This document shows, in pieces, positions 1 to 64,000 of a stretch of 64,000 bases of DNA. The stretch is taken from NCBI GenBank assembly GCA_039802605.1, contig JBDRWW010000001.1, positions 1 through 64,000 on the forward strand, in the 5' to 3' direction. Below the pieces are notes generated by a model that was not told the DNA's origin, did not search any database, and saw only the letters and a program-made list of their open reading frames with translations. This DNA comes from a candidate division WOR-3 bacterium (lineage in GTDB: Bacteria; Hydrothermota; Hydrothermia; LBFQ01). A program made the translations under genes and the position numbers. Numbering within the stretch: the first letter of the stretch is position 1; every line of letters begins with the position of its first letter.

Positions 1-1
1 T

Positions 2-421
2 ATTTGGCAAGACTATACGGAAGATACAATAAGGGAGGGTTTAAAGTATGCGTTAAGCAAGTTGGGATTTAAAGGTTTTAAGGTTATGTCAAATGTGAAG
101 GTTGAAAAAGGTGATGACAATATGGAAGTGGATGGCATTGTTTTAGGTGATGATTATGTTATAGTTTTGGAGGTGAAGACAACATTAAGGGTTGATGATG
201 TTGATGAGTTTGTTGAAGAGTTGGAGAAAAGGTTTTTAAGGTTTTTCCCCGAGTACAAAGGTTATAAGTTGTACGGTGCGGTTGCGGGTATGAAGTTCCA
301 ACAATTTGCGGATAGGTATGCAAACAAAAGGGGGCTTATCGTTTTAAAGCATAAGGACGGGAAGGATGTTAAGGTTTTAAATCCAAAAAACTTTAAGCCA
401 AAGGACTTTTCAAATTTATAA
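2..421 (+). CDS. DUF3782-like / PD-(D/E)XK-fold protein, 5' partial
   Basis: Frame is open from position 2 (IWQDYTEDTIREGL...); EVD-x-LEVK nuclease-like motif followed by FPEY...LYGAVAG...YA..RGL. Confidence 0.6.
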   Translation: MWQDYTEDTIREGLKYALSKLGFKGFKVMSNVKVEKGDDNMEVDGIVLGDDYVIVLEVKTTLRVDDVDEFVEELEKRFLRFFPEYKGYKLYGAVAGMKFQQFADRYANKRGLIVLKHKDGKDVKVLNPKNFKPKDFSNL

Positions 422-434
422 TTCTCAGGATTTT

Positions 435-1130
435 ATGGATTTAAAACCAAATCCCGGAAAGGGTTTAACCGTTGATATAAACGGGGAAAAATGGGCGAGG
501 TATCCGATAAAAACCCATGTTATAAAAGCCGGAGAGGATATAGTTTCGGTTGTGGAGAGGTATGTTAAGGGATATCTGAGGGAAGGGGATATAGTTTTTG
601 TTAGCGAAAAGGTGGTTGCCATTTCTCAGGGTAGGGCTTTTCCAATAGATGAAATAAAACCCTCTTTTTGGGCAAAGTTTTTATCAAGGTTTGTAACGAA
701 ATCCCCTTATGGAATAGGGCTTGGAAGCCCTTGGACAATGGAGTTGGCGATAAGGGAGGCGGGTTTGTTTAGGATTCTTTTGGCAGCATTTTTTAGCGCC
801 ATCACAAAACCCTTTGGAATAAGAGGTGTGTTTTATAAAGTAGCGGGTAAGAACATTTCGGCAATAGACGGTCCAACTCCTTATACACTACCTCCCTATA
901 ATAGATATGCAAAACTTCCCCCAAAGGATCCCGATAAGGTGGCAAAGGAAATATCGCAAAGGTTGGGATGTAAGGTTGTTATAGTTGATGCGAACGATTT
1001 GGGAGTTGAAGCCCTCGGTATTTCTCACAAAGAGATAACAAGGGATTTTGTTAAGCGGGTTTTTAGGGACAACCCTTTGGGTCAAGCCTCGGAGCAAACC
1101 CCAATATGCATAGTAAGGAGGGTTAATTGA
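435..1130 (+). CDS. Coenzyme F420-0:L-glutamate ligase (CofE)-like protein
   Basis: IKTHVI..GEDI, VSEKVVAISQGR, IDG, VVIVDANDLG, DNPLGQ..EQTP motifs. Confidence 0.75.
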   Translation: MDLKPNPGKGLTVDINGEKWARYPIKTHVIKAGEDIVSVVERYVKGYLREGDIVFVSEKVVAISQGRAFPIDEIKPSFWAKFLSRFVTKSPYGIGLGSPWTMELAIREAGLFRILLAAFFSAITKPFGIRGVFYKVAGKNISAIDGPTPYTLPPYNRYAKLPPKDPDKVAKEISQRLGCKVVIVDANDLGVEALGISHKEITRDFVKRVFRDNPLGQASEQTPICIVRRVN

Positions 1131-1756
1131 TGGAAGAACTGTTTAAAGGCTTGGGAATTGATGAGATAATCCTTAAAAGGGAGGATAAGTGGAGGGTTCT
1201 AGAAATATTTGCGGATAAAATAAAGGATTGCAGGAAATGTAGATTACACTTACACAGGAAGCAGGTGGTTGTGGGTTCCGGAAACCCTTATGCAAAGGTT
1301 ATGTTTGTTGGAGAAGCACCGGGAAGGGAAGAGGATATAAAGGGGTATCCCTTTGTGGGTAAGGCGGGTAGGTTATTAACGGATATATTAACGGAGCTGG
1401 GGAAGGATCGGGAAAGGGATGTTTATATAGCAAATGTTATAAAGTGTAGGCCTCCGGGGAATAGGGATCCACTGCCGGATGAGGTACAATCCTGCACACC
1501 CTATTTGGATTTTCAGATTAAGGTTATATCCCCAAAGGTTATTTTGTGTTTGGGCAGGTATAGTATGTATCATATCCTAAACAGGCCCGATCAACCAAAG
1601 ATAAACGAAGTTAGGGGTAGGTTTCACACATCAAGGTACGGAATACCCGCATACGCAACATATCATCCGGCTGCGGCTTTAAGAAATCCGACATTTGTGG
1701 ATTTGATAAGGGAAGACATAAAAAGGGTTTTTGAGTTTGCGGAATCAACGGATTAG
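1130..1756 (+). CDS. Uracil-DNA glycosylase, family 4 (Fe-S)
   Basis: CxxCxL, GEAPG..ED..G.PFVG.AG, NVIKCRPP.NR.P, TYHPAA; ATG overlaps the upstream stop (TGATG). Confidence 0.93.
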   Translation: MEELFKGLGIDEIILKREDKWRVLEIFADKIKDCRKCRLHLHRKQVVVGSGNPYAKVMFVGEAPGREEDIKGYPFVGKAGRLLTDILTELGKDRERDVYIANVIKCRPPGNRDPLPDEVQSCTPYLDFQIKVISPKVILCLGRYSMYHILNRPDQPKINEVRGRFHTSRYGIPAYATYHPAAALRNPTFVDLIREDIKRVFEFAESTD

Positions 1757-1779
1757 GTTTATACTTTATGAGGATAACT

Positions 1780-4416
1780 TTACAAGCCCGTTATAATATT
1801 CACTATTTTACCAGGTACATATATAACCTTCTTTATTTCGCCGGTTAGGTACCTTGAAAGCCTTTCGTTATTCTTCACAATTTCCAAGACATATTCTTCG
1901 TCCGAGTTTATGGGTATTTTTAACGTTCCCCTAAACTTTCCGTTTATTTGAACCCCTATTTCCACCTCCTCCCTTATGAGTCCGGGCAAAGGCTCCGGTA
2001 GGGGGGTTTTGAATACGGTTTCCTTACCCAAAAGTTTATCCATATCAAATTTATGGAACAATTCCTCGGCCAAGTGCGGTGATACGGGAGCCAAAAGTCT
2101 AACAAATACGTTTATAAACCATCCCTTGGTTTTTTCTGTTATTTTTGCATTTTCAACCGCATTAATTGCTTCCATAAGTTTGGCAATTGCCGTGTTAAAC
2201 TTAAACTTTTCGTAATCCTTCCTTATACCCGCTACAATCTCGTTTATAGTTATAACGAAATCCCTATCGTTTAAATCGGGCTCGTTTTCCGCCCTTACAC
2301 CACTTTGGTAAAACCCATAAAAAACCCTCCAAATCTTGTTCAAAAACCTTATAGCAGCCGTTGCGGTTGCATCCGTCCATTCAAAGTCCATATCCGGAGG
2401 TGCGGCAAATAGTATCGCAACCCTTGCCGCATCCGCACCATACTCATCAACAAAAGGACCCAAGGGCACAACATTACCCCTCGACTTTGACATCATTTCA
2501 AGCCTCTCCTCCAATGGTGTTCCATCCGCCTTTAAATACGGTTTTCCATCCCTGTATTCAACATCCTCCGGGTTTGGAAAGCTTTTCAAGTGTACGGGAG
2601 ACCACCAAAACTTTTTAAGGACGAGGCCTTGTGTGAATAGGTTTGTAAAGGGTTCGTCATACTTTAAAATCCCCTCATCGTATAAAACCTTTGTGATAAA
2701 CCTCGCGTATATCAGGTGTTTTGTCGCATGCTCCGCCCCCCCTATATACTGATCCACAGGCATCCAAGCGTTTGCCCTCTCCTTATCAAATATTTCTTTG
2801 TCGTTTTTGGGGTCGGTAAATCGTAAGAAATACCAAGAAGAATCCACAAATGTATCCATAGTATCCGGATCCCTTTTGGCATCGGCTCCACACCTTGGAC
2901 ACTTGGTATTTATAAACTCCGGAACATCCTCCAAAGGGGAGCGCCCTTTTGGCAAAAAGTTTTCTGTATGCGGTAATAAAACCGGGAGGTTTTCATCCGG
3001 CACCTCACCGCACCTTGGACAGTGTATTATGGGTATAGGGGCACCCCAATACCTCTGCCTTGAAACCAACCAATCCCTTATCCTATAAGCTACCGCGGGA
3101 CCACCCAAACCCATTTCCTTTAACTTTTGCCCAATCCTTTTTATAGCCTCATCCGATTTCAAACCCGTAAATTCCCCCGAATCTTTCAATATCCCCTTCA
3201 ACTCGTATGCCCTTTTTGGTTGGAAGATATATCTTTTACCCTTATATTCCAAGGAAAACCTTTCCGAATCCGTTTCCTCAAACATGCATTTTAAAAACTC
3301 TTCAAACCCTTCACCCTCGTTTTTTTCCGGGAAAACAACAACCTTAATGGGTAGTTTATAAGTTTGGGCAAACTCGAAATCCCTTTGGTCGTGCGCCGGC
3401 ACACCCATAACGGCCCCCGTGCCATATTCCCCAAGTACATAATCCGCCACGAAAACGGGTATCTTTTCCTTTGTAAAGGGGTGTTCGGCGTACAGACCCG
3501 TAAATACTCCCGTTTTACCCTTTTGCCTTTCTTCGGGTGATTTTACAAGGGATTCGTTTATGTATCTCAAAACATTTTCCCTGTGATCGTCGGAAACGAA
3601 TTTTAAAATCTCGTCGGTTATTTCGCTATCGGGTGCCACGCTTATAAATGTGACACCAAAAACGGTATCCGCCCTTGTAGTAAAAACCCTTATTGGTAAA
3701 TCCCCTACCTTGAAGACTATTTCCGTTCCCTCACTCTTACCTATCCAGTTTTCCTGCTGTTTTATAACATGCTCCGGCCAGTGACCCCTTAACTTTTCAA
3801 GGTCCTTTAAAAGCCTATCCGCATATTCCGTAATTTTAAAAAACCATTGGGTTAGCTTCTTTTTTTCCACAGGGGTTTTACACCTTTCGCATTTTCCCTC
3901 AACAACCTGCTCATTTGCCAAAACCGTTTTACAGTTTGGACACCAATTAACCCATGCCCCCTTTCTATAAGCCAAACCCCTCTTATAAAGGATTAAAAAC
4001 AATTTTTGCGTCCATTTGTAATATTCCGGGTCTGATGTTGCAAACTCCCTATCCCAATCGTACGAAAGACCCAACTTCTTTAACTGTTCCCTGAAACCCT
4101 CTATGTTGTTGTAAGTCCATTCCCTTGGGTGTATCCCCCATTGTATCGCGGCGTTTTCCGCTGGTAGTCCAAAGGAATCCCAACCCATAGGGTGTAGCAC
4201 CTCGTACCCTTCCATCATCTTAATCCTCGCAACGGCGTCACCTATTGCGTAGTTTTTTAAATGCCCCATGTGTAAATCCCTACCCGAAGGGTATGGGAAC
4301 ATTTCAAGGACATAGTATTTGTTTTTGGGTTTTTCGGGTGCTTTAAAAAGTTTTATCTCTTCCCAAAATTTTTGCCATCTCCTTTCTATCTCCCCAGCTT
4401 TATATTCTTTATCCAT
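1780..4416 (-). CDS. leuS: Leucine--tRNA ligase
   Basis: MFPYPSG..LHMGH, FTTRADT editing domain, SRQRYWG, DTMDTF, MMSKS. Confidence 0.97.
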   Translation of the reverse strand: MDKEYKAGEIERRWQKFWEEIKLFKAPEKPKNKYYVLEMFPYPSGRDLHMGHLKNYAIGDAVARIKMMEGYEVLHPMGWDSFGLPAENAAIQWGIHPREWTYNNIEGFREQLKKLGLSYDWDREFATSDPEYYKWTQKLFLILYKRGLAYRKGAWVNWCPNCKTVLANEQVVEGKCERCKTPVEKKKLTQWFFKITEYADRLLKDLEKLRGHWPEHVIKQQENWIGKSEGTEIVFKVGDLPIRVFTTRADTVFGVTFISVAPDSEITDEILKFVSDDHRENVLRYINESLVKSPEERQKGKTGVFTGLYAEHPFTKEKIPVFVADYVLGEYGTGAVMGVPAHDQRDFEFAQTYKLPIKVVVFPEKNEGEGFEEFLKCMFEETDSERFSLEYKGKRYIFQPKRAYELKGILKDSGEFTGLKSDEAIKRIGQKLKEMGLGGPAVAYRIRDWLVSRQRYWGAPIPIIHCPRCGEVPDENLPVLLPHTENFLPKGRSPLEDVPEFINTKCPRCGADAKRDPDTMDTFVDSSWYFLRFTDPKNDKEIFDKERANAWMPVDQYIGGAEHATKHLIYARFITKVLYDEGILKYDEPFTNLFTQGLVLKKFWWSPVHLKSFPNPEDVEYRDGKPYLKADGTPLEERLEMMSKSRGNVVPLGPFVDEYGADAARVAILFAAPPDMDFEWTDATATAAIRFLNKIWRVFYGFYQSGVRAENEPDLNDRDFVITINEIVAGIRKDYEKFKFNTAIAKLMEAINAVENAKITEKTKGWFINVFVRLLAPVSPHLAEELFHKFDMDKLLGKETVFKTPLPEPLPGLIREEVEIGVQINGKFRGTLKIPINSDEEYVLEIVKNNERLSRYLTGEIKKVIYVPGKIVNIITGL

Positions 4417-4442
4417 AAGCGGGAATTTTACCCCCGCGGGAT

Positions 4443-4865
4443 TTATTTCTCCTTAACGAACAAACCCAAAGCCCCAAGGAGGATTAAACCGGTTAAGGAT
4501 AGGGGTGCAAAAATGGGTGGTTTTTCTTCCTTTTCTTCACCTTCATACTTTTCTCCATTCACCGTTTGATATATTTCCAATGCATAGGCGGTTTCCTCCT
4601 CCGAGGCGTGTTCCCAGTGTTCAAACATACCGAATATACCGCTTGGGGATAGGAGTAAAAGGATTACAAATATCGGAAATCTCAAAGCACCAACAAAAAA
4701 TCCCAAAATCATAAGGATTGCGGATAATCCTGACACAACAGGTGCAACCATCTGGATTTTGTGAAAGTGTTCAAGTGTAAAGAGTTCCGCAAGCGTAATA
4801 AGTAGGCCAAATATGGCAAAGAAAATTACAATATCCACAAACCTCGATTTTAAAAACCCCCTCAT
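4443..4865 (-). CDS. Hypothetical membrane protein (about 4 TM, His-containing)
   Basis: Hydrophobic segments; LEHFH and FEHWEH; PPIFAPL motif; TAAAAT 7 nt upstream. Confidence 0.7.
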   Translation of the reverse strand: MRGFLKSRFVDIVIFFAIFGLLITLAELFTLEHFHKIQMVAPVVSGLSAILMILGFFVGALRFPIFVILLLLSPSGIFGMFEHWEHASEEETAYALEIYQTVNGEKYEGEEKEEKPPIFAPLSLTGLILLGALGLFVKEK

Positions 4866-4872
4866 ACCGGGA

Positions 4873-4924
4873 ATTTTAAGGGTGTTAGTAGGGGTTTAAA
4901 AGCGAATCTTGACTTATATATAAT
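4873..4924. promoter_or_regulatory. Divergent -10 boxes for near-leaderless transcripts
   Basis: TAAAAT on - strand (4873-4878) 7 nt before ATG 4865; TATAAT on + strand (4919-4924) 8 nt before ATG 4933. Confidence 0.65.
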
Positions 4925-4932
4925 TACCGGTT

Positions 4933-5964
4933 ATGTTGCTGTTAATCTCAATTCCCGCTTTTGCAAGGATGTATGGCGTTTCTTGTAATCTATGCCATAT
5001 TGCATACCCAAAGTTAAACAATTTCGGTGAGAATTTCGCGGATAACGGGTATTACTTCCCCGGCAAACAGGAGGAGGTATATTCCGATAATAACGATGAA
5101 GAATTAAATTTGTTTAATAAAATTCCCCTCTCGGTTCGATTTATGCAGTATCTAACGGCCGAATACCAAAAGGATAAAAATACCTTTGTTGATTTTAAAA
5201 GTCCATATTCGGCAAAAATATTAATGGGTGGGGCTTTTAACCAGAACTTAAACTTTTATTCTTATGTAATATTTGAAAAGGGGGAACCGCCGTTTTTTGA
5301 AGATGCTTGGGTTGATGTGCATAACTTCTTTGGATTACCTTTATCGCTAACACTTGGACAGTTTCAGATAGCGGATTTAATGTTTTTGAGGGAAACGCGC
5401 CTTACACAATCCGATTTTTATATATACAAACTAAGTCCATTTCCATTGACATACCACAGGGGTGCCATACTCGGAACACCATATTTTGATTTTGGCGTTG
5501 TAAATGGAAACGGTATAGGGGAAGGGTTTGACAACAATCCCCAGAAGTGGTATTTCACAAGGGTACCGATGCCTTTTAAATCTGGTATATTTGCCCTTTG
5601 GGGTGAAGATTATTTAAACGATAAATATACGAAAATATACAGGTTTGGATTTGATTGGAGAACCTCTTATAGGGATTTTTATCCGTTTTTACAGGTCTTG
5701 GTGGGGTTTGATAGGGATACACAAAACCTGTTTTATGGGGGATTCTTCGGTTTGGATGTCGTTAAAAACAAATTCGTTTATTCCTTCCTTTTTAACTATG
5801 TGGATGCCCCAAATAATTCATACTATTACCAACAAAGGCTTTTAAGGGGCGCGTTCAGGTTGTCTTACTACATATTGAGAAACCTGAAAACCTTTGCGGA
5901 GGTTGAAGGTGACGCGTTTTCAAATTGGGTAATTTTATACCTCGGATTTGATTACGCTTTTTAA
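4933..5964 (+). CDS. Cyc2-like fused monoheme cytochrome c / outer-membrane porin
   Basis: N-terminal IPAFARMYGVSCNLCHIAYPKLNNFGENF..NGY with CxxCH; beta-strand-rich body; C-terminal Phe (DYAF). Confidence 0.75.
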   Translation: MLLLISIPAFARMYGVSCNLCHIAYPKLNNFGENFADNGYYFPGKQEEVYSDNNDEELNLFNKIPLSVRFMQYLTAEYQKDKNTFVDFKSPYSAKILMGGAFNQNLNFYSYVIFEKGEPPFFEDAWVDVHNFFGLPLSLTLGQFQIADLMFLRETRLTQSDFYIYKLSPFPLTYHRGAILGTPYFDFGVVNGNGIGEGFDNNPQKWYFTRVPMPFKSGIFALWGEDYLNDKYTKIYRFGFDWRTSYRDFYPFLQVLVGFDRDTQNLFYGGFFGLDVVKNKFVYSFLFNYVDAPNNSYYYQQRLLRGAFRLSYYILRNLKTFAEVEGDAFSNWVILYLGFDYAF

Positions 5965-5993
5965 TGGGGTGGCCAACCTTATAATATCAACAT

Positions 5994-6659
5994 ATGCGTA
6001 TCCTCTTAACCTCAGGCGATGTGGAAAAGTCTGAAAATTATAAAAATTATCTCAAAGGCCTTGGAGCGGAGGTTGATGTTATTACACCTAACGATAAAAG
6101 GGATATATACCCAAATGAATACGACCTTTTGGTTTTGAGCGGGGGAAAGGATATAAATCCCAAGAGATATAACGAAGAAATTAAATACGAGAATGTTGAG
6201 GTGGATGAGGAAAGGGATGAATTGGAGTTTAACCTAATTGATGAATTTTTACGGAGTAAAAAGCCCATATTCGGGATTTGTAGGGGTTTTCAGGTTTTAA
6301 CGGTATTTTTTGGGGGGAGTTTATACCAAGACCTTGAAATGGAGGGTTTTAAAGCAATACATAGGGGAGAAAACGGCAAAGATAAGGAACACAAGGTTGT
6401 TTTTTCAGGGGTTTTTGAAGGGGTTTTCGGTTCGGAAGGGGTTGTTAATAGTAATCATCATCAGGGTTTAAAGGGATTTCCTGAAAGGTTGAAAGATGGT
6501 GAAATTTTGGCGGTTTCGGAGGATCACCTCGTTGAGGCTTTCATTTCCAAAAAATACAAGGTCTTGGCCGTTCAATGGCACCCGGAAAGGCATAAATCGG
6601 AAATATCGCTAAAACTTTTGGAAATAATAAAAGGGGAGCTCTCGTCGTGCGACGGATAA
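5994..6659 (+). CDS. Class I glutamine amidotransferase / peptidase C26 (PuuD-like)
   Basis: SGG.DI.P..Y, RDE.E, GICRGFQ, VNS.HHQG, VQWHPE. Confidence 0.9.
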   Translation: MRILLTSGDVEKSENYKNYLKGLGAEVDVITPNDKRDIYPNEYDLLVLSGGKDINPKRYNEEIKYENVEVDEERDELEFNLIDEFLRSKKPIFGICRGFQVLTVFFGGSLYQDLEMEGFKAIHRGENGKDKEHKVVFSGVFEGVFGSEGVVNSNHHQGLKGFPERLKDGEILAVSEDHLVEAFISKKYKVLAVQWHPERHKSEISLKLLEIIKGELSSCDG

Positions 6660-9599
6660 TCACCTTATTACCGAGAACCATTTTTCAACCTTTTCATCGT
6701 TAGCCCTTATCCTCAAAAGATAAACACCTACGGGCAACTTGGGTAATTCTATCTCGTGTTTGGTATATCCCTTAAAGTTTTGAGATTTTGAATATACCTT
6801 GCGCGCCTTTAAGTCAAATATCTCTATGGTGGCATAGGCATCCCCACCAAATACAACCCTCAACTTCGCTTGCCCCTTAGCGGGATTGGGATATATTATC
6901 ACATTATCCCTACTCAAAAACTTTATATCCAAAACCCTAACGGTCTTAACCTGCGATTCCCCATATGTGTAATCGTTATAGCCCCTTACAACAACACCGT
7001 GATCGCCAATATCAAACTCCCCAAACCTTATCCTAACATAAACCGTCTCAACGGGGCTGTCAAAGGTTCCATCCTTCGGTATCATTGAATACTTTATGTT
7101 TCCATCCACAATAGCCTCCGCAGATTTTATGGCATACCTTGATCTTATTACCGCCTCTATGTATGTGCTATCCGGTGAGTTCTTATATACGCTATCCGGA
7201 TTTAATTTCGTTATTATAACCTCAACGGTTGCGTTTGATACCACCGTAAACCTGAAGCTATCCCTTACCATCATATTGCCGCTTAGATCTACAAACGAAT
7301 CCACGACAACCTTTACCGTTGAATCATAGGGCAACATTACTGTGGGATTTACCTTTAATGTCCTCCTATCCTGCCAAGACCTTGTATAAGAATATTCCGA
7401 GGTATTTACAAGTACCTTTAAATACCCCCAAACGCTCGTATCCATATCCTCGCTGAATATTATCGTTATCGTTGGCGTAGGGGATACACCAAAGGCTCCA
7501 TTGTTGGGTTCCGTGTATGTTATATAAGGCCTTGTGGTATCCAAATATATAACCCAAGCGCTGTCATAAGAGGTATTACCACTGTAATCGTAACCATAGG
7601 CCTTTAATAGAAATGTGTCGGATGGAACATCCGGTATGTAAAAACACGCCGTGTCGGGATTATTAAAGGGTTCGTTCCTACAATCGGTAAAAGATGTGTA
7701 TGTCCGGGAATTAAAATACCAATCAACCCTCTGTATCCCCCTGTTATCCGATATATAAGCCCTTACAGGAATAGCCCTGTCATAAATTGTTATGGTATCT
7801 CCTGGTAGTATCGTAATCGTAGGAGGATTTCCATCCACAGACCCGGTGGTGAATGTTATAACCTTTGGTACCAAGTTTTTACCGTTTAATCCCATTATCC
7901 CACTCCTGAACTCTACCCTTACAGTCTCAGAAGTGGCAAAATCCGTATATGGGTTTAATACGCAATAGTCCAATTTCGGACAGCTCTTGTCAAAGGTATG
8001 AGCTCCGGAACTGCTACCAAATATACTAATGGTTGTACCGTTTATCGTTGTGGTATCCATATCCTTTGAAAACTGTACCCCTATGTTTGTATTGGCGGGA
8101 ACATTTACCTCTCCACTGTCGGGTGTGGTGAATACTATTACCGGATTTGATGTATCAACAGTCTGAGTTCTGAATGTTATGGTCTTAGGTATTAGACTGT
8201 TCGCAGAGGTATCCCTTATATACGATGTGAATATTACATATACCAATTCGTTAGGCCTGAAATCGGGATATGGGTCAAGAACGCAGAACACACTAAGGGG
8301 ACATGTCCTCGTAAAACTGTAATTCCTTAAACTGCTCCCATCCCAACCCCTTATTGTTATATTCGCATTGTCTATCGTCGTTGTATCCATTGGCTTTGAA
8401 AACCATACACCTATGTTTGCCGATAAAGGTACATCTACCTCCCCGCTGTCGGGCTGCGTTAATATTACCCTAGGCTTTGTAGTGTCGTATAAGGAAGGGC
8501 ATATATCGGCTGTACTGGATGAGAATGGGGATTTAGAATAATAGAATGGGGAAGTATATATAGTATCAGGAGAAAAACCGGTACTTGAAGTAACATAAAA
8601 AATTGGGCCAAGCGCGGGGACCGTAGAGAAAGTGTCAATATTGCAAGCCGTGAAGTCGTTATTCATCTTCATAAAATAAACCTTACCGCTATCCTGTTGG
8701 GAAAATATGGCTATACGGTTATCTATGTCAAAGTATAGGGTTGCCGTTCCCGAAATGCTAAACCTTTTGGCTTGCCTTAGGGAAGTGTCCCTTAAGTTTA
8801 GTAAAACTATAAAGCCGTAATACATAGTACTATCAACTAATATTCCCCAAACCGCAACGGTATCAATCCCCTTTGCCGATATACCCAACGGGATAAAAGT
8901 TCTAATCGAATGGTAAAGATATGTATTCTTGACGACAGATAATGAATCATAAAAAATGTATAACCCGTGCCCACCGTTGTGCGACAATGCCGCAACGAGG
9001 AAGGTATCGGCTGTATCAACTACCAAATAACGGTTAATTAAGCTGGGTATATTTAATTTTATCACATTTGAAAATTTAAAAATATAAACCGAATCACCGT
9101 ACATGGATACACCCCTACCGGAGCCCGAAAAAGACATACCCTTTACGATTGTGCCCGGTATAGAATAGTAATTGTATCCCAGGGAACTAGGAGTTCCAAT
9201 ATCATATCTTATTATAATACTATCTTCATCATAACCCCAAACCCTGTAATATAGTAAATACTTCTCGACATCAGTTATGGTTATATTCCCAGAAACGGGC
9301 GCTAGCTCATACCTTCCAACAAGGGTGTCCCGATAATAAATTATTATACCCCTGTCATATACCATTGCAACCGTGTCTTCTCCTAAAACCTTTGCGGATC
9401 TTATATGTTTCCCCGTATCCGGCAGGAATTTATCGGAGTAGATGATGTTGCCGCTTCTATCCACCTTTATAACTTTTATCGTATCATTTGTGGTATCTTG
9501 GCCAACTATGTAGTAGTATCCATTTTTTCCGGAGGCATAAATGTTGCCCCCTAAACCCCCTATGCTCTTTAAAAAATAATAACCAAAAATCCACATCAT
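6660..9599 (-). CDS. Secreted protein with repeated Ig-like (Big_5-like) domains and a T9SS type A-like C-terminal domain
   Basis: Three repeats of DT..P.(V/I)..T.P..G...V....I...FS..MDT; C-terminus IYPNP...IEIFDL.AR.V...LPVGVYLLRI. Confidence 0.8.
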   Translation of the reverse strand: MMWIFGYYFLKSIGGLGGNIYASGKNGYYYIVGQDTTNDTIKVIKVDRSGNIIYSDKFLPDTGKHIRSAKVLGEDTVAMVYDRGIIIYYRDTLVGRYELAPVSGNITITDVEKYLLYYRVWGYDEDSIIIRYDIGTPSSLGYNYYSIPGTIVKGMSFSGSGRGVSMYGDSVYIFKFSNVIKLNIPSLINRYLVVDTADTFLVAALSHNGGHGLYIFYDSLSVVKNTYLYHSIRTFIPLGISAKGIDTVAVWGILVDSTMYYGFIVLLNLRDTSLRQAKRFSISGTATLYFDIDNRIAIFSQQDSGKVYFMKMNNDFTACNIDTFSTVPALGPIFYVTSSTGFSPDTIYTSPFYYSKSPFSSSTADICPSLYDTTKPRVILTQPDSGEVDVPLSANIGVWFSKPMDTTTIDNANITIRGWDGSSLRNYSFTRTCPLSVFCVLDPYPDFRPNELVYVIFTSYIRDTSANSLIPKTITFRTQTVDTSNPVIVFTTPDSGEVNVPANTNIGVQFSKDMDTTTINGTTISIFGSSSGAHTFDKSCPKLDYCVLNPYTDFATSETVRVEFRSGIMGLNGKNLVPKVITFTTGSVDGNPPTITILPGDTITIYDRAIPVRAYISDNRGIQRVDWYFNSRTYTSFTDCRNEPFNNPDTACFYIPDVPSDTFLLKAYGYDYSGNTSYDSAWVIYLDTTRPYITYTEPNNGAFGVSPTPTITIIFSEDMDTSVWGYLKVLVNTSEYSYTRSWQDRRTLKVNPTVMLPYDSTVKVVVDSFVDLSGNMMVRDSFRFTVVSNATVEVIITKLNPDSVYKNSPDSTYIEAVIRSRYAIKSAEAIVDGNIKYSMIPKDGTFDSPVETVYVRIRFGEFDIGDHGVVVRGYNDYTYGESQVKTVRVLDIKFLSRDNVIIYPNPAKGQAKLRVVFGGDAYATIEIFDLKARKVYSKSQNFKGYTKHEIELPKLPVGVYLLRIRANDEKVEKWFSVIR

Positions 9600-9602
9600 T
9601 TT

Positions 9603-11228
9603 CTAATCCTCCCTTAAAACATTTTTAAGCCTAAAATAAACATTCCTATACTTCTCGTTGTTCGGGTCAAGAGTAAAAGCCTCCTTTATGTAAGCAAAGG
9701 CCATTGATACATCCCCCTTCTGATACATCTCCAAAGACTTTAAATAGTAATAATTCGCATCCCTTTTCATATTCGCTTCCACATATGTTAATAACCCGCT
9801 CGCCTCGGGCAAGGGGTATATCTTCAAAGACTTTTCAAGATAATACTTCGCCTTCACCCAATCTTTGTTCTGTATATACCCCTTGGCCTCCGATAGATAC
9901 CTTTCCGCAACAGCCCTTAATTTGTTAATATATTTGACCCTATCGGGATTTTGCGGTATTGTGTTTAATATCTTTGCAGCTTCAACATAATCACCCCTTT
10001 CTATTAATATATCAATCTTGCGAATTTTGGCATTATCGTATTTTTGATTCGCCTCCGCTTCAACGCTTTGGGAATTTCTAAGTTTGTTTATACTATTTTT
10101 AACATCGTTATAAACCCTTAAAGCATCCCTATCATCCGAAAATTCTTCAAGGAATAATAAAGCCTCGGCAAGCGCATCCGAATAAAGTTTGTTTCTCATA
10201 TATGTGTTTATCCTGCTTATGTACCCGCGCTTCTTATTCTCCTTTATAACCCCGTTTAAACTGTCTATCATACCTTCGATACCCGGAACGCTATCAAACG
10301 CCATTGCTATTTGTAATTTCATAAGGGCACTTTCGGGGTCTTTATCATTTTTTGCGCTCTCCACAAGGTTTTTGGCATAATCCTTAGCACCTTTTTCCAA
10401 CTCCTCTACCCTTCTCTTTAAGGATTTTATCTCCTCTTCATGCTCGGCCAATATCCTCTCGTGCCTCTCTATCTTTTCTTCCAGCTCCTTTTGCTTACCC
10501 CAAAAGATGTTAAAACCTATTCTATGCGTGAAATACCCTATCCAATAATATTCGTAATCGTACCTAAAAGTAAATGTTCCAACATCTAAGGAAAATCCCG
10601 CTATTAGGTTTTTAAGGGATGGAGATGCGTTTATTCCGAATACGCCATAATTGGCCGATAATACAAAACCCGCATCAATGTCTATATCCCCAAAAAACCT
10701 AACATATGGACCAAGTTTAAAGTTTTGCACATCCGTTAATCCCCTAAAATACACGGATGGCGTTGGTATAGTCTTTCCATATCCTAAATTTTCCACAAGG
10801 AGCAGCACTTCTCCGTTTTCCAAATTCCCCACAACAGCGCCGTTTAGGGTTATCGCGTAATCCGTATAGTTGTATATTTTGGATGTTAAAACCCCTGGAC
10901 CTACGCCGAATTTCCAACCTTTGTTTAACAAAGACCCGTTCAGGTATATCAAGTTCATACCCGTAAAGGCTACATAGTATGTACCCAATTTTTCGGCATT
11001 TTCATTTACGAGTTCTATATCCGTTAAATACCCACCTTTTAGGTTTAAGATTATTCTGTCCGTGGTTATGGTTAATTCCTCCTGCCTGAAATTAACAAAA
11101 TATTCCCTATGGAATATAGATACACTCCTTGGAAAAATACCAATTTGCGAACCGTTTCCTATATACCAAAACACATAACCCATAGTGGAAATTTTAAGGT
11201 TGCTTTTTCTTTTCGTCAAAAAGTTCAT
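9603..11228 (-). CDS. Putative beta-barrel + coiled-coil + TPR protein (alternative start 11183)
   Basis: N-terminal half has Gly/aromatic alternating strands; heptad-rich linker; TPR-like C-terminal helices; two in-frame ATGs each preceded by a -10 box. Confidence 0.6.
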   Translation of the reverse strand: MNFLTKRKSNLKISTMGYVFWYIGNGSQIGIFPRSVSIFHREYFVNFRQEELTITTDRIILNLKGGYLTDIELVNENAEKLGTYYVAFTGMNLIYLNGSLLNKGWKFGVGPGVLTSKIYNYTDYAITLNGAVVGNLENGEVLLLVENLGYGKTIPTPSVYFRGLTDVQNFKLGPYVRFFGDIDIDAGFVLSANYGVFGINASPSLKNLIAGFSLDVGTFTFRYDYEYYWIGYFTHRIGFNIFWGKQKELEEKIERHERILAEHEEEIKSLKRRVEELEKGAKDYAKNLVESAKNDKDPESALMKLQIAMAFDSVPGIEGMIDSLNGVIKENKKRGYISRINTYMRNKLYSDALAEALLFLEEFSDDRDALRVYNDVKNSINKLRNSQSVEAEANQKYDNAKIRKIDILIERGDYVEAAKILNTIPQNPDRVKYINKLRAVAERYLSEAKGYIQNKDWVKAKYYLEKSLKIYPLPEASGLLTYVEANMKRDANYYYLKSLEMYQKGDVSMAFAYIKEAFTLDPNNEKYRNVYFRLKNVLRED

Positions 11229-11275
11229 TTGTGGGAATTATAAGGTTTTTAACCTTAAAATGCAAAACGGGGAAG

Positions 11276-11971
11276 TTACACCTTTTGAAAAATTCCAAAC
11301 AAGTATAAACCCCTATTAAAGCCGAGTTTAAACATACCAAAATCAACAAATTTATAAAAGCCTTTTAGGAACGGAAACCTTCCTATGCCCTTTGGCTTTA
11401 TGTTCAAAATCGTTCCAATTTTAACGACTTTTAGATTGCTTTCCCTTGCAAGATTCGTATAATCTTCAACCGTAAAGGCCCATCTGGGTAATACGATTCT
11501 GCCGTTTTCCTTAACCGGCATATACCTTTCCTTTAACATCCCACCGAGTCTGTAATTCACGGTTATAAAATACCCGCCTTTATTTAAAACCCTTGAAACC
11601 TCAATAAACGCTAATTTTACAAGATCCAAATCCGAAAGGTATTGGATAACCTGAAATGAAATTACTAAATCGAAAGTATTACTTTTGAACGGGATTTGAT
11701 GGATACTACCTTGAACAACTTTAAACCCCTCATCTTTACAAATTTTAACACCCTCAAAGGAATAATCAAATCCAAAGGGGTTATAATCCCTTAGATTTTC
11801 CAACTTTAAACCCACACCGCAACCCGCGTCAAGTATGAGCTTTGGTTTTATCTTCCTAACGAGGTTTTTTAGATAATAATTCTCCACCTCATTGGACCAA
11901 TGCCATATTTGTGGAAGGTTCTTTTTGTGTCTGCGATAGATTTCGTCGTAAAGCCTTTTAACATCCTCCAC
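11276..11971 (-). CDS. Class I SAM-dependent methyltransferase
   Basis: ILDAGCGVG, GFDYS, IPF..NTFDLV, RVL..GG. Confidence 0.9.
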   Translation of the reverse strand: MEDVKRLYDEIYRRHKKNLPQIWHWSNEVENYYLKNLVRKIKPKLILDAGCGVGLKLENLRDYNPFGFDYSFEGVKICKDEGFKVVQGSIHQIPFKSNTFDLVISFQVIQYLSDLDLVKLAFIEVSRVLNKGGYFITVNYRLGGMLKERYMPVKENGRIVLPRWAFTVEDYTNLARESNLKVVKIGTILNIKPKGIGRFPFLKGFYKFVDFGMFKLGFNRGLYLFGIFQKV

Positions 11972-11980
11972 AATTGGAAA

Positions 11981-14035
11981 TTATAAAGATGCAACCTTTA
12001 CGAGTTCCAACAACATATCCTTTGAGTATTTATCAACGGATTTAACTTTAACGACAACCCTATCCCCAAGGGTTATTTTTTTCGTCTTTTTCTTTCCGAC
12101 TATTACAACGGAATACTCCTTGGGCAAAGATAAGGCTTTACCCCATTTAATCGTATTAATCGGTATATATCCTTCCGCTAAGTGTTGGGTGATTTCAACA
12201 AACAAGGCATCCTCGGATATTCCAACAACTATGCCTTCAAACTCTTGTCCCACCTTTCTTTCCATAAATTCATAAATTTTTAATCTCCACAGTTCCCACT
12301 CCGCATCCTCGGCCAGTCTTTCCATTTCGGAAAGGTGTTTTCCAATGTCCACCAAATCCTTATAGGAATAAGGCAATTTTTCCCCGTTCAAATAAGCCCA
12401 TAGCTGCCTATGAACTATCAAATCCGCATACCTCCTTATTGGTGATGTGAAATGCAAATAGTTTTTCAAAGCCAAACCAAAATGTCCAATGTTTTTTGGT
12501 GAATATTCCGCCCTGGCCATTGTTCTTAAAAGTAAGTAATTTATTAAATTCTCCTCGGGTCTTCCCCTAAAAGACTCCAACACTTCCCTTAAAAACTTCG
12601 GCGTTATCCTTTTTACTTTAAACGGTTTACCCAACAATCTTTCGGCGAGTTTTAGAAAATCCTTAACCTTTTTCTCCTTAGGATGTGGATGAACCCTATA
12701 AAGAACCGGAACCTTTTTCCTACTTAAATATGTAGCCACCAAAGTGTTGGCCGTTATCATTAATTCCTCTATTATCTTGTGCGTCCATAACCTCTCCTTT
12801 GGGGAAACCATAATGACCTGCCCGTTTTCCATAAGGAATTCCGCTTCGGGTAGGTCAAAGTCTATACTCCCCCTTTCTTCCCTTTTTGCCCTTAGTATTT
12901 CGGCCAATTCGCTTGCCTCCTTTAATACCCTCCTAACACCTCCAATTGCACCCTTATAAATTACGGTTTCCTTATCCTCGGTATTAAAACCGTCTAATAG
13001 CCTTTGGGCATCCTCATATGTTAGCCTCGCATACGATAATATTTTGCTTTTATAAAACTTTGCACTTTGGGTTAGTATCTTTCCATCCCTCGTAATCTTT
13101 ACCTCAACGGTAAATGTGTATTTGGGTTGTCCGGGTAGAAGGGAAGCCAGGTCATCGGAAATCTTATTTGGGAGCATTGGTACAACCCTTTCTATAAGAT
13201 ATACGCTGTTTCCCCTCCTTAAAGCCTCCTTATCCATATTTCCACCCTTTCTAACCCAAAATGACACATCCGCTATATGCACCTTTAATATCCAACCCTT
13301 TTCGTATCTTTCCACATATATCGCATCATCGTAATCCTTTGCCGTTCTTGGATCTATTGTTATTGTGAATTCATCGGTTAAATCCACCCTATTGTTATCC
13401 TCAACGAACCCTATTTCTTCGGCTTCCCTTAAAACCTCTTCCGGAAACCCTTCTGGAAGGTTAAACATCTTCATTACTATTTCATAATCGTCGGGTTTAA
13501 CGCTAACTATCCTCCAATTTTTTCCACCCCTTTTTACCAAAACCACATCTCCTCTATTAAGTTCAATGCCCCTTTTTATCTTTGCATTAACCATTCCCAC
13601 CCTTGAATCTTCAACTTTAACTTTACCATTACCCAAATACCTACCCACAAAATAACCCTTTTTTCTCTCAATGACCCTCAAAACCCTACCTTCAAGGTTT
13701 CCAAATTTTCTTTTCCTTGGGAATACCAAAACCTCAACTATATCACCGTTTTCCGCATCACCCATCGCCCAAGCGGGTACGAATACATCCCCCTCTTCGG
13801 TTATAACAAATCCAAAGCCACCCCTCTTTATCTCTATTCTCCCACTCAATCTCTTACCCAACCTCTCAATTAAGCCATATCCCTTTCCATACCTAATAAC
13901 CTTTCCGCTTTTTATGAGAACATTTAACGCCCTTTTCACCTTCTTTTTACTCGTACCCAAAACCATCGCGATTTGGGATACGGTCAGATAAGCCCTTTTA
14001 GATTTTCTTAAAATTTCCTCTACTTCTCTAACCAT
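11981..14035 (-). CDS. rnr: Ribonuclease R (RNB family)
   Basis: N-terminal HTH and cold-shock domain (GFGFV), TIDP..AKDYDDA, HFTSPIRRYADL, S1 domain; likely start MVREVEE at 14035. Confidence 0.92.
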   Translation of the reverse strand: MVREVEEILRKSKRAYLTVSQIAMVLGTSKKKVKRALNVLIKSGKVIRYGKGYGLIERLGKRLSGRIEIKRGGFGFVITEEGDVFVPAWAMGDAENGDIVEVLVFPRKRKFGNLEGRVLRVIERKKGYFVGRYLGNGKVKVEDSRVGMVNAKIKRGIELNRGDVVLVKRGGKNWRIVSVKPDDYEIVMKMFNLPEGFPEEVLREAEEIGFVEDNNRVDLTDEFTITIDPRTAKDYDDAIYVERYEKGWILKVHIADVSFWVRKGGNMDKEALRRGNSVYLIERVVPMLPNKISDDLASLLPGQPKYTFTVEVKITRDGKILTQSAKFYKSKILSYARLTYEDAQRLLDGFNTEDKETVIYKGAIGGVRRVLKEASELAEILRAKREERGSIDFDLPEAEFLMENGQVIMVSPKERLWTHKIIEELMITANTLVATYLSRKKVPVLYRVHPHPKEKKVKDFLKLAERLLGKPFKVKRITPKFLREVLESFRGRPEENLINYLLLRTMARAEYSPKNIGHFGLALKNYLHFTSPIRRYADLIVHRQLWAYLNGEKLPYSYKDLVDIGKHLSEMERLAEDAEWELWRLKIYEFMERKVGQEFEGIVVGISEDALFVEITQHLAEGYIPINTIKWGKALSLPKEYSVVIVGKKKTKKITLGDRVVVKVKSVDKYSKDMLLELVKVASL

Positions 14036-15087
14036 AGTTTTTTCAAAATGGATTTGTAAGGAAAGGCCGGAGCCTTCCACCTGGATAGTTGCGCCTCAAT
14101 GAAGGCAAAAGTTTTCAAAATCTCGTTATATACCCTTTTATCCTCCTCTTTCAGCCTTCCAAGTGGTTTCCCGTCGTATTCGTACTCCTCTATGTTTGAG
14201 TAAAAATCCGCTATTTCTTTATAAGTTTTGGGTTTTGGTTCTTCGTCGGGTTTTGAAAACCTCCCAATTTCCTTATCCGAATACTTAAAGAATATGACAT
14301 CTTCGGAGGCAACCTTATCTTTTATATTCTGATACATTAAATCCGATCTCGGCCAGGTATGGGAATAAACCGTTAAAAAATGCGTGTTTTCAATAGATAT
14401 TATACTATATACCCCAGCAACCTCAATATATGAAAACTTTGGGGATGGCAACGCCCTTTTAAAATTCCTGTGATCGGAATCCGTCATATAAAGGAAATAC
14501 CCAATAGAACCGTCATTAAACCTTATGGTTTGAGTTTTGTGTAGTAGTTTCTTGAGGTTTTCTACCGCCACCAAGGGGACCAGTAGGGTATAATCCTTAA
14601 TACCATATCCCTCTACGGATACCCTTTCGTTTTTTGCTTTCTTTAAACCTTCCAAAAAGCTTTCCTCATCCGTTGCATCCATTGTTGCCAACCTTTCTTC
14701 TACGCTTCTGGCGACAAAAGCCGAAGGTAATGCTATATCCAATCCATCAAAATTGAATACGAAAAAAGGCCTTTTTTCAAGTGGTGTATATTCGTAAAGG
14801 GGGGACCAAAACCTTCTACCGTCTATATCGGCAAATCCCATATCCCTATAATATTCGTATATTTCAACGATTTCTATTTTCCCCGTTTTTAACCTCTCAA
14901 AAACCGTTTGATGGTATGTTGGATAAGGATCAACTTTAAAATTTTCCAATTCCCCTTTTATTTCCGTGGTAAGAGGTAGGTTCATATCCCTTATCGCTTG
15001 AATTACCTCAACGGATTTTTTCCAATTTTCATAACAACATTTTTTTAGGGGTTTCCCACTTCCACAGGGACACATTTCTAAATTCAT
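14020..15087 (-). CDS. Hypothetical protein with N-terminal SEC-C motif
   Basis: CPCGSGKPLKKCC at the N-terminus; remainder unrecognised. Confidence 0.75.
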   Translation of the reverse strand: MNLEMCPCGSGKPLKKCCYENWKKSVEVIQAIRDMNLPLTTEIKGELENFKVDPYPTYHQTVFERLKTGKIEIVEIYEYYRDMGFADIDGRRFWSPLYEYTPLEKRPFFVFNFDGLDIALPSAFVARSVEERLATMDATDEESFLEGLKKAKNERVSVEGYGIKDYTLLVPLVAVENLKKLLHKTQTIRFNDGSIGYFLYMTDSDHRNFKRALPSPKFSYIEVAGVYSIISIENTHFLTVYSHTWPRSDLMYQNIKDKVASEDVIFFKYSDKEIGRFSKPDEEPKPKTYKEIADFYSNIEEYEYDGKPLGRLKEEDKRVYNEILKTFAFIEAQLSRWKAPAFPYKSILKKLWLEK

Positions 15088-15096
15088 AAGTTGGGT

Positions 15097-15127
15097 ATTG
15101 TAAGGGTGCCCTTTTCATCCTTAGAAT
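15097..15127. promoter_or_regulatory. Back-to-back -10 boxes (SEC-C gene / surE)
   Basis: TACAAT (-) 15097-15102, 9 nt before ATG 15087; TAGAAT (+) 15122-15127, 9 nt before GTG 15137. Confidence 0.65.
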
Positions 15128-15136
15128 TTCCACCCA

Positions 15137-15889
15137 GTGCCCATAATATTAATATCCAATGACGACGGTATAGAGGCCGAAGGTTTGAAGGTTTTGGAGG
15201 AGGTAGCCTCGGAATTCGGTGAGGTTTGGACGGTTGCACCCTTAGAAGAACAAAGCGGTTCAAGCCACAGGTTAACATTCGGAAAAGAGGTTAGGGTTTA
15301 TAAGTTTGGACCCAGAAAATTTGCGGTGGACGGCTCTCCGGCGGATTCCGTGCTTATAGGACTTTTTGGAATACTACCCGCCCAACCCAAAATCATCCTC
15401 AGCGGAATAAACGCCGGATATAACCTATCGGAAGATGTGTTTTATTCCGGTACCGTAGCGGCGGCAAGGGAGGGGGCTATGTACGGTTTTAGGGCAATAG
15501 CGTTTTCCCTTGAAAGGAGTGATAATATGATGTGGGAAACGGCCAAGGAGGTGGCGAAAATGGTTCTTAAAAAATTCTTGGATTACGAGGATTTCCGCCT
15601 ACTATCGGTAAACATCCCTTCTTTACCTTTGGAAGAAATAAAGGGATTTAAATGGACATTCTTGGGTAGCAGGGTTTATAAGGAGCCCGTAAGGGTAGAA
15701 GGAGAAAACGCTTTTAGGATTGAGGGGAAACCCGTTTTTAAAATGCCCCCTGGTTCCGATATATACGCCGTAAAAAACGGCTATGTTTCTATTACCCCTT
15801 TGAGCCTTGATATTACGGATAGGGATGCGCTGTTAAAGTTGAAAAATTTGGAAATATCTCTTTTCTTACAAAAAAATTTTCAGCCTTAA
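15137..15889 (+). CDS. surE: 5'/3'-nucleotidase SurE
   Basis: ILISNDDG, VAP..EQSG, SGINAG.N...DVFYSGTVAAA.EG, GYVSITPL. Confidence 0.96.
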   Translation: MPIILISNDDGIEAEGLKVLEEVASEFGEVWTVAPLEEQSGSSHRLTFGKEVRVYKFGPRKFAVDGSPADSVLIGLFGILPAQPKIILSGINAGYNLSEDVFYSGTVAAAREGAMYGFRAIAFSLERSDNMMWETAKEVAKMVLKKFLDYEDFRLLSVNIPSLPLEEIKGFKWTFLGSRVYKEPVRVEGENAFRIEGKPVFKMPPGSDIYAVKNGYVSITPLSLDITDRDALLKLKNLEISLFLQKNFQP

Positions 15890-15898
15890 AATATTTTT

Positions 15899-16789
15899 GT
15901 GCTTGGTAGCGCTATGCTAAGGATTGAAAAAATTGATCCTTTTGAGCATTTGGAGGAGTGGGAAAGGATATATTTTGAGAGTGCGAGAGGGGTGATATTC
16001 GCATATCCCAAATGGTCTATACTTTCGGCGGAATATAATGGCGGAGAGCCCAAATACTGGATGGTGGCGAACGAAAAACCCTTGGCATATGTAGCGGGTT
16101 CTTATTACGATTCGCGTAAAACCCTAATACTTCCCGTATTTGATCCCATTTTTGCGCCTTACTCGGAGTTTGTGATACTTCCCCAGTACCGCAGGGAAGT
16201 ATTGGAAAACCTCTTGAAAAACTTACAAAATGGATACGAGAAAATGTTGGTAGGACCTATAAGGGAAGATTCGCCGAGTTATTCCATTGTTTCAAAGATG
16301 GGTAATGCAATATCTTCGATAAAGATCCACAATATAAGGCTTAAAGGCGATCCCCTTGAGCACCTTTATAGGTCAAAGGCGTATAACTTCATAAAAACCC
16401 TTGAAAACATGGAAAGGAAAATGGATGTAAAGGTGGAAATAAAAGGTTTTGATGCCTTGGAGGAAATATTAAACAATTCGTTTAAGCTTTCTCCCACCCG
16501 TGAGTTTGCCTTAAAATCCGTATTATCCGCTTGTAGGGATAAGGTAAAAATAATAAAAGTTCTTGAGAGATCCAAAGTTCTCGGTTATACATTGCTGGTT
16601 GAGGAAGAGGACAAAATCGTTGTTATCTTGAATACTGTTCCGGAGGATAAGATTATGCTTGGTATATGGAAGTATATTTATGATACGGGTAAAAGGGACT
16701 TAAACCTTGAAATCCCATTACCCACATTTGCATTCGGTAAGGAGTTGGGATTCAAGGTTATAAACGCTCACATATACGAAATCATTTAA
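15899..16789 (+). CDS. Hypothetical protein, possibly GNAT-fold (CelD/BcsL-like)
   Basis: Long ORF; EEW..I......IF...W N-terminus resembles that family; weak resemblance. Confidence 0.45.
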   Translation: MLGSAMLRIEKIDPFEHLEEWERIYFESARGVIFAYPKWSILSAEYNGGEPKYWMVANEKPLAYVAGSYYDSRKTLILPVFDPIFAPYSEFVILPQYRREVLENLLKNLQNGYEKMLVGPIREDSPSYSIVSKMGNAISSIKIHNIRLKGDPLEHLYRSKAYNFIKTLENMERKMDVKVEIKGFDALEEILNNSFKLSPTREFALKSVLSACRDKVKIIKVLERSKVLGYTLLVEEEDKIVVILNTVPEDKIMLGIWKYIYDTGKRDLNLEIPLPTFAFGKELGFKVINAHIYEII

Positions 16790-17342
16790 ATTTGGCCATT
16801 TCTTCGTTTATACCTTTTTTAACATTGCACCACCTTGCCAAAACAAAAAATAGATCGGATAACCTGTTTAAATATATTTGAACATTAGGGTTAATCTCAA
16901 AACCCTTTTCCATTGCGGATACAACCGCCCTTTCCGCCCTCCTACAAACCGTTCTACATATGTGCAATAGGGCGGATTCCTTACAGCCGGATGGTAATAC
17001 AAATTCTTCAAGGGGTTTAAGTTCGGAGTTGAATTTATCAATGAGTTCTTCAATTTTTTTAACATCCCCTTCGGAAACCCTTTTTATTGGATATTTTGAA
17101 GGCATAGGGGTTGCCAAATCTGCCCCCACTTTAAAGAGGTCGTTTTGTATACCTTTTAAAATTTCATCCAATTCCCTTAAATCATTGGAAAGTTCAGCCC
17201 TTAAAAGGCCTATAAAGGAGTTCAATTCATCAACTTCACCGTAAGAGGAAACAAGGGGATGGGTTTTTGACACAACGGAACCATCAGCCAAATATGTCTT
17301 CCCCCCATCCCCAAATTTGGTATAAACCTTCGTTATCCTCAT
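16782..17342 (-). CDS. ATP:cob(I)alamin adenosyltransferase, PduO type
   Basis: KVYTKFGDGGKT, YGEVDELNS, RTVCRRAER, YLNRLSDLFF. Confidence 0.93.
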   Translation of the reverse strand: MRITKVYTKFGDGGKTYLADGSVVSKTHPLVSSYGEVDELNSFIGLLRAELSNDLRELDEILKGIQNDLFKVGADLATPMPSKYPIKRVSEGDVKKIEELIDKFNSELKPLEEFVLPSGCKESALLHICRTVCRRAERAVVSAMEKGFEINPNVQIYLNRLSDLFFVLARWCNVKKGINEEMAKFK

Positions 17343-17918
17343 TCAAGAACACCCAAGGAGAGGGATATACCGAAGAACTTATATTAGGGTCTGGATTATA
17401 TATACCACGTAAGCTTGGTGCGTAATCCGCGAACAAGCCACCACCAAAACCAATAAGTCCAGTAAAGTGGTAAATATTTACAAATCCACCCAACGCAAAA
17501 CCATTTAAATCAATATCATAATCATTACTTTCGGGCAATGTATCTCTTATAGAATACCGAGCATAAGCGGGATACACGCCAAATTGCATTTTTACCATAG
17601 GCAGGGAAAACATATAACCAATTGGTATTTTTATGTATGTTCTCATAACATTGATCATAACACCGAAAGTATCCTCATTCTCCCCGCATAAAAATCGGCC
17701 CCAATGCCTCCCGCAAATGGTAAGGCGGGAACAAGGCTAACACCAAAGCTAACATCTCCACCCGAGATGGAACCCTTAGGTGATCCTGTGAAGCAGTAAG
17801 AATCTATACATTCAGTAAAGGGCCCTCCTGCATTCAACCCCCCGCCTGTATTCGCCCAGAAGCCAACGGCAAAAGCGGGGGAAAAGGCAAAGGGAAGGAT
17901 AAACAAAACCCTTTTCAT
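17284..17918 (-). pseudogene. Frameshifted outer-membrane beta-barrel-like gene (two ORFs)
   Basis: 17655-17918 has a canonical signal peptide (MKRVLFILPFAFSPAFA); one extra base near the G4 run at 17682-17685 would join it to 17284-17658. Confidence 0.55.
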
Positions 17919-17927
17919 AGAACGGTT

Positions 17928-17958
17928 ATTATAAGGGTGGGAATTTCTACCTTAAAAT
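17928..17958. promoter_or_regulatory. Back-to-back -10 boxes (OMP gene / sodC)
   Basis: TATAAT (-) 17928-17933 and TAAAAT (+) 17953-17958, 9 and 8 nt before their ATGs. Confidence 0.65.
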
Positions 17959-17966
17959 ACCCACTT

Positions 17967-18458
17967 ATGCTTATACTTACGCTCCTTACAAACGCCGACA
18001 CCCTTTTAAAGGCAAGGGCAGATGTAAAAGCCTTTAAGGGGAATATCTCGGGCGAAGTCTGGTTTTATCAACTCTCCGATATGAGCGTTTTCATAAGGGG
18101 GACTATAAGGGGATTGGATAAGGACAAAACCTATGCAATACACATACACGAATTCGGCGATTGTTCATCACACCACGCATCGGGTGGGCATTTTGACCCT
18201 TATAAATCCGAAAAACACGCACACCCCGATGACCCAATCGGCACCCATCATTCAGGAGATTTGCCAAATATAAAATCCGATAAAAATGGGATTGCCGAAT
18301 TTACATATAAAACCAAGGCTTTTACCCTCTTGCCTTCACCCTATTCAATCCTCGGTAGATCCGTTATAATCCATGCCGGAGAAGACGATTACAAAAGCCA
18401 ACCGGCTGGAAATTCGGGTGATAGAATAGCCTGCGGTATTATAGGATTGGTTAAATAA
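17967..18458 (+). CDS. sodC: Cu/Zn superoxide dismutase
   Basis: AIHIHEFGDC, GGHFDP, HSGDLPN, GRSVIIHA.EDD...QPAGNSG.RIACG; start moved to ATG 17967 on promoter position. Confidence 0.94.
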   Translation: MLILTLLTNADTLLKARADVKAFKGNISGEVWFYQLSDMSVFIRGTIRGLDKDKTYAIHIHEFGDCSSHHASGGHFDPYKSEKHAHPDDPIGTHHSGDLPNIKSDKNGIAEFTYKTKAFTLLPSPYSILGRSVIIHAGEDDYKSQPAGNSGDRIACGIIGLVK

Positions 18459-20208
18459 AGCGGTGTTTTATGTATTTTACCCACACATTACCACACCTTA
18501 TGAAATAAATTCCCTTTCTTGCAATTTTTGCCTTTCTTCCCGTTATGTCATACAATTGGGAGTAATCGCATGTTGAAAAATTATTGGTAGCCTCCTTTAT
18601 GGGTAAAGGGGGGTTAGAGGTATCCGCCTCTTTCCACCTTTTATACCAATATTGGAAAAACTGATCGGCCAAAATTCTACTGTAAGCAATTACCACAACC
18701 TCATCGTTACGGGTAAAACCGTTATAACTCCAATTGGAGGAACCGAATTCAACGGCCTCCCTATCCCTTATCGCAAATTTGTCGTGGAATGTATAACCGT
18801 TTAAATAGGGTATTATCCTTGGGGGTGGCGTCCAAGAGCGCATATCCCAACTTTTTGAGGATGGATTGTTCCAATCGGAATAATCAAATATCCCCGCAAC
18901 CAACTTTCCAGAAAAATGCACATCTTGAAAGGCATAAAGTATCTCGTCGTTTGTGAAAACATTTATTCCAAAGTGTATTTGCGTGTTTGTTCCCCTGATA
19001 AAAGTCGTAAAAGCCCTCAATGCGGTATCCGCCGGTGGAAACCACAGCGTTAAGGAATCTTCCGGTATTACATTTATCGTATTCTGGATTTTCTGGGTTC
19101 CAAACTTGGAATTTGAAGGGTTGGGTATATCTCCATTACTTCCCCACATCTCATTGAATTCCTTTAAAAACTCATTTGCAACCCTATGGGACCGTATGGC
19201 AACAAGGCTATTCACCTGTAATGTATCCGCAAAAGTTGTAAAGTTATAAGAGCCGAGAAGGACTAAATCGTTTGTGGTATCCAAGTCCCTATTATCAATT
19301 GCTAAAACCTTCATATGCATCAGTCCATAATCAACCCTGTTGGAATCGGTATAAGTTGGAATACCGGCCGTTTCCAGTTGTTGTATGTATGTATTGTAGT
19401 TGCCCGATTCGTAAATAACCCTAACCCTTACACCCCTATTTTTTGCGGATATTAAAGAATCTACAATAACTTGGGATGAGAGGTTGTATACGGCTATATC
19501 AACATTGTACCGGGATTTACCTATGAGGTTTGCCACGACGAACCTTAAAGTATCATTTCCCGGGTTTTTTAAATATAGCGATACGGTTGTATCCGTTGGC
19601 CTATTGAAATATGCCGAGTATTTCATTAATTTATACCCAAATATATCGGAATCCATTCTTGGTAGAATTTCATAAACGGAAAAGTCCTGCCTTATGGGGC
19701 CGCTTATTCCTATGCTATCACCCAAGAAGGCCAAGTAATTAAACCTTGAAAAGTTCAAAACATTTATTTTAGAACCACCACCATACAATACAAAATCCCC
19801 ATACCTGTTGATCCAATGGTCTACAACCTTTCCGATTATTTTCACCAAAACCCCTTCAAGGCTTTCCGCTATTTCAGGAATTGATACCGTTATGGGATTT
19901 ATGGGAGAACCGGCCCCAAGGATGGTTATTGAACTTAAAATTATCTCCGTGGTTTTCCTATACTCCCGGACGACACCCGAAACCTCCACGCTATCCCATA
20001 GGTTTAGCGTCGGCATGGAACTCCCGGCATAAACGAATATCCCACACCAAGCGCATTGCCCATCCTGTATAAAAAATCCTCTTAATTCCGGGAATATGCC
20101 GCTAACCTTTCCAACAACGCTAACATAAGAACCTACAAGTGGAGAATCTCCACTCGTATCAGTTGTAAATTGTATATCACGAATGGTTAAGGATAAAACC
20201 GTTAACAC
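18451..20208 (-). CDS. Secreted phospholipase D-family protein with N-terminal OB-fold-like domains
   Basis: Two HKD motifs (HMKVLAID, HDKFAIRD) each followed by GS.N; N-terminal TIRDIQ...GFFIQD; C-terminal YDITGRK...GIYFI. Confidence 0.85.
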   Translation of the reverse strand: MLTVLSLTIRDIQFTTDTSGDSPLVGSYVSVVGKVSGIFPELRGFFIQDGQCAWCGIFVYAGSSMPTLNLWDSVEVSGVVREYRKTTEIILSSITILGAGSPINPITVSIPEIAESLEGVLVKIIGKVVDHWINRYGDFVLYGGGSKINVLNFSRFNYLAFLGDSIGISGPIRQDFSVYEILPRMDSDIFGYKLMKYSAYFNRPTDTTVSLYLKNPGNDTLRFVVANLIGKSRYNVDIAVYNLSSQVIVDSLISAKNRGVRVRVIYESGNYNTYIQQLETAGIPTYTDSNRVDYGLMHMKVLAIDNRDLDTTNDLVLLGSYNFTTFADTLQVNSLVAIRSHRVANEFLKEFNEMWGSNGDIPNPSNSKFGTQKIQNTINVIPEDSLTLWFPPADTALRAFTTFIRGTNTQIHFGINVFTNDEILYAFQDVHFSGKLVAGIFDYSDWNNPSSKSWDMRSWTPPPRIIPYLNGYTFHDKFAIRDREAVEFGSSNWSYNGFTRNDEVVVIAYSRILADQFFQYWYKRWKEADTSNPPLPIKEATNNFSTCDYSQLYDITGRKAKIARKGIYFIRCGNVWVKYIKHRFI

Positions 20209-20305
20209 TTGGATATTATAAGGGTGATAGGGCTTTGCTATACCTTGAAGTCCTCGGGATGTTTTGAAAGGTATAAACCTTTCAGCCTTATAATTTTGTG
20301 CTACG

Positions 20306-21184
20306 ATGTTAAGGGAGGTTATTGTAGAGTTTAAAGTTTATCTTTTAAGTAAAAACTGCTCTTTGAATACATTGATTGCGTACGAACACGACTTAAAGGT
20401 CTTTGAAGATTACCTTAACGAAAGGGGCATTAACTTTTTGGAATTTAATGAAAGGCATTTTGAAGATTTCATTTTCCATTTAACCAAATTTTCATCCTCA
20501 ACCATAAACAGAATAGCGGCAGCGGTAAAATCCTTTTACAAATTCCTCCACTTATACGAATACCTGGATAAAAACCCCTTAGAGGATACCCCATTACCCC
20601 AATACGAAAAACCACTACCAAAGGCATTATCCTTTGAAGAGGTTCAAAAACTTTTAAACTCCGTAGATACCTCAACACCCATAGGTTTAAGGGATAGGGT
20701 AATGCTTGAATTGATGTACGCAACTGGTATGAGGATATCGGAAACCCTTTCCTTAAAAGTTCTTGATGTTTCCTTAGAGAACACTTTGGTAAGGGTAGTG
20801 GGTAAGGGCAATAAGGAGCGCATAATCCCGTTTTATAAGAGGGTAAGGGATCTGTTGGTTAAATATTTAGAAGAGGCATATCCGAAAATATCAAAGGGCA
20901 AACCCTATCTATTTCCCAATTACAAGGGTGATAGGATGAGTAGGATAGGGGGTTGGAAAATAGTAAAGGAATATGCAACAATTGCGGGATTGGGATATAA
21001 GGTTCATCCCCATGTTTTAAGGCATACATTCGCCACGCATATGCTCTTGGGAGGATGCGATATAAGGACCTTGCAGGAACTCTTAGGACATTCCTCAATA
21101 ACTACAACGGAAAGGTATTTAAAGGTCAGTTTAAGCCGCGTATATGAAGTTTATATGGCCTCACACCCCTTAGCAAAACTATAA
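20306..21184 (+). CDS. xerD: Tyrosine recombinase XerD/XerC
   Basis: RDR..LELMYATGMRISE, GKGNKER, HPHVLRHTFATH, LLGH....TT..Y; XerC versus XerD not certain. Confidence 0.85.
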   Translation: MLREVIVEFKVYLLSKNCSLNTLIAYEHDLKVFEDYLNERGINFLEFNERHFEDFIFHLTKFSSSTINRIAAAVKSFYKFLHLYEYLDKNPLEDTPLPQYEKPLPKALSFEEVQKLLNSVDTSTPIGLRDRVMLELMYATGMRISETLSLKVLDVSLENTLVRVVGKGNKERIIPFYKRVRDLLVKYLEEAYPKISKGKPYLFPNYKGDRMSRIGGWKIVKEYATIAGLGYKVHPHVLRHTFATHMLLGGCDIRTLQELLGHSSITTTERYLKVSLSRVYEVYMASHPLAKL

Positions 21185-21780
21185 TGCTTATAAAGTCCTT
21201 TTCCGGTTTTTCAAATACCTACCTTTTGCAATGGAAAGATGAGGTTTTGGTTATAGACCCGGGCAACCCTTACGATATGGTAAAAAATCACTTAGAGGGA
21301 TTAAAAGCCATCGGTATAATCATTACGCATGGACACTTCGATCATTACATCCACCTTGAAGAATACAGAAAAGCGCTTAAATGTCCCGCATATATAAATT
21401 TCAAGGATCTGTTTTTGGTAAAGGATACCTCTTGGATTGAGGAGATGTTCGGTATAAAGATTGATTACTCGCCGTGGATAGATTTAGACATTAAAGAGGG
21501 GGATCTTATAAATGTCGGGGATAAGGTTTTGGAAGTTTGGGAAATACCGGGGCACTCCCCCGGAAGTATCGCTTTAATAGGAGAAAATTTTGTTATCAGC
21601 GGAGACCTGATCTTTGAAAACGGGGGTGTGGGGAGGACGGATTTGCCGGGAGGAAACTGGGAAGAATTGGAGAAAAGTATCAATAGGATTTTAACACTAC
21701 CCGAGGAATATGTTGTTTATCCCGGTCATGGAAGGCCCTTCACCATAAAGGAGGCTAAAAATTGGATAGTTGCGTGGTAG
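21184..21780 (+). CDS. Metallo-beta-lactamase fold hydrolase (glyoxalase II-like)
   Basis: THGHFDH, PGHSPGS, SGD, GRTDLPGG, YPGHG. Confidence 0.9.
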   Translation: MLIKSFSGFSNTYLLQWKDEVLVIDPGNPYDMVKNHLEGLKAIGIIITHGHFDHYIHLEEYRKALKCPAYINFKDLFLVKDTSWIEEMFGIKIDYSPWIDLDIKEGDLINVGDKVLEVWEIPGHSPGSIALIGENFVISGDLIFENGGVGRTDLPGGNWEELEKSINRILTLPEEYVVYPGHGRPFTIKEAKNWIVAW

Positions 21781-22523
21781 TTTTAAGGGATGAGAGTTTA
21801 AAGGGATATATAAAGGAAATAGAGGAGGTTTTTGAGGTTAGGGGTATAACCACATACGGTAAGGAGTGCAAATACAAAGGTGATATCTTTGTTGCCATAG
21901 GTGGTGATGGAACCTTCTTATGGGCTTGCCATATAGCAAAGGATAAACCCGTAATAGGCTTTAAAAGGGGAAGAATAGGGTTTTTGGCAACATTTGATAT
22001 ATCGGATATAAAAACCGTACTGTTAAGGGTTAAAAGGGGTGAAATAAAACCGGAGGAAAGGATAAGGCTGAAGTTAAACGATATTCTTGCATTAAACGAT
22101 ATAACGATAAACGCCCAAGAAGCGAGAATGATTGATGTGGTATTTAAGATAGGGGAACACAGGGAGATAAGCTTTAGGGGTGATGGGATAATTGTTGCAA
22201 CCCCTACCGGCTCAACGGCTTACAACCTGGCGGCCGGAGGGCCCATAGTATTACCCGATATACCCGCTTTCATAATAACCCCTATTTCCCCACATACATT
22301 AACTTTAAGGCCAATCGTTGTATCTTCCGATAAACCCATAATATTGAAGGTTTTCTATCGCAAAAGTCGCCCCCTTTTATCCGCGGATGGAAGGGCGGTA
22401 AAAAAACTGGAAAACGGGGAGGAGGTTGTTATTACAAAAGGATCACCGGCTTTAATATATTCTGGAAAGGACTTTTTTGAGAGCTTGTTTCAAAATCTCG
22501 TCCAAAACTCAACAACCTTATAA
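21762..22523 (+). CDS. nadK: NAD+ kinase
   Basis: GGDGT, GRIGFL, ALND, GDGIIVATPTGSTAYNLAAGGP. Confidence 0.93.
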   Translation: MDSCVVVLRDESLKGYIKEIEEVFEVRGITTYGKECKYKGDIFVAIGGDGTFLWACHIAKDKPVIGFKRGRIGFLATFDISDIKTVLLRVKRGEIKPEERIRLKLNDILALNDITINAQEARMIDVVFKIGEHREISFRGDGIIVATPTGSTAYNLAAGGPIVLPDIPAFIITPISPHTLTLRPIVVSSDKPIILKVFYRKSRPLLSADGRAVKKLENGEEVVITKGSPALIYSGKDFFESLFQNLVQNSTTL

Positions 22524-22537
22524 TATCTTCTTCTCAG

Positions 22538-22609
22538 GCGGGCGTAGCTCAAAGGTAGAGCACCAGCCTTCCAAGCTGGGGGTTGCGGGTTCGAGTCCCG
22601 TCGCCCGCT
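22538..22609 (+). tRNA. tRNA-Gly(TCC), CCA not encoded
   Basis: Acceptor stem GCGGGCG/CGCCCGC, anticodon arm CCAGC-CTTCCAA-GCTGG, T-loop TTCGAGT, discriminator T followed by CTT. Confidence 0.95.
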
Positions 22610-22612
22610 CTT

Positions 22613-22792
22613 ATGGCGCGCGTTTGTGAGATATGCGGAAAAGGTGTGATGACCGGTCATAACATAAGCCATTCGCATAGACTTACGAAAAGAAAATTTT
22701 ATCCAAACCTTAGGAAGGCTAAGGTTAGGATAGGTTCTTCCGTTCGTGTTGCAAGGGTATGCACGAAATGTTATAGAAAGTATAAGGTATAA
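22613..22792 (+). CDS. rpmB: 50S ribosomal protein L28 (Zn-binding type)
   Basis: [10 protein letters not shown]...[19 protein letters not shown]...VCTKC; true start ATG 22613 (the longer ORF-track start lies inside the tRNA). Confidence 0.95.
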
Positions 22793-25700
22793 AAGGGCAA
22801 AAGGTTTGGATTATTAGGGTAATTTTCGTTTTTGTTCTTTTCTCAATAGTTTTATGGTTTGTTTTAAATTGGGTGGCGATTTTAAGGTTTGTTATAAGCT
22901 CATTGATAAAGGTTCCATTAAGGGGCGAGGTTGAATTCGTTTCCCTAAACTCCGTAAAATTAAAGGATATAAGCATAGGAAACGGGATTAGGGCAAAGGA
23001 GATATACATACACTACTATTTGGATAAACTCCTGCTTTACCGTACGGTTGATTATATAAATGTATATGGGGGGTATGTTGATATCCCTTCCGTAATTGAA
23101 GATTTTGCCAAGGAAAAAGGAGAGGAGAAAGCCCGTAAAAAACCCAACTTACCTTTTCTTTCCCTTGAAATGGTTGAGTTTGAAGATTTTACCTTAAAGT
23201 CGTCAGAAAATTTGGAAATATGGGCTTTTGGTGGGAAGTTTTTATTTGGTATGGGGGGTAATAGGATTGAATTAAAAAGGATATCATTAAATGCCGTTGA
23301 TATACCCCCTTTGGTGTTCATTGATAGCGCAAATGCGGATCTTTCCTTTGACTTTGACACATTAAAGTTATTTTCACAAAAAATAATGGGTTATATTGAT
23401 ACCATGAGGTTTTCAACTGATGGATTTTCGCTTAGCTATCCGATACAAGGGGATACCCCAAATATCTTTATGTACATAAAAAGCGGAACTCTTAGTATTA
23501 TGGGTACGAAAAACGCAAAAATTAACTGGAAATTCCTTAACAACCTTGGGGATATGTCTTTTGAAACGGATAGCGTATGGTATTCGGATATATTCGTAAA
23601 ATATGCAAAGGGAAATATTGATTTGAAAAGTTATCCGGAGATATTTGTAAGCGCATCGGGTGAAATATTCAACGGGAAATTTGAAACATCCGTGTTCGTG
23701 GATAGTTCCATAAATATATTAGGTTCCACTTTCGCCTACAACATATCGCCTATACCCAATGTAAGGATTACGGGTAAGGCGGATTTTGAAGTGTATAAAT
23801 CCCGAATAAGGGTTAAGGGATATGTATCGGATTTTTACAATTCTGAACCCGAATTCACATTAAACGATGTATACTTTTCGGTGGAAAGCCCCGATTTTAT
23901 TAAGTATTCCTATAAAGTTTTTAACAATTTCATAAACATTAGCGGTTGGTACAACCTTAAAGGTGAGGATTTTTATGCAAGGTTTTCTTTAAGAAAGCCC
24001 ACCCGAATCGTATCATTTGGGAATTTGAGGGTTTTCACATTTGAAGGGGATGGTGAGGTTGTGAAAATGGGTAGGGAATTGGATTTATATATAGGGAAAG
24101 TGAATGGTTGGTATGCGATAATTGATTCATTTCGTATAGACGAATTTTCGTTACAAAACTTCCGGATTAAAACGGACTTTTACTCCCCAAATATTAAAAA
24201 CACATTTTTAAAGGGTTACTTTACCGCAAACACTTTACACCCGGAAACATTGAAAATTTCGGGAAATATTGATTACGATTCGGGTGATGTAAAGGGGTAT
24301 ATAAACTTTCAAACGGCAAAGTTTGGAGATGGCAGGGTATATATAACCGGTTATATAAGCGATACGAATAACTTAAAGATAACATTTGACAGCCTATACT
24401 ATTCGTACAAAAACTTGGATATAAAGGTTTATGGGATTTCTTACTCCCTTGATACCTCGGTTATGAAGGTATTCGTACCCCAGAACAACCTACTAAACGG
24501 CTCATTGCAAGGGGAATTGAGTTTAAACAGGAAAACGGATACATTATCCGGGTTTTTAAAGGGGAACAATATTTCTATATCAAGGATAATACCCATATTC
24601 TTTCCGGAGGCGGATTTCTATTTGGATACCATAAATGTGGATTTGGTATTTAGTGGTACAACGGATGATCCCGTTGTAAGCGGCAATATAAGGACTTCAT
24701 CGGTGGTATTTCAAAATATATTTTTGGATTCAACCGATTTAAACGCCATAATATCCAAAGATAAGATAACATTGGAAAAATCAAAGATTTGGGCGGGTGA
24801 AAACCCTTTATTTGTAGAAATCCTGAAAGTTTTCTTCGACAACAGGGTTATATATGGGCACATATATACCAATGGGTGGAACACGGATAATATTTTGAAC
24901 TTCCTTATGCCCGAATCAAGTTATGTAAATGCCAATATATGGTTGGCGGGCACCATTGATAACCCGGATATTATGGGACAGGCCTTTTGGACGGCAAAAT
25001 CCGTTGAAATTAACGGAAACCCAATTTCAAGGCCAAAAATCCACATGATTTTTGATTCCAAGAAAATAATCTTGGCCCCGAGAAACGATACAAATGTTAT
25101 ATATTTGGGAGGCGGAAGTGTTGAGATAGGGGGAAATATAAGCACGAACGGTAATATAGACTCTTTGGTTTTGAATTTGAGAAATGCGTATATAAACCTT
25201 GATAACGAGACATCCGCAAGGCTTTCTGGAAATCTGCTTGTAAGTGGGAATATATATTCTCAAATATTTGTTAGGGGGGAGATATTCTCGCATGAGTTTT
25301 ATTTTGCAAAACCGTTATCGGAGTTGGCGGCACCACCCCAACAGAAGAGCCAAAAACCCATTATATTGTACGATATACACTTCTCGGCACCCCGCAGGTT
25401 GTTCATAAACTCCCCTATATATTCTCAGGCTTTTTCATCGGTTGTTATGGAAATAGATGCGGAGGTATCTGCGGACATTACCCTTCAAAAGGTATCACCC
25501 GTTTCCGCCCTGAACTATGGGTATTTGGAGATCATAAGGGGGAATGTCTATGTCCTTGACAAGGTTTTTAACATAGACAAGGGTTATATAGAGTTGTACG
25601 GGAACGATGGAAACATAAACATATCCTCTTCAACCACAATTTTAAAGCCCATAAACGATACAATACTTGGAAATTCTTACGATAGTGTAAATGTTTTTGT

Positions 25701-26082
25701 GAATATAACGGGAAGCATAAGCAAACCAAAGGTTGATGTATGGAGCCAACCTTATATGAGTACCGGGGAAATTATTACTTTAATACTCGCCAGGCAAGGT
25801 GGTTTGGTATCCGCCCTAATAGGTATGGGCCTAAGGAAGGGATTGAGAATACAAGAGTTTAGCATAAAAAATACCGGAGATATATCGCAATTAATTTTTG
25901 GGACATATGTGGGAAGAAACCTATACATCCGTTATTCGTCAAACAAGGTTGGTCAATCAAACTATAACAGTTTAAAAACCCAATACTTTATAAGAAACAA
26001 CCTATCCGTATACGGTGAAAGGTTGGAAGACGAAGGGGAAAACAAATACGGAGTGGGTGTAAGCGTGAGAATAAGGTTTTAA
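22789..26082 (+). CDS. tamB: TamB / AsmA-like translocation-assembly module protein
   Basis: Long beta-rich protein with a DUF490-like C-terminus (G...P.V..WS.P.M...EI...[14 protein letters not shown]); N-terminal TM anchor is encoded upstream of GTG 22873, back to ATA 22789. Confidence 0.7.
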
Positions 26083-26110
26083 AATTTTTTCATCATTAGA
26101 ATACAATAAG

Positions 26111-26398
26111 GTGAGTGGATTAGAACTTGAAAGGTGTTGTAATCCGTGGGAGGAATGCTGTATAAAGTTTGGAAAGGTGCGGGGAAGACAAACATATTTT
26201 TGTAAGAGGTCAAAAAGGAGATTTGTGTGGGGTGGTAAGTGGAACAAGTATTCATATAAATGGTTTTATACGGTTATAAACATGCGTAACAACGGTTTGA
26301 GTTTAAGGGAAATTTCGAGGAGGACTGGGATCCCTTTTTCAACGGTTAGGAGGTTTGTAAAGAGGTATTTGGTTACCATCAAAACGGATCAAAACTGA
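26111..26398 (+). CDS. IS1 InsA-like protein (degenerate Zn ribbon + HTH); no InsB transposase
   Basis: KFGKVRGRQTYFCK...RF and GLSLREISRRTGIPFSTVRRFVK; TAGAAT 8 nt upstream. Confidence 0.65.
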   Translation: MSGLELERCCNPWEECCIKFGKVRGRQTYFCKRSKRRFVWGGKWNKYSYKWFYTVINMRNNGLSLREISRRTGIPFSTVRRFVKRYLVTIKTDQN

Positions 26399-26425
26399 TT
26401 TCGGGACGGGTGGAGAATACCGATA

Positions 26426-27772
26426 ATGAAAAGGTTTGATATGGATTACGACATTGTGATTATAGGCGGTGGTTCCGCGGGATTTTCGGCTGCAATAGAG
26501 GCAAGGAAATTAAATGCCAAAGTTTTACTCATAAACGATGGATTAATAGGGGGAACTTGTGTGAATGTGGGATGTGTCCCATCAAAGTACCTTTTAAAAA
26601 TGGCAGAAATTGGAAAACCCTTTGATTATGTCGTGGAAAACCTTCCGAAAATAATAGAGAAAATGAGGAGGGAAAAATACGAAGAACTCGTCGAATTTTA
26701 CGGGTTTGATTTTATAAGGGGAAAGGGAAAAATATTATCGGAAAACGATGTAGAGGTTAATGGTAAAGTTTTCAAAACGAGATATATCATTATCGCCACG
26801 GGTTCAAGGCCATTTATACCGCCGATTAAAGGCTTGGATACCGTTCCGTATTTAACAAACCTTAATATTTTTTCCTTAAAAGAGCTTCCCAAAAAGTTGC
26901 TAATAATAGGTGGGGGATATATAGGAGTTGAACTTTCACAGGCGTTTAGGAGGTTTGGCAGTGAAGTTTATGTCGTGGAGATGGCAAACCAGATATTACC
27001 CCAAGAAGACGAAGATATTGCATATACCCTTAAAGAAACCCTTGAAAACGAAGGCGTAAAAATTTATACGGATTGTGTTGTGGAAAGTGTAAGCATAAGT
27101 AACGGAAATATATCCGCAAAATGTAAGGATAAAAACGGTGAATTCCTTCTAAACGCAACCCATATACTCGTGGCCGCAGGAAGAATGGGTAATACGGAAG
27201 GCTTGGGACTTGAAAACATAGGGGTAAAGGTTGATGGGAAGAGGTTTGTTATTACGGACGATACGCTTAGGACAAGTGTAAAAACCATCTTTGCGGTTGG
27301 GGATGTAAATGGTAAATCCCCCTTCGTATATGTTGGCGCAAGGGAGGGAAAATTGGCAGTAAGAAACGCTCTACTAAGTGAGAATAACAAATTAAATTAC
27401 AATGTTGTGCCTTATGTGGTTTTTACGGATCCGCAGGTGTCGGGTGTTGGTGCTGGGGAGAGGTTTTTAAAAGGTTTGGAGATTGAATACGGAAAAAGTG
27501 TTTTGGATTACAACGATATACCGATCGCCGGATTAATACCAAACACAAAGGGTTTTATAAAGGTTTTATTCTCACATAACGGTAAGATTATAGGGGTAAG
27601 AATTATAGGGAAGTTGGCAGGTGAATTGATAACTCCTTATACCATTGCGATGGGTTTGGGTGTTTCAAAGGATAAACTAATGGATGTTCTTTATCCGTTT
27701 CTGACCTTTTCCGAAGGGATAAGGTTATCCCTTTTAGAAAACGCCGAACATTTGAGTTGCTGTGCGGGATAA
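26426..27772 (+). CDS. merA: Mercuric reductase without the NmerA domain
   Basis: GGGSAG, GGTCVNVGCVPSK, YPFLT, C-terminal LSCCAG vicinal cysteines. Confidence 0.88.
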   Translation: MKRFDMDYDIVIIGGGSAGFSAAIEARKLNAKVLLINDGLIGGTCVNVGCVPSKYLLKMAEIGKPFDYVVENLPKIIEKMRREKYEELVEFYGFDFIRGKGKILSENDVEVNGKVFKTRYIIIATGSRPFIPPIKGLDTVPYLTNLNIFSLKELPKKLLIIGGGYIGVELSQAFRRFGSEVYVVEMANQILPQEDEDIAYTLKETLENEGVKIYTDCVVESVSISNGNISAKCKDKNGEFLLNATHILVAAGRMGNTEGLGLENIGVKVDGKRFVITDDTLRTSVKTIFAVGDVNGKSPFVYVGAREGKLAVRNALLSENNKLNYNVVPYVVFTDPQVSGVGAGERFLKGLEIEYGKSVLDYNDIPIAGLIPNTKGFIKVLFSHNGKIIGVRIIGKLAGELITPYTIAMGLGVSKDKLMDVLYPFLTFSEGIRLSLLENAEHLSCCAG

Positions 27773-27799
27773 AGGTGGGTGCCGGTATTTCAATTGACC

Positions 27800-30466
27800 C
27801 TAAAAATCCCTCTCCGAGAAAACCCTCCCCTTTATTGATGCCTGTGCGGCCGCCAATCTTGCCACGGGTACCCTAAAAGGTGATGCGCTAACATAATCAA
27901 CCCCAGCCTCAAAAAACTTAAAAATACTGTTCGGATCACCACCATGCTCTCCGCAAACCCCCACTTCAAGGTTTTTCCTTACGGATTTGCCCAATTTGAC
28001 GCCCATTTCAACCAGTTTAACAACCGCATCATCAACGGTTTGGAAGGGATCATCGCTTAGAATTTTCTTTTCCAAATATGCGGGTAAGAATTTACCGACA
28101 TCATCCCTTGAAAACCCCAAAGTTGTTTGGGTTAAGTCGTTCGTACCGAAGGAGAAAAAGTCCGCGTATTCCGCTATTTTATCCGCCATTATCGCCGCCC
28201 TAGGGAGTTCAATCATAGTTCCGATCTCTATTTCGTTTTCAATGCCGTATTTTTTGAGGGTTTCGCTTATTAATTCCCTCATCAATTTCATCTCGCTTTC
28301 AAAGGCCACCAATGGTAGCATGATTTTGGGTTTTGGATTGAAACCCTCTTTTTTAAGTTCCAAATATGCTTCCGCAATAGCTTCGGTTTGCATAATGTAT
28401 ATATCCGGGAAAGTTATGGCCAACCTAACACCTCTATGCCCAAGCATGGGGTTCATCTCCTTGGTTGCCTCGACCAAAGTTCTTATCCTTTCGGGTTGAA
28501 CGTTTAACCTTTCGGCCATCTCGTTTATTTGCCTATCATCCTTTGGCAGGAATTCGTGAAGGGGCGGATCCAAAAGCCTAATGATAACCGGAAGCCCATC
28601 CATTTCCCTCAATATACCCTTAAAGTCTTCCCTTTGGTAATTTTTTATCCTTTCCTTTGCCCTCTCGTAATCCTTACCCTTTTCCTCTGCGAAGAGTATC
28701 ATAACCCTGAAATCCCAAATCCTATCCTCGCCGAAAAACATATGCTCCGTTCTCGCCAAACCTATACCCTCTGCACCGAATTCCCTTGCGATCTTTGCAT
28801 CCTTTGGGGTATCGGCGTTAGCCCTAACCCCTATATCCCTGTATTCATCCGCCCAACTGAGAATATCCGCCACTTCCCCGGATATTTCGGGCATAACCTT
28901 AGGAACATCACCGAGATATATATTTCCCGTTCCCCCATCTATGGTAATAACATCGCCCTTTGAAACCTTGATGTCTTTAACGACAAAATACCCTTCTTTT
29001 TCATGAATCTCCAAAGACTCGGCGCCTACTACGGCGGGCTTACCCATACCCCTCGCAACCACGGCGGCATGGGATGTCTTACCACCCCTTGATGTTAGGA
29101 TTCCAACCGCTGCCGCCATACCCTTAATATCCTCCGGAGATGTTTCCGTCCTAACCAAAATAACCTTTTCGCCTTTTTCCTTTAACTCGTAAGCCTCCTC
29201 TGGGTCAAAAACGACCTTACCCGTAGCCGCCCCCGGTGAAGCCGGTATTCCCGAAGCGATGGGTTTGGGCGCGTTTTTTTCGTCTATGTAAGGGTGCAAA
29301 ACCTTTTCAAGGTTGTAAGGATCCACCCTCAATATCGCTTCTTCCTTTGATATAATCCCTTCCTTTGCCATATCAACCGCTATTTTTATTTCCGCCCTGG
29401 GAGTCCTTTTACCCTTGCGGGTTTGCAGAAGCCAAACCTTTTTCCTTTCTATGGTGAATTCTATATCTTGCATTTCCCTATAATACCTTTCCAGCTTTTC
29501 CGCCAAATCAATTAATTGATTGTAAATCTCGGGATCCCAATTCTTTAATTCGGATAAAGGCATTGGCGTCCTTATACCCGCCACTATATCCTCTCCCTGC
29601 GCGTTCGGTAGAAATTCCCCATATATTACCTTTTCCCCCGTAGAAGGATCCCTCGTGAACATAACACCCGTCCCGCTGTCATCCCCCAAGTTTCCAAAAA
29701 CCATAGCAACAACATTACAAGCCGTTCCCCAATCTTCCGGAATCTTATATATTTTCCTGTACTCTACTGCCCTCGGATTCATCCAAGAATCAAAAACCGC
29801 CCTTATGGCCATCCATAGTTGTTGGTAGGGATCATCCGGTAAGGTTTTTCCATGCCCCTTTATTACCCATTTAAACCTATTAACCGCCTCTTTCCAATCC
29901 CCGGCATCCAAATCGACATCTCTTATTTCCTTGAAATCCTTGCCCAACTTTTTGGCCTTTTCCCTCTTAATCTCGTCCAATTCCCTTTCAAACTCCTCCT
30001 TATCTATCTTCAAAACAACATCCCCAAACATTTGGATGAATCGCCTGTAAGCATCGTAGGCAAATCTTTCGTTGCCAATTTTGGACAAACCCTTAACGAT
30101 TTCATCGTTTATACCCAAGTTTAATATCGTGTCCATCATACCGGGCATGGAAGCCGGTGCCCCAGACCTAACGGAAACCAACAAAGGATTATTGGGATCT
30201 CCAAACCTCTGTCCCTTTGCCTCCTCAACTTTTTTTAAGTTCTCCAAAACCTCCTCTTCCAAACCTTCGGGGAAGGTTTTGTTATGCTTGTAATAATAAG
30301 AGCATACCTCGGTGGTTATGGTAAAACCCGGAGGAACGGGCAAACCCGCATGTGCCATTTCGTGCAAACCCGCACCTTTACCTCCCAACAACATCCTGAT
30401 TTTATCCTTTTCCAACCCATAACCCTCTGCAACACCGTTTCCAAAGAAATAAACATACTTTTTCAT
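27800..30466 (-). CDS. ppdK: Pyruvate, phosphate dikinase
   Basis: LLGGKGA.L, VSVRSGA..SMPGMMDT, GGKTSHAAVVAR, SFGTNDLTQ, CGEHGG. Confidence 0.97.
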   Translation of the reverse strand: MKKYVYFFGNGVAEGYGLEKDKIRMLLGGKGAGLHEMAHAGLPVPPGFTITTEVCSYYYKHNKTFPEGLEEEVLENLKKVEEAKGQRFGDPNNPLLVSVRSGAPASMPGMMDTILNLGINDEIVKGLSKIGNERFAYDAYRRFIQMFGDVVLKIDKEEFERELDEIKREKAKKLGKDFKEIRDVDLDAGDWKEAVNRFKWVIKGHGKTLPDDPYQQLWMAIRAVFDSWMNPRAVEYRKIYKIPEDWGTACNVVAMVFGNLGDDSGTGVMFTRDPSTGEKVIYGEFLPNAQGEDIVAGIRTPMPLSELKNWDPEIYNQLIDLAEKLERYYREMQDIEFTIERKKVWLLQTRKGKRTPRAEIKIAVDMAKEGIISKEEAILRVDPYNLEKVLHPYIDEKNAPKPIASGIPASPGAATGKVVFDPEEAYELKEKGEKVILVRTETSPEDIKGMAAAVGILTSRGGKTSHAAVVARGMGKPAVVGAESLEIHEKEGYFVVKDIKVSKGDVITIDGGTGNIYLGDVPKVMPEISGEVADILSWADEYRDIGVRANADTPKDAKIAREFGAEGIGLARTEHMFFGEDRIWDFRVMILFAEEKGKDYERAKERIKNYQREDFKGILREMDGLPVIIRLLDPPLHEFLPKDDRQINEMAERLNVQPERIRTLVEATKEMNPMLGHRGVRLAITFPDIYIMQTEAIAEAYLELKKEGFNPKPKIMLPLVAFESEMKLMRELISETLKKYGIENEIEIGTMIELPRAAIMADKIAEYADFFSFGTNDLTQTTLGFSRDDVGKFLPAYLEKKILSDDPFQTVDDAVVKLVEMGVKLGKSVRKNLEVGVCGEHGGDPNSIFKFFEAGVDYVSASPFRVPVARLAAAQASIKGRVFSERDF

Positions 30467-30475
30467 AAAGCCGAT

Positions 30476-30508
30476 ATTCTATAACCGAAAAATTGCCAAC
30501 CGTATAAT
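30476..30508. promoter_or_regulatory. Back-to-back -10 boxes (ppdK / nuoG)
   Basis: TAGAAT (-) 30476-30481 and TATAAT (+) 30503-30508, each 9 nt before an ATG. Confidence 0.65.
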
Positions 30509-30517
30509 ATCCAAACC

Positions 30518-32944
30518 ATGCCCAAAATAGAACTCAACGGTAGGGAAGTTGAATTTAAACCGGGTGAAACTATACTGAATATAGCTTGGAGGGAAGGGGA
30601 AAATGTCCCCGTATTTTGCTACCACCCAAAACTTCCCGTTTTCGCGGGGTGTAGGATGTGTTTAGTGGAGGTTGAATTTAGGGGCAGAAGAAGTCTTATG
30701 CCCGCGTGTGGAACGGCCGCAGCCGATGGTATGAAGGTTTGGACAAACTCGGAAAACACAAAATTTGCACAAAAATCGGTTTTGGAATTGTTGCTATTGA
30801 ACCACCCTCTGGATTGCCCCAACTGCGATGCGGGAGGCGAATGCGATTTGCAGGAGATAACATTTGCACATGGCCCAACGACGAGCAGGTATAAGTTTCC
30901 AAAGAGGAAGTATGAAATAAGGGATGTTGGCCCGTTTATAGACTTATACCCCACAAGGTGCATTCAGTGTTATAGATGCGCCACCTTTTATTGGACGATA
31001 GGAGGAGGAAAGGACTGGGCGGTGTTTGATAGGGGTTGGTACACACTTTTTGGACCCGCAAGGGATAAGTTTTTACAAAACGAGTTTTCGGGAAACCTTA
31101 TAGAGGTTTGTCCATTAGGAGCAATAACCGGTAGGGACTACAAATTCTTTACAAGACCGTGGGAAATTGAAAGCACACCAACGGTGAGCCCTGAGGATTC
31201 CCTTGGGGCAAATGTTTATGTTGATGTTAGAAGAAGGAAACCTTTCAGCAGAGGGCCGTTTGTAAAAGCGGGCAGAAGAGAGGATTTACACAAGATTATC
31301 AGGATAAACGGTAGGGAAAACCCCGATGTAAACGAGTTCTGGATTACGGATAGGGATAGGTTCTCGCACGAGTATAACAACATTAACAGGATAGACTATC
31401 CACACCTAAGGCTGAAGAACGGCGAGTGGTTTAAAACAAACTGGAATTTGGCTTTGGCTTGGGTTGTTGAGAACCTTAAAAACGCAAAAAACCCGGCGAT
31501 AATTTCCGGGGCAAGGGGTACAAACGAAAGCGCATATGCCGCACGCAAACTGTTTAAAGAGGTTTTACTAAGCGACAACTTGGATTTTAGAAGGCCGCAT
31601 ATATCCTTTAAGGAGGATCCGTTAAAGGCTGTATTGGGATATTCCGCATCAACATCAAAGGTCTCGGATATTGATAAAGCGGATGTCATAGTTCTGGTTG
31701 GGGATGTTAGGGAAACGGTACCCGGTATAGGGATAAGGCTTATAAGGGCCGCAAGGAGGGGGGCAAAGGTTTATGTGGTTAATTATTACAAGGAAAGGTA
31801 TGCAAGCGAGGGATGGGCGGAATGGGTGCAGGTGAAACCGGGGAGTGAGGATAGGGATACTTATAGGTTTATAAAGGAAACCCTGGAACCCTTAAAGGAT
31901 AAAAGGGTTTTAGTGGTATTGACGGATGATTGGAGGGAGGGCGTACAGAGGAACTTCGCGAGTTTCGTGGTTCTAAACGACAATGCCGGCTTGCTCGTTT
32001 TAAGGACACTTCCAAACGCCCAAGGGTTTATAGATATGGGCTTTACACCGGAACCCGACGGTTCAACAACCAAAGAGATCTTGGAAGAAGCGGCAAACGG
32101 CGATATAGATGCGCTTATAATATGGGAGGTTGAACCATTATGGGAATATCCGGACGCGGATTTGGTAAAAAAGGCCTTGGAAAACACCCCTTTTGTTGTG
32201 GTTATGTCGTCTTTTTGGGATCCTTCAACGGACTACGCATCCGTTATACTTCCCATAACTACACCTTATGAGGAAGAGGGAACGAGAACCAATTTGGAAG
32301 GCAGGGTTCAGTATTGTAAGGATGCCCTTTGGCCATATGAGGGTAGCAGACCCGCGTGGTGGATTTTCAAAAACATAATAAGGGGATTGGGGGGAAAGGC
32401 GGATTGGGATGGTGCAAAGGATGTGTTTGAAGAGATAAAGGAAAGGGTTTTGGTCTATCACAATATAAACCCTTATAAAGTTGAATACGAAGAACTCCCA
32501 TACCCGGATTATATACCAACGGTTAGAAAGTTGAAAAAGGTCTTTAAATCTCCGAAAGTTGATTATAACTTCATCCCAGCCGATGTTAGATACTTTGATG
32601 GTGGTGAAGAAATCAAGGAAAGGATTCTCTTATGGGCACCGCATATATACAAGGGGAGTTATTGGGCTTTCAGAAATCCAATACAAAAACCCTATATAGA
32701 CGAGGAAACGGTATTCGCGTCCCCAGAGGAGTTGGCCGAATTGGGTATAAATGACGGCGCCAGGGTTTTATTGCGCATAGGCGGAAAAGAATACGGGTTT
32801 AATGTAAAGGGAGATGAAAGGATTCCCAAGGGTTTGTGGCTTTTTAAAGGTTTATTCTACGATGTAGGAATAAATGGGGTTTTAAAGGGGATATATATAG
32901 GGGTGGAAGATGTTGTGGTTTCTACTGAATACGCCGTCCAATAG
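30518..32944 (+). CDS. nuoG: NADH-quinone oxidoreductase subunit G-like protein
   Basis: FCYH..L...GCRMCLVE..PAC (N1b), HPLDCPNCDAGGECDLQ (N5), RCIQCYRC..CPLGA (N4); molybdopterin-oxidoreductase-like C-terminal part. Confidence 0.85.
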   Translation: MPKIELNGREVEFKPGETILNIAWREGENVPVFCYHPKLPVFAGCRMCLVEVEFRGRRSLMPACGTAAADGMKVWTNSENTKFAQKSVLELLLLNHPLDCPNCDAGGECDLQEITFAHGPTTSRYKFPKRKYEIRDVGPFIDLYPTRCIQCYRCATFYWTIGGGKDWAVFDRGWYTLFGPARDKFLQNEFSGNLIEVCPLGAITGRDYKFFTRPWEIESTPTVSPEDSLGANVYVDVRRRKPFSRGPFVKAGRREDLHKIIRINGRENPDVNEFWITDRDRFSHEYNNINRIDYPHLRLKNGEWFKTNWNLALAWVVENLKNAKNPAIISGARGTNESAYAARKLFKEVLLSDNLDFRRPHISFKEDPLKAVLGYSASTSKVSDIDKADVIVLVGDVRETVPGIGIRLIRAARRGAKVYVVNYYKERYASEGWAEWVQVKPGSEDRDTYRFIKETLEPLKDKRVLVVLTDDWREGVQRNFASFVVLNDNAGLLVLRTLPNAQGFIDMGFTPEPDGSTTKEILEEAANGDIDALIIWEVEPLWEYPDADLVKKALENTPFVVVMSSFWDPSTDYASVILPITTPYEEEGTRTNLEGRVQYCKDALWPYEGSRPAWWIFKNIIRGLGGKADWDGAKDVFEEIKERVLVYHNINPYKVEYEELPYPDYIPTVRKLKKVFKSPKVDYNFIPADVRYFDGGEEIKERILLWAPHIYKGSYWAFRNPIQKPYIDEETVFASPEELAELGINDGARVLLRIGGKEYGFNVKGDERIPKGLWLFKGLFYDVGINGVLKGIYIGVEDVVVSTEYAVQ

Positions 32945-33938
32945 GGAAATAGACAGTTTGATAATGCTTTCGTTGGAATTCACATATAGGGAAAATTATG
33001 GTGCCGCATTATCGTTTGCCGATGAGATAATAAAAAAATATCCAAACGAACCCGATGGATATTTCTTCAAAGCCGCAATATACGATTACTATATGGAAGA
33101 CTATCATAACGATAGGTATTCCAAAGAGTTTTTTGAAAACATGAAGATTGCGGAGGAAAAGGCAAAAGCAAAACTTTTGGGGTTAAACGATAAGACGGAA
33201 AGGGCTTGGATGTACTTTTATATTGCAGGAGCAGCCGGATACAGGGCTATAAGGGCTGGTAGGGCGGGTAACTATGTCGTGGCATTAAAGTACGCCCTTG
33301 AAGGGTTAAAACCCCTTAAAAAGGCATTAGAGGAAGATTCCACGGTATATGATATATATTTCCCACTAGGTATTTACCATTACGCCCTTTCAAAATCCCC
33401 CAACAGAATAGGAGTTATACCCACTTTTTTCCTTTCAAGGGACAGAGAAGAAGACAAGGAGAAGGGTATAAGATATTTACGCATGGCATGGGAAAAGGGT
33501 CGCTATACATCCACAGTTTCCGCATTAACCTTGGCTTGGGTTTTATCACAGGAGGGGAGGAGCAAAGAGGCTATACCCATTTTAAAGGGATATGTTGAGA
33601 AATATCCAGAGAGTAGATACTTTAAATGGGTTTATGGGTATCTGCTCGTTAAGGAAGGAAGGTTTCAAGAGGCCGAGGTTATATACGACAAGCTCCTTTA
33701 CCTGGTACTCAGGGATCAACCGGATTCACCATATAACGCCGTTTATGTCAGTTATTCTTTGGGTTATGTAAAGTTTTTCTTGGGTAAGTTTGAAGAAGCG
33801 CTACACTATTTCAATGTTGCCGAACAATACTATGAGAAAGCGCCACCAAATTTAAAAGGGGAATTAAGCGATGTTATAAATATGGTAAGGAAAATGAAGG
33901 AGAGGGCAAAGAGTAGGCTGGATGAAAAATGGAAGTAG
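32910..33938 (+). CDS. Tetratricopeptide repeat protein, probably exported
   Basis: Repeated helical TPR patterns (KYPNEP, KYPESR, YSLGYV..LG.FEEA). Confidence 0.8.
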   Translation: MLWFLLNTPSNREIDSLIMLSLEFTYRENYGAALSFADEIIKKYPNEPDGYFFKAAIYDYYMEDYHNDRYSKEFFENMKIAEEKAKAKLLGLNDKTERAWMYFYIAGAAGYRAIRAGRAGNYVVALKYALEGLKPLKKALEEDSTVYDIYFPLGIYHYALSKSPNRIGVIPTFFLSRDREEDKEKGIRYLRMAWEKGRYTSTVSALTLAWVLSQEGRSKEAIPILKGYVEKYPESRYFKWVYGYLLVKEGRFQEAEVIYDKLLYLVLRDQPDSPYNAVYVSYSLGYVKFFLGKFEEALHYFNVAEQYYEKAPPNLKGELSDVINMVRKMKERAKSRLDEKWK

Positions 33939-36013
33939 GGTTTCAGGAGTTTTACAAAAGGTTAAGGGCGATTTTCAGGAGGGAGTGGAAAACAATAATA
34001 ATTATAGGTGTTTTTGGTTCAATATTTGCCGCCGTATTAAACATGATATTGAGGGGTATTCCAATATTTCAGGCAACACAATTATTGGTAATAAAGGGGG
34101 AACAAAGGGAAATCAGTATAATGCCCACGACCCAAGCACAACCTTATGGTACTCAAACCTCGGAAATAGATGTAATACTTTCAAAGATAAAATTCCCCGA
34201 ATTTTACGAAGGACTTTGGGATTCTTCGTTGGCTTATGAGGTTTTAAGGGGTGATATAAAAGGTATTAAGAAATTTGCCCCGGGAAAATACGATCAAAAT
34301 ACGGGCAAAGGTATAGTGATATGTCCCTGCTCAAAAAAATTTGAGGTTGTTATTTATGACGGTTTATCGCTCAGGGAAAGGTTATCCCAAGTAATTGGTA
34401 AAAAATTGGAAGATGGGAATACAAACCCATTTAGCACGGGTATAAAATTTTTTACAATATCTTATGTTTCTCCGGACAAAAGGTGGGCAAATAAGGCATC
34501 GGAATTGGTTGCAAATTGGATAATAAACAAACACCTTGAAGAGAAGAGGCAAAACCTTATAAGGCAAAAGCGTGCATTGGAAAATCTTATGGATTTTTAT
34601 AAAAAACAGATAGACCTATTTGCGGATGAATTAAAAGATATAAAGAAAACTTTGAAATATCCCGAATACGATGAGGAAGGAATTTATAAAATTTTGGTTG
34701 AATTAACAAACCAAAAAAACGCCATAATCAACCTTAAGCAAAAACTTTCGGATGGCAAGATAGACACATTTTTAATCCTGACCGGCGATAACACCTTAGA
34801 TGAACTGCAAAAGGAGAGAATAAAAAATATCGTAGATTACATAACTTTGAGAGCGGTTTTAGGGGATTCCCATCCGGAAGTGAAAGGTGTTCTCAAAAGG
34901 ATAACAAAGATTGATGGGCTAATGATAAAAAGCATAGATGAAAGGCTTTCCTACCTGAATTCAAGGGTACAATTTTTCAGGAGCATATTACCCGTTGTTA
35001 TAGAGGAGAGGGCAAAACTTTTAACCACGCAGAGAAATTTGGAAAACGCCGAAGATTTTTATATTGTACTCGGTCAAAACTTAAACGATGTTGAGGTAAA
35101 GCTTTCCAGTATAACACCGAATATAGAAATTATAGGAAAACCAAGAATATCCCTTTATAACCAATACACTAAAACGAGAAATGTTTTGCCCCTTGGGTTT
35201 TTCGCCGGTATATTGTTGGGTATTTTGTTTGCCATTTTAAGGGACCTTACAACCGAGTATGTTTTGGATGAAACATATCTTCCATTTGATAAGGATACGG
35301 TGATATCCCTTCCCAAGTTTTCCGAGGAGGATGCATTGCCCATAAATATGGTTTTGGAAAGGTTTTTGGATGTCAATTCTCCTGCTTTAAACGAATTTAG
35401 AAAAATAGCCTTTAAGTTAAATGTTTTTGATGATTTAAAGGAACTTATAATTGTAACCAGCACCCAGAGTGGTGAAGGTAAAACCTTTGTAAGCGCCAAC
35501 CTAGCCGCCACCTTATCGATATCGGGTATTCCCACTTTACTCGTGGATGGAGATGTAAGGGCGAGGAGTTTAAGCGATTTTCTGGGATATCTGGGTAAAG
35601 GTGGATATGCCGATGATAATTTCAACCCTTACAGCATATCCGATAACTTACTCTTTTTACCGGTGGGGAAATCGGAGGTTGATATATTGGCGGCTTTTAG
35701 AAAACTTATAAAACACCTGGAAGATTTTACGGGGGAATATCTTATCGTTATAGATATGCCTCCCGTTGGGGTATCACCGGAGATGAAATTGTTGGAGAAA
35801 TTTGCAAGCAAACATATCTTGGTTACGCGATACAATTATACGCTTAGGGATTCCTTTAAAGGTTTGGAGATTGAACCATCGGTGGTTATTTTCAACTTTG
35901 CCGGAGAAAGGTCAAGGTATTATTCAAAGTATTATTCAAAATACCAAGGGAGAAAACCGAAGAAAAAACTTATTAATAGGTTTTTGGGATTTTTTAAACG
36001 GGATAGAAAATGA
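33929..36013 (+). CDS. Wzc/GumC-like polysaccharide copolymerase with tyrosine kinase domain
   Basis: Two TM segments flanking a coiled coil (HPEV); Walker A TSTQSGEGKT, LLVDGD, VIDMPP; Tyr cluster RYYSKYYSKY. Confidence 0.85.
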   Translation: MEVGFQEFYKRLRAIFRREWKTIIIIGVFGSIFAAVLNMILRGIPIFQATQLLVIKGEQREISIMPTTQAQPYGTQTSEIDVILSKIKFPEFYEGLWDSSLAYEVLRGDIKGIKKFAPGKYDQNTGKGIVICPCSKKFEVVIYDGLSLRERLSQVIGKKLEDGNTNPFSTGIKFFTISYVSPDKRWANKASELVANWIINKHLEEKRQNLIRQKRALENLMDFYKKQIDLFADELKDIKKTLKYPEYDEEGIYKILVELTNQKNAIINLKQKLSDGKIDTFLILTGDNTLDELQKERIKNIVDYITLRAVLGDSHPEVKGVLKRITKIDGLMIKSIDERLSYLNSRVQFFRSILPVVIEERAKLLTTQRNLENAEDFYIVLGQNLNDVEVKLSSITPNIEIIGKPRISLYNQYTKTRNVLPLGFFAGILLGILFAILRDLTTEYVLDETYLPFDKDTVISLPKFSEEDALPINMVLERFLDVNSPALNEFRKIAFKLNVFDDLKELIIVTSTQSGEGKTFVSANLAATLSISGIPTLLVDGDVRARSLSDFLGYLGKGGYADDNFNPYSISDNLLFLPVGKSEVDILAAFRKLIKHLEDFTGEYLIVIDMPPVGVSPEMKLLEKFASKHILVTRYNYTLRDSFKGLEIEPSVVIFNFAGERSRYYSKYYSKYQGRKPKKKLINRFLGFFKRDRK

Positions 36014-36720
36014 AATGGGAGCTATTAAGCACATACGACGAGTTTTTTAAAAGGGTATTCTTTCCGGTTGGTACCGTTGAACCCCACGGTCCTTTACCCG
36101 TTGGTACGGACAACATAGCCGCAGAGTATATAGCCCATAGCCTTGCAAAGGAGTTTAACGCCGCCGTTATACCTCTAATGCCCTTTGGTGTAAATAGGTC
36201 TTTATACGGGTATAAAGGCGGTATATCAATATCCCCCAAAACCTTTAAGGGTGTAATATACGATGTGTGTAAGTCGTTAAAATTCAGCGGTGTAGAGGAG
36301 TTGGTAATATTCAACGGCCACGGGGGAAATACGCAGCATTTAAAAGATGTAATGTATAGGGTTTATACCGAACTGGGTATAAAGTGCGCGTCTATTGATT
36401 GGTGGGTTATAGATGAAAGGGCTTCTTACGAGGTTTTTGGTAGGGTTGGAGGACACGGGGGTATAGAGGAGTTTGCCTTGGTTTATATGGCCTACCCGGA
36501 AATTAAACAAAAGGTTTTGGGAGAATTCAAGGCATATTATCCAAGGACAGGGGTTTCAACATATCCATCCCCGAGGTCCATTCTACTGTACAACGAGGGT
36601 AAAAGTGAGGGCTATGATGTTGACGAAGAAAAGATAAAAACCTTTGTTAATAGAATTCTTAACGGGATAAGGGGTGTTTTAAAGGAAATATTTGAAGGTT
36701 GGGAAGACCTATCTAGGTAG
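36010..36720 (+). CDS. Creatininase family amidohydrolase
   Basis: PVGTVEPHGPLPVGTD, NGHGGN, GHGGIEE. Confidence 0.9.
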   Translation: MKWELLSTYDEFFKRVFFPVGTVEPHGPLPVGTDNIAAEYIAHSLAKEFNAAVIPLMPFGVNRSLYGYKGGISISPKTFKGVIYDVCKSLKFSGVEELVIFNGHGGNTQHLKDVMYRVYTELGIKCASIDWWVIDERASYEVFGRVGGHGGIEEFALVYMAYPEIKQKVLGEFKAYYPRTGVSTYPSPRSILLYNEGKSEGYDVDEEKIKTFVNRILNGIRGVLKEIFEGWEDLSR

Positions 36721-38784
36721 GAATATATCAAGGACACCCCTCTTTATGGCTATTTCGGGTATAGCCTTCACATAAATCCTTACATCGTAAACGGATATGC
36801 CGCTAAACCACGACCACCTAGCCTCCAATACCCAACAGTGTAAATCCCTCTTAACATTTAAGGTTTGATCCAAAAACCTCTTGTTTATAAAATCGTAGGT
36901 GAAATAGTAAGAAAGTGTCCAATGTTTTGTTGGACTTCCGGAAACGGTAAATTTTACCAAACTTTGGGATGGGGATATGGTATCACCAAAGGCGTAGGTA
37001 TATGTAAATCCAAAGTTCCAAGGTAAGAATTGTGGCCTGTTTATTTCCAAAACCTCCTCCTCTGTAAATGTTGTGTCCTTCTTTAATGTATCGGTTGTAT
37101 CTCTTTTGATCCCAAAACCCACAATTTCGTTTAAGGAAAATGAGCCAAAGTTTAGAATTATTTGAGTTCCAAAGGCTTTTTTATCGTAATAGTCATAATT
37201 TGTATATACGGTTGCGGTTATTTTGTTTATAGGGGTAAGGTTTGCGTTTAACCTTATGGGGGATATTTTTCCGCTATCCAAAATGTAATCCGTGAATGCC
37301 CCCCACTGTAAAAATGTCCCCTTTTTTACAACCGTATCCCTTTGAAACTTATACTCGTATGTGTTATCCAACGAAAGGGTTAAACCTTTACTCTCCATTC
37401 CCATTACCGTTTTACTCCCCCCAATATTTACACTATCACCCCTACCCTGATAAAAAAATGAAACGCCCGGTTTAACTATGTGTCTAAACTTCCTTATTGG
37501 CCCTAAACCAAAGAGGGAAACACCGTATAGGGTTGTTGATACTGGAATACTAAACCCCCAAACTTTCGCCAGGTATGTTGAATCCGTTGTTGTTGTATTC
37601 AAATATGCGGAGGGGGATAAGGAGAAGTAAAATATATTATATGTGGTTGATAAGTTATGGGATGAGTTTAACATCCTATAACCACTCCTATTACCGAGGG
37701 AATCAATGTTCTCCTGCTGAACCAAATAAAGGGAGTTGGAAAAGGAAGCGCCAAAGATGTTTAAAGGGAGCAAACCGAGATTGATTTCCGGAATTTTTCT
37801 ACTCGTAGTGTTTCTTAAAGGGTCATATCTGTTATATGCGTTTATACCCAAAAGGCCAAACTTACCCAGGCTTCTCCTTGCGGTTATGTACGAAACCAAC
37901 TCGCTTTGCACCCAATTATCCTTTACCTCCGCGTAATCTTGAATATAATACGCATCGGATACAAAATCGCCACGGGAGTTTATGTCAAAACCGAGAAGGG
38001 TTTGATTGTGTCCCCCCTTTAAACTCCACCTCCTCCTATAACCCTCATTTCCCACCAAGTCATAAGCATAAGAGAAGTTGATATTACCGTTTAGGAGTTT
38101 ATACACATTATAAACATAATCCGCGGAAAACCTAACACCCCTCTTTTCAATTATATCGGCGGATAGGGTTATATCTTGGAAGTTGTTTATAACGAGATAA
38201 AAGGAGAGGTTTCTTATATATCTTCCGTCTTGGGAACTATAACCCACGGAAGGGGGTAAAAAACCGCTTGATCTATCTTTACCCACCGGTAAGAACCAAA
38301 AAGGGGCTGCCAAAACCGGTATATCCATAATGTAGAATATCAAGGGTCTAACCACCGCCAAATCTTTCTTTATAACCCTCATCCTTGACGATACAAACCT
38401 ATAATGTGGCTCTTCCAATTCGCAGGTTGTGAAGGAACCGCTTTTTACATAAACGGAGTTTTCGGAAGTTTTATAAACCGTATCACCCTCAACCCAACCT
38501 TTTTCTATAAATGTTCTACTCTTGGCCGCTATACCGGTACCCCTGTCTATGTTATACTTTAAATAACCACCCCTGGTTTGCGATTTTCCGTCCCTAAGTA
38601 AAAAGTTTCCTTTGGCCTCAACCACATTAAGGTCTTTCCAGTACCTTATCGTATCGGCAAACAATTCAACACCCTCTGAAGTTCTAACATAGGCGCTGTC
38701 GTAAAGTATTACCAGGGCACTATCCGGGAAATACTCCAAATATCCCCCCCTAAATACAACCTCCGATATCAAAAGGTTTATCAT
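36709..38784 (-). CDS. LptD-like LPS-assembly outer membrane protein
   Basis: ADTI.Y, GSFTTC....[18 protein letters not shown]; likely start MINLLIS at 38784 overlapping the queF stop (ATGA). Confidence 0.8.
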
Positions 38785-39152
38785 TTCTCCCTTTCTACCT
38801 TTACAACGGTTTTTACATTCCCCCTTGGATTCCAATCCCCTATTACGATCAGTTTTCTCGGTTTAAGAAGATTCCATAGGGCGTCAAAAACCTCATTGGT
38901 CGCCGCCTCATGGGAAATATACCTGTTCCTAAACTTGTTTAGCCAGAGTTTTAAAGAACGCAGTTCAACAATGTATTTATCTGGGATGTATTTTATATGA
39001 AATGTTGCAAAATCGGGGTAGCCGGATCTTGGGCATAAACATGTAAATTCCGGAAATGTTATTTCTATCCAATAATCCCTATCCGGATAAGGGTTATCCC
39101 AAGCCTCTAATTCCGCCTCTTCAATAGCCTTCTCGCCGTATTTCTTTTCCAT
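38781..39152 (-). CDS. queF: NADPH-dependent preQ0 reductase, type I
   Basis: [30 protein letters not shown]. Confidence 0.95.
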
Positions 39153-39195
39153 AAACGGGAATTATATCTACGAACAAGTTAGTTTATTCAACGCT

Positions 39196-39321
39196 ATGTT
39201 TTGCGGTTATTTATAGTGCGGATGTCCAGAATGTGGGCATAAATTTGAAATAAATATAACAGCAGGAACTCATTTCATCCGCAGTTATTTAAATATTAAG
39301 CCAAAATTTTCAAGTATATAA
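39196..39321 (+). pseudogene. Possible zinc-ribbon gene remnant
   Basis: Frame reads MFCGYL*CGCPECGHKFEINI... with an in-frame TAG at 39214. Confidence 0.3.
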
Positions 39322-39332
39322 TATTCACTTTT

Positions 39333-39503
39333 ATGAAAGGATATCCATTACATAAAGAGGGTTTTCACCCAGAGGGAAATATATACGAACAACTCGCATA
39401 TCTTTATAACCAGGTAGGATATCCGAATAGTTCGGATATGAACGATTTGTCCGAAATTGTGTGCGATGGGATTAAATATTTGAATGAGTATAAGGTGCAA
39501 TGA
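39333..39503 (+). CDS. Small ORF (56 aa) coupled to the methyltransferase
   Basis: MKGYPLHKEGFHPEGNIYEQLAYLYNQVGYPNSSDMNDLSEIVCDGIKYLNEYKVQ; TATAAT at 39317-39322; stop overlaps the MTase ATG (ATGA). Confidence 0.55.
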   Translation: MKGYPLHKEGFHPEGNIYEQLAYLYNQVGYPNSSDMNDLSEIVCDGIKYLNEYKVQ

Positions 39504-40285
39504 TGAGCGAAAATAAGAAAATAGGGAAATTTCAGATTGACGAGATATATTGTGGAGATGCTCTGCAATTGATGAAAGATCTCCCCCCTGAAGTTATAGA
39601 TTTAATTGTAACTGATCCACCTTTCGCCATTGACTTCAAAGCAAAACGTAATAATTACAATCGTACACAGGACAGAGTATTGGAAGGATATAATGAAATA
39701 CCAAAGGAAAAATATTACGACTTTACTGTTAATTGGATGAGAGAAGCATATCGTATCTTAAAGAAAACCGGTAGTATGTATGTGTTCTCTGGCTGGACCA
39801 ACTTAAAAGATATACTTAATGCCTTGGATGAAGTAGGTTTCATAACAATAAACCACTTAATTTGGAAATATCAATTTGGAGTTTTTACCAAAAGAAAATA
39901 TGTTACAAGTCATTATCATATTTTGTTTGTGGTCAAGGATGAGAAAAAATACAAATTTAATAAAATTGAGCGCTATCCCGAAGATGTATGGATAATTAAT
40001 AGGGAATATTGGACGGGCAAAATTAAAACGCCCACGAAATTACCTGTAGAACTTGTTAAAAAAATTCTTTTGTTTAGTAGTGATGAAGGAGATATAGTTT
40101 TTGATCCTTTTTTGGGATCAGGTACAGTTGCTGTGGTTGCAAAGATGCTCGGAAGACACTATTTGGGATTTGAGATCGTTCCAGAATACTATGAATTTGC
40201 AAAAGAAAGAATATCTAAGGTTCAAATGAGTCTATTTAAGCGGATTGATGGTGAAAAATTTGGAGGCGCAAAGAATGATGTTTGA
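39500..40285 (+). CDS. DNA methyltransferase (N6-adenine or N4-cytosine), beta class
   Basis: DLIVTDPPF (motif IV) precedes DPFLGSGT (motif I); PTKLP, GFEI..EY. Confidence 0.93.
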   Translation: MMSENKKIGKFQIDEIYCGDALQLMKDLPPEVIDLIVTDPPFAIDFKAKRNNYNRTQDRVLEGYNEIPKEKYYDFTVNWMREAYRILKKTGSMYVFSGWTNLKDILNALDEVGFITINHLIWKYQFGVFTKRKYVTSHYHILFVVKDEKKYKFNKIERYPEDVWIINREYWTGKIKTPTKLPVELVKKILLFSSDEGDIVFDPFLGSGTVAVVAKMLGRHYLGFEIVPEYYEFAKERISKVQMSLFKRIDGEKFGGAKNDV

Positions 40286-40845
40286 AAATGCCAGAAAAAT
40301 ATTTAAAGATATAAGAAGTAATCTTGCAAGTGATAAATATCGGGAAAATGTTCGTGAATTTCAGACTTGCATATGATTATGACACCGCAAACTGGGAAAA
40401 CAGATTTGTGGTAGGGGGAGCGTTAGAAATTCTCTTTTGTGCATTATTGAATTCCATTGGCTACAAATGTAGGTGGATTAAAGAAGCTAGGTACGATATA
40501 GAAATAAATGGCATCAAATTTTCAATGAAAAGCAATTTTACGGGAACAGGAGACATAATTGTAGATTGGGAAGAACCAACATTATTTTTTATAAGTGATG
40601 TGGGTATATGCTATGCCGATCCGGAAATGGGATTGGAAACAAGACATACCCATGATGCCCTTGTTATAAATACAAGGCAAATAAAAGAATTAATTAAGCG
40701 TAATGATATCTGGCTAATTCCTATAGAAATCCCAAAGAAACCGAAGAGTTCGGTAAAAATTAAAACCGCAAGTTATGATGTTGCAAAAGCCATTCTGGAA
40801 GAAATCAATAGCAAACATTTAAGGCAAAATCTACCGGAGGTATGA
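40275..40845 (+). pseudogene. Putative type II restriction endonuclease, frameshifted
   Basis: GGAGG-led ORF MMFENARK... stops at 40376; continues in the +1 frame (ENRFVVGG.LE...YD......FSMKS, PD-(D/E)XK-like); adjacent to the MTase. Confidence 0.6.
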
Positions 40846-40890
40846 TATTTAGCTTACCCAAAAAATCATTCCAGTATATAATAAACGGAA

Positions 40891-41439
40891 ATGGCGGCTA
40901 TAAGGGTTGGTTCGGTTATAAGGTATCAGGGAGATGAATATGTTGTTCTGGACTATAAGCATTCCCACCGGGGAAGGGGTGGGGCAACCATAAGCTTAAA
41001 GTTAAAGAACTTACGCACAGGACAAGTCCAAACCTTCACCCTAAGGGATACGGACGAGGTTGAGGATGTAATGGTTGAAAAGAAACCCGCAATATTCTCC
41101 TACATTGACGGTGAGTACTACCACTTTTTGGATAACGAGACTTATGAGGATATAACATTTCATAGGGATGACCTCGGGGAAATGGTTTATTATCTCAAAG
41201 AGGGGTTAGAAGTTTTAATAATATATGCCGATAATCGCCCCGTTAGTATAGAACTTCCCACATATGTGGAGTTAAAAGTTGTTGAGGCGCCTCCGGGTGT
41301 AAGGGGTAATACCGTACAAGGGGGTACAAAACCCATAAAACTTGAGACCGGATTGGTGGTAAATGCCCCCCTGTTTATTGAAGAAGGGGATGTAATTAAA
41401 GTTGATACCCGTACGGGTGAATACATAGGGAGGGCATAA
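40891..41439 (+). CDS. efp: Elongation factor P (Arg-type loop)
   Basis: HSHRGRGGA loop, [26 protein letters not shown]. Confidence 0.96.
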
Positions 41440-41921
41440 TGGAAAAAGATATAGATATAAACCTTTTGGAACAAATAATCAAACTCTTTAAAGATAGCGA
41501 TGTGGCACAAATGGAGTTATCCACAAGGTATTTTAAAATCAAGCTCTCAAAATATCCGGAAAACCAACATTTTCCCAATATTCCCATAAGCAATATACAA
41601 TTCATACCTCCACAAACCCAACAGGTACCTCAACCGGCGCAAACCGAAACAAAAGGCGAAGAACCCAAAGAGGAAAAAAATATCCATATAGTGAAATCAC
41701 CAATGGTTGGGACCTTTTACAGGGCTCCCGCTCCGGGGGCAAAACCCTTTGTTGATGTTGGTAGTAAGGTAAAGAAAGGGGATGTACTTTGCATCATAGA
41801 GGCGATGAAGATAATGAATGAGATAAAATCGGATGTAGATGGTGTTGTTGAGGAAATTTTGGTGGAAAACGGCCAGCCCGTAGAGTACGGGCAACCTTTA
41901 TTTAAGATAAGAATAGAATGA
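41439..41921 (+). CDS. accB: Acetyl-CoA carboxylase biotin carboxyl carrier protein
   Basis: [31 protein letters not shown]. Confidence 0.95.
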
Positions 41922-42520
41922 GTGAAGGTGGGGAACGGATAAGAAAGCGATTTATTTTAGGTCTTGTAATAATCACCCCAATATTCATAACTATATGGGT
42001 TGTTATCGCCATAACAAACCTTTTTGTGGGATGGATCGCAAACGCGCTATCCAGCATACCTGCACTAAAACCCCTACCTTATCCCCTTATGCTTTTTATA
42101 TCGGTTATATTTGTACTTATGGTTATATATCTTGTGGGTTTAGCTGCATCCACATATGTTGGTAAGGTGGCAATTGACATAATGGATACATTTGTCTTAA
42201 ATATACCCTTACTGAACTATGTATATCGTATATCCAAGGAAACGGTAAAGGCCTTTTATAACCTACCAACAAAAAATGTTTTTAAAGGTGTTGTTTGGGT
42301 GAAAATAGGGGAAAATGCCAAATTATTGGGTTTTATTACGGATATATACGGGGATAGTATTTGCGTTTTTATACCTTCCACACCGAACCCGACAACGGGT
42401 TTTACCCTCTTGGTAAGTAAAGATAGTATAGAAAACGCGGATATTGGTGTTGAAGATGGTTTAAAGTTTGTTATATCCGGAGGAATTGTAAATGTTTTTC
42501 AAAAAGGACGAATTGGGTAA
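41918..42520 (+). CDS. DUF502 family membrane protein
   Basis: FILGL....[26 protein letters not shown]. Confidence 0.85.
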
Positions 42521-43268
42521 AATTATAGATAAATTCAGGCAAGAAGCCTCCAAGGATGGGGAATTTTTCCAGGTTTTAAAGGGTTTGCAAAACCTATACG
42601 AACATACGGTTGAAGAGGTGATGAAACCGAGGGTTGATGTTGTAATGCTATCCGAAACGGATACTTTAAGGGAAATGGTGGAAAAGTTTGTGGAACATAG
42701 GTACTCAAAATATCCGGTCATTTCCGAAGATGGGGATAAAATCATAGGGGTAGCGCACATAAAGGATTTGTTGTTGCACCTGGAAGACGATATAGACAAA
42801 TTAACCGTTAGGGATATTATGCGGGAACCCTTTTATATACCACACTCCATGAGCTGTTTAAGGGCTTTAAAGTTTTTACAACAGAAGAGGTTATCCATAG
42901 GTTTAGTCGTCGACGAATACGGTAATGTTATAGGAATTGTCACGATAGAAGATTTATTAGAAGAAATAGTGGGGGAGATATACGAAGAGCACGACAAAGA
43001 CGAATTCAGGTACGAATATCTCGAAAACGGGTGGATAAGGATGAGCGCAAAATTATCCCTTTCGGAAGTTGAAGAAATTTTGGGTATTGAATTTGGGGAA
43101 ACTGAGAGTTCAAGCATAGGGGGTTATGTGATAGAAAAACTCGGTAGGATGCCCGAAAAGGGTGAGGAGTTTGAAATACCTCCCTTGAAATTCATAATTG
43201 AAGATGTAGAACCTCAAAGGATTATAACCCTTTTGGTTAGAAAGGCAGATGGAAACGAGATTTATTGA
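42492..43268 (+). CDS. CorC/HlyC-family CBS domain protein
   Basis: VM.PR.D, YSKYPV, VVDEYG...GIVTIEDLLEEIVGEI.EEHD, CorC C-terminal domain. Confidence 0.9.
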   Translation: MFFKKDELGKIIDKFRQEASKDGEFFQVLKGLQNLYEHTVEEVMKPRVDVVMLSETDTLREMVEKFVEHRYSKYPVISEDGDKIIGVAHIKDLLLHLEDDIDKLTVRDIMREPFYIPHSMSCLRALKFLQQKRLSIGLVVDEYGNVIGIVTIEDLLEEIVGEIYEEHDKDEFRYEYLENGWIRMSAKLSLSEVEEILGIEFGETESSSIGGYVIEKLGRMPEKGEEFEIPPLKFIIEDVEPQRIITLLVRKADGNEIY

Positions 43269-44184
43269 GGTTTCAAAGCTTTATGAGGGTTTCTTAAAAA
43301 AGTTTTGTAAGGTTTTGGCGGGGGAAAGGGGGTTTTGGAGGAGGATAAAAACACCGGATATTAGCCGCCCTGGTTTATTATTGGCGGGTTTTGAGGAGGA
43401 ATTCCCCGCAGAGAGGGTACAGATTATAGGATTAACGGAAAGGGCATACCTATTAAGCCTTGGTGAAAGGGGTGAAGATGCGATAAAAAGGTTGTACTCA
43501 AAGGAACCGCCAACGGTTATACTAACCTCCTTTGCTGAAAAGATAAACGAAAGACTAAAAAACCTTTTTTCTTACTATGCCGAAAAATTCTCAATACCTA
43601 CATTCTTTACGGAAGTCGGGACAACAAGGGTTATATCTTTAATTATGGATAAACTCCAATACGAACTCGCACCAACGATATACGAACATGGGGTAATGGT
43701 AGATGTTTTTGGTGTGGGTATATTGTTAAAGGGAAAATCCGCAATTGGTAAAAGCGAATGCGCCATTGAACTGATAAGGAGAGGACACAGGTTTATAGCG
43801 GATGACCTCGTGGCCATAAAGTTATACCCTGCCGATAATTTACTCGCAGAATCTCCAAGGGAAGAGATAAAATACTATATGGAAATTAAAGGGGTTGGCA
43901 TAATTCATATCCCTTCAATATACGGATTGCAAGCGGTTAAAGAAAAAACTTCCCTTGATTGCGTAATAGAGTTTATTCCCCAAGAAGAGTTTAAGTATAG
44001 CCCGGATACCGAGGTGGAAAGCGTTAATTATTTCGGTATAAGCGTTCCAAAATTCAAATTACCCATAACACCCGGGAAGAATATGGCAAGCATAGTTGAA
44101 ACGGTTGCATTGGTGTATAAAAAGGGCGATTTAGCCTATCAAGAGTTTAAGGAAAAGTTGAGGAAGTTGGTTGATAAAGGTTAG
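43249..44184 (+). CDS. hprK: HPr kinase/phosphorylase
   Basis: RPGL.LAG, HGVMVDVFGVGILL.GKSAIGKSECA.ELI.RGHRFIADD, PGKN. Confidence 0.92.
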   Translation: METRFIEVSKLYEGFLKKFCKVLAGERGFWRRIKTPDISRPGLLLAGFEEEFPAERVQIIGLTERAYLLSLGERGEDAIKRLYSKEPPTVILTSFAEKINERLKNLFSYYAEKFSIPTFFTEVGTTRVISLIMDKLQYELAPTIYEHGVMVDVFGVGILLKGKSAIGKSECAIELIRRGHRFIADDLVAIKLYPADNLLAESPREEIKYYMEIKGVGIIHIPSIYGLQAVKEKTSLDCVIEFIPQEEFKYSPDTEVESVNYFGISVPKFKLPITPGKNMASIVETVALVYKKGDLAYQEFKEKLRKLVDKG

Positions 44185-45551
44185 GCGGAATATTTTTTAA
44201 TAATGTCATCCAATACTTTTAGGGCTTCCTCGCGGGTTTTTACAACCCCCTCAGCCCTCAACTCTTCTATTTCTTGAAGGATTTTCTTGTAAATCGGCCC
44301 AGGTTTTAGACCCCTTTCCATAAGGTCATACCCCGTGATCAAACGGGGTGGTTTGTTTGCCTCGGCTTCCTGCTGTTTAAGGAAATCCTCCAATTTTTTA
44401 GCCAATCGCAACTGACCGGCTACACCCTCGGCTCTAAGGGAGGTGGCCAACGCATCTACATAGGCCACAAGGATTATCGGGAACGCCCATTCGCCCGTTC
44501 TTTTATAATAACGGTATAATGCCCTTCTCGTCACATCTGGTGTTGCCAATAGGTGAGGGTGCATGTGCTCCGCAACTATTAAGGATATGGCTTTATAAAT
44601 CTCCTTAGGCATTCTCAACCTTTTACCAATTGAATTAACGATTTTTGAACCTATGTAATCGTGTCCGTGAAAGCTTATTTCACCATTTTCGTATTTGTAT
44701 GTCGCGGGTTTTCCCACATCGTGGAACATCGTCCCCATAACGATAATAAATCTACCCTTATCGTTTCTTATGGCCTCCATCCTGTGCAGGTAATAAACGA
44801 AGGGCCCATCTTCGAGGGTTTTCAGTGAAATTTCTAACCTTCTTAATGCCAAGAGTGTATGAGACCAAACATCCACATCCAAACCTTTTAAGGGCTTTTT
44901 TAACCCTTCAAGTTCGGGGAAAATTTTGAATAGAATTCCGCTTTCGGCCATAGAGGATACCTGCTTATAAAAGTTTTCTGAGGACAGTATTTTTGTTAGT
45001 TCGTAGGTTATCCTCTCGGGCGAAACCTTCGTTATGAGGTGGGAGCGGGAGGAAATCTCAAAAAATGTTCTACCCTCAATTTCAAAACCCAATTCTGCCG
45101 AGAACCTAAAAGCCCTAAGCATACGCAAAGGATCTTCTTCCAAGTTTTCCGGAAGTGTTATCCTTATTATTCCACTCTGTAAATCCTTTAAACCACCAAA
45201 GACATCTATAATTTCCCAACTATCCAAAGAAATTGCTATGGAGTTTATGGTAAAGTCCCTCTTATACAAATCGTCGTATATAGTTCCGGTTATAGGGGTA
45301 AGATCTATCTGTTCATCCTCCAAAACAACCCTAAAAATACCAAGCCCCTCGTCCAAAGGTATTAACACACCCTTTAAATCCATTGCTATGCTTTTCCCCG
45401 TTTCTTCCGGATTCCATACGGCTATATCCCAATCGGTTGGAACTTTACCCAACATTATATCCCTTATAGCCCCACCTACAAGGTAAGAACCTTTCGGCAA
45501 AAGTTTATACCAAGGTTTATACCTAATCAGGCTCTTAATTATTTCAACCAT
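44181..45551 (-). CDS. Class II tRNA nucleotidyltransferase with HD domain, probably CC-adding
   Basis: VGGAIRD..DWD, KRDFTIN, EDPLRMLR, HD domain (HDVGK); flexible loop is missing. Confidence 0.85.
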   Translation of the reverse strand: MVEIIKSLIRYKPWYKLLPKGSYLVGGAIRDIMLGKVPTDWDIAVWNPEETGKSIAMDLKGVLIPLDEGLGIFRVVLEDEQIDLTPITGTIYDDLYKRDFTINSIAISLDSWEIIDVFGGLKDLQSGIIRITLPENLEEDPLRMLRAFRFSAELGFEIEGRTFFEISSRSHLITKVSPERITYELTKILSSENFYKQVSSMAESGILFKIFPELEGLKKPLKGLDVDVWSHTLLALRRLEISLKTLEDGPFVYYLHRMEAIRNDKGRFIIVMGTMFHDVGKPATYKYENGEISFHGHDYIGSKIVNSIGKRLRMPKEIYKAISLIVAEHMHPHLLATPDVTRRALYRYYKRTGEWAFPIILVAYVDALATSLRAEGVAGQLRLAKKLEDFLKQQEAEANKPPRLITGYDLMERGLKPGPIYKKILQEIEELRAEGVVKTREEALKVLDDIIKKYSA

Positions 45552-46714
45552 ACCACCCTTTTCACGAATGTCCTTCCGTTTATCAAAACCTTAACAAAAT
45601 ACACACCACTTTTAACCTCCATCCCTTGATCCGTATAGCCATCCCAATACACCTTAAAGGACTTGTTTTTAAACCCCTTATAAAGTGTTTTTAAAACCTT
45701 ACCCGTAAGGCTTATTATATAAACCTCTACGCGCGAGGGCTCGGATATGTTTAGCATAATCTCAACATTTCCCCTTCCATAAGAAACGGTTAAAACCTCA
45801 TCACCAGAAAATATATCGCGTATCCTATAATTACCATAATCGCTTACGATTACCTCAACCTCTTGGTCGTTGAACTCCACACGATATGAACCCGTATTCA
45901 CGGGAAGTATGCCAAAGGATACGGAGTTGTATAGGTTTAAATCCGCAGCGAATAGGCTTGTATTGTTAAAATGCAGGATGAAGGGGTGAGAATACGAGAA
46001 AAAGGGTTTGTTAAGGACTTGGCTGTTTATTTTATTCCTTCCAAATATAACATATACCCTATCCATATAAACGGCCAGAGAAATAAAGTTATTGCTTTGG
46101 GTGGAAAGGGAAAAGGCTTTACCAATACTTTCGCCCCCTTCAAAGAATTCATATCCTTTGCCGTTAAATGTTATATAACCCTTGGATGTTATAACGGTTG
46201 TATCCCCACAAAATATATAATCCCCGCCCCCTTTCAACACGCCCCCTTTATCCCCTATTACCGTAATCCTATTGTCCAAAAGTACAAACATACTTCTCCT
46301 TCCGCCCAACCCGCATATCGTTATATCCTTCACGCCTTCCATGAAAAGTGTTATGCTATCGTTGTGATATTTGAACAGACCGGCATCCGAGAGGAGATAA
46401 TATGACCCATTAAAGTAAAAAGTCTTTTTATATCTTCCGGTTATCGGCAGTGAAGAATCCTTTAAGGAAGGCAATTTCAAAAGTATTATGGGATTTGATG
46501 GGTCATCAGTTGTAATTACAAGGCTAAAACCTTCGGGATTATAGGATATATGTTCAACTTTTGATTTTATAGGGGTACCTATGGGATTCCCGACTAAGAG
46601 GTTATCGTATATTAACAGACCGCTATCTGTTCCCACAAAGATTTCGGAATCGCCATCACCATCCATATCTATACTGGCAACGGAATTTATACTAAGGGAT
46701 AACAACAGCAACAT
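45539..46714 (-). CDS. Secreted protein with FG-GAP-like N-terminus and FlgD-Ig / T9SS-like C-terminal domain
   Basis: DMDGDGDSEI; C-terminal VYI.SLTGK.LKTL...VYWDG..DQG..V.SGVYFVKV. Confidence 0.75.
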   Translation of the reverse strand: MLLLLSLSINSVASIDMDGDGDSEIFVGTDSGLLIYDNLLVGNPIGTPIKSKVEHISYNPEGFSLVITTDDPSNPIILLKLPSLKDSSLPITGRYKKTFYFNGSYYLLSDAGLFKYHNDSITLFMEGVKDITICGLGGRRSMFVLLDNRITVIGDKGGVLKGGGDYIFCGDTTVITSKGYITFNGKGYEFFEGGESIGKAFSLSTQSNNFISLAVYMDRVYVIFGRNKINSQVLNKPFFSYSHPFILHFNNTSLFAADLNLYNSVSFGILPVNTGSYRVEFNDQEVEVIVSDYGNYRIRDIFSGDEVLTVSYGRGNVEIMLNISEPSRVEVYIISLTGKVLKTLYKGFKNKSFKVYWDGYTDQGMEVKSGVYFVKVLINGRTFVKRVVWLK

Positions 46715-46716
46715 TT

Positions 46717-48480
46717 TTATCCACCTAGTTGCTTGATTATATCTTCCAACTGCTGCGCCTCTTTTGTTTTACCTTGTTTTCTGTAAGATTGCGCCGCCAT
46801 CTTAAAGTTGTATATTACCTGAGACTTGGCCGAACCATCCCCCTGCTCGTATTTCTTATAATATATAAGCCCCATGAACTTGTATGCATCCCCAACCTTT
46901 TCGGATGAGGGGAAACTCTGAACAAACTTTTGCAATATCCCCAAAGCGTTTTCGTAATCGTTTTTGGCGTATAGGGCCAATCCGTAAAGGTATAGAACAT
47001 TTTCTATGTCTTCCCCGTTTGGATACTTTTGAACATATTGGGAGAAGTAGTTTATCGCTTTATCGTAATCCTTTGATATGTAAGCTATGTATCCTATGCT
47101 GAACACGGCCTTTGAAGCCCTTGGGTCTTCGGGGAAGTATCTTAGAAAATCTTCAAACATTTTTGCGGCCTTTGGATATGTGCCCTGATTGTATAACGCA
47201 AGGGCATTGTTAAAGACCGCCTCCGCGCCAATTCCGGACCTTAAATATTGTGCAACTTCTGGATGTTCCGAGACCAAGGCTTGGAGAAGTTTCTTAACAT
47301 TTTCCGCGGATTGGTGCCCCGGGTATTCCAAAAGGAATCTATCCCAAGCCTCCGCCGCCCCTTTATAATCTCCCAACCTGTATTTGGCCTTGCCGAGTAA
47401 TTCAAGAACAGCGGGCATATCCTCGCCATTGGGGTATTTTTGTATGTAATATTCAAGTTTTTCAACCGCCTTTTGGAAACTACCACTTTGGAAGAGCAGT
47501 TGCCCCATATAAGCGGTAATTTTTGCAGACCTCGGATCATCGGGGAAAAACTCTATAAACCTTTCAAATCTGGCTTGGGCTTTTGTCATTTGCCCGGAAT
47601 TAAAAGCCTTCATTCCGGGATTATAAAACAAAACCTCCCCAACCAAGGGGTTGGTAATCTTTATATTCTTATTGGCCGCTATGGCTTCGCCGTATTTACC
47701 CTCAATATAGGATAGGGAGGATAAAATCGTATCCTTTAAGAGTGGATATTTTGCAAGGGCGTTTTCGTATTGAACGATTGCGGAATCGTAGTTTCCGTTT
47801 TCCGCATACCATTCGGCCAATATGATTTCCAACTTGGGTTTATTGGGGTGGCCTTTGTTTATAACATCCTTTAATGTTTGTATGGCCTTAAATAGCTCCC
47901 CATTTTTGTAATATGAAAAGACTTTTAGAATTTGGGCCTCTAATGTTTTCTCATCGCCCGGGAACCTCTTCTCCATCGTATCAACTAAGGATATGACCTC
48001 GCTATAAGAAGTGTTCATATATGCCGCCAATGCCCCAAAGTAAAGGGCATCCTTATAAACTTCCCTCCATTCGGGGTATTGGAATGCCACCTTGGAGAAA
48101 TACATATAAGCGTCTAAATACCTACGCTTGTTATAATATGCTATGCCTAAGCCCATATATACAGGTATTATGAACTTCGGATTCCTTGCACCCCTTACTT
48201 CGGCTTTTTTAAGTGTATCTATGGCTTCGGAATACCTTTCAAGGTGTATTAAGCACCACCCGTTTCCTATGAACCCTATGGTTATGTAATCGGGTATATT
48301 GGTGTTTCTTATAAGGTCTTCGTATATGCTCTTGGCCCTTTCGTAATTGCCCGAGTAGTAATACCTTTCCGCTCTGGCAACCACCTCGCCGTAATCGTTG
48401 GAATATGCGTCCGGCAAAGGCCTTTTATAATCCCGTATTACCGCGGGTATAAAGTTTTGACCTATAAATACCCATAACAT
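46717..48480 (-). CDS. Tetratricopeptide repeat protein (CpoB/BamD-like repeats)
   Basis: Many repeats of A...F..F...(Y/F)P.....A. Confidence 0.85.
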   Translation of the reverse strand: MLWVFIGQNFIPAVIRDYKRPLPDAYSNDYGEVVARAERYYYSGNYERAKSIYEDLIRNTNIPDYITIGFIGNGWCLIHLERYSEAIDTLKKAEVRGARNPKFIIPVYMGLGIAYYNKRRYLDAYMYFSKVAFQYPEWREVYKDALYFGALAAYMNTSYSEVISLVDTMEKRFPGDEKTLEAQILKVFSYYKNGELFKAIQTLKDVINKGHPNKPKLEIILAEWYAENGNYDSAIVQYENALAKYPLLKDTILSSLSYIEGKYGEAIAANKNIKITNPLVGEVLFYNPGMKAFNSGQMTKAQARFERFIEFFPDDPRSAKITAYMGQLLFQSGSFQKAVEKLEYYIQKYPNGEDMPAVLELLGKAKYRLGDYKGAAEAWDRFLLEYPGHQSAENVKKLLQALVSEHPEVAQYLRSGIGAEAVFNNALALYNQGTYPKAAKMFEDFLRYFPEDPRASKAVFSIGYIAYISKDYDKAINYFSQYVQKYPNGEDIENVLYLYGLALYAKNDYENALGILQKFVQSFPSSEKVGDAYKFMGLIYYKKYEQGDGSAKSQVIYNFKMAAQSYRKQGKTKEAQQLEDIIKQLGG

Positions 48481-48546
48481 ACACCTTTAATTCTAAGGCT
48501 GTTATTCTTCATATGGGGATACCAACAACCTTATAATATCAAGTGA

Positions 48547-49815
48547 ATGGCTTTACAAAAGGGATTTGTCCTTTCCCGCAAATATGAAGTTCAGGAATTC
48601 ATAGGTAGGGGGTTGATATTTGAGGTTTATAAGGCGAGGCATACAAGACTATCAAAGGATGTGGCCTTAAAGGTTTTGATACCTGAAATAGCATCGGATT
48701 TGGAATTTACAAGGTTTGTGGTTCAGATAATAAGAAACATAGCATCCTTGGAGGAACACCCTCACATATCTTGGGTTCACGACATTGACAAAGATGGAGT
48801 GTATATATTTTTTGTAATGGATTTTCTTCCAAGGGGTTTGAACGACATAATCAAGGATATTTCCCTTGAAGATGCCATAAGTATAACCGTAGATATATTG
48901 GATGCTTTAAAGTATGCCCATTCAAAGGGTTTGATACACAAAGACATAAGACCTTCAAATGTAAGGTTTAACGAAACGGATAGTGTGGTTCTTGTGGATT
49001 TCGGTATGGCGGAGATAGCGGCCAAAGCCGCCATGAAGTTTAAAAGAACCGCCTTTATACCCCCGCCTCATTATACGGCCCCCGAACAGATAAAATCGTT
49101 TGAATTGGCGGATGAAAGGTCTGATATTTATTCCGTGGGTGCGCTGTTATACCATATGCTAACGAAAGAACCACCTTTTGAGGGCGATATTAAGCAAATA
49201 TATTACCAAAAATTATCCGGCACGGGACCAAAACCTCCAAGGACTATAAACCCGGATATACCCCCAGAAATTGAAAGGTTGATCCTTAAAGCGCTATCTC
49301 CGGACCCTTATGAAAGGTTTCAATCCGCCGAAGAGATGTTAGAAGAATTGAGGGGGTTTTCAAAGAAGGTTTTGGGAAGGTTTGTTATGGCGGAGTTTGA
49401 GGAGAGGAGACCCGAGGGGGTTTTTAAAAGAAAATTAGAAATTAGGGAAGGGGTACCCTTTAAATTAGAGGTTTTAGAGTGTAAGAGCGTTATTAAGAAA
49501 TACGAACCCTTTGAGTTAAAATTGATCTTTTCGGGTGAAGGGGAGGGTAGGGTTGAGATAACCTTACCAAATTTTATATCTTCATCATCACCCCCGTATC
49601 AAAACTTCTCCTCACCATGTGAAATCTCTTGGAATCTCATCACAACCCAAGAAATATATGGGGCATATGATATAGAAATAGCGGTTTATTACGAGGGTTT
49701 GAAAATATTCAAAGAACCAATAAAGGTTCCAATACTCGTGATACCCGTTGAAGGCGAAATAAAAGAAGAAAAAACAAAGAAAACTTCATTTCGTATCTTT
49801 GGTTTAGGTAGATGA
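48547..49815 (+). CDS. Hanks-type Ser/Thr protein kinase, no TM segment
   Basis: IGRG...VY, VALK, IHKDIRPSN, DFG, YTAPEQ, SDIYS.G, RF.SA. Confidence 0.92.
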   Translation: MALQKGFVLSRKYEVQEFIGRGLIFEVYKARHTRLSKDVALKVLIPEIASDLEFTRFVVQIIRNIASLEEHPHISWVHDIDKDGVYIFFVMDFLPRGLNDIIKDISLEDAISITVDILDALKYAHSKGLIHKDIRPSNVRFNETDSVVLVDFGMAEIAAKAAMKFKRTAFIPPPHYTAPEQIKSFELADERSDIYSVGALLYHMLTKEPPFEGDIKQIYYQKLSGTGPKPPRTINPDIPPEIERLILKALSPDPYERFQSAEEMLEELRGFSKKVLGRFVMAEFEERRPEGVFKRKLEIREGVPFKLEVLECKSVIKKYEPFELKLIFSGEGEGRVEITLPNFISSSSPPYQNFSSPCEISWNLITTQEIYGAYDIEIAVYYEGLKIFKEPIKVPILVIPVEGEIKEEKTKKTSFRIFGLGR

Positions 49816-50912
49816 GGGAAAGGGCTATAATTATTGGCATTCTTAGACCCGGCGAGGGTGAAAAGGTCTTTCGGAGGCTTGAGGAACTCAAAGAACTCGT
49901 AAAAACCGCCGGTGGTGAAGTCGTTGATGTGATAATACAAAGGAGGTTAAAGCCGGATCCGGCTTATTATATAGGCAAGGGGAAAGCCAAAGAAATATCG
50001 GAGCTTGTTCAAAAACTAAGGATAGATATGGTTGTTTTTGATGCAAAACTTTCACCGACACAGTTGAGAAACCTGACAGATATTATACCCTCTAAGGTCT
50101 TGGATAAGATTGATATAGTTCTTGATATATTCGCCCAGCATGCCAGCAGTGCCGAGGCTAAAATTCAAGTTGAACTCGCCCAATTACAAAACAGATTGGC
50201 GAAGCTAAGGGTGGCACCCGGATATTTTTCAAGGTTGGGTGGAGGAATTGGGACAAGGGGTCCGGGTGAAACAAAACTGGAAATAGATAGGAGGAGGATA
50301 TTACACAGGATAAGTATATTAAAGCGAAAGTTAAAGGATATAGAGAGGGCGAGAAAAGAAAGGACAAAAAGGCATAGGGAATTTTTCAGGGTTGCCCTTG
50401 TTGGATATACAAGCGCTGGAAAAACCACACTCCTTAACGCTTTAACTAAGTCAAAATTAAAAGAAAGCCCGAGTTTATTTACAACGCTTGATACATTTAC
50501 GAGGGGTATGTATTTAAACGGTAGAACCGTTTTGGTTTATGATACCGTGGGTTTTATATCCGATCTACCCCCACAGTTAATAGCGGCTTTTAGATCCACC
50601 CTATCCGTGGCGAATGAGGCGGATTTATTATTGGTTGTTGTAGATGTATCAAAACCGCAATTTGAGGAAGATTTGAAAGTTGTGGAGGAAACCTTAAAGG
50701 CAATAGGTGCCGGGGAAAAACCAAAAATATATGTTTTTAACAAAATAGACCTATTACCCTCCAAAGAATCCTTGGAAAGGCTAAAAGAAAAATTTGATGA
50801 AGACAACGCCGTATTTATAAGCGCAAAAACCGGGGAAAATCTTGAAAATTTAAAAGAAAAAATCTGGCAAAGGATGAACTTATCCTCTGAGAAGGGCTAT
50901 TACGGCCATTAG
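49812..50912 (+). CDS. hflX: GTPase HflX
   Basis: GGGIGTRGPGETKLE.DRR, GYTSAGKT, DTVGFI, NKID, ISAK. Confidence 0.95.
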   Translation: MRERAIIIGILRPGEGEKVFRRLEELKELVKTAGGEVVDVIIQRRLKPDPAYYIGKGKAKEISELVQKLRIDMVVFDAKLSPTQLRNLTDIIPSKVLDKIDIVLDIFAQHASSAEAKIQVELAQLQNRLAKLRVAPGYFSRLGGGIGTRGPGETKLEIDRRRILHRISILKRKLKDIERARKERTKRHREFFRVALVGYTSAGKTTLLNALTKSKLKESPSLFTTLDTFTRGMYLNGRTVLVYDTVGFISDLPPQLIAAFRSTLSVANEADLLLVVVDVSKPQFEEDLKVVEETLKAIGAGEKPKIYVFNKIDLLPSKESLERLKEKFDEDNAVFISAKTGENLENLKEKIWQRMNLSSEKGYYGH

Positions 50913-51569
50913 GGTATCCGCTGTTGCCCATAAAACATATGGATATATTGCGTTAATTTGTGCTATGAATGTTGCATCTCCAAACAGGAAGAGGCTAACA
51001 ACAAAGGCCCCAATTGCCCATTTTTTTCCTATTTCCGTTCCCCAAAGGAGTAAGAGGTTGTAAATAACTATAAACACCATTACCCAATCAAGGATTATAA
51101 AAAGAACATAAGGGGACATATTTTTGAATATATCTACGAGGTTGGGTATATAAAATGTGGCCGCAAAGAGAATGGAGAAAACAACTAAAACTATTATAAG
51201 CCTTGTAAATGTAAGGTAATACCCCGAGCTTTGGAAAAACCATATATACCTAAAATTACCCGCAAAAAAGAAGAATCTGGCAATTGTAATGAGTATTATC
51301 CCCATTAACCCGAAAGTGAAAATATCCGTAAGTTTTGCGAAGAAGAAGGATAAACCATGAAGTAAAAAGGCTATGCTCATAATCACATAAAACTGGCCGC
51401 GCACATTGTCAAGTCCGAGTTCAACATATCCCTTTAAAAACCAGACAACGGAAACATAAATCGTCAGGAAACCTATGCTATAAAGCGCAATAGGGTTTCC
51501 GGAAAACTTGAAAAACAACGAAAGCAAATATAAACCTATAAGCAATACCCAACCTAATGCCCGTACCAT
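50880..51569 (-). CDS. Hypothetical multi-pass membrane protein (about 7 TM)
   Basis: Successive hydrophobic segments; TATAAT 11 nt upstream. Confidence 0.7.
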   Translation of the reverse strand: MVRALGWVLLIGLYLLSLFFKFSGNPIALYSIGFLTIYVSVVWFLKGYVELGLDNVRGQFYVIMSIAFLLHGLSFFFAKLTDIFTFGLMGIILITIARFFFFAGNFRYIWFFQSSGYYLTFTRLIIVLVVFSILFAATFYIPNLVDIFKNMSPYVLFIILDWVMVFIVIYNLLLLWGTEIGKKWAIGAFVVSLFLFGDATFIAQINAIYPYVLWATADTLMAVIALLRG

Positions 51570-51621
51570 AAGATATGCAAATTATAAAGAGGAAAAACTT
51601 TCAACCTTAAAATTTCCGGTT

Positions 51622-53502
51622 ATGGAGAAGGTTATAGGGATAGATTTGGGTACTACAAACTCCGTGGTTGCGGTGGTTGAAGGTGGGGAACCGATTGTTA
51701 TACCTAATAGGCAGGGCGAGAGAATAACCCCATCCGTTGTTGCTTTTAAAGAAAACGGGGAAATATTGGTGGGTTCCCCGGCAAAAAGGCAGGCGATAAC
51801 AAACCCCTTAAATACGGTTTTCTCAATCAAGAGGTTTATGGGTAGGACATATGCAGAGGCGAAACGATCTGGGGATGTTGATAGGGTTCCGTACAAAGTC
51901 GTGTCCGGACCCAACGATAGGGTAGAGGTTGAAATTCCGGCCTTAAAGAAAAGGTTCACCCCGGAGCAGATATCGGCTTTTATACTTTCGGAGTTAAAAA
52001 AGGCGGCCGAGAACTTTTTGGGTACCGAGGTTCAAAAGGCCGTTATAACCGTTCCGGCTTACTTTAACGACCCCCAAAGGCAGGCCACCAAAGATGCGGG
52101 TTTAATAGCGGGGTTTAAAGAGGTTATAAGGATTTTACCGGAACCCACGGCGGCCGCTTTGGCTTATGGCCTCAACAAAACGGATAAATCCCTTAAAGTT
52201 GCCGTTTATGACTTGGGAGGTGGCACATTTGATATATCAATTTTAACGCTTGTTGAGGGTGCCTTTATAGTTAAGGCTACGCATGGGGATACCCATTTGG
52301 GTGGGGACGATATAGACCAAAAGATAATAGATTGGCTTATGGAGGAGTTTTACAGGGAAACCAAAATAGACCTTTCTAAGGATCCCGCAGCCTTGCAGAG
52401 GTTAAAGGAGGCGGCCGAAAAGGCCAAAAAGGAACTCTCATTCCAAAGTGAAACGCTGATAAGCCTGCCCTATATAGCCTTTGACCCCGAAGCCAAGGTC
52501 GGTTTAAACCTTGAAAGGGTTTTAACGAGGGCAAGGCTGGAGGCCATGGCCGAACCCTTAATAAACAGAACTGTTGAGCTTATGAGGCAAGCCCTTGATG
52601 AAGCCGGGTTTTCCAGAAACGAGATAGATGAGGTTATACTGGTGGGTGGTCAAACCCGTATGCCTTTGGTACAAAAAGTTGTTGAAGAGTTCTTCGGTAA
52701 AAAACCACATGCGGGAATAAACCCCGATGAAGTTGTGGCCATAGGGGCTGCAATTCAGGCCTCAATAGCAATAGGTGAGATGAGGGACAAAAAGGACATA
52801 GTCCTGGTTGATGTCGTTCCCCTATCCCTAGGAGTTGCAACCCTTGGCGATATATTTGATGTTGTAATACCCAAGAACACCCCTATACCCGTAAAGAAAT
52901 CAAAAATTTATACCACGGCATACGACAACCAAACGGTTGTAACGGTTGAGGTTTATCAGGGTGAAAGGAAAATAGCATCACAAAACAGGCTCTTGGGTAG
53001 GTTTGACCTTACGGGTATCCCACCCGCCCCAAGGGGGGTACCGCAAATAGAGGTAACCTTTGAACTGGATACAAACGGAATATTACATGTATCCGCCGTT
53101 GAAAAATCCACCGGCAAGAAGGCTGATATAAGGATACACGCGAGGACCGGTTTGACGGAGGAGGAAATTCAAAGGATGATTGAGGAAGCGGAGAGGTATA
53201 GGGAAGAGGATGAGAAGAGGGCGAGGTTGGCCGAGTTGAGGAATCAAATAGACGCGTACATATACGAGGTTGAAAAGGCCAGAAAAGAATTTGAGAATAA
53301 ATTAACGGAAGATGAAAAGAAGAGGATAGATGAGGGTATAAACAGGTTGAGGGATGTAATGAGTAGCAACGATGAAGAAAGGATGAGGAAAGAGTTTGAG
53401 GAGTTTCAAAAGGTTTGGAATACGATAATTTCAAGGATTTACCAACAAACCACTGGCAAACAAAACCCACCGGATGAGGAGGGCCCAACCATAGAGGCCT
53501 AA
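51622..53502 (+). CDS. dnaK: Chaperone DnaK (Hsp70)
   Basis: GIDLGTTNS, VITVPAYFND, DLGGGTFD, LVGGQTRMP, GIPPAPRGVPQIEVTF; start at ATG 51622, 8 nt after TAAAAT. Confidence 0.93.
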   Translation: MEKVIGIDLGTTNSVVAVVEGGEPIVIPNRQGERITPSVVAFKENGEILVGSPAKRQAITNPLNTVFSIKRFMGRTYAEAKRSGDVDRVPYKVVSGPNDRVEVEIPALKKRFTPEQISAFILSELKKAAENFLGTEVQKAVITVPAYFNDPQRQATKDAGLIAGFKEVIRILPEPTAAALAYGLNKTDKSLKVAVYDLGGGTFDISILTLVEGAFIVKATHGDTHLGGDDIDQKIIDWLMEEFYRETKIDLSKDPAALQRLKEAAEKAKKELSFQSETLISLPYIAFDPEAKVGLNLERVLTRARLEAMAEPLINRTVELMRQALDEAGFSRNEIDEVILVGGQTRMPLVQKVVEEFFGKKPHAGINPDEVVAIGAAIQASIAIGEMRDKKDIVLVDVVPLSLGVATLGDIFDVVIPKNTPIPVKKSKIYTTAYDNQTVVTVEVYQGERKIASQNRLLGRFDLTGIPPAPRGVPQIEVTFELDTNGILHVSAVEKSTGKKADIRIHARTGLTEEEIQRMIEEAERYREEDEKRARLAELRNQIDAYIYEVEKARKEFENKLTEDEKKRIDEGINRLRDVMSSNDEERMRKEFEEFQKVWNTIISRIYQQTTGKQNPPDEEGPTIEA

Positions 53503-55655
53503 AATTCGCCTGAAACGCTTAAACCGAAGTTCCAAGAGAATTTTTGCATTTTATCGTAATACGCGTATAAATGGCCCGATATATTAATTTCGTAAAGGTT
53601 TTTCTGCGGATAAAAACCCAGTAAGACTACCGGCCCTTCGGGTTTTATATATACCTCATCACCTTTCTCCCCGTAATAATTCCTGTAATAAAGGCTTAGC
53701 GAAAAGGGTTTTCTTATCCTGATAAAAGGGGAAAGTGCCCAAGAAGTTGATTTCAGAACTTCAAGACCAAAAAATTTATACCCAAACGATAGGGAATTGT
53801 ATTCTATATACTTACCAAAAACCCTTTTTAAGTTCTCGTATTCCATAAACCAATTGTAGTTGGCGAACCCGTTAAAAACCCTGTTATATCTGAACTCACC
53901 CGTTTCCACATCCCTATAAAGGTCAAATTTCACACCCACACTATCCCTACCAAACCAAGCATTCAAGTTTATGGTTTTTAAATCCTTAAAATCCGTCCTC
54001 AAAGATGCGTTTAGGTATTCCAAAACCGATATTCCTATATCGTATATTGCTGTATCCGTGGGGAAGTAAACCATTTCCCTTTTATAACTCCCAAAGGGTT
54101 TTGGGTAAAACATCCCCAAAGAATCCCTTTCGTAATCCCCCCATCCCTTACCCACATATATAAACCTCTCCTCCTTTTTAAAACTTATGGATGAAGATAT
54201 GTCCAAACGGATAAACTTCCAAATTAGACCGAGTATAAAGGACCTCCCCATTTTGCTAACCCCGTAGTTTAAAACCAAACCTTCGCCAATAAAACCTATG
54301 TCATAAGCCAAAAAACCGTCGTCGTACCTCTTAATCGTTCCAACAAGTTTTTCCGATTTACCATTAATCCCATAAGATCTACCAAATGTATCCTCCGCCA
54401 TAAATCCCCCCGCAAATAGGCCTTTTATAAAACCGCCAAATTCGTACCTGTTCCAAATACTTGTCCTTAAAAGGTTTGCATAAAACCCTCTATCCATTCC
54501 AAGTTTTATATCCCCGGAATACACGAAATCGTTTTCAAAAAAGCCCCTCAAAAATTTACCATTCAATCCCTCAAAATTCAAACCAATACCGAGATTTATG
54601 TTGTAATTCCCCGTATTTACTCCGGTTGCGGTATAGGGAATATAGGGGTTATAACCAAAATTCCCAAAGGAAAATGCGTATATTTTTTCCCCAATGGTGT
54701 AGTTCCACCTACCGCCCATGTTCCCCCGATCGTTAAAGTTTATGGATAGGTAATCCCCACCCCTCTCAAACCCCACTTCACCCATATACTCCCCATTATT
54801 CCCTTCTATTGGTTTTATGGTATAGTCCCCTCCACTTCCCACAAACACAAACCTATCACCGAGGAATTTATAATCCCCGTTTTTAACATTGACAAAATCG
54901 CACATCAAATCCCCGTTCAAAACATCTATGTAAAATGTATCCTTTGAAAACCTGTAATCCCCTTTTGATGTCCTTATACACCCTTTAAAACTTTCAAACC
55001 TTTGAGGGGTTATACCGCTTCCCCTTATGAAAAATCCCCCAACCCTTATTACCCCATAAGAGAATAGGTTTTGGCTACCCGTAGATTCCTGGTATTCAAC
55101 CGTAAGGATGTCGCCATCTTCAAATTCCCGTGTTATATATATGGCCCCATTTTTAAGGACATAACCGCTTTTTAGCACTCTGCCGTTTATATATACCCTG
55201 ACGGAATTCTCAACGACACCCTTGGAAGGTATAACATAAGGTCCGTTAAAACCCTTAAACAACCTAAAATTAACCCTTTTAACATCCGAAAACGACCTTA
55301 AAAACTTCAAAGTATCCCCTTTATAAAAAATCCCCAAACCTTCCCCCCTTACCCTTCCCCTTACAAAATCCTCGCTTAATATCCCACCAAATAAACCCAT
55401 ATAATCCTTGAAAATTTGTACCCTAAAATCCTGCAGGTTTTCTATCCTCTTAACCTCGCCGCTAACACCCGCAACATCTCTTATGGCTAAACCCAATGCC
55501 CACCCGTATATATCACCCTTAATTTCAGCATATAACCCATCGGTGCCAAAGTTGTAAAAACCACTCCAACCTTTTAGGGTTAAAGAGGTATCCCATTCAA
55601 AATAGGAAAATGAATCCGGGGTTAAAGGTTTTAGAAGGTATAACTCGTAAAACAA
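53499..55655 (-). CDS. Putative outer-membrane beta-barrel protein with a SprA-like segment
   Basis: Gly/aromatic strands and terminal Phe; GPY......V.NSVRVYINGRVL..GY....G.I.......IL.VEYQ resembles a SprA-type insert. Confidence 0.5.
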   Translation of the reverse strand: MFYELYLLKPLTPDSFSYFEWDTSLTLKGWSGFYNFGTDGLYAEIKGDIYGWALGLAIRDVAGVSGEVKRIENLQDFRVQIFKDYMGLFGGILSEDFVRGRVRGEGLGIFYKGDTLKFLRSFSDVKRVNFRLFKGFNGPYVIPSKGVVENSVRVYINGRVLKSGYVLKNGAIYITREFEDGDILTVEYQESTGSQNLFSYGVIRVGGFFIRGSGITPQRFESFKGCIRTSKGDYRFSKDTFYIDVLNGDLMCDFVNVKNGDYKFLGDRFVFVGSGGDYTIKPIEGNNGEYMGEVGFERGGDYLSINFNDRGNMGGRWNYTIGEKIYAFSFGNFGYNPYIPYTATGVNTGNYNINLGIGLNFEGLNGKFLRGFFENDFVYSGDIKLGMDRGFYANLLRTSIWNRYEFGGFIKGLFAGGFMAEDTFGRSYGINGKSEKLVGTIKRYDDGFLAYDIGFIGEGLVLNYGVSKMGRSFILGLIWKFIRLDISSSISFKKEERFIYVGKGWGDYERDSLGMFYPKPFGSYKREMVYFPTDTAIYDIGISVLEYLNASLRTDFKDLKTINLNAWFGRDSVGVKFDLYRDVETGEFRYNRVFNGFANYNWFMEYENLKRVFGKYIEYNSLSFGYKFFGLEVLKSTSWALSPFIRIRKPFSLSLYYRNYYGEKGDEVYIKPEGPVVLLGFYPQKNLYEINISGHLYAYYDKMQKFSWNFGLSVSGEF

Positions 55656-56336
55656 TCAGAACTCTCGTACCACCCCAAGATTTATGGTTGGGGAATTTGG
55701 TATTAAAGGCGCGGGATTTAGGAGGTTGATGTTTATAATGTTTTCCGTGCTTATTTCAATAGATGGGATACTATCGGGTTTATAAGGGTAGTTATACGGA
55801 TAGTTTTCCCCGTACGCATATGAAAATCCGATAAGGAATGTGTAGGGTTTTGAGATCTTTTTGAGGGTTATCGAAAAGGGGGTGTAGTTTGTGTTCAATT
55901 TGTATATAAGGGTATCCAAGGAAGGATTGCCGGTATTCGGATAACTGACCTTTGCATTCGGTGAAGGCGTTATACGATAATCTAAAACTATATTTTCGGG
56001 TAATATTTCTGCAAGGATTCCCCCAAGCGCGCCAAAGACGATATCCCCCAAACTAACAGGCGATGTTCTCAAAACCCTTTCCTCATAAACCTCCCAAGCA
56101 ATGGACGATACAAGGGGTATTATTACCGCACCTTTACCCCTTATATCCGTTATCCTGATAAACCAATAGTACATAAACATATGGGCGGGATAGGATTGGG
56201 TTACAAAATCCCCAAAGTCCTTTGAGGGTGGGAGTACGGCTACACCAAAATCACCCATTCCAACCCTATAAGCCTCCATCCTTTTACCGAAAGCATCCAC
56301 ATAAGTTGCCTTTTGTACGAATGCCATCCACCACAT
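55656..56336 (-). CDS. Hypothetical envelope protein (YfiM/DUF2279-like segment)
   Basis: IAWEVYE...SLGDIVFGALG; terminal Phe. Confidence 0.5.
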   Translation of the reverse strand: MWWMAFVQKATYVDAFGKRMEAYRVGMGDFGVAVLPPSKDFGDFVTQSYPAHMFMYYWFIRITDIRGKGAVIIPLVSSIAWEVYEERVLRTSPVSLGDIVFGALGGILAEILPENIVLDYRITPSPNAKVSYPNTGNPSLDTLIYKLNTNYTPFSITLKKISKPYTFLIGFSYAYGENYPYNYPYKPDSIPSIEISTENIININLLNPAPLIPNSPTINLGVVREF

Positions 56337-56339
56337 CCC

Positions 56340-57179
56340 CTATATTTTATGGCTGTAAGATATGTTTTTCCAGTAATTTTTCATAAGTAGTGCATCCCCT
56401 TCAATGTTCGGGCTTTCTGAGACTATGAACCCGTCGGCCTCAAATTCATAAAGGGTTTCCAAAATATCCTTCCAATTCAAATCCGATTCTTCGAGGTTTA
56501 GGTGGTGTTTCTCCCCTTTTGAAGAGTATGCTATTCCCGACATATGTATGTGCATGTTTTTTAAACCGTTTTCACCTAGGTATTCCTTTATTTTTTCCAG
56601 AACCCAAACAAATTCCCCCTTTGTATTAAACTTACCACCACTCCTCGCGTGTAAATGGGCAAAATCAAGGCAGGGTAAAACCCCTCCTATCTCCGCCGAA
56701 AGTTCAAGCAACTCTTCAAGGGAACCGTATTGCGTAGGCTTTCCCGTGGTTTCCGGTCTTAGAATAACGGATATACCTTCGGATTTCAGCCTTTCGGATA
56801 GATCTTTGAGAATCCCTAAAACCTTATTATGAACATCCTTTGGGTCATCTCCCAGATAATAGGCGGGATGAAAGCATATGTTCTCCGCGCCCGCCATATA
56901 TCCGATTTTTGCGGATTGGTATATCCTCTCAATAGAAGCCTTTAACTTATCCCTTTCTTTGGCGTTTAAATTTATCCAATACGGGGCGTGGACGGAAAGG
57001 GACAAACCGTTCTTTTCCGCTATCTCCTTCACCCTCTTAGCCTTATCCTCCTTCATATTAACACCCCTAACAAATTCCAGCTCCATCCCGTCTAAGCCCA
57101 ACTCCTTAACCCTTATCAACCCATCTTCCGTAGAACCGCTCCTACTTGAAATTGGAACACCCGCCGTAAAGAATTTCAT
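56340..57179 (-). CDS. nfo: Endonuclease IV-like AP endonuclease (TIM barrel)
   Basis: SVHAPYWINL, FHPAYY, PETTGK...G..EE, CLDFAHLHAR, HIHMSGI, HL.L, ESP.IE.DA. Confidence 0.88.
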   Translation of the reverse strand: MKFFTAGVPISSRSGSTEDGLIRVKELGLDGMELEFVRGVNMKEDKAKRVKEIAEKNGLSLSVHAPYWINLNAKERDKLKASIERIYQSAKIGYMAGAENICFHPAYYLGDDPKDVHNKVLGILKDLSERLKSEGISVILRPETTGKPTQYGSLEELLELSAEIGGVLPCLDFAHLHARSGGKFNTKGEFVWVLEKIKEYLGENGLKNMHIHMSGIAYSSKGEKHHLNLEESDLNWKDILETLYEFEADGFIVSESPNIEGDALLMKNYWKNISYSHKI

Positions 57180-57181
57180 AA

Positions 57182-58687
57182 TTATCGGACTATTACCTTC
57201 TCCCTCTTACCCCCATACTCTACAATATAAACACCCCTCTTTAAACCAACAAAACCTTTCCCTTTTATCTCCGCAACCTTTATCCCCGATGCATTGTATA
57301 CCTTTACAAAACCTTCACCCAAAACCCTTATTCCACCCTTTACGGCCTCAACCCTTATAATTCCCTCGGTTTCCTCCTTAACCGCTATCGGATCATCATA
57401 ACCGAGTATATCACAAGTCCCAACATTGTTTGACCTGAAAACATATAGGTTTGGGGCATCCATTTCACCCCTGATTATCAATTCAACACAGGTATCACCA
57501 TCCACATCCGCTATTACGGAATAGCCCGATGCGCAACACCCACTAACGGGACCACCATAAGAATAACTCCACAACCATGCACCGTTGGATGCACTATAAA
57601 CATCCAAATAACCATCGTGATTTGCAAACAATACCTCGTATCCCGGGTTCGTCATATCAAAATCGCCTACGGTTATTGGGGCATGCGAATGAACTTCATA
57701 AGCCGTGGTTATTGCCCATATAACCGCCCCGGTACCGCCATCTATGGCGGCAAAGTTCCACCAATAATCCGCAGTGAATATATCCCTTGTCCCGTTTCCG
57801 TTTATGTCGGGACCTATAACAACAGATTCACGACCGTCAAATGAAAGCTCCGAATATCCCGAAACACACCAGGCCAAGGAACCAGTCCCGTTTATACGAC
57901 ATGTGTAATTGTTGTAAAAATTAACAAAGATTTCCATTATTCCATCGCCATCAACATCTTCAACGGCGGGTGCGGAACCGTATGAATATCCGGTTGAAAC
58001 ACTCCACTTTATGCCACCATCCGTTCCCCTTAAAGCGTAAACGGTCCCGGAGTTATCGGCCACTATAACCTCTATTTGCCCATCGTTATCAACATCACCA
58101 ACGGCAACCGCCGCATCGGATACGACTGTCGTATTAACCCACCTTGTCATTCCATCAGACCCGCGAAAGGCGTAGGTGCCATTCCCCGTAGCAACTACCA
58201 CCTCCTTTTGGCCATCAAGGTTTATGTCATACACCCTAGGAGAACCGTTATATGCATACCCAACATACTGACTCCATATAATTGTTCCATTTGTCCCTTC
58301 AAGGACATAAAGATAACCGTCATAGGATGTGAAGGCAACTTCCATATTTGGATCGCCATCTATTTCGTCCAATGCAGGGGTTGAATATATAGAACCACTT
58401 GTTGTATATGTCCAGCGAATTGTCCCATCGGGACCGTTGAAACACCAAAGCGTCCCCCCATCATCGCCAACGACAACATCTGGAACACCGTCGTTTGTTA
58501 TATCAAGAACGGAAGGCCCGGAATATATGCCGGTTGTAGCGGAAAGGGATCTGAACCAAGCCACCACTACGGATGAAGGCCCGGAAAAACGGGCGGTTGC
58601 CATCGCCCTACCCCTACCCAATATATCCCTCTTTAAACCCCCCCAATATTGAGCAGGAGGCATTTGCGCAAATATTACCCAAATCAT
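57182..58687 (-). CDS. Secreted FG-GAP/PQQ-like repeat beta-propeller protein with T9SS-like tail
   Basis: Repeated D.D.DG..E(V/I) and LY.L.G.DG...W units; C-terminal VYNASG.KV...GVYIV..G....KVIVR. Confidence 0.85.
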   Translation of the reverse strand: MIWVIFAQMPPAQYWGGLKRDILGRGRAMATARFSGPSSVVVAWFRSLSATTGIYSGPSVLDITNDGVPDVVVGDDGGTLWCFNGPDGTIRWTYTTSGSIYSTPALDEIDGDPNMEVAFTSYDGYLYVLEGTNGTIIWSQYVGYAYNGSPRVYDINLDGQKEVVVATGNGTYAFRGSDGMTRWVNTTVVSDAAVAVGDVDNDGQIEVIVADNSGTVYALRGTDGGIKWSVSTGYSYGSAPAVEDVDGDGIMEIFVNFYNNYTCRINGTGSLAWCVSGYSELSFDGRESVVIGPDINGNGTRDIFTADYWWNFAAIDGGTGAVIWAITTAYEVHSHAPITVGDFDMTNPGYEVLFANHDGYLDVYSASNGAWLWSYSYGGPVSGCCASGYSVIADVDGDTCVELIIRGEMDAPNLYVFRSNNVGTCDILGYDDPIAVKEETEGIIRVEAVKGGIRVLGEGFVKVYNASGIKVAEIKGKGFVGLKRGVYIVEYGGKREKVIVR

Positions 58688-58693
58688 GTTAAT

Positions 58694-58721
58694 ATTATAC
58701 TCCTGATTGATTTTTTGTCAA
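58694..58721 (-). promoter_or_regulatory. Consensus sigma70 promoter TTGACA-N16-TATAAT
   Basis: Perfect -35 (58716-58721) and -10 (58694-58699) hexamers, 6 nt before ATG 58687. Confidence 0.8.
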
Positions 58722-58729
58722 GGCAAAAA

Positions 58730-59911
58730 TCACAAACCCCCTTTCCTCTCAATGGCCTTGAATATCACATACTCCTGAATCTCGTTGGTTCCCTCAAAGA
58801 TCCTGTTTATCCTCGCATCCCTATACATTTTCTCAACGGGGTAATCCTCTATGTATCCGGCCCCACCGTGTATTTGAACGGCCAAATCAACCACCCTATC
58901 CAAGACCTCGGATGCAAAAACCTTTACTATCGAAGCCTCCCTAATAATATCATATCCCATATCCGCCATCCAAGCCACCCTATAAAGCAAACTTTCAAGG
59001 GTAAATATGTCTATTGCCATTCTCGCGAGGTAGTGTTGTATAAGTTGGAAGTTTTTTATGGGCTGCCCAAACTGTACCCTTTCGTTTGCAAATTTCCAAG
59101 CAACCTCAAACGCCTCCTTTGCACCCCCAAGGCAACCGGCTCCTAAGGTGATCCTACCTATGTCAAGGGTTTCCATCGCAATCTTAAAACCCTGCCCAAC
59201 CCCACCTAAAACATTTTCTTCCGGAACTTCAAGGTCTTCAAGTACAACATAGGCGGTTCCCGATGCCTTTATCCCCATCTTCTTTTCCGTTTTCATAACC
59301 TTCCAACCCTTCCATTTGGTTTCCACTATAAAGGCTGTTATGCCGCCATAAGCACCGAGAGATTTATCGTTTGCGGCAAATACAACGGCTATATCGGCGA
59401 TGTTCCCGTTTGAAACATAGAGTTTTGAACCGTTTAAAATCCACCTATCGCCCTTTTTAACCGCGGTCGTTTGTATATGTTGGGCATCGGAACCCGCATT
59501 CGGTTCCGTAAGGGCGAAGCACCCAATATATTCACCCGTGGCTATCTTTGTTAAATACTTTTCTTTCTGCTCTTTATTCCCGCCTATGTTTATAGCACCA
59601 CCGCACAAACCCGTTGATGCCCCAAGTAGCACCGCCACGGATGCATCACCCCTAGTTATCTCCTCTTGTAATACCGCATTTCCCAATTCGCCGAGGCCAG
59701 CGCCTCCATATTCTTCGGGTAAAAGGATACCAAAAAATCCCTGCTCCGCCATCTTTTTTATTAGCTCTTGGGGTATTTCTTCCCTTTTTTCCATCTCCCG
59801 CGATATGGGTTTTATTTCCCTATTCACAAACTCCCTAACCATTGCCCTAAGGTCTTCAAGGGTCTCAACCTTATCCTTGGGTAAGTTCAAAAATTCAAGG
59901 GCGCTTTTCAT
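58730..59911 (-). CDS. Acyl-CoA dehydrogenase
   Basis: PEEYGGAG, FALTEPNAGSDA, LNGSK..VSNG, R.QFG.PI, QIHGG.GY, RIFEGTNEIQ; start MKSALEF, 8 nt after TAGAAT. Confidence 0.94.
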   Translation of the reverse strand: MKSALEFLNLPKDKVETLEDLRAMVREFVNREIKPISREMEKREEIPQELIKKMAEQGFFGILLPEEYGGAGLGELGNAVLQEEITRGDASVAVLLGASTGLCGGAINIGGNKEQKEKYLTKIATGEYIGCFALTEPNAGSDAQHIQTTAVKKGDRWILNGSKLYVSNGNIADIAVVFAANDKSLGAYGGITAFIVETKWKGWKVMKTEKKMGIKASGTAYVVLEDLEVPEENVLGGVGQGFKIAMETLDIGRITLGAGCLGGAKEAFEVAWKFANERVQFGQPIKNFQLIQHYLARMAIDIFTLESLLYRVAWMADMGYDIIREASIVKVFASEVLDRVVDLAVQIHGGAGYIEDYPVEKMYRDARINRIFEGTNEIQEYVIFKAIERKGGL

Positions 59912-59981
59912 AACCCTGTATTCTACTCCCGTTTTGCTTATCAAAGTGTGGGAATTTTTTCACCTTTATAATATCCACTTC

Positions 59982-60054
59982 GGGCCGTTAGCTCAGTTGG
60001 TAGAGCACCGGATTTTTAATCCGGGGGTCGCAGGTTCGATTCCTGCACGGCCCA
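59982..60054 (+). tRNA. tRNA-Lys(TTT), CCA not encoded
   Basis: Acceptor stem GGGCCGT/ACGGCCC, anticodon arm CCGGA-TTTTTAA-TCCGG, T-loop TTCGATT, discriminator A followed by TTT. Confidence 0.95.
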
Positions 60055-60057
60055 TTT

Positions 60058-61311
60058 TTGGCCAAAATTGTTGTTAAAGGCGGTAACGGGTTAAAGGGTT
60101 CCGTTAAAATAAGCGGTGCAAAAAATTCCGCCTTGGCATTAATACCCGTATCAATCCTGATCGATGGAAATGCGGAATTCGTAAATGTACCAAATGTCGA
60201 GGATGTCAGAACTATGCTTGAACTCTTAAGCGTTATGGGCTCTGAGGTTAGTTTTGATAAGGGTAATGTGTTTATCAATACATCCAACATCAAAGAGCCC
60301 TTTGCCCCTTATGAGTTTGTGAGCAAGATGAGGGCCTCTATATATGTTTTGGGCCCCCTTTTGGCAAGGTTTAAAAGGGCCAAGGTGGCTTTACCCGGGG
60401 GATGTGCCTTTGGCCCAAGACCTATAAACTTCCACTTGGAGGGTTTGAGGAAAATGGGGGCGGAAATAGAGATTGAACACGGGTATATAATAGCAAAGGC
60501 CAAAGAACTGAGAGGTGCGTATTTAACATTTGAAAAGAAATCAGTAGGGGCAACCATACACCTTATGACCACTGCGGTCTTTGCAAAAGGGGAAACGGTT
60601 ATAGATAACGCCGCAATAGAACCGGAAGTGGTGGATGTGGCCAAATTTTTAAAGAAATGTGGGGCAAATATTGAGGGGGAGGGGACCGATACCATTAGGG
60701 TTTATGGAGGGGGTTTCCTTAAAGGTGGTATAAAATACGGGGTAATACCCGATAGGATAGAGGCGGCAACCTTTATTATAGCATCCTTAATAACAAACGG
60801 GGAGGTTAGGGTTGAAGGCATAAGGCCAAAGGATATGGGAGCGGTAATATCAAAGCTTATGGAATGCGGGGGGCGTTTTGAAATCGGAGAGGATTATGTA
60901 TTGGTTAAACCTTCGGGAAGGTTGGAGGCCAAAGATGTTGAAACCGCCCCATTTCCCGGATTCCCAACGGATGTACAACCGCAATATATGGCCCTTATGA
61001 GTGTTTCTAATGGGAAATCCTTGATAAAGGAGGGTATATATCCCGATAGGTTTAAGCATGCCTTTGAACTTATAAGGTTGGGGGCTAATATAAAGGTTGG
61101 GGAAGGGTTTGCCATAGTTGAGGGGGTTGAATCCCTGAGTGGGGCACCGGTTGTGGGAAGCGATCTCAGGGCAACGGCATCTTTGGTTTTGGCCGGTCTT
61201 GTCGCAAAGGGTATAACGGAGGTGGATGGATACGAGCATATGCTAAGGGGTTATGAAAACTTTGAGGAGAAAATTAGAAATTTGGGGGCAGAATTGGAAG
61301 TCATTTTTTGA
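60058..61311 (+). CDS. murA: UDP-N-acetylglucosamine 1-carboxyvinyltransferase
   Basis: ISGAKNSAL, MRAS...LGPLLAR, LPGGCAFG.RP, PDRIEA.T, PGFPTD.Q, DLRA; TTG start. Confidence 0.97.
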   Translation: MAKIVVKGGNGLKGSVKISGAKNSALALIPVSILIDGNAEFVNVPNVEDVRTMLELLSVMGSEVSFDKGNVFINTSNIKEPFAPYEFVSKMRASIYVLGPLLARFKRAKVALPGGCAFGPRPINFHLEGLRKMGAEIEIEHGYIIAKAKELRGAYLTFEKKSVGATIHLMTTAVFAKGETVIDNAAIEPEVVDVAKFLKKCGANIEGEGTDTIRVYGGGFLKGGIKYGVIPDRIEAATFIIASLITNGEVRVEGIRPKDMGAVISKLMECGGRFEIGEDYVLVKPSGRLEAKDVETAPFPGFPTDVQPQYMALMSVSNGKSLIKEGIYPDRFKHAFELIRLGANIKVGEGFAIVEGVESLSGAPVVGSDLRATASLVLAGLVAKGITEVDGYEHMLRGYENFEEKIRNLGAELEVIF

Positions 61312-61346
61312 ACAACCGTTCAAATAACAGCCTTAAAATTTCCGGT

Positions 61347-63590
61347 ATGATATACCTTTTGGCGTATTACATAAGTGGTTATATTTATGGGGAGGATGGG
61401 AAACCCCTAGAGGCGGCAACGGTTATTCTTAAAAGATTACCGGATAGTTCAAATGCGGGCGGAACATATTCCGAAAAAGATGGTTTTTTCAAGATAATAA
61501 ATGTTCAACCGGGAAGGTATGTCTTAATAATAAAATTCGTGGGGTACGAGGATTTTTCAAGGGTGGTTGAGGTTTCGGATAGGGACGTTGATTTGGGGAG
61601 GATAGTTTTAAAGGAAAAAGCCATAAGGGTTGAGGAAGTAGAGGTAAAGGCGGAAGCACCCAAGATAACATACGAAGAGGGGAAAAGGGTTATAAGGTTT
61701 ACCGATGAAATAGTATCAAAGGGCGGTAATGCCTTAGAGGCTTTAAAGAATGTACCGGGTATAACCGTGGATAACAATGACAACATAAAAATTAGAAATT
61801 CCGAAAACATCACGCTTTATATAAACGGTAGGCCTACAATCCTGAGCCCTTCCGAGGCTTTAAGACAAATACCCGCCTCATCCATAGAAAAAATTGAAAT
61901 TATAACAAACCCATCGGCCAAATACGAGGCCGAAGGAAATGTTATAATGAATATCGTCCTTAAACAGAGCCAAGATAGGGGATTCTCCGCATCCTTAATG
62001 GGTAGGTTGGGAACTTATGATAACCTCGGCTTGAACGCATCTACGGGTATAAATACGGGTAAAACAAAAATTGTCCTAAGCGCAAACTATTTCAGTTTCA
62101 AAAGGATTATGGAAAGTGAAATAAAAGCCGAGCATCCTATAGCTTATGAGAGCGATGGAGAAAGGTACTTTAATATGAAACCTACGGGTATAAGGGGAAG
62201 TGTTGAACACCGCCTAACCAATAACGATATAGCAAATATTGAGGTGGATTTTGGTAGATGGAACTTCCTAATGGGTTGGTTGATGAATTATCCTTCCTAT
62301 AAATCGGATATGGATGTTAATATGGGAGGATTTAGGGGTTCCCTTTCGGTGGGGTATGTTAAGAAATTCCTAAAAAACCACAAGGTTGAGGGTATGGTTT
62401 TTTACGCCAAAAGGATGGGAAAGGAAAATACCGAAAGCTATTTCGGCGATTCTTTGGGTTTCAAGAGGACATCCGATATCTCAGGCAATAGGTGGAGGTT
62501 TAAACTGGACTATTCTTGGGATATAGGAGATAAGAGGAGGTTTGAGATGGGTTATCAATGGGATATTAATGAAAACTCGGATTCCCTCGTTTTTTACGAT
62601 TATAAAAACGGAAGCTTTATATTGGATACAACGGGAAATTATAGTATGAATGATGTTATAAACGCGGGCTATTTTATGTATTCAAACGCTTTGGGTATAT
62701 TCTCATACCAGTTGGGTTTGAGGGTGGAGTACGACGACAGGGTGATAAACGACGGAAATAGGGAATATCCCTTTAAATCGACGGATTTGTTCCCCTCTTT
62801 AAGTCTATCCTTCAATCCGGATATAATGAACTCTTACAGCATTACATATTCCCGTAGGATTTCAAGGCCGATGGGTTGGATGTTGGTGCCATTCCCAAGG
62901 CAAATAGATAACCTAAACTATCAAAGGGGAAACCCGAACTTAAAACCGGAATATACCCATTCCTTTGAAGCGGGTTATCAGAGGATGTTTAGACTTGGAA
63001 ACATTCAAATTGAAGGCTTTTATAAGAGGAGCGAAAACAAAATGGATTTCTATCCGTATTACGACACCTCCTTGCGTTCCATAGTATATACTTGGGAAAA
63101 TACGGGCATAGCCACACTTTCCGGTGCGGAAATATTTGTATCCTTGCAGCCATTTAAGCTTTTAAAGTTGGATTTTACGGTTGATGTCTATGATTATAGG
63201 GTGTATTACAAAGGGTTTTCAAGGAGCTTGGCCTACGACTTAAAGGGTAACCTTAGCGTAGGTTATGGCCCTATGGGTTTGCAGATAAGCGGTAGGTACA
63301 ATTCCCCGAGGGTTAGCGCAAGGGGCAAGGTCTTGGGTAGTTATGCCTTTGATATGGGTTTAAGGTTGCCTATTACAAGGAATATTTTCTTTATCGCCCA
63401 GTTTGACGATTTTATGAAATTGGACAAAGAGGTTTCTGAAATCAAAGATGAAAATTTAAAGATGACAACCACAACTTTGCGGAAATGGCCTTCAATTTCG
63501 GTTATGTTATTCTTTGATTATAACAATTTCAGAAAAATGCAACAAAGGGAGAAGAGGGAGCCCTTAGAGGAAGAGGTACCCATGTTTTGA
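61347..63590 (+). CDS. TonB-dependent receptor-like outer membrane beta-barrel with carboxypeptidase-regulatory-like N-domain
   Basis: ISG....DG.PL..ATV, L..VPGITVD, IE.IEIITNPSAKY.AEG, GNPNLKPE; start MIYLLA, 7 nt after TAAAAT. Confidence 0.88.
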   Translation: MIYLLAYYISGYIYGEDGKPLEAATVILKRLPDSSNAGGTYSEKDGFFKIINVQPGRYVLIIKFVGYEDFSRVVEVSDRDVDLGRIVLKEKAIRVEEVEVKAEAPKITYEEGKRVIRFTDEIVSKGGNALEALKNVPGITVDNNDNIKIRNSENITLYINGRPTILSPSEALRQIPASSIEKIEIITNPSAKYEAEGNVIMNIVLKQSQDRGFSASLMGRLGTYDNLGLNASTGINTGKTKIVLSANYFSFKRIMESEIKAEHPIAYESDGERYFNMKPTGIRGSVEHRLTNNDIANIEVDFGRWNFLMGWLMNYPSYKSDMDVNMGGFRGSLSVGYVKKFLKNHKVEGMVFYAKRMGKENTESYFGDSLGFKRTSDISGNRWRFKLDYSWDIGDKRRFEMGYQWDINENSDSLVFYDYKNGSFILDTTGNYSMNDVINAGYFMYSNALGIFSYQLGLRVEYDDRVINDGNREYPFKSTDLFPSLSLSFNPDIMNSYSITYSRRISRPMGWMLVPFPRQIDNLNYQRGNPNLKPEYTHSFEAGYQRMFRLGNIQIEGFYKRSENKMDFYPYYDTSLRSIVYTWENTGIATLSGAEIFVSLQPFKLLKLDFTVDVYDYRVYYKGFSRSLAYDLKGNLSVGYGPMGLQISGRYNSPRVSARGKVLGSYAFDMGLRLPITRNIFFIAQFDDFMKLDKEVSEIKDENLKMTTTTLRKWPSISVMLFFDYNNFRKMQQREKREPLEEEVPMF

Positions 63591-63594
63591 AAAA

Positions 63595-64000
63595 TTAAAA
63601 ACCAATATCCTTTACCCCAACCATGTAGGTGTTCCCCTTACCATCGGCAAATATCCCGTCCCTTATCAAATAAGGACCGTATTTTTTGAGGAATTCATAA
63701 CCTTTAAGGGCATCCTTACCCTTCAATATATCCTTTCCAACCAATTCCCCAAAATCGCCTATTGGTGTTGCTATTCTCCTAACATAAACCCTTTCCCAGA
63801 ATAAAACGATAACCTTAGGTTTTACTTCCCTGCCACATTTCGCATCCTTTATTGCCAGGAAAACCTCCTTTATTTTTTCGGGAAAGTTGGGAGGACCATA
63901 AACCTTTACGGTTTTTTGGAAGTTCCCCTTTTTGTATATAAAGGTAAAGAAGGGTAAGTCCGTTCCTTGCACCGAGAAATATGTATCCTGCAAATCCTTC
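63595..64000 (-). CDS. Hypothetical protein, 5' partial
   Basis: Frame is open to the window edge; TDLP...KTVKVYG.P; no confident family. Confidence 0.55.
   Translation of the reverse strand, partial: KDLQDTYFSVQGTDLPFFTFIYKKGNFQKTVKVYGPPNFPEKIKEVFLAIKDAKCGREVKPKVIVLFWERVYVRRIATPIGDFGELVGKDILKGKDALKGYEFLKKYGPYLIRDGIFADGKGNTYMVGVKDIGF

Follow-up and report, generated by a model that had tools for sequence, protein, structure and literature searches.

Ultra-short hydrophobic N-termini of exported proteins in a candidate division WOR-3 bacterium may represent minimal Sec signal peptides without an n-region

The window, i.e. the whole stretch of 64,000 nt that was analysed (positions 1 to 64,000 of contig JBDRWW010000001.1), belongs to a candidate division WOR-3 bacterium. 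According to the original prediction, it encodes 11 proteins that begin with a very short hydrophobic stretch, called “tag” below, instead of a classical signal peptide, and all 11 N-termini were indeed found. Ten of the genes start with ATG, and the gene for a PLD-like nuclease starts with GTG. Seven starts are preceded by a -10-type box at a distance of 6-9 nt; the remaining four are located within operons and are preceded by Shine-Dalgarno-like runs.

Among the genes with a -10-type box, the Cyc2-like gene (4933-5964, forward strand) encodes the tag MLLLIS (4933-4950), and a TATAAT (4919-4924, forward strand) is found 8 nt before its ATG, a layout that is conserved at orthologous loci. The tag is directly followed by the motif IPAFAR (residues 7-12), and a CXXCH is present at residues 18-22; an N-terminal CXXCH after a PxFAR-type motif, followed by a beta-barrel, is typical of Cyc2, a fused cytochrome-porin. 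The Cu/Zn superoxide dismutase SodC (gene 17967-18458, forward strand) has the tag MLILTLLT (17967-17990), its Sod_Cu domain begins 27 residues past the Met, and the box CCTTAAAAT (17953-17958) lies 8 nt before the ATG. The same box (61334-61339) is present 7 nt upstream of the ATG of a TonB-dependent receptor gene (61347-63590, forward strand), the tag of which, MIYLLAYY (61347-61370), is followed from the next residue on by a CarboxypepD_reg domain. On the reverse strand, the PLD-like nuclease (gene 18451-20208) starts with VLTVLSLTI (20182-20208), with the GTG read as Met, and has a TATAAT (20215-20220) 6 nt upstream. In three further genes on this strand the tag is followed by Gln, i.e. 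MLWVFIG (48460-48480) of a BamD/YbgF-like TPR protein (gene 46717-48480; TAGAAT at 48490-48495, 9 nt upstream), MWWMAFV (56316-56336) of a 226-residue protein (gene 55656-56336; TAAAAT at 56344-56349, 7 nt upstream), and MIWVIFA (58667-58687) of an FG-GAP/BamB-like beta-propeller protein (gene 57182-58687; TATAAT at 58694-58699, 6 nt upstream, and a TTGACA further upstream). Within the gene for the 226-residue protein, positions 55884-56256 are covered by an RNA-library contig, such contigs being devoid of end information.

The genes within operons encode a T9SS cargo protein with Big_5 and Por_Secre_tail domains (gene 6660-9599, reverse strand), which starts with MMWIFGYYFL (9570-9599) and has a GGGAGGA run before the ATG; a TPR protein (gene 32910-33938, forward strand) with the tag MLWFLL (32910-32927), which overlaps the end of the upstream gene and has the run GGGGTGGAAG ahead of its ATG; LptD (gene 36709-38784, reverse strand; matches to the LptD_2 and LptD models) with the tag MINLLIS (38764-38784) and the Shine-Dalgarno-like AGGTAGAAAGGGAGAA ahead of the ATG; and a protein whose C-terminal domain is of the T9SS type (gene 45539-46714, reverse strand; TIGR04183, 26.5 bits) with the tag MLLLLSLSI (46688-46714). 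A classical signal peptide, MKRVLFILPFAFSPAFA (17868-17918, reverse strand), is also present, at the start of an 87-codon ORF (17655-17918) that has a TATAAT 9 nt upstream and had no match in the family searches, so that the predicted coexistence of classical and short signals was confirmed.

In-frame stop codons upstream of the starts leave little room for longer leaders. At 4933, 9599, 48480, 56336 and 58687, where a missed leader had been claimed to be excluded, the nearest stops are indeed only 3 (a TAA), 1 (the stop of the upstream gene), 2, 1 and 10 codons away, respectively, and the distance is 3 codons at 32910. The reading frame is open for longer at 46714 (18 codons), 61347 (23), 38784 (26), 20208 (43) and 17967 (61). 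The 43 open codons upstream of the PLD-like gene contain no earlier start codon, and three genes have in-frame upstream starts, i.e. SodC (GTG 17937), LptD (TTG 38835), and the TonB-dependent receptor (TTG 61308; CarboxypepD_reg begins at residue 22 of this longer frame). These starts are alternatives to the ATGs that we do not favour, because of the CCTTAAAAT boxes of SodC and the receptor and the Shine-Dalgarno-like sequence of LptD.

Pfam matches were obtained for nine of the 11 tag proteins, and six of these are exported or outer-membrane families (Big_5 with Por_Secre_tail, Sod_Cu, LptD_2, YfiO/BamD-type TPR, FG-GAP/PQQ_2, and TonB receptor barrel with plug). The FlgD_ig match is below the family cut-off, the PLDc_2 and plain TPR matches are uninformative about location, and the Cyc2-like and MWWMAF proteins match neither Pfam nor NCBIfam. 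The other ORFs of the window with a Pfam match encode mainly cytoplasmic enzymes with polar starts.

For the whole genome, tags were defined as a Met followed by at least four residues out of five from LIVMFWY and no charge, the first six residues being free of Lys, Arg, Asp and Glu. The classes thus defined are simple and heuristic and include false positives, e.g. SurE inside the window, and the hydrophobic run is at most 11 residues long by definition. A tag begins 156 of 1603 ORFs. The criterion applies to 174 of 1615 ORFs (10.8%), compared to 364 of 8411 internal Met positions (4.3%); tags occur in excess over chance. In two SRP-positive genomes of the phylum the values are 2.6% and 4.5%, and the matches resemble cytoplasmic or membrane proteins. 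The tagged families include LptD, TonB-dependent receptors, and SodC. A C-terminal Por_Secre_tail or FlgD_ig domain is encoded by 22 ORFs, of which 15 begin with a tag, three carry one at an internal Met, three show classical-like signals, and one is ambiguous. BamA-, SurA-, Skp-, TolB-, and DsbA/TlpA-like proteins, which were judged by reading the sequences, are also tagged.

The tags have the consensus M-[ILMV]-W-[ILV]-[ILV], with Trp at residue 3 in 22% compared to a background of 1.3% (17-fold). In 116 of 156 tags the first polar residue follows after 6-9 residues, which, as Met1 is counted, leaves a core of about 5-8 residues that does not exceed the usual minimum. The mean number of Lys or Arg in residues 1-8 is 0.10 for the 156 tags and 1.37 for the other ORFs. 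Within residues 9-20, acidic residues outnumber basic ones in tag proteins (D+E 1.66, K+R 1.31), and the opposite holds for the others (D+E 1.33, K+R 1.58). Gln is found at residues 7-10 in 25% of the tags, 3.6 times the 7% of other ORFs, and in 22 of 45 cases it stands directly behind Ala, Ser or Gly, compared to a background of 22%. Because only about half have this small residue, cleavage at that point would not be universal.

Textbook signal peptides have a length of about 18-25 residues and are composed of an n-, an h-, and a c-region. The tags share with classical Sec/SPase I signals the N-terminal location on non-cytoplasmic proteins (those of the periplasm, the outer membrane and the T9SS), the hydrophobic core and a small last residue, and they occupy the same place in orthologues; SecY, SecA, and LepB are present. 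However, they lack the positively charged n-region, and the whole signal typically comprises only 6-9 residues. The Gln is reminiscent of the “Q-rule” of Bacteroidetes, according to which Gln is the first mature residue after SPase I cleavage: it is enriched and often stands behind Ser, Ala or Gly, and T9SS cargo is present. In Bacteroidetes, however, the Gln comes after a full-length signal peptide. An identity as lipoprotein (SPase II) signals is contradicted by the rarity of a lipobox with its Cys at +1, which was found with 40 classical signal peptides versus only three tag-type starts. For non-lipoproteins, about 12 classical signal peptides face about 150 tags (counted by eye), and tags thus appear to be the dominant signal form for the non-lipoproteins of this genome, while lipoproteins mainly carry classical signals. 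Tat signals were rejected because the tag criterion permits no twin-arginine, although TatC is encoded in the genome. Type IV pilin (class III) signals consist of a short polar leader with a final Gly and a hydrophobic helix of about 20 residues; they were rejected because the hydrophobic run has at most 11 residues and gives way to ordinary soluble or barrel domains.

Orthologues show that tags stand where classical signals are expected. The Cyc2-like protein has tags of 6-7 residues in 11 genomes, whereas in four genomes of the same class (G012, G016, G022, and G028) classical MR/MK signal peptides precede the same motif, and a classical signal also precedes a PAFAR-type motif in a distant match in G039 and a paralogue in G003. 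For LptD, 29 informative loci of the class were surveyed, and in 12 of 12 family-level orthologues a tag of 6-7 residues ending with Ser or Ala precedes the conserved FRGGY strand. All 11 Cyc2-like and all 12 LptD short-tag orthologues have Ser, Ala or Gly as the final residue of the tag. Three BLAST pairs oppose classical signal peptides in G014 to tags in G000, and tags resemble the C-terminal ends of classical signal peptides encoded in the same genome. The tag codons differ between orthologues and hydrophobicity is retained, so that selection acts on the peptide. The prediction of a lineage-specific, derived, minimal export signal is thus in agreement with the conservation of length and hydrophobicity in family-level relatives, with the replacement of classical signals at the Cyc2-like orthologues, and with the coexistence of both types.

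In our judgement, the tags are probably complete, real N-termini that act as minimal Sec/SPase I signal peptides without an n-region; this reading is based on sequence comparisons and we hold it with somewhat better than even confidence. The charged n-region would have been lost, leaving as cytoplasmic-side features the free alpha-amino group of Met1, which is proposed because peptide deformylase (Def) is encoded, and often a Trp at residue 3. The core would have been shortened to about 5-8 residues and the cleavage region retained, i.e. the small last residue, often followed by Gln. SecA would bring the protein to SecYEG without SRP, and LepB would cut off the tag. The Ser, Ala or Gly at the last position and the frequent Gln after it make this cleavage likely. 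We infer that lipoproteins keep full-length signals because the substrate of Lgt and LspA is a signal peptide that remains embedded in the membrane. A point against this reading is that working hydrophobic cores have about 7-15 residues, so that the tags are at or below what works in E. coli. A literature search retrieved no description of such ultra-short signal peptides, and the textbook minimum for a bacterial export signal is challenged by their occurrence on most proteins that this hot-spring bacterium and related organisms have to export.

Several of the original suggestions about the machinery were not supported. LepB is canonical, with the conserved boxes that presumably contain the catalytic Ser and Lys, and is nearly identical between tag-rich genomes and G022, which has the classical Cyc2-like signal; this speaks against a modified signal peptidase. 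An uncleaved tag is disfavoured by the small last residue in 23 of 23 orthologues, and a dependence on retained formyl-Met by the presence of deformylase. It would nevertheless be conceivable, though we regard it as improbable, that the tags target or open the Sec channel and stay as uncleaved stubs, or that mature domains perform the targeting via a permissive SecY. The E. coli PrlA (SecY) suppressor strains export proteins with defective signal sequences, and the tags would be explained by a channel that tolerates weak or absent signals. In SecY, the pore-ring residue Ile187 (E. coli numbering) is replaced by Ala or Ser in ten of ten members of the tag-rich order and in four of four members of family f3, and Gln is found at position 288 in all ten order members; the incomplete occurrence of a small residue before Gln also fits. 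However, Ala or Ser at position 187 is not among the PrlA alleles known to us, and here it would be a natural, lineage-wide state and not a laboratory suppressor. Moreover, the substitutions are confounded with phylogeny, as Ala187 is also found in the SRP-positive G049, while family f5 has Ile187 and yet 8.3% tags. The invariant small last residue would have no obvious reason in the absence of cleavage, and a canonical LepB is available.

The signal recognition particle offers a second alternative. Searches for Ffh, FtsY, and 4.5S RNA were negative for the genome and for 40 relatives (41 of 41 class genomes), while all three were found in other classes of the phylum, and YidC is present without the C-terminal ribosome-binding tail, its domain match ending 7 codons before the stop codon. 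Streptococcus mutans mutants also live without SRP; here, in contrast, a whole class of presumably free-living hot-spring bacteria with genomes of 1.2-2.3 Mb appears to have lost it, and YidC lacks the tail. Tags could therefore belong to a new targeting route, with a hypothetical dedicated receptor or a coupling of leaderless translation to the membrane and with the tag consensus as the recognition motif, for which the enrichment of Trp at residue 3 would also speak. A TAnnnT box 5-12 nt upstream, which helps to fix the starts of the tags and is also in line with leaderless translation, was found for 45% of the 174 tag genes, compared to 31% of the 1432 other genes. The box is present at 6-9 nt in 439 of 1603 ORFs, within a conserved motif CCTTAnAAT-ACCC. 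This position is compatible with leaderless mRNAs, in which transcription starts at or a few nucleotides from the start codon, as in Deinococcus-Thermus and Actinobacteria; different from these groups, the motif is extended and followed by ACCC, the layout is not specific for tag genes, and the -35 element is only weakly enriched, so that the box might be something other than a promoter. Tags are also found behind Shine-Dalgarno-like sequences, LptD signals without an n-region occur in four of seven SRP-positive genomes of the phylum, which shows that SRP loss is not the cause, G024 has tags in only two of 127 ORFs in spite of no SRP being found, and the similarity of tags to the ends of classical signal peptides also counts against a new route, which we consider improbable to about the same degree as the permissive channel. 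The proposal of modified machinery is supported in part by the SRP components that were not found and by the changes in SecY, but the former are not the cause of the tags and the latter are confounded with phylogeny.

Mis-assigned starts, i.e. longer leaders that would arise by non-canonical upstream initiation, by recoding of stops or by assembly errors that shift the frame within A-rich codons of the n-region, are the least probable explanation and very unlikely in our view. In their favour, all genomes were assembled from metagenomes, in-frame GTG or TTG codons exist upstream of SodC, LptD, and the receptor, and 56 of 174 tag genes have ten or more open upstream codons. Against them, stops lie 1-3 codons upstream in five window genes, the stops near the starts include TAA, which is deemed an unlikely target of recoding at 41% GC, and the short starts were encountered again in at least 18 genomes that had been assembled separately. 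Among orthologues, the box with the ATG is conserved, whereas the sequence upstream shows no conservation as a coding region. By construction, tag genes have no ATG, GTG or TTG between the upstream stop and the tag, and fewer than ten open upstream codons were counted for 118 of the 174 genes and fewer than five for 81. Out-of-frame upstream leaders beginning with Met-Lys/Arg were seen for 41 of 156 tags and for 440 of 1429 other ORFs, so that they are not more common with tags.

All 11 short hydrophobic N-termini named in the original prediction are present in the window, for which a simple ORF caller returned 52 ORFs. The start codon is ATG in ten of these genes and GTG in one (20208). Most of the encoded proteins belong to exported or outer-membrane families of Pfam, i.e. 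Big_5 with Por_Secre_tail, Sod_Cu, LptD_2, YfiO/BamD-type TPR, FG-GAP/PQQ_2, and TonB receptor with plug. The other Pfam-matching ORFs of the window are mainly cytoplasmic enzymes with polar starts (LeuRS, RNase R, PPDK, DnaK, and MurA). The coexistence of both signal types was also borne out, as the sole classical signal peptide of the window is found on an 87-codon ORF on the minus strand (17655–17918). A 124-codon ORF on the same strand (17284–17658) follows it with a 4-nt overlap. Neither ORF has a family match, and they may represent two small genes or a single gene split by a frameshift.

Three genes of the window, encoding SodC, LptD, and the TonB receptor, have candidate in-frame upstream starts (GTG or TTG). 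However, the consensus box CCTTAAAAT precedes the ATG by 8 nt in SodC and by 7 nt in the TonB receptor gene, and the short start of LptD is common to all 12 family-level orthologues. In-frame stop codons are located one to three codons before the starts at 4933, 9599, 32910, 48480, and 56336. Close upstream stops had been claimed for four of these (4933, 9599, 48480, and 56336) and for 58687; for the latter the stop is 10 codons away. A −10-type hexamer is present 6–9 nt 5′ of the start codon at 4933, 17967, 20208, 48480, 56336, 58687, and 61347, e.g. at 4919–4924, 17953–17958, 58694–58699, and 61334–61339, while the remaining four of the 11 genes are situated within operons, behind Shine-Dalgarno-like runs.

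For a genome-wide estimate, a “tag” was defined as Met followed by at least four of five residues from the set LIVMFWY, with no charged residue among the first six. In G000, the genome that holds the window (1.65 Mb, 23 contigs, 41% GC), 174 of 1615 ORFs start with a tag, compared with 364 of 8411 internal Met positions. When a polar residue within 11 residues was also required, 156 of 1603 ORFs qualified. One false positive of the criterion in the window is SurE. The typical profile is M, I/L/M/V, W/L/I/F, and then three or four aliphatic residues, with Trp at residue 3 in 22% of the tags against a background of 1.3%. The first polar residue follows after 6–9 residues in 116 of 156 tags, and the 12 residues after the tags are net acidic. 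Gln is found at residues 7–10 in 25% of the tag ORFs versus 7% of other ORFs, and Ser, Ala or Gly precedes it in 22 of 45 tags (background 22%).

Proteins with a Por_Secre_tail or FlgD_ig C-terminal domain provided an unbiased test set of 22 ORFs: 15 start with a tag, and in three more a tag begins at an internal Met; the remaining four comprise three classical-like starts and one unclear case. In contrast to the tags, classical signal peptides (Lys/Arg plus a hydrophobic stretch) commonly end with a lipobox, with 40 cases in G000 versus three among tag-type starts. About a dozen classical signal peptides without a lipobox resemble substrates of signal peptidase I, as judged by eye. Three of these few classical non-lipoprotein signal peptides occur on nearby genes of G000 contig C7 (about 56–66 kb; starts 56145, 59349, and 62665); one of the proteins is TonB-dependent receptor-like by its N-terminus as read, and two have T9SS-type tails. 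This block may be a recent acquisition or a TonB/T9SS operon.

The tag ORF set excludes a canonical start upstream of the tag by construction, and 118 of the 174 tag genes have fewer than 10 open codons upstream. A TAnnnT box 5–12 nt upstream is found for 45% of the tag genes, against 31% of the remaining ORFs. At a distance of 6–9 nt, the box precedes 439 of 1603 ORFs, including cytoplasmic genes, with the motif (A/G)CCTTAnAAT followed by ACCC; a −35 hexamer is weakly enriched. As far as the sequence allows a judgment, the box looks like the −10 promoter element of leaderless mRNAs. Promoter or not, the box is a mark of the start codon that does not depend on the ORF. Frameshifted or recoded leaders were rejected; assembly frameshifts that cut off n-regions should leave out-of-frame upstream Met-Lys/Arg leaders, and these are no more frequent before tags (41 of 156) than before ORFs elsewhere (440 of 1429). 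Two RNA libraries, represented by contigs only and possibly affected by DNA carry-over, match parts of 54001–63900. Their contigs overlap parts of three tag genes (55656–56336, 57182–58687, and 61347–63590), and no transcript starts or ends are visible. One fragment with adapters on both ends (61285–61421) crosses the junction of murA and the TonB receptor gene; provided that this is RNA, there are read-through transcripts in addition to the putative internal promoter.

For comparison, we analyzed orthologues of two window proteins in related genomes. In the Cyc2-like protein (4933–5964 in the window), a tag of 6–7 residues directly precedes the motif [IV]P[AT]FAR in 11 genomes, comprising both genera of the family of G000 and G014 from the sister family. 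The codons vary among these loci, and TATAAT, TACAAT or TAGAAT is located a few nt before the start in all but G014. All 11 tags end with Ser, Ala or Gly. A classical signal peptide of at least 20 residues precedes the motif in four class relatives (G012, G016, G022, and G028), and the same holds for a distant match in G039 and a paralogue in G003. For LptD, 28 of the 29 informative loci of the class lack Lys/Arg ahead of the hydrophobic run. The hydrophobic N-terminus comprises 6–7 residues ending with Ser or Ala in 12 family members, and about 8–14 residues in other families of the class. BLAST pairs revealed tags common to G000 and G005, G014, and G012; in three pairs, G000 has a tag and G014 has kept a classical or lipoprotein signal.

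The tag frequencies, estimated as the percentage of ORFs in samples of 127–200 kb, are 9.7% in G000, 12.2% in G005 (same family), and 17.6% and 6.8% in G014 and G012 (same order). Elsewhere in the class the values are 8.3% in both G019 and G027, 6.5% in G020, 2.9% in G022 (one of 35 ORFs in a sample of only 34 kb), and 1.6% in G024. Other genomes of the phylum have 7.5% (G041) and 4.5% (G080) when they lack the signal recognition particle (SRP, see below), and 4.5% (G046) and 2.6% (G043) when they possess it; in the latter two, the matches are mostly cytoplasmic- or membrane-protein-like. Outside the class, LptD has no n-region in three of three SRP-less genomes and in four of seven SRP-positive ones, and the other three SRP-positive genomes have an n-region with Lys/Arg. 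Taken together, tag frequencies and LptD n-regions show that the trait is a tendency of the phylum that is extreme in the order of G000. A cruder metric, the mere lack of Lys/Arg ahead of the hydrophobic run, is noisy because cytoplasmic and membrane proteins are mixed in, and served as a trend only.

We think that the tags are real N-termini, which signal peptidase I would treat as minimal Sec signal peptides. In them, the n-region would have been lost and the core shortened to 5–8 residues, with the cleavage site kept, and export would proceed via SecA and SecYEG without SRP. The evidence for cleavage by LepB is indirect: the final residue is invariably small in 23 of 23 orthologues, LepB is canonical, and the Gln that often follows the tag resembles the Bacteroidetes “Q-rule”. 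In addition, peptides covering no more than about −7 to +2 are substrates of the leader peptidase of E. coli. The retention of full signal peptides by lipoproteins would fit a requirement of Lgt and LspA for a signal peptide embedded in the membrane.

LepB, SecY, SecA, YidC, TatC, and peptide deformylase are all present in G000. LepB possesses a single N-terminal membrane segment as well as the conserved sequence boxes that we take to contain the catalytic Ser and Lys. A modified signal peptidase had been proposed, but in an alignment the LepB of tag-rich genomes and that of G022, which has a classical Cyc2-like signal, are nearly the same and do not differ conspicuously. Retention of formyl-Met through loss of deformylase was not supported either, as the enzyme was found in eight of nine genomes searched.

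Of the rival readings, a targeting route outside known Sec/SRP recognition and uncleaved tags with a permissive channel are each considered unlikely, and mis-assigned starts still less likely. The SRP search covered the Ffh M domain in 41 class genomes and other components in smaller sets. The M domain was found in none of the 41, and all 14 controls were positive. The SRP54 GTPase domain gave only weak P-loop matches in the class, whereas in the majority of the phylum's other classes both an Ffh-sized and an FtsY-sized match appear at about 1e-70; true SRP54 matches are also absent from four families of the phylum (f12, f25, f27, and f33). Profiles of Ffh (six sequences) and FtsY (10) from the phylum gave no match when run against G000 translated in six frames (best E-value 0.007). 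The 4.5S RNA was found in zero of nine genomes negative for SRP proteins versus six of six positive ones from other classes, and long SRP RNA in none of 13 genomes. The completeness of G000 is 90%, and four relatives (G020, G024, G030, and G037) are rated 100%; the assembly of G020 comprises 3 contigs and that of G032 comprises 4. One ORF of 430 residues, weakly matching the SRP54 P-loop, was considered as a divergent Ffh and rejected; as read, its sequence shows a zinc finger and a KNRFG motif, as in RadA/Sms. The abstract of PMC7844537 states that the conservation of SRP extends to all living organisms; should the absence be real, one must ask by which route this class targets its membrane proteins.

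SRP loss is not a simple cause of the tags, given the SRP-positive genomes with n-region-less LptD and the few tags of the SRP-less G024. Nor does YidC appear to stand in for SRP, as no ribosome-binding tail was seen. SecB was found in none of five genomes, which is uninformative because one of them is SRP-positive.

The rival reading that the tags stay uncleaved and pass a permissive SecY channel has the invariant small final residue against it and draws on substitutions in SecY (locus L090, contig C2, 107416–108426; E. coli numbering). The pore-ring residue 187 is Ala/Ser (Ala in G000) in all 10 order members and all four members of family f3; 16 genomes from six other families have Ile here, f10 has Val, and one SRP-positive genome has Ala. 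Gln occupies position 288 throughout the order as well as families f5 and f6. Arg255/Arg256 of the C4 loop are lost in family f1, with Leu/Ser in G000, and all 31 class members carry Arg at residue 405 versus Ser/Thr in four SRP-positive genomes and E. coli. These substitutions track phylogeny and are observations rather than mechanistic evidence. A second, divergent SecY (locus L231, contig C77 of G011) probably stems from a foreign organism, and the contamination of that genome is 7%.

We give only a small chance to a more far-reaching reading: an SRP-less, apparently free-living class of hot-spring bacteria in which non-lipoprotein secretion of the order relies mostly on charge-free tags of 6–9 residues (consensus M-[ILMV]-W-[ILV]-[ILV]...), read by a non-textbook targeting step, i.e. 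a naturally “unlocked” SecY or a new receptor. If true, both the minimum accepted for an export signal of bacteria and SRP's universality would have to be revised.

Under the preferred reading, the tags would be a variant of the Sec signal peptide. Signal peptides as taught are tripartite, some 20 residues in length, and almost universal. Prediction tools presumably mirror this model and are likely to under-predict tag-type signals in such a lineage, so that reconstructions of metabolism and cell envelope from WOR-3/Caldipriscus-type genomes would be distorted. Tags would offer a natural test of the least information needed by the Sec channel and signal peptidase I, and their occurrence beside full-length lipoprotein signals points to a difference between the two peptidase routes in what they minimally require. 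Literature searches gave no description of short signal peptides or of a missing SRP for these bacteria, and the main text of the WOR-3/Caldipriscus papers examined makes no mention of signal peptides, signal recognition or ffh. PMC12285271 reports a cultured WOR-3 isolate, so that the questions may be testable, and Caldipriscus accounted for about 6–22% of the community in streamer biomass (PMC11696919).

Two further ORFs of the window may encode additional envelope proteins with unusual N-termini. One, of 718 residues on the minus strand (53499–55655), begins with MFYELYLL and has no family match, and the other is a TamB-like ORF of 1069 residues on the plus strand (22873–26082).

Follow-up and report, generated by a model that had tools for sequence, protein, structure and literature searches.

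In the 1.65-Mb genome of a hot-spring bacterium of candidate division WOR-3, most tRNA genes are followed within a few nucleotides by the start codon of a protein-coding gene, and removal of the tRNA from a shared transcript is probably what makes the message translatable, as in animal mitochondria. The adjacency is a genome-wide rule and exceeds chance: a start codon is found 0-5 nt past the discriminator in 29 of the 46 tRNA genes, or in 29/42 if those having another tRNA next are omitted. In the reading favoured here, to which a probability of about 0.6 is assigned, the tRNA and the mRNA share a transcript, which is severed at the 3' end of the tRNA by a nuclease other than a recognisable RNase Z, and near-leaderless mRNAs would result.

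Two of these junctions are located in the window, the stretch of 64,000 nucleotides analysed here (contig JBDRWW010000001.1, positions 1 to 64,000), a preliminary description of which had claimed that two CCA-less tRNAs, each preceded by TATAAT, end exactly 3 nt before a start codon. In the window ARAGORN detects two tRNAs and no more, one being Gly(tcc) at 22538-22610 and the other Lys(ttt) at 59982-60054, and anchoring on the T-loop sets the discriminators at T22609 and A60054, respectively. Both units are on the forward strand. The first is preceded by an ORF of 253 aa in the ORF list (21762..22523, forward strand), a putative NAD kinase judged by eye from a GGDGT motif. Its TAA stop falls within TATAAT (22519..22524), the -10 hexamer for tRNA-Gly; this hexamer ends 13 nt before tRNA position +1. 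The tRNA-Gly(UCC) gene (72 nt, 22538..22609) is joined to rpmB (22613..22792, encoding the 59-aa ribosomal protein L28, TIGR00009, with an ATG start at 22613) by a CTT trailer (22610..22612), which is the entire spacer and an instance of the genome-wide YTT at tRNA positions 74-76. In the second unit a TATAAT -10 hexamer (59967..59972), kept in 11/11 family loci, ends 9 nt before +1 of tRNA-Lys(UUU) (73 nt, 59982..60054), and a TTT trailer (60055..60057) is all that separates the tRNA from murA (60058..61311, 417 aa, NF006873), which starts with TTG at 60058. CCA is encoded by neither tRNA gene, and the preliminary description was right about both junctions and both hexamers. Neither rpmB nor murA has a Shine-Dalgarno (SD) sequence or a -10 box of its own. 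Judged from profile alignments, both start codons are real: residues 1-55 of L28 align to positions 1-57 of 58 of TIGR00009, and residues 1-415 of MurA to positions 1-416 of 419 of NF006873.

As junctions, we scored throughout the genome all tRNAs whose discriminator is followed at 0-5 nt by the start codon of an ORF of 45 aa or more; the start codon nearest to the discriminator is picked, and the true start may be downstream in 11/29. The same test is passed by 1420/20000 random positions (7.1%) and by 96/1137 positions following the stops of long ORFs (8.4%). The enrichment at tRNAs is about nine-fold over both backgrounds, and the binomial P for 29/46 is ~3e-22. Spacers of 1 nt (12 tRNAs) and 3 nt (9 tRNAs) are the two modes; spacers of 2 nt (4), 4 nt (2), 0 nt (1) and 5 nt (1) are rarer. 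The earlier view of an identical 3-nt spacing at two loci as suggestive was correct as to adjacency, but not as to a fixed length, since spacers range from 0 to 5 nt. The N-termini of 18/29 junction genes are supported by NCBIfam profiles (a residue not beyond 8 aligned to a profile position not beyond 12), and these genes include those for L28, MurA, PurB, Asd, Prs, AhcY, L33, PdxT, FadD, NuoA and NuoH; the other 11/29 have no such support. The start codon is TTG in 23/29, which counts against the favoured reading insofar as non-AUG start codons perform poorly on leaderless mRNAs in E. coli.

Most tRNA genes feature a promoter of their own, as a -10-like hexamer is found 6-14 nt upstream of +1 in 39/46. 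Four of the other seven are internal to a single tRNA cluster; a TATAAT is seen 15-16 nt before Ile-gat and Gln-ctg. No tRNA gene (0/46) encodes CCA, and positions 74-76 read YTT in 40/46 (TTT in 24, CTT in 16). The genes downstream are devoid of comparable signals. When the junction genes were searched for a -10-like hexamer in the 45 nt before the start and for an SD-like 4-mer between -18 and -4, neither was found in any of them (0/29); the spacer also offers no room for a separate promoter, as the preliminary description had pointed out for the two window loci. Among 361 genes with an unambiguous start, 84 feature an SD-like motif, and 97 a -10-like hexamer ending 6-9 nt before the start codon. 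By this signature the genome appears rich in leaderless genes, in agreement with the near-leaderless mRNAs postulated earlier, and leaderless mRNAs are probably read routinely because so many genes have the -10 box at this distance.

The rpmB and murA junctions persist over two genera, although the length of the spacer varies. The tRNA-Lys gene adjoins murA in 11/11 family loci reaching upstream, with spacers of 0, 2 or 3 nt, and tRNA-Gly adjoins rpmB in 12/12 family genomes, with spacers of 2, 3 or 4 nt; what is conserved in relatives is the junction, not the identical spacing. In the sister family f2, the upstream region of rpmB is that of an ordinary leaderless gene: a separate -10 ends 6-7 nt before the ATG in 6/6 loci, and the same holds for 2/2 loci in f5. 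In families f3, f4 and f6-f9, rpmB is preceded by a GGAGG-like SD (10/10 loci). The spacer between tRNA-Trp and rpmG measures 3 nt in f1 and f2, and 16 nt, with AAGGAGGG, in f4. In censuses of relatives, which covered 29-34 of the 43-47 tRNAs per genome and used the random rate of the source genome, spacers of 5 nt or less were found at 10/26 sampled free-standing tRNAs in genome G005 and 13/26 in G017, and, in other families, at 1/25 in G020, 2/28 in G027 and 0/29 in G024.

From this organization we infer that tRNA and gene are co-transcribed, that the transcript is cut at the tRNA 3' end, and that translation depends on the cut. Most tRNA genes, in the source genome and in its order, would form the 5' part of a transcription unit that extends into a protein gene. 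Transcription would begin at a uniform TATAAT promoter 9-13 nt upstream of the tRNA, leave only a very short leader 5' of it, and continue into the protein gene, where RNA polymerase would meet the start codon 0-5 nt beyond the discriminator. Endonucleolytic cleavage at the 3' end of the tRNA, inside the conserved YUU trailer, would then yield a near-leaderless mRNA, and the same cut would leave the tRNA 3' end ready for CCA addition. Since the downstream gene has neither promoter nor SD, and a folded tRNA abuts its start, it would be translatable only after the 3' cut. The core of the original proposal, a shared transcript in which 3' processing exposes the start codon, is supported by the frequency of junctions (29/46), the missing motifs (0/29), the common leaderless signature, the conservation and the contrast with f2; its choice of RNase Z is not. 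Contigs assembled from three metatranscriptome runs are short pieces only, none spanning a junction.

RNase Z, the nuclease initially proposed, was searched with TIGR02651, and the search gave no match at E<=0.001 in the source genome (90% complete) and none over the cut-off among 31 class members, which leaves this candidate unsupported. RNase E/G and RNase J were likewise not found in the source genome, at the same completeness of 90%. RNase Y is the sole endonuclease among those searched to be present throughout. Five MBL-fold ORFs occur in the source genome, all generic except one beta-CASP; the beta-CASP RNase does not follow the junction trait, being found in 8/11 cases in f1 and 0/7 in f2. 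The 5' cut would fall to RNase P, as a type A RNase P RNA gene is present (C11:7865-8270, 211.6 bits, over the cut-off). With CCA missing from all tRNA genes, some CCA-adding enzyme is required, and the genome has two class-II nucleotidyltransferases of the CCA-adding family. One, carrying an HD domain, is encoded in the window on the reverse strand (44184..45551).

That RNase Z, E/G and J were not found in these searches would also fit a role of the tRNAs as attenuators, or a scheme in which tRNA and mRNA are alternative fates of the transcript. The GC-rich helix formed by acceptor and T-arm, followed by U residues, would terminate most transcripts, the tRNA 3' end would be trimmed by 3'-to-5' exonucleases rather than by a site-specific endonuclease, and occasional read-through would reach the gene; tight spacing would stem from compaction and from gene dose being coupled to tRNA promoters, rather than from processing into leaderless mRNAs. 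It fits this scheme that YTT is found even where no ORF is near, in 14/17 tRNAs with a spacer >5 nt or with a tRNA next, and that stand-alone tRNAs are followed by longer T runs (e.g. Met on C3, Ala-ggc and Met on C14). However, a stretch of only two or three U residues terminates weakly, and essential housekeeping genes (murA, rpmB, rpmG, prs, asd, purB, nuoA, nuoH) would be left without any other promoter or SD. The start codon on a read-through RNA would still need release from the tRNA, and rpmB of the sister family is an ordinary leaderless gene. Attenuation is thus regarded as unlikely.

Translation of the uncut tRNA-mRNA fusion, with the start directly behind a folded tRNA that might pass for a 5' end or attract ribosomes, would dispense with a dedicated 3' endonuclease, none having been found among RNase Z, E/G and J, and the uniformly short spacer of 0-5 nt could equally be a geometric requirement. 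Yet the junction must be broken anyway, because 46/46 tRNAs are CCA-less and need a free discriminator end. Moreover, given the general structure of the ribosome, a tRNA folded only 0-3 nt ahead of the P-site codon would collide with the mRNA exit path, and we know of no initiation mode in which a start codon is used behind an uncut folded tRNA; this makes the fusion highly improbable as the translated species. Similarly improbable is an artefact of annotation or compaction, in which true starts are downstream, or promoters further upstream, and T-rich trailers yield chance TTG codons. The genome is densely packed: an ORF starts within 20 nt before the stop of 418/1137 long ORFs, and such tight gene-gene junctions mean that part of the tRNA-start pattern is general compaction. 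TTG starts, so frequent at junctions, are partly formed from T residues of the trailer, and the 11 genes without N-terminal profile support could be read in the same sense. Against this, 18 N-termini align colinearly with curated profiles, starting at positions 1-12, the enrichment holds over both random and post-stop positions, and junctions are kept across two genera while the spacer changes. Chance TTG codons cannot explain the pattern, since junction starts in family f2 are mostly ATG (8/13).

The processing of tRNA-mRNA co-transcripts proposed here has its closest parallel in animal mitochondria, where mRNAs are leaderless and lack SD sequences, the 5' end is set by tRNA excision, and CCA is added post-transcriptionally. 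Here, too, tRNA genes abut protein genes and do not encode CCA, the junction genes have no SD, and tRNA excision would set the 5' end of an mRNA almost without leader. This arrangement of animal mitochondrial transcripts is known as tRNA punctuation (Ojala, Montoya and Attardi 1981, as cited in PMC10941002). Differences are also evident. The host is a free-living bacterium whose genome measures 1.65 Mb, and mitochondria rely on two or three genome-wide promoters, whereas 39/46 tRNAs have here their own -10-like hexamer, and two more TATAAT at 15-16 nt. The tRNA flanks the gene on the 5' side only, not on both sides, RNase Z, the counterpart of ELAC2, was not found in the searches above, and the start codon is mostly UUG.

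In bacterial tRNA-mRNA operons such as E. coli thrU-tyrU-glyT-thrT-tufB a tRNA promoter drives a protein gene, but the mRNA retains an SD leader, and translation is independent of the site at which the tRNA is cut. The junction units similarly have a tRNA promoter upstream of a protein gene, and the classical form is represented by tRNA-Gln(ctg)-tuf, in which a 19-nt spacer contains AAGGAGGT. This is the only unit with an SD leader, in contrast to the 29 SD-less units with spacers of 0-5 nt. In Actinobacteria and Deinococcus, leaderless mRNAs are described whose 5' end is set at the promoter (PMC4633059, PMC4007540, PMC3848588). The same promoter-to-start geometry, without SD, is displayed by the 97/361 genes mentioned above and by rpmB of f2. 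Promoter-made messages carry a 5'-triphosphate, whereas the 5' ends at junctions would come from processing and be 5'-monophosphate or 5'-OH. Cleavage by RNase Z is reported for t-elements of plant mitochondria, tRNA-like elements of archaea and tRNA-snoRNA co-transcripts (PMC4247193). In those systems a structure folded like a tRNA indicates where cutting gives an adjacent RNA its end, as would be the case here; they are, however, single cases or mimics dependent on RNase Z, and the structures involved here are genuine cellular tRNAs, about two thirds of the set. In bacteria of the B. subtilis type, CCA-less tRNAs are matured by RNase Z. CCA-less genes and CCA-adding enzymes are shared with this type, but rnz was not found here.

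A broader reading, held tentatively and at somewhat less than even odds, is that throughout the order tRNA genes act as promoter-plus-processing cassettes for housekeeping genes, each with a strong, uniform promoter and an RNase Z-independent cut in the YUU trailer, and represent an independent case of mitochondrial-style punctuation. A single cut would mature the tRNA and leave an mRNA without leader, in many cases opening with UUG, and the synthesis of L28, L33, MurA, Prs, Asd and Nuo subunits would be tied to tRNA transcription and maturation. To our knowledge, there is no other free-living bacterial lineage where many essential mRNAs owe their 5' ends to tRNA excision, and this would be the first if the arrangement holds at the RNA level. 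It would then provide a natural system for the use by ribosomes of processed leaderless mRNAs, having a 5'-monophosphate, a leader of a few nt and often UUG, and would point to a tRNA 3' endonuclease other than RNase Z in bacteria having only CCA-less tRNA genes. Gene finders expecting a ribosome-binding site or a promoter would miscall such TTG starts in these genomes. An evolutionary path is visible in rpmB, which occurs within the class in SD-led, leaderless with own promoter, and tRNA-abutted forms.

Two tRNA genes, Gly(tcc) and Lys(ttt), were identified in the window by ARAGORN. T-loop anchoring and sequence inspection place the discriminators at T22609 and A60054, respectively. The former is followed by CTT and by the ATG of rpmB at 22613, the latter by TTT and by the TTG of murA at 60058, and CCA is encoded by neither gene. 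Each tRNA has a TATAAT of its own, at 22519-22524, ending 13 nt before the mature 5' end of tRNA-Gly, and at 59967-59972, ending 9 nt before that of tRNA-Lys. The called rpmB and murA start codons are the true ones: alignments to NCBIfam profiles run from residue 1 in both products (L28 residues 1-55 to profile positions 1-57 of 58, MurA residues 1-415 to positions 1-416 of 419). The statements of fact made on the two junctions in the preliminary description were all borne out by these analyses. The 253-aa ORF upstream of tRNA-Gly has its stop codon inside the promoter TATAAT (22521-22523), and upstream ORF, promoter, tRNA-Gly and rpmB are packed with no spare base between them.

The genome (23 contigs, 1.65 Mb, 41% G+C, 90% complete) hosts one tmRNA and 46 tRNAs, the majority of them solitary (ARAGORN). 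Spacers were measured from the discriminator to the first ATG, GTG or TTG that begins an ORF of 45 aa or more. A start codon is found 0-5 nt after the discriminator in 29 of the 46 tRNAs: the spacer is 0 nt in one, 1 nt in 12, 2 nt in four, 3 nt in nine, 4 nt in two and 5 nt in one. Because four of the other 17 tRNAs precede another tRNA, all in one cluster, these tight junctions involve 29 of 42 free-standing tRNAs. The identical spacer test is passed by 7.1% of 20000 random positions and by 8.4% (96/1137) of the positions following the stop codons of long ORFs; the enrichment at tRNAs corresponds to a binomial P of ~3e-22. The two cases initially described have thus become 29 in the genome-wide count, the larger part of the tRNA set, and a spacer of 3 nt has no special standing among them. 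The 3' ends of tmRNA and RNase P RNA are not abutted by ORFs in this genome, and do not serve as additional punctuation marks.

tRNA promoters are strikingly uniform genome-wide, and consist of cTTTATAAT followed by approximately ATCCACYT (for example, at 22510-22537 and 59960-59981 of the window). A -10-like hexamer is located 6-14 nt before +1 in 39/46 tRNAs; of the seven lacking it in this range, four are internal to the cluster, two feature TATAAT at 15-16 nt, and the last lacks any such hexamer. Most of the hexamers end 9-13 nt ahead of the mature 5' end, so that very short pre-tRNA 5' leaders, of a few nt, are expected. A comparison set was made of 361 long ORFs with unambiguous start. 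In 97 of these the start codon lies 6-9 nt beyond the end of a -10-like hexamer, a spacing that can be read as the signature of leaderless transcripts, and an SD-like 4-mer is found in 84. Loss of the anti-SD is ruled out, CCTCC being still present at the 16S tail; tuf, 19 nt after tRNA-Gln(ctg), carries AAGGAGGT. Because of these two features the organism is predicted to be able to use SD sequences, but mostly not to do so. The RNase P RNA gene starts 8 nt past the end of a TATAAT. Directly after the gene (contig C11, 8270-8350) TATAAT, 8 nt and a GTG opening an ORF make up a unit of the leaderless type.

We favour, with a probability of about 60%, the reading that tRNA and mRNA are made as one precursor, which is cut within a YUU trailer to leave an mRNA with a 0-5 nt leader, translated as a leaderless messenger. 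Each tRNA promoter would direct synthesis of a tRNA-mRNA precursor, the short 5' leader would be trimmed by RNase P, the YUU trailer would be cut by a putative endonuclease, and the tRNA would be finished by CCA enzymes; the freed mRNA, with its leader of 0-5 nt, would be translated in the leaderless mode that the organism seems to use widely. Trailer positions 74-76 are TTT in 24/46 tRNAs, CTT in 16, TTG and TTA in two each, CAT and CCT in one each, and CCA in none of the 46. Since 14 of the 17 tRNAs without adjacent ORF likewise have YTT after the discriminator, this trailer belongs to the tRNA genes, not to the start codons. A rather unlikely alternative is that transcripts terminate or are attenuated at the tRNA end, the tRNA maturing exonucleolytically. 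The T-rich trailers recur at tRNAs with no ORF to serve; at the junctions, a -10-like hexamer is found within 45 nt upstream of the start in 0/29 genes. On this count promoters inside the tRNAs are rejected as the source of junction mRNAs, an objection to processing that the preliminary description had envisaged. That the uncut tRNA-mRNA fusion is itself translated appears improbable. It would dispense with any cut in the trailer; the bases just upstream of the junction starts are those of the GC-rich T arm and acceptor strand, SD-like 4-mers at -18 to -4 are found in 0/29 junction genes, and an SD concealed in the tRNA 3' half is rejected on this count.

The view that the junctions are an artefact of annotation or compaction is the least probable. 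Start codons at the junctions are mostly TTG, used by 23/29 genes there vs 73/361 genome-wide and 16/96 genes of the leaderless type. In the simplest reading, the TT of the trailer may double as positions 1 and 2 of the start codon, satisfying at once the need for a U-rich trailer and for a very short leader. The sister family of the same order (f2) bears on this point: in its sampled genome, G017, tight starts are ATG in 8/13 cases, typically T then ATG, and therefore the trait is not a mere by-product of T-rich trailers. NCBIfam profiles were searched with 36 downstream ORFs, the 29 tight ones and seven with spacers of 6-19 nt. The N-terminus is supported by curated profiles (residue 8 or lower aligned to profile position 12 or lower) in 18/29 tight ORFs, encoding L28, MurA, a GalE-like epimerase, PurB, Asd, a Gfo/Idh/MocA oxidoreductase, a CopA HMA domain, a CC/Se protein, Prs, NuoH, a 2-hydroxyacid dehydrogenase, an Rrf2 regulator, FadD, NuoA, CcmE, L33, AhcY and PdxT. 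The remaining 11 starts are less certain, as five ORFs have no family match and six match further in, or only in internal or C-terminal parts. The ORF adjoining tRNA-Leu(cag) (locus L021, contig C5, 46411-47279) is a 160-aa remnant of diaminopimelate decarboxylase, in which N-terminal and C-terminal profile pieces are fused and the middle is absent; the gene has probably decayed or been shortened.

Processing of this kind would work like mitochondrial tRNA punctuation (Ojala et al. 1981, as cited in PMC10941002). Two defining features of the mitochondrial system are missing, however: no RNase Z was detected, and the units are each served by a promoter of their own. Unlike those of classical bacterial tRNA-mRNA operons, the junction mRNAs would lack both leader and SD. 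The full-text literature accessible outside subscription journals yielded no account of tRNA punctuation on a genome-wide scale in any bacterium, and the available portions of PMC4633059, PMC3848588, PMC4247193, PMC4681348 and PMC10941002 hold no bacterial precedent.

RNase Z had been proposed as the 3' nuclease. No match to TIGR02651 was found in the genome at E<=0.001, and none over cut-off in 31 class members. Scores peak at 47 bits in the family of the genome under study (f1) and at 42 bits in f2, whereas f3 reaches 117-126 bits and f8 76-90 bits. Searches for RNase E/G and RNase J likewise found neither, and all three are rejected as junction nuclease, though in a genome 90% complete the absence of a gene is not proven. 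Five MBL-fold ORFs with the HxHxDH motif were identified, four generic and one encoding a 434-aa beta-CASP RNase. The latter, detected at E<=1e-20 in 8/11 f1 but 0/7 f2 genomes, does not track the tight-junction trait, and was rejected as a lineage-specific correlate. Its gene is seemingly broken or split, with pieces and in-frame stops, in two members of the family (G004, contig C26; G006, contigs C91 and C124). RNase Y is over cut-off in 31/31 class genomes, and the RNase P RNA gene is present. Two class-II tRNA nucleotidyltransferases of the CCA family are encoded, one with an HD domain at 44184-45551 of the window (reverse strand), the other at 23817-24971 of contig C2 (forward strand). 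They may split CC- and A-adding activities, or be a CCA-adding enzyme and a poly(A) polymerase. C74 is encoded by 16/46 tRNA genes.

Both window junctions are conserved in the family. tRNA-Lys(ttt) adjoins murA in 11/11 f1 genomes in which the locus reaches upstream, a twelfth being truncated at the edge of a contig; these loci all have a TTG start, a spacer of 0, 2 or 3 nt and a conserved upstream TATAAT. tRNA-Gly(tcc) adjoins rpmB in 12/12 f1 genomes, with spacers of 2 nt in six of them, and of 3 and 4 nt in three each. The fixed 3-nt spacing suggested in the preliminary description is rejected, given these variable values and the 0-5 nt spread of the genome itself. In other families tRNA-Lys(ttt) is missing from the murA locus (0/18 loci). 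rpmB has its own TAAAAT, ending 6-7 nt before the ATG, in 6/6 f2 loci, its own TATAAT, ending 6 nt before the ATG, in 2/2 f5 loci, and a GGAGG-like SD in 10/10 loci of f3, f4 and f6-f9. Within one class, this essential gene thus occurs in three states: SD-led, leaderless from a promoter of its own, and abutted by a tRNA. No other indirect argument speaks as strongly for the abutted form being a leaderless state reached by processing.

Relatives were surveyed by the best-scoring 30 tRNA loci in each of five genomes, yielding 29-34 distinct tRNAs of the 43-47 per genome. Spacers of 5 nt or less were found in 10/26 free-standing sampled tRNAs of G005 (f1, other genus), 13/26 of G017 (f2), 1/25 of G020 (f4), 2/28 of G027 (f5) and 0/29 of G024 (f8), so that the trait is a property of the order holding f1 and f2. 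In G024, spacers of up to 13 nt, rich in T, were found at 14/29 sampled free-standing tRNAs, a looser form of the same tRNA-gene coupling; CCA is encoded in 14/34 sampled tRNAs of this genome. In its loci L170-L199 start codons concentrate at 9-13 nt from the discriminator; the spacers before them are rich in T, and no SD is obvious. Eight tRNA-gene pairs are common to the genome under study and the 30-tRNA sample of G005. The tRNA-Trp-rpmG spacer is 3 nt in f1 and f2, whereas in f4 it measures 16 nt and carries an SD. A different tRNA stands before prs in each of three families, Ser-cga at 1 nt (L014, contig C2 of the genome under study), Ala-tgc at 3 nt (L129, G017) and Val-tac at ~24-26 nt (L176, G024), which suggests that the tRNA module before this gene was captured or replaced repeatedly.

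A 20 kb stretch with three junctions (contig C1, 59900-79899) was compared with contigs of three metatranscriptome runs, two containing part of the stretch and one from the same study, and of one run of unknown type. The matching contigs were all short (150-400 nt), and none spanned a junction. tRNA-sized contigs had loose ends on both sides and derived from other organisms. One contig of run X18 (depth 2) carries the tRNA-Lys stretch (locus L079, 83-158, corresponding to 59982-60057 of the window) twice in tandem, with 10 other letters in between; it possibly stems from a strain with a duplicated tRNA-Lys, or from an assembly artefact.
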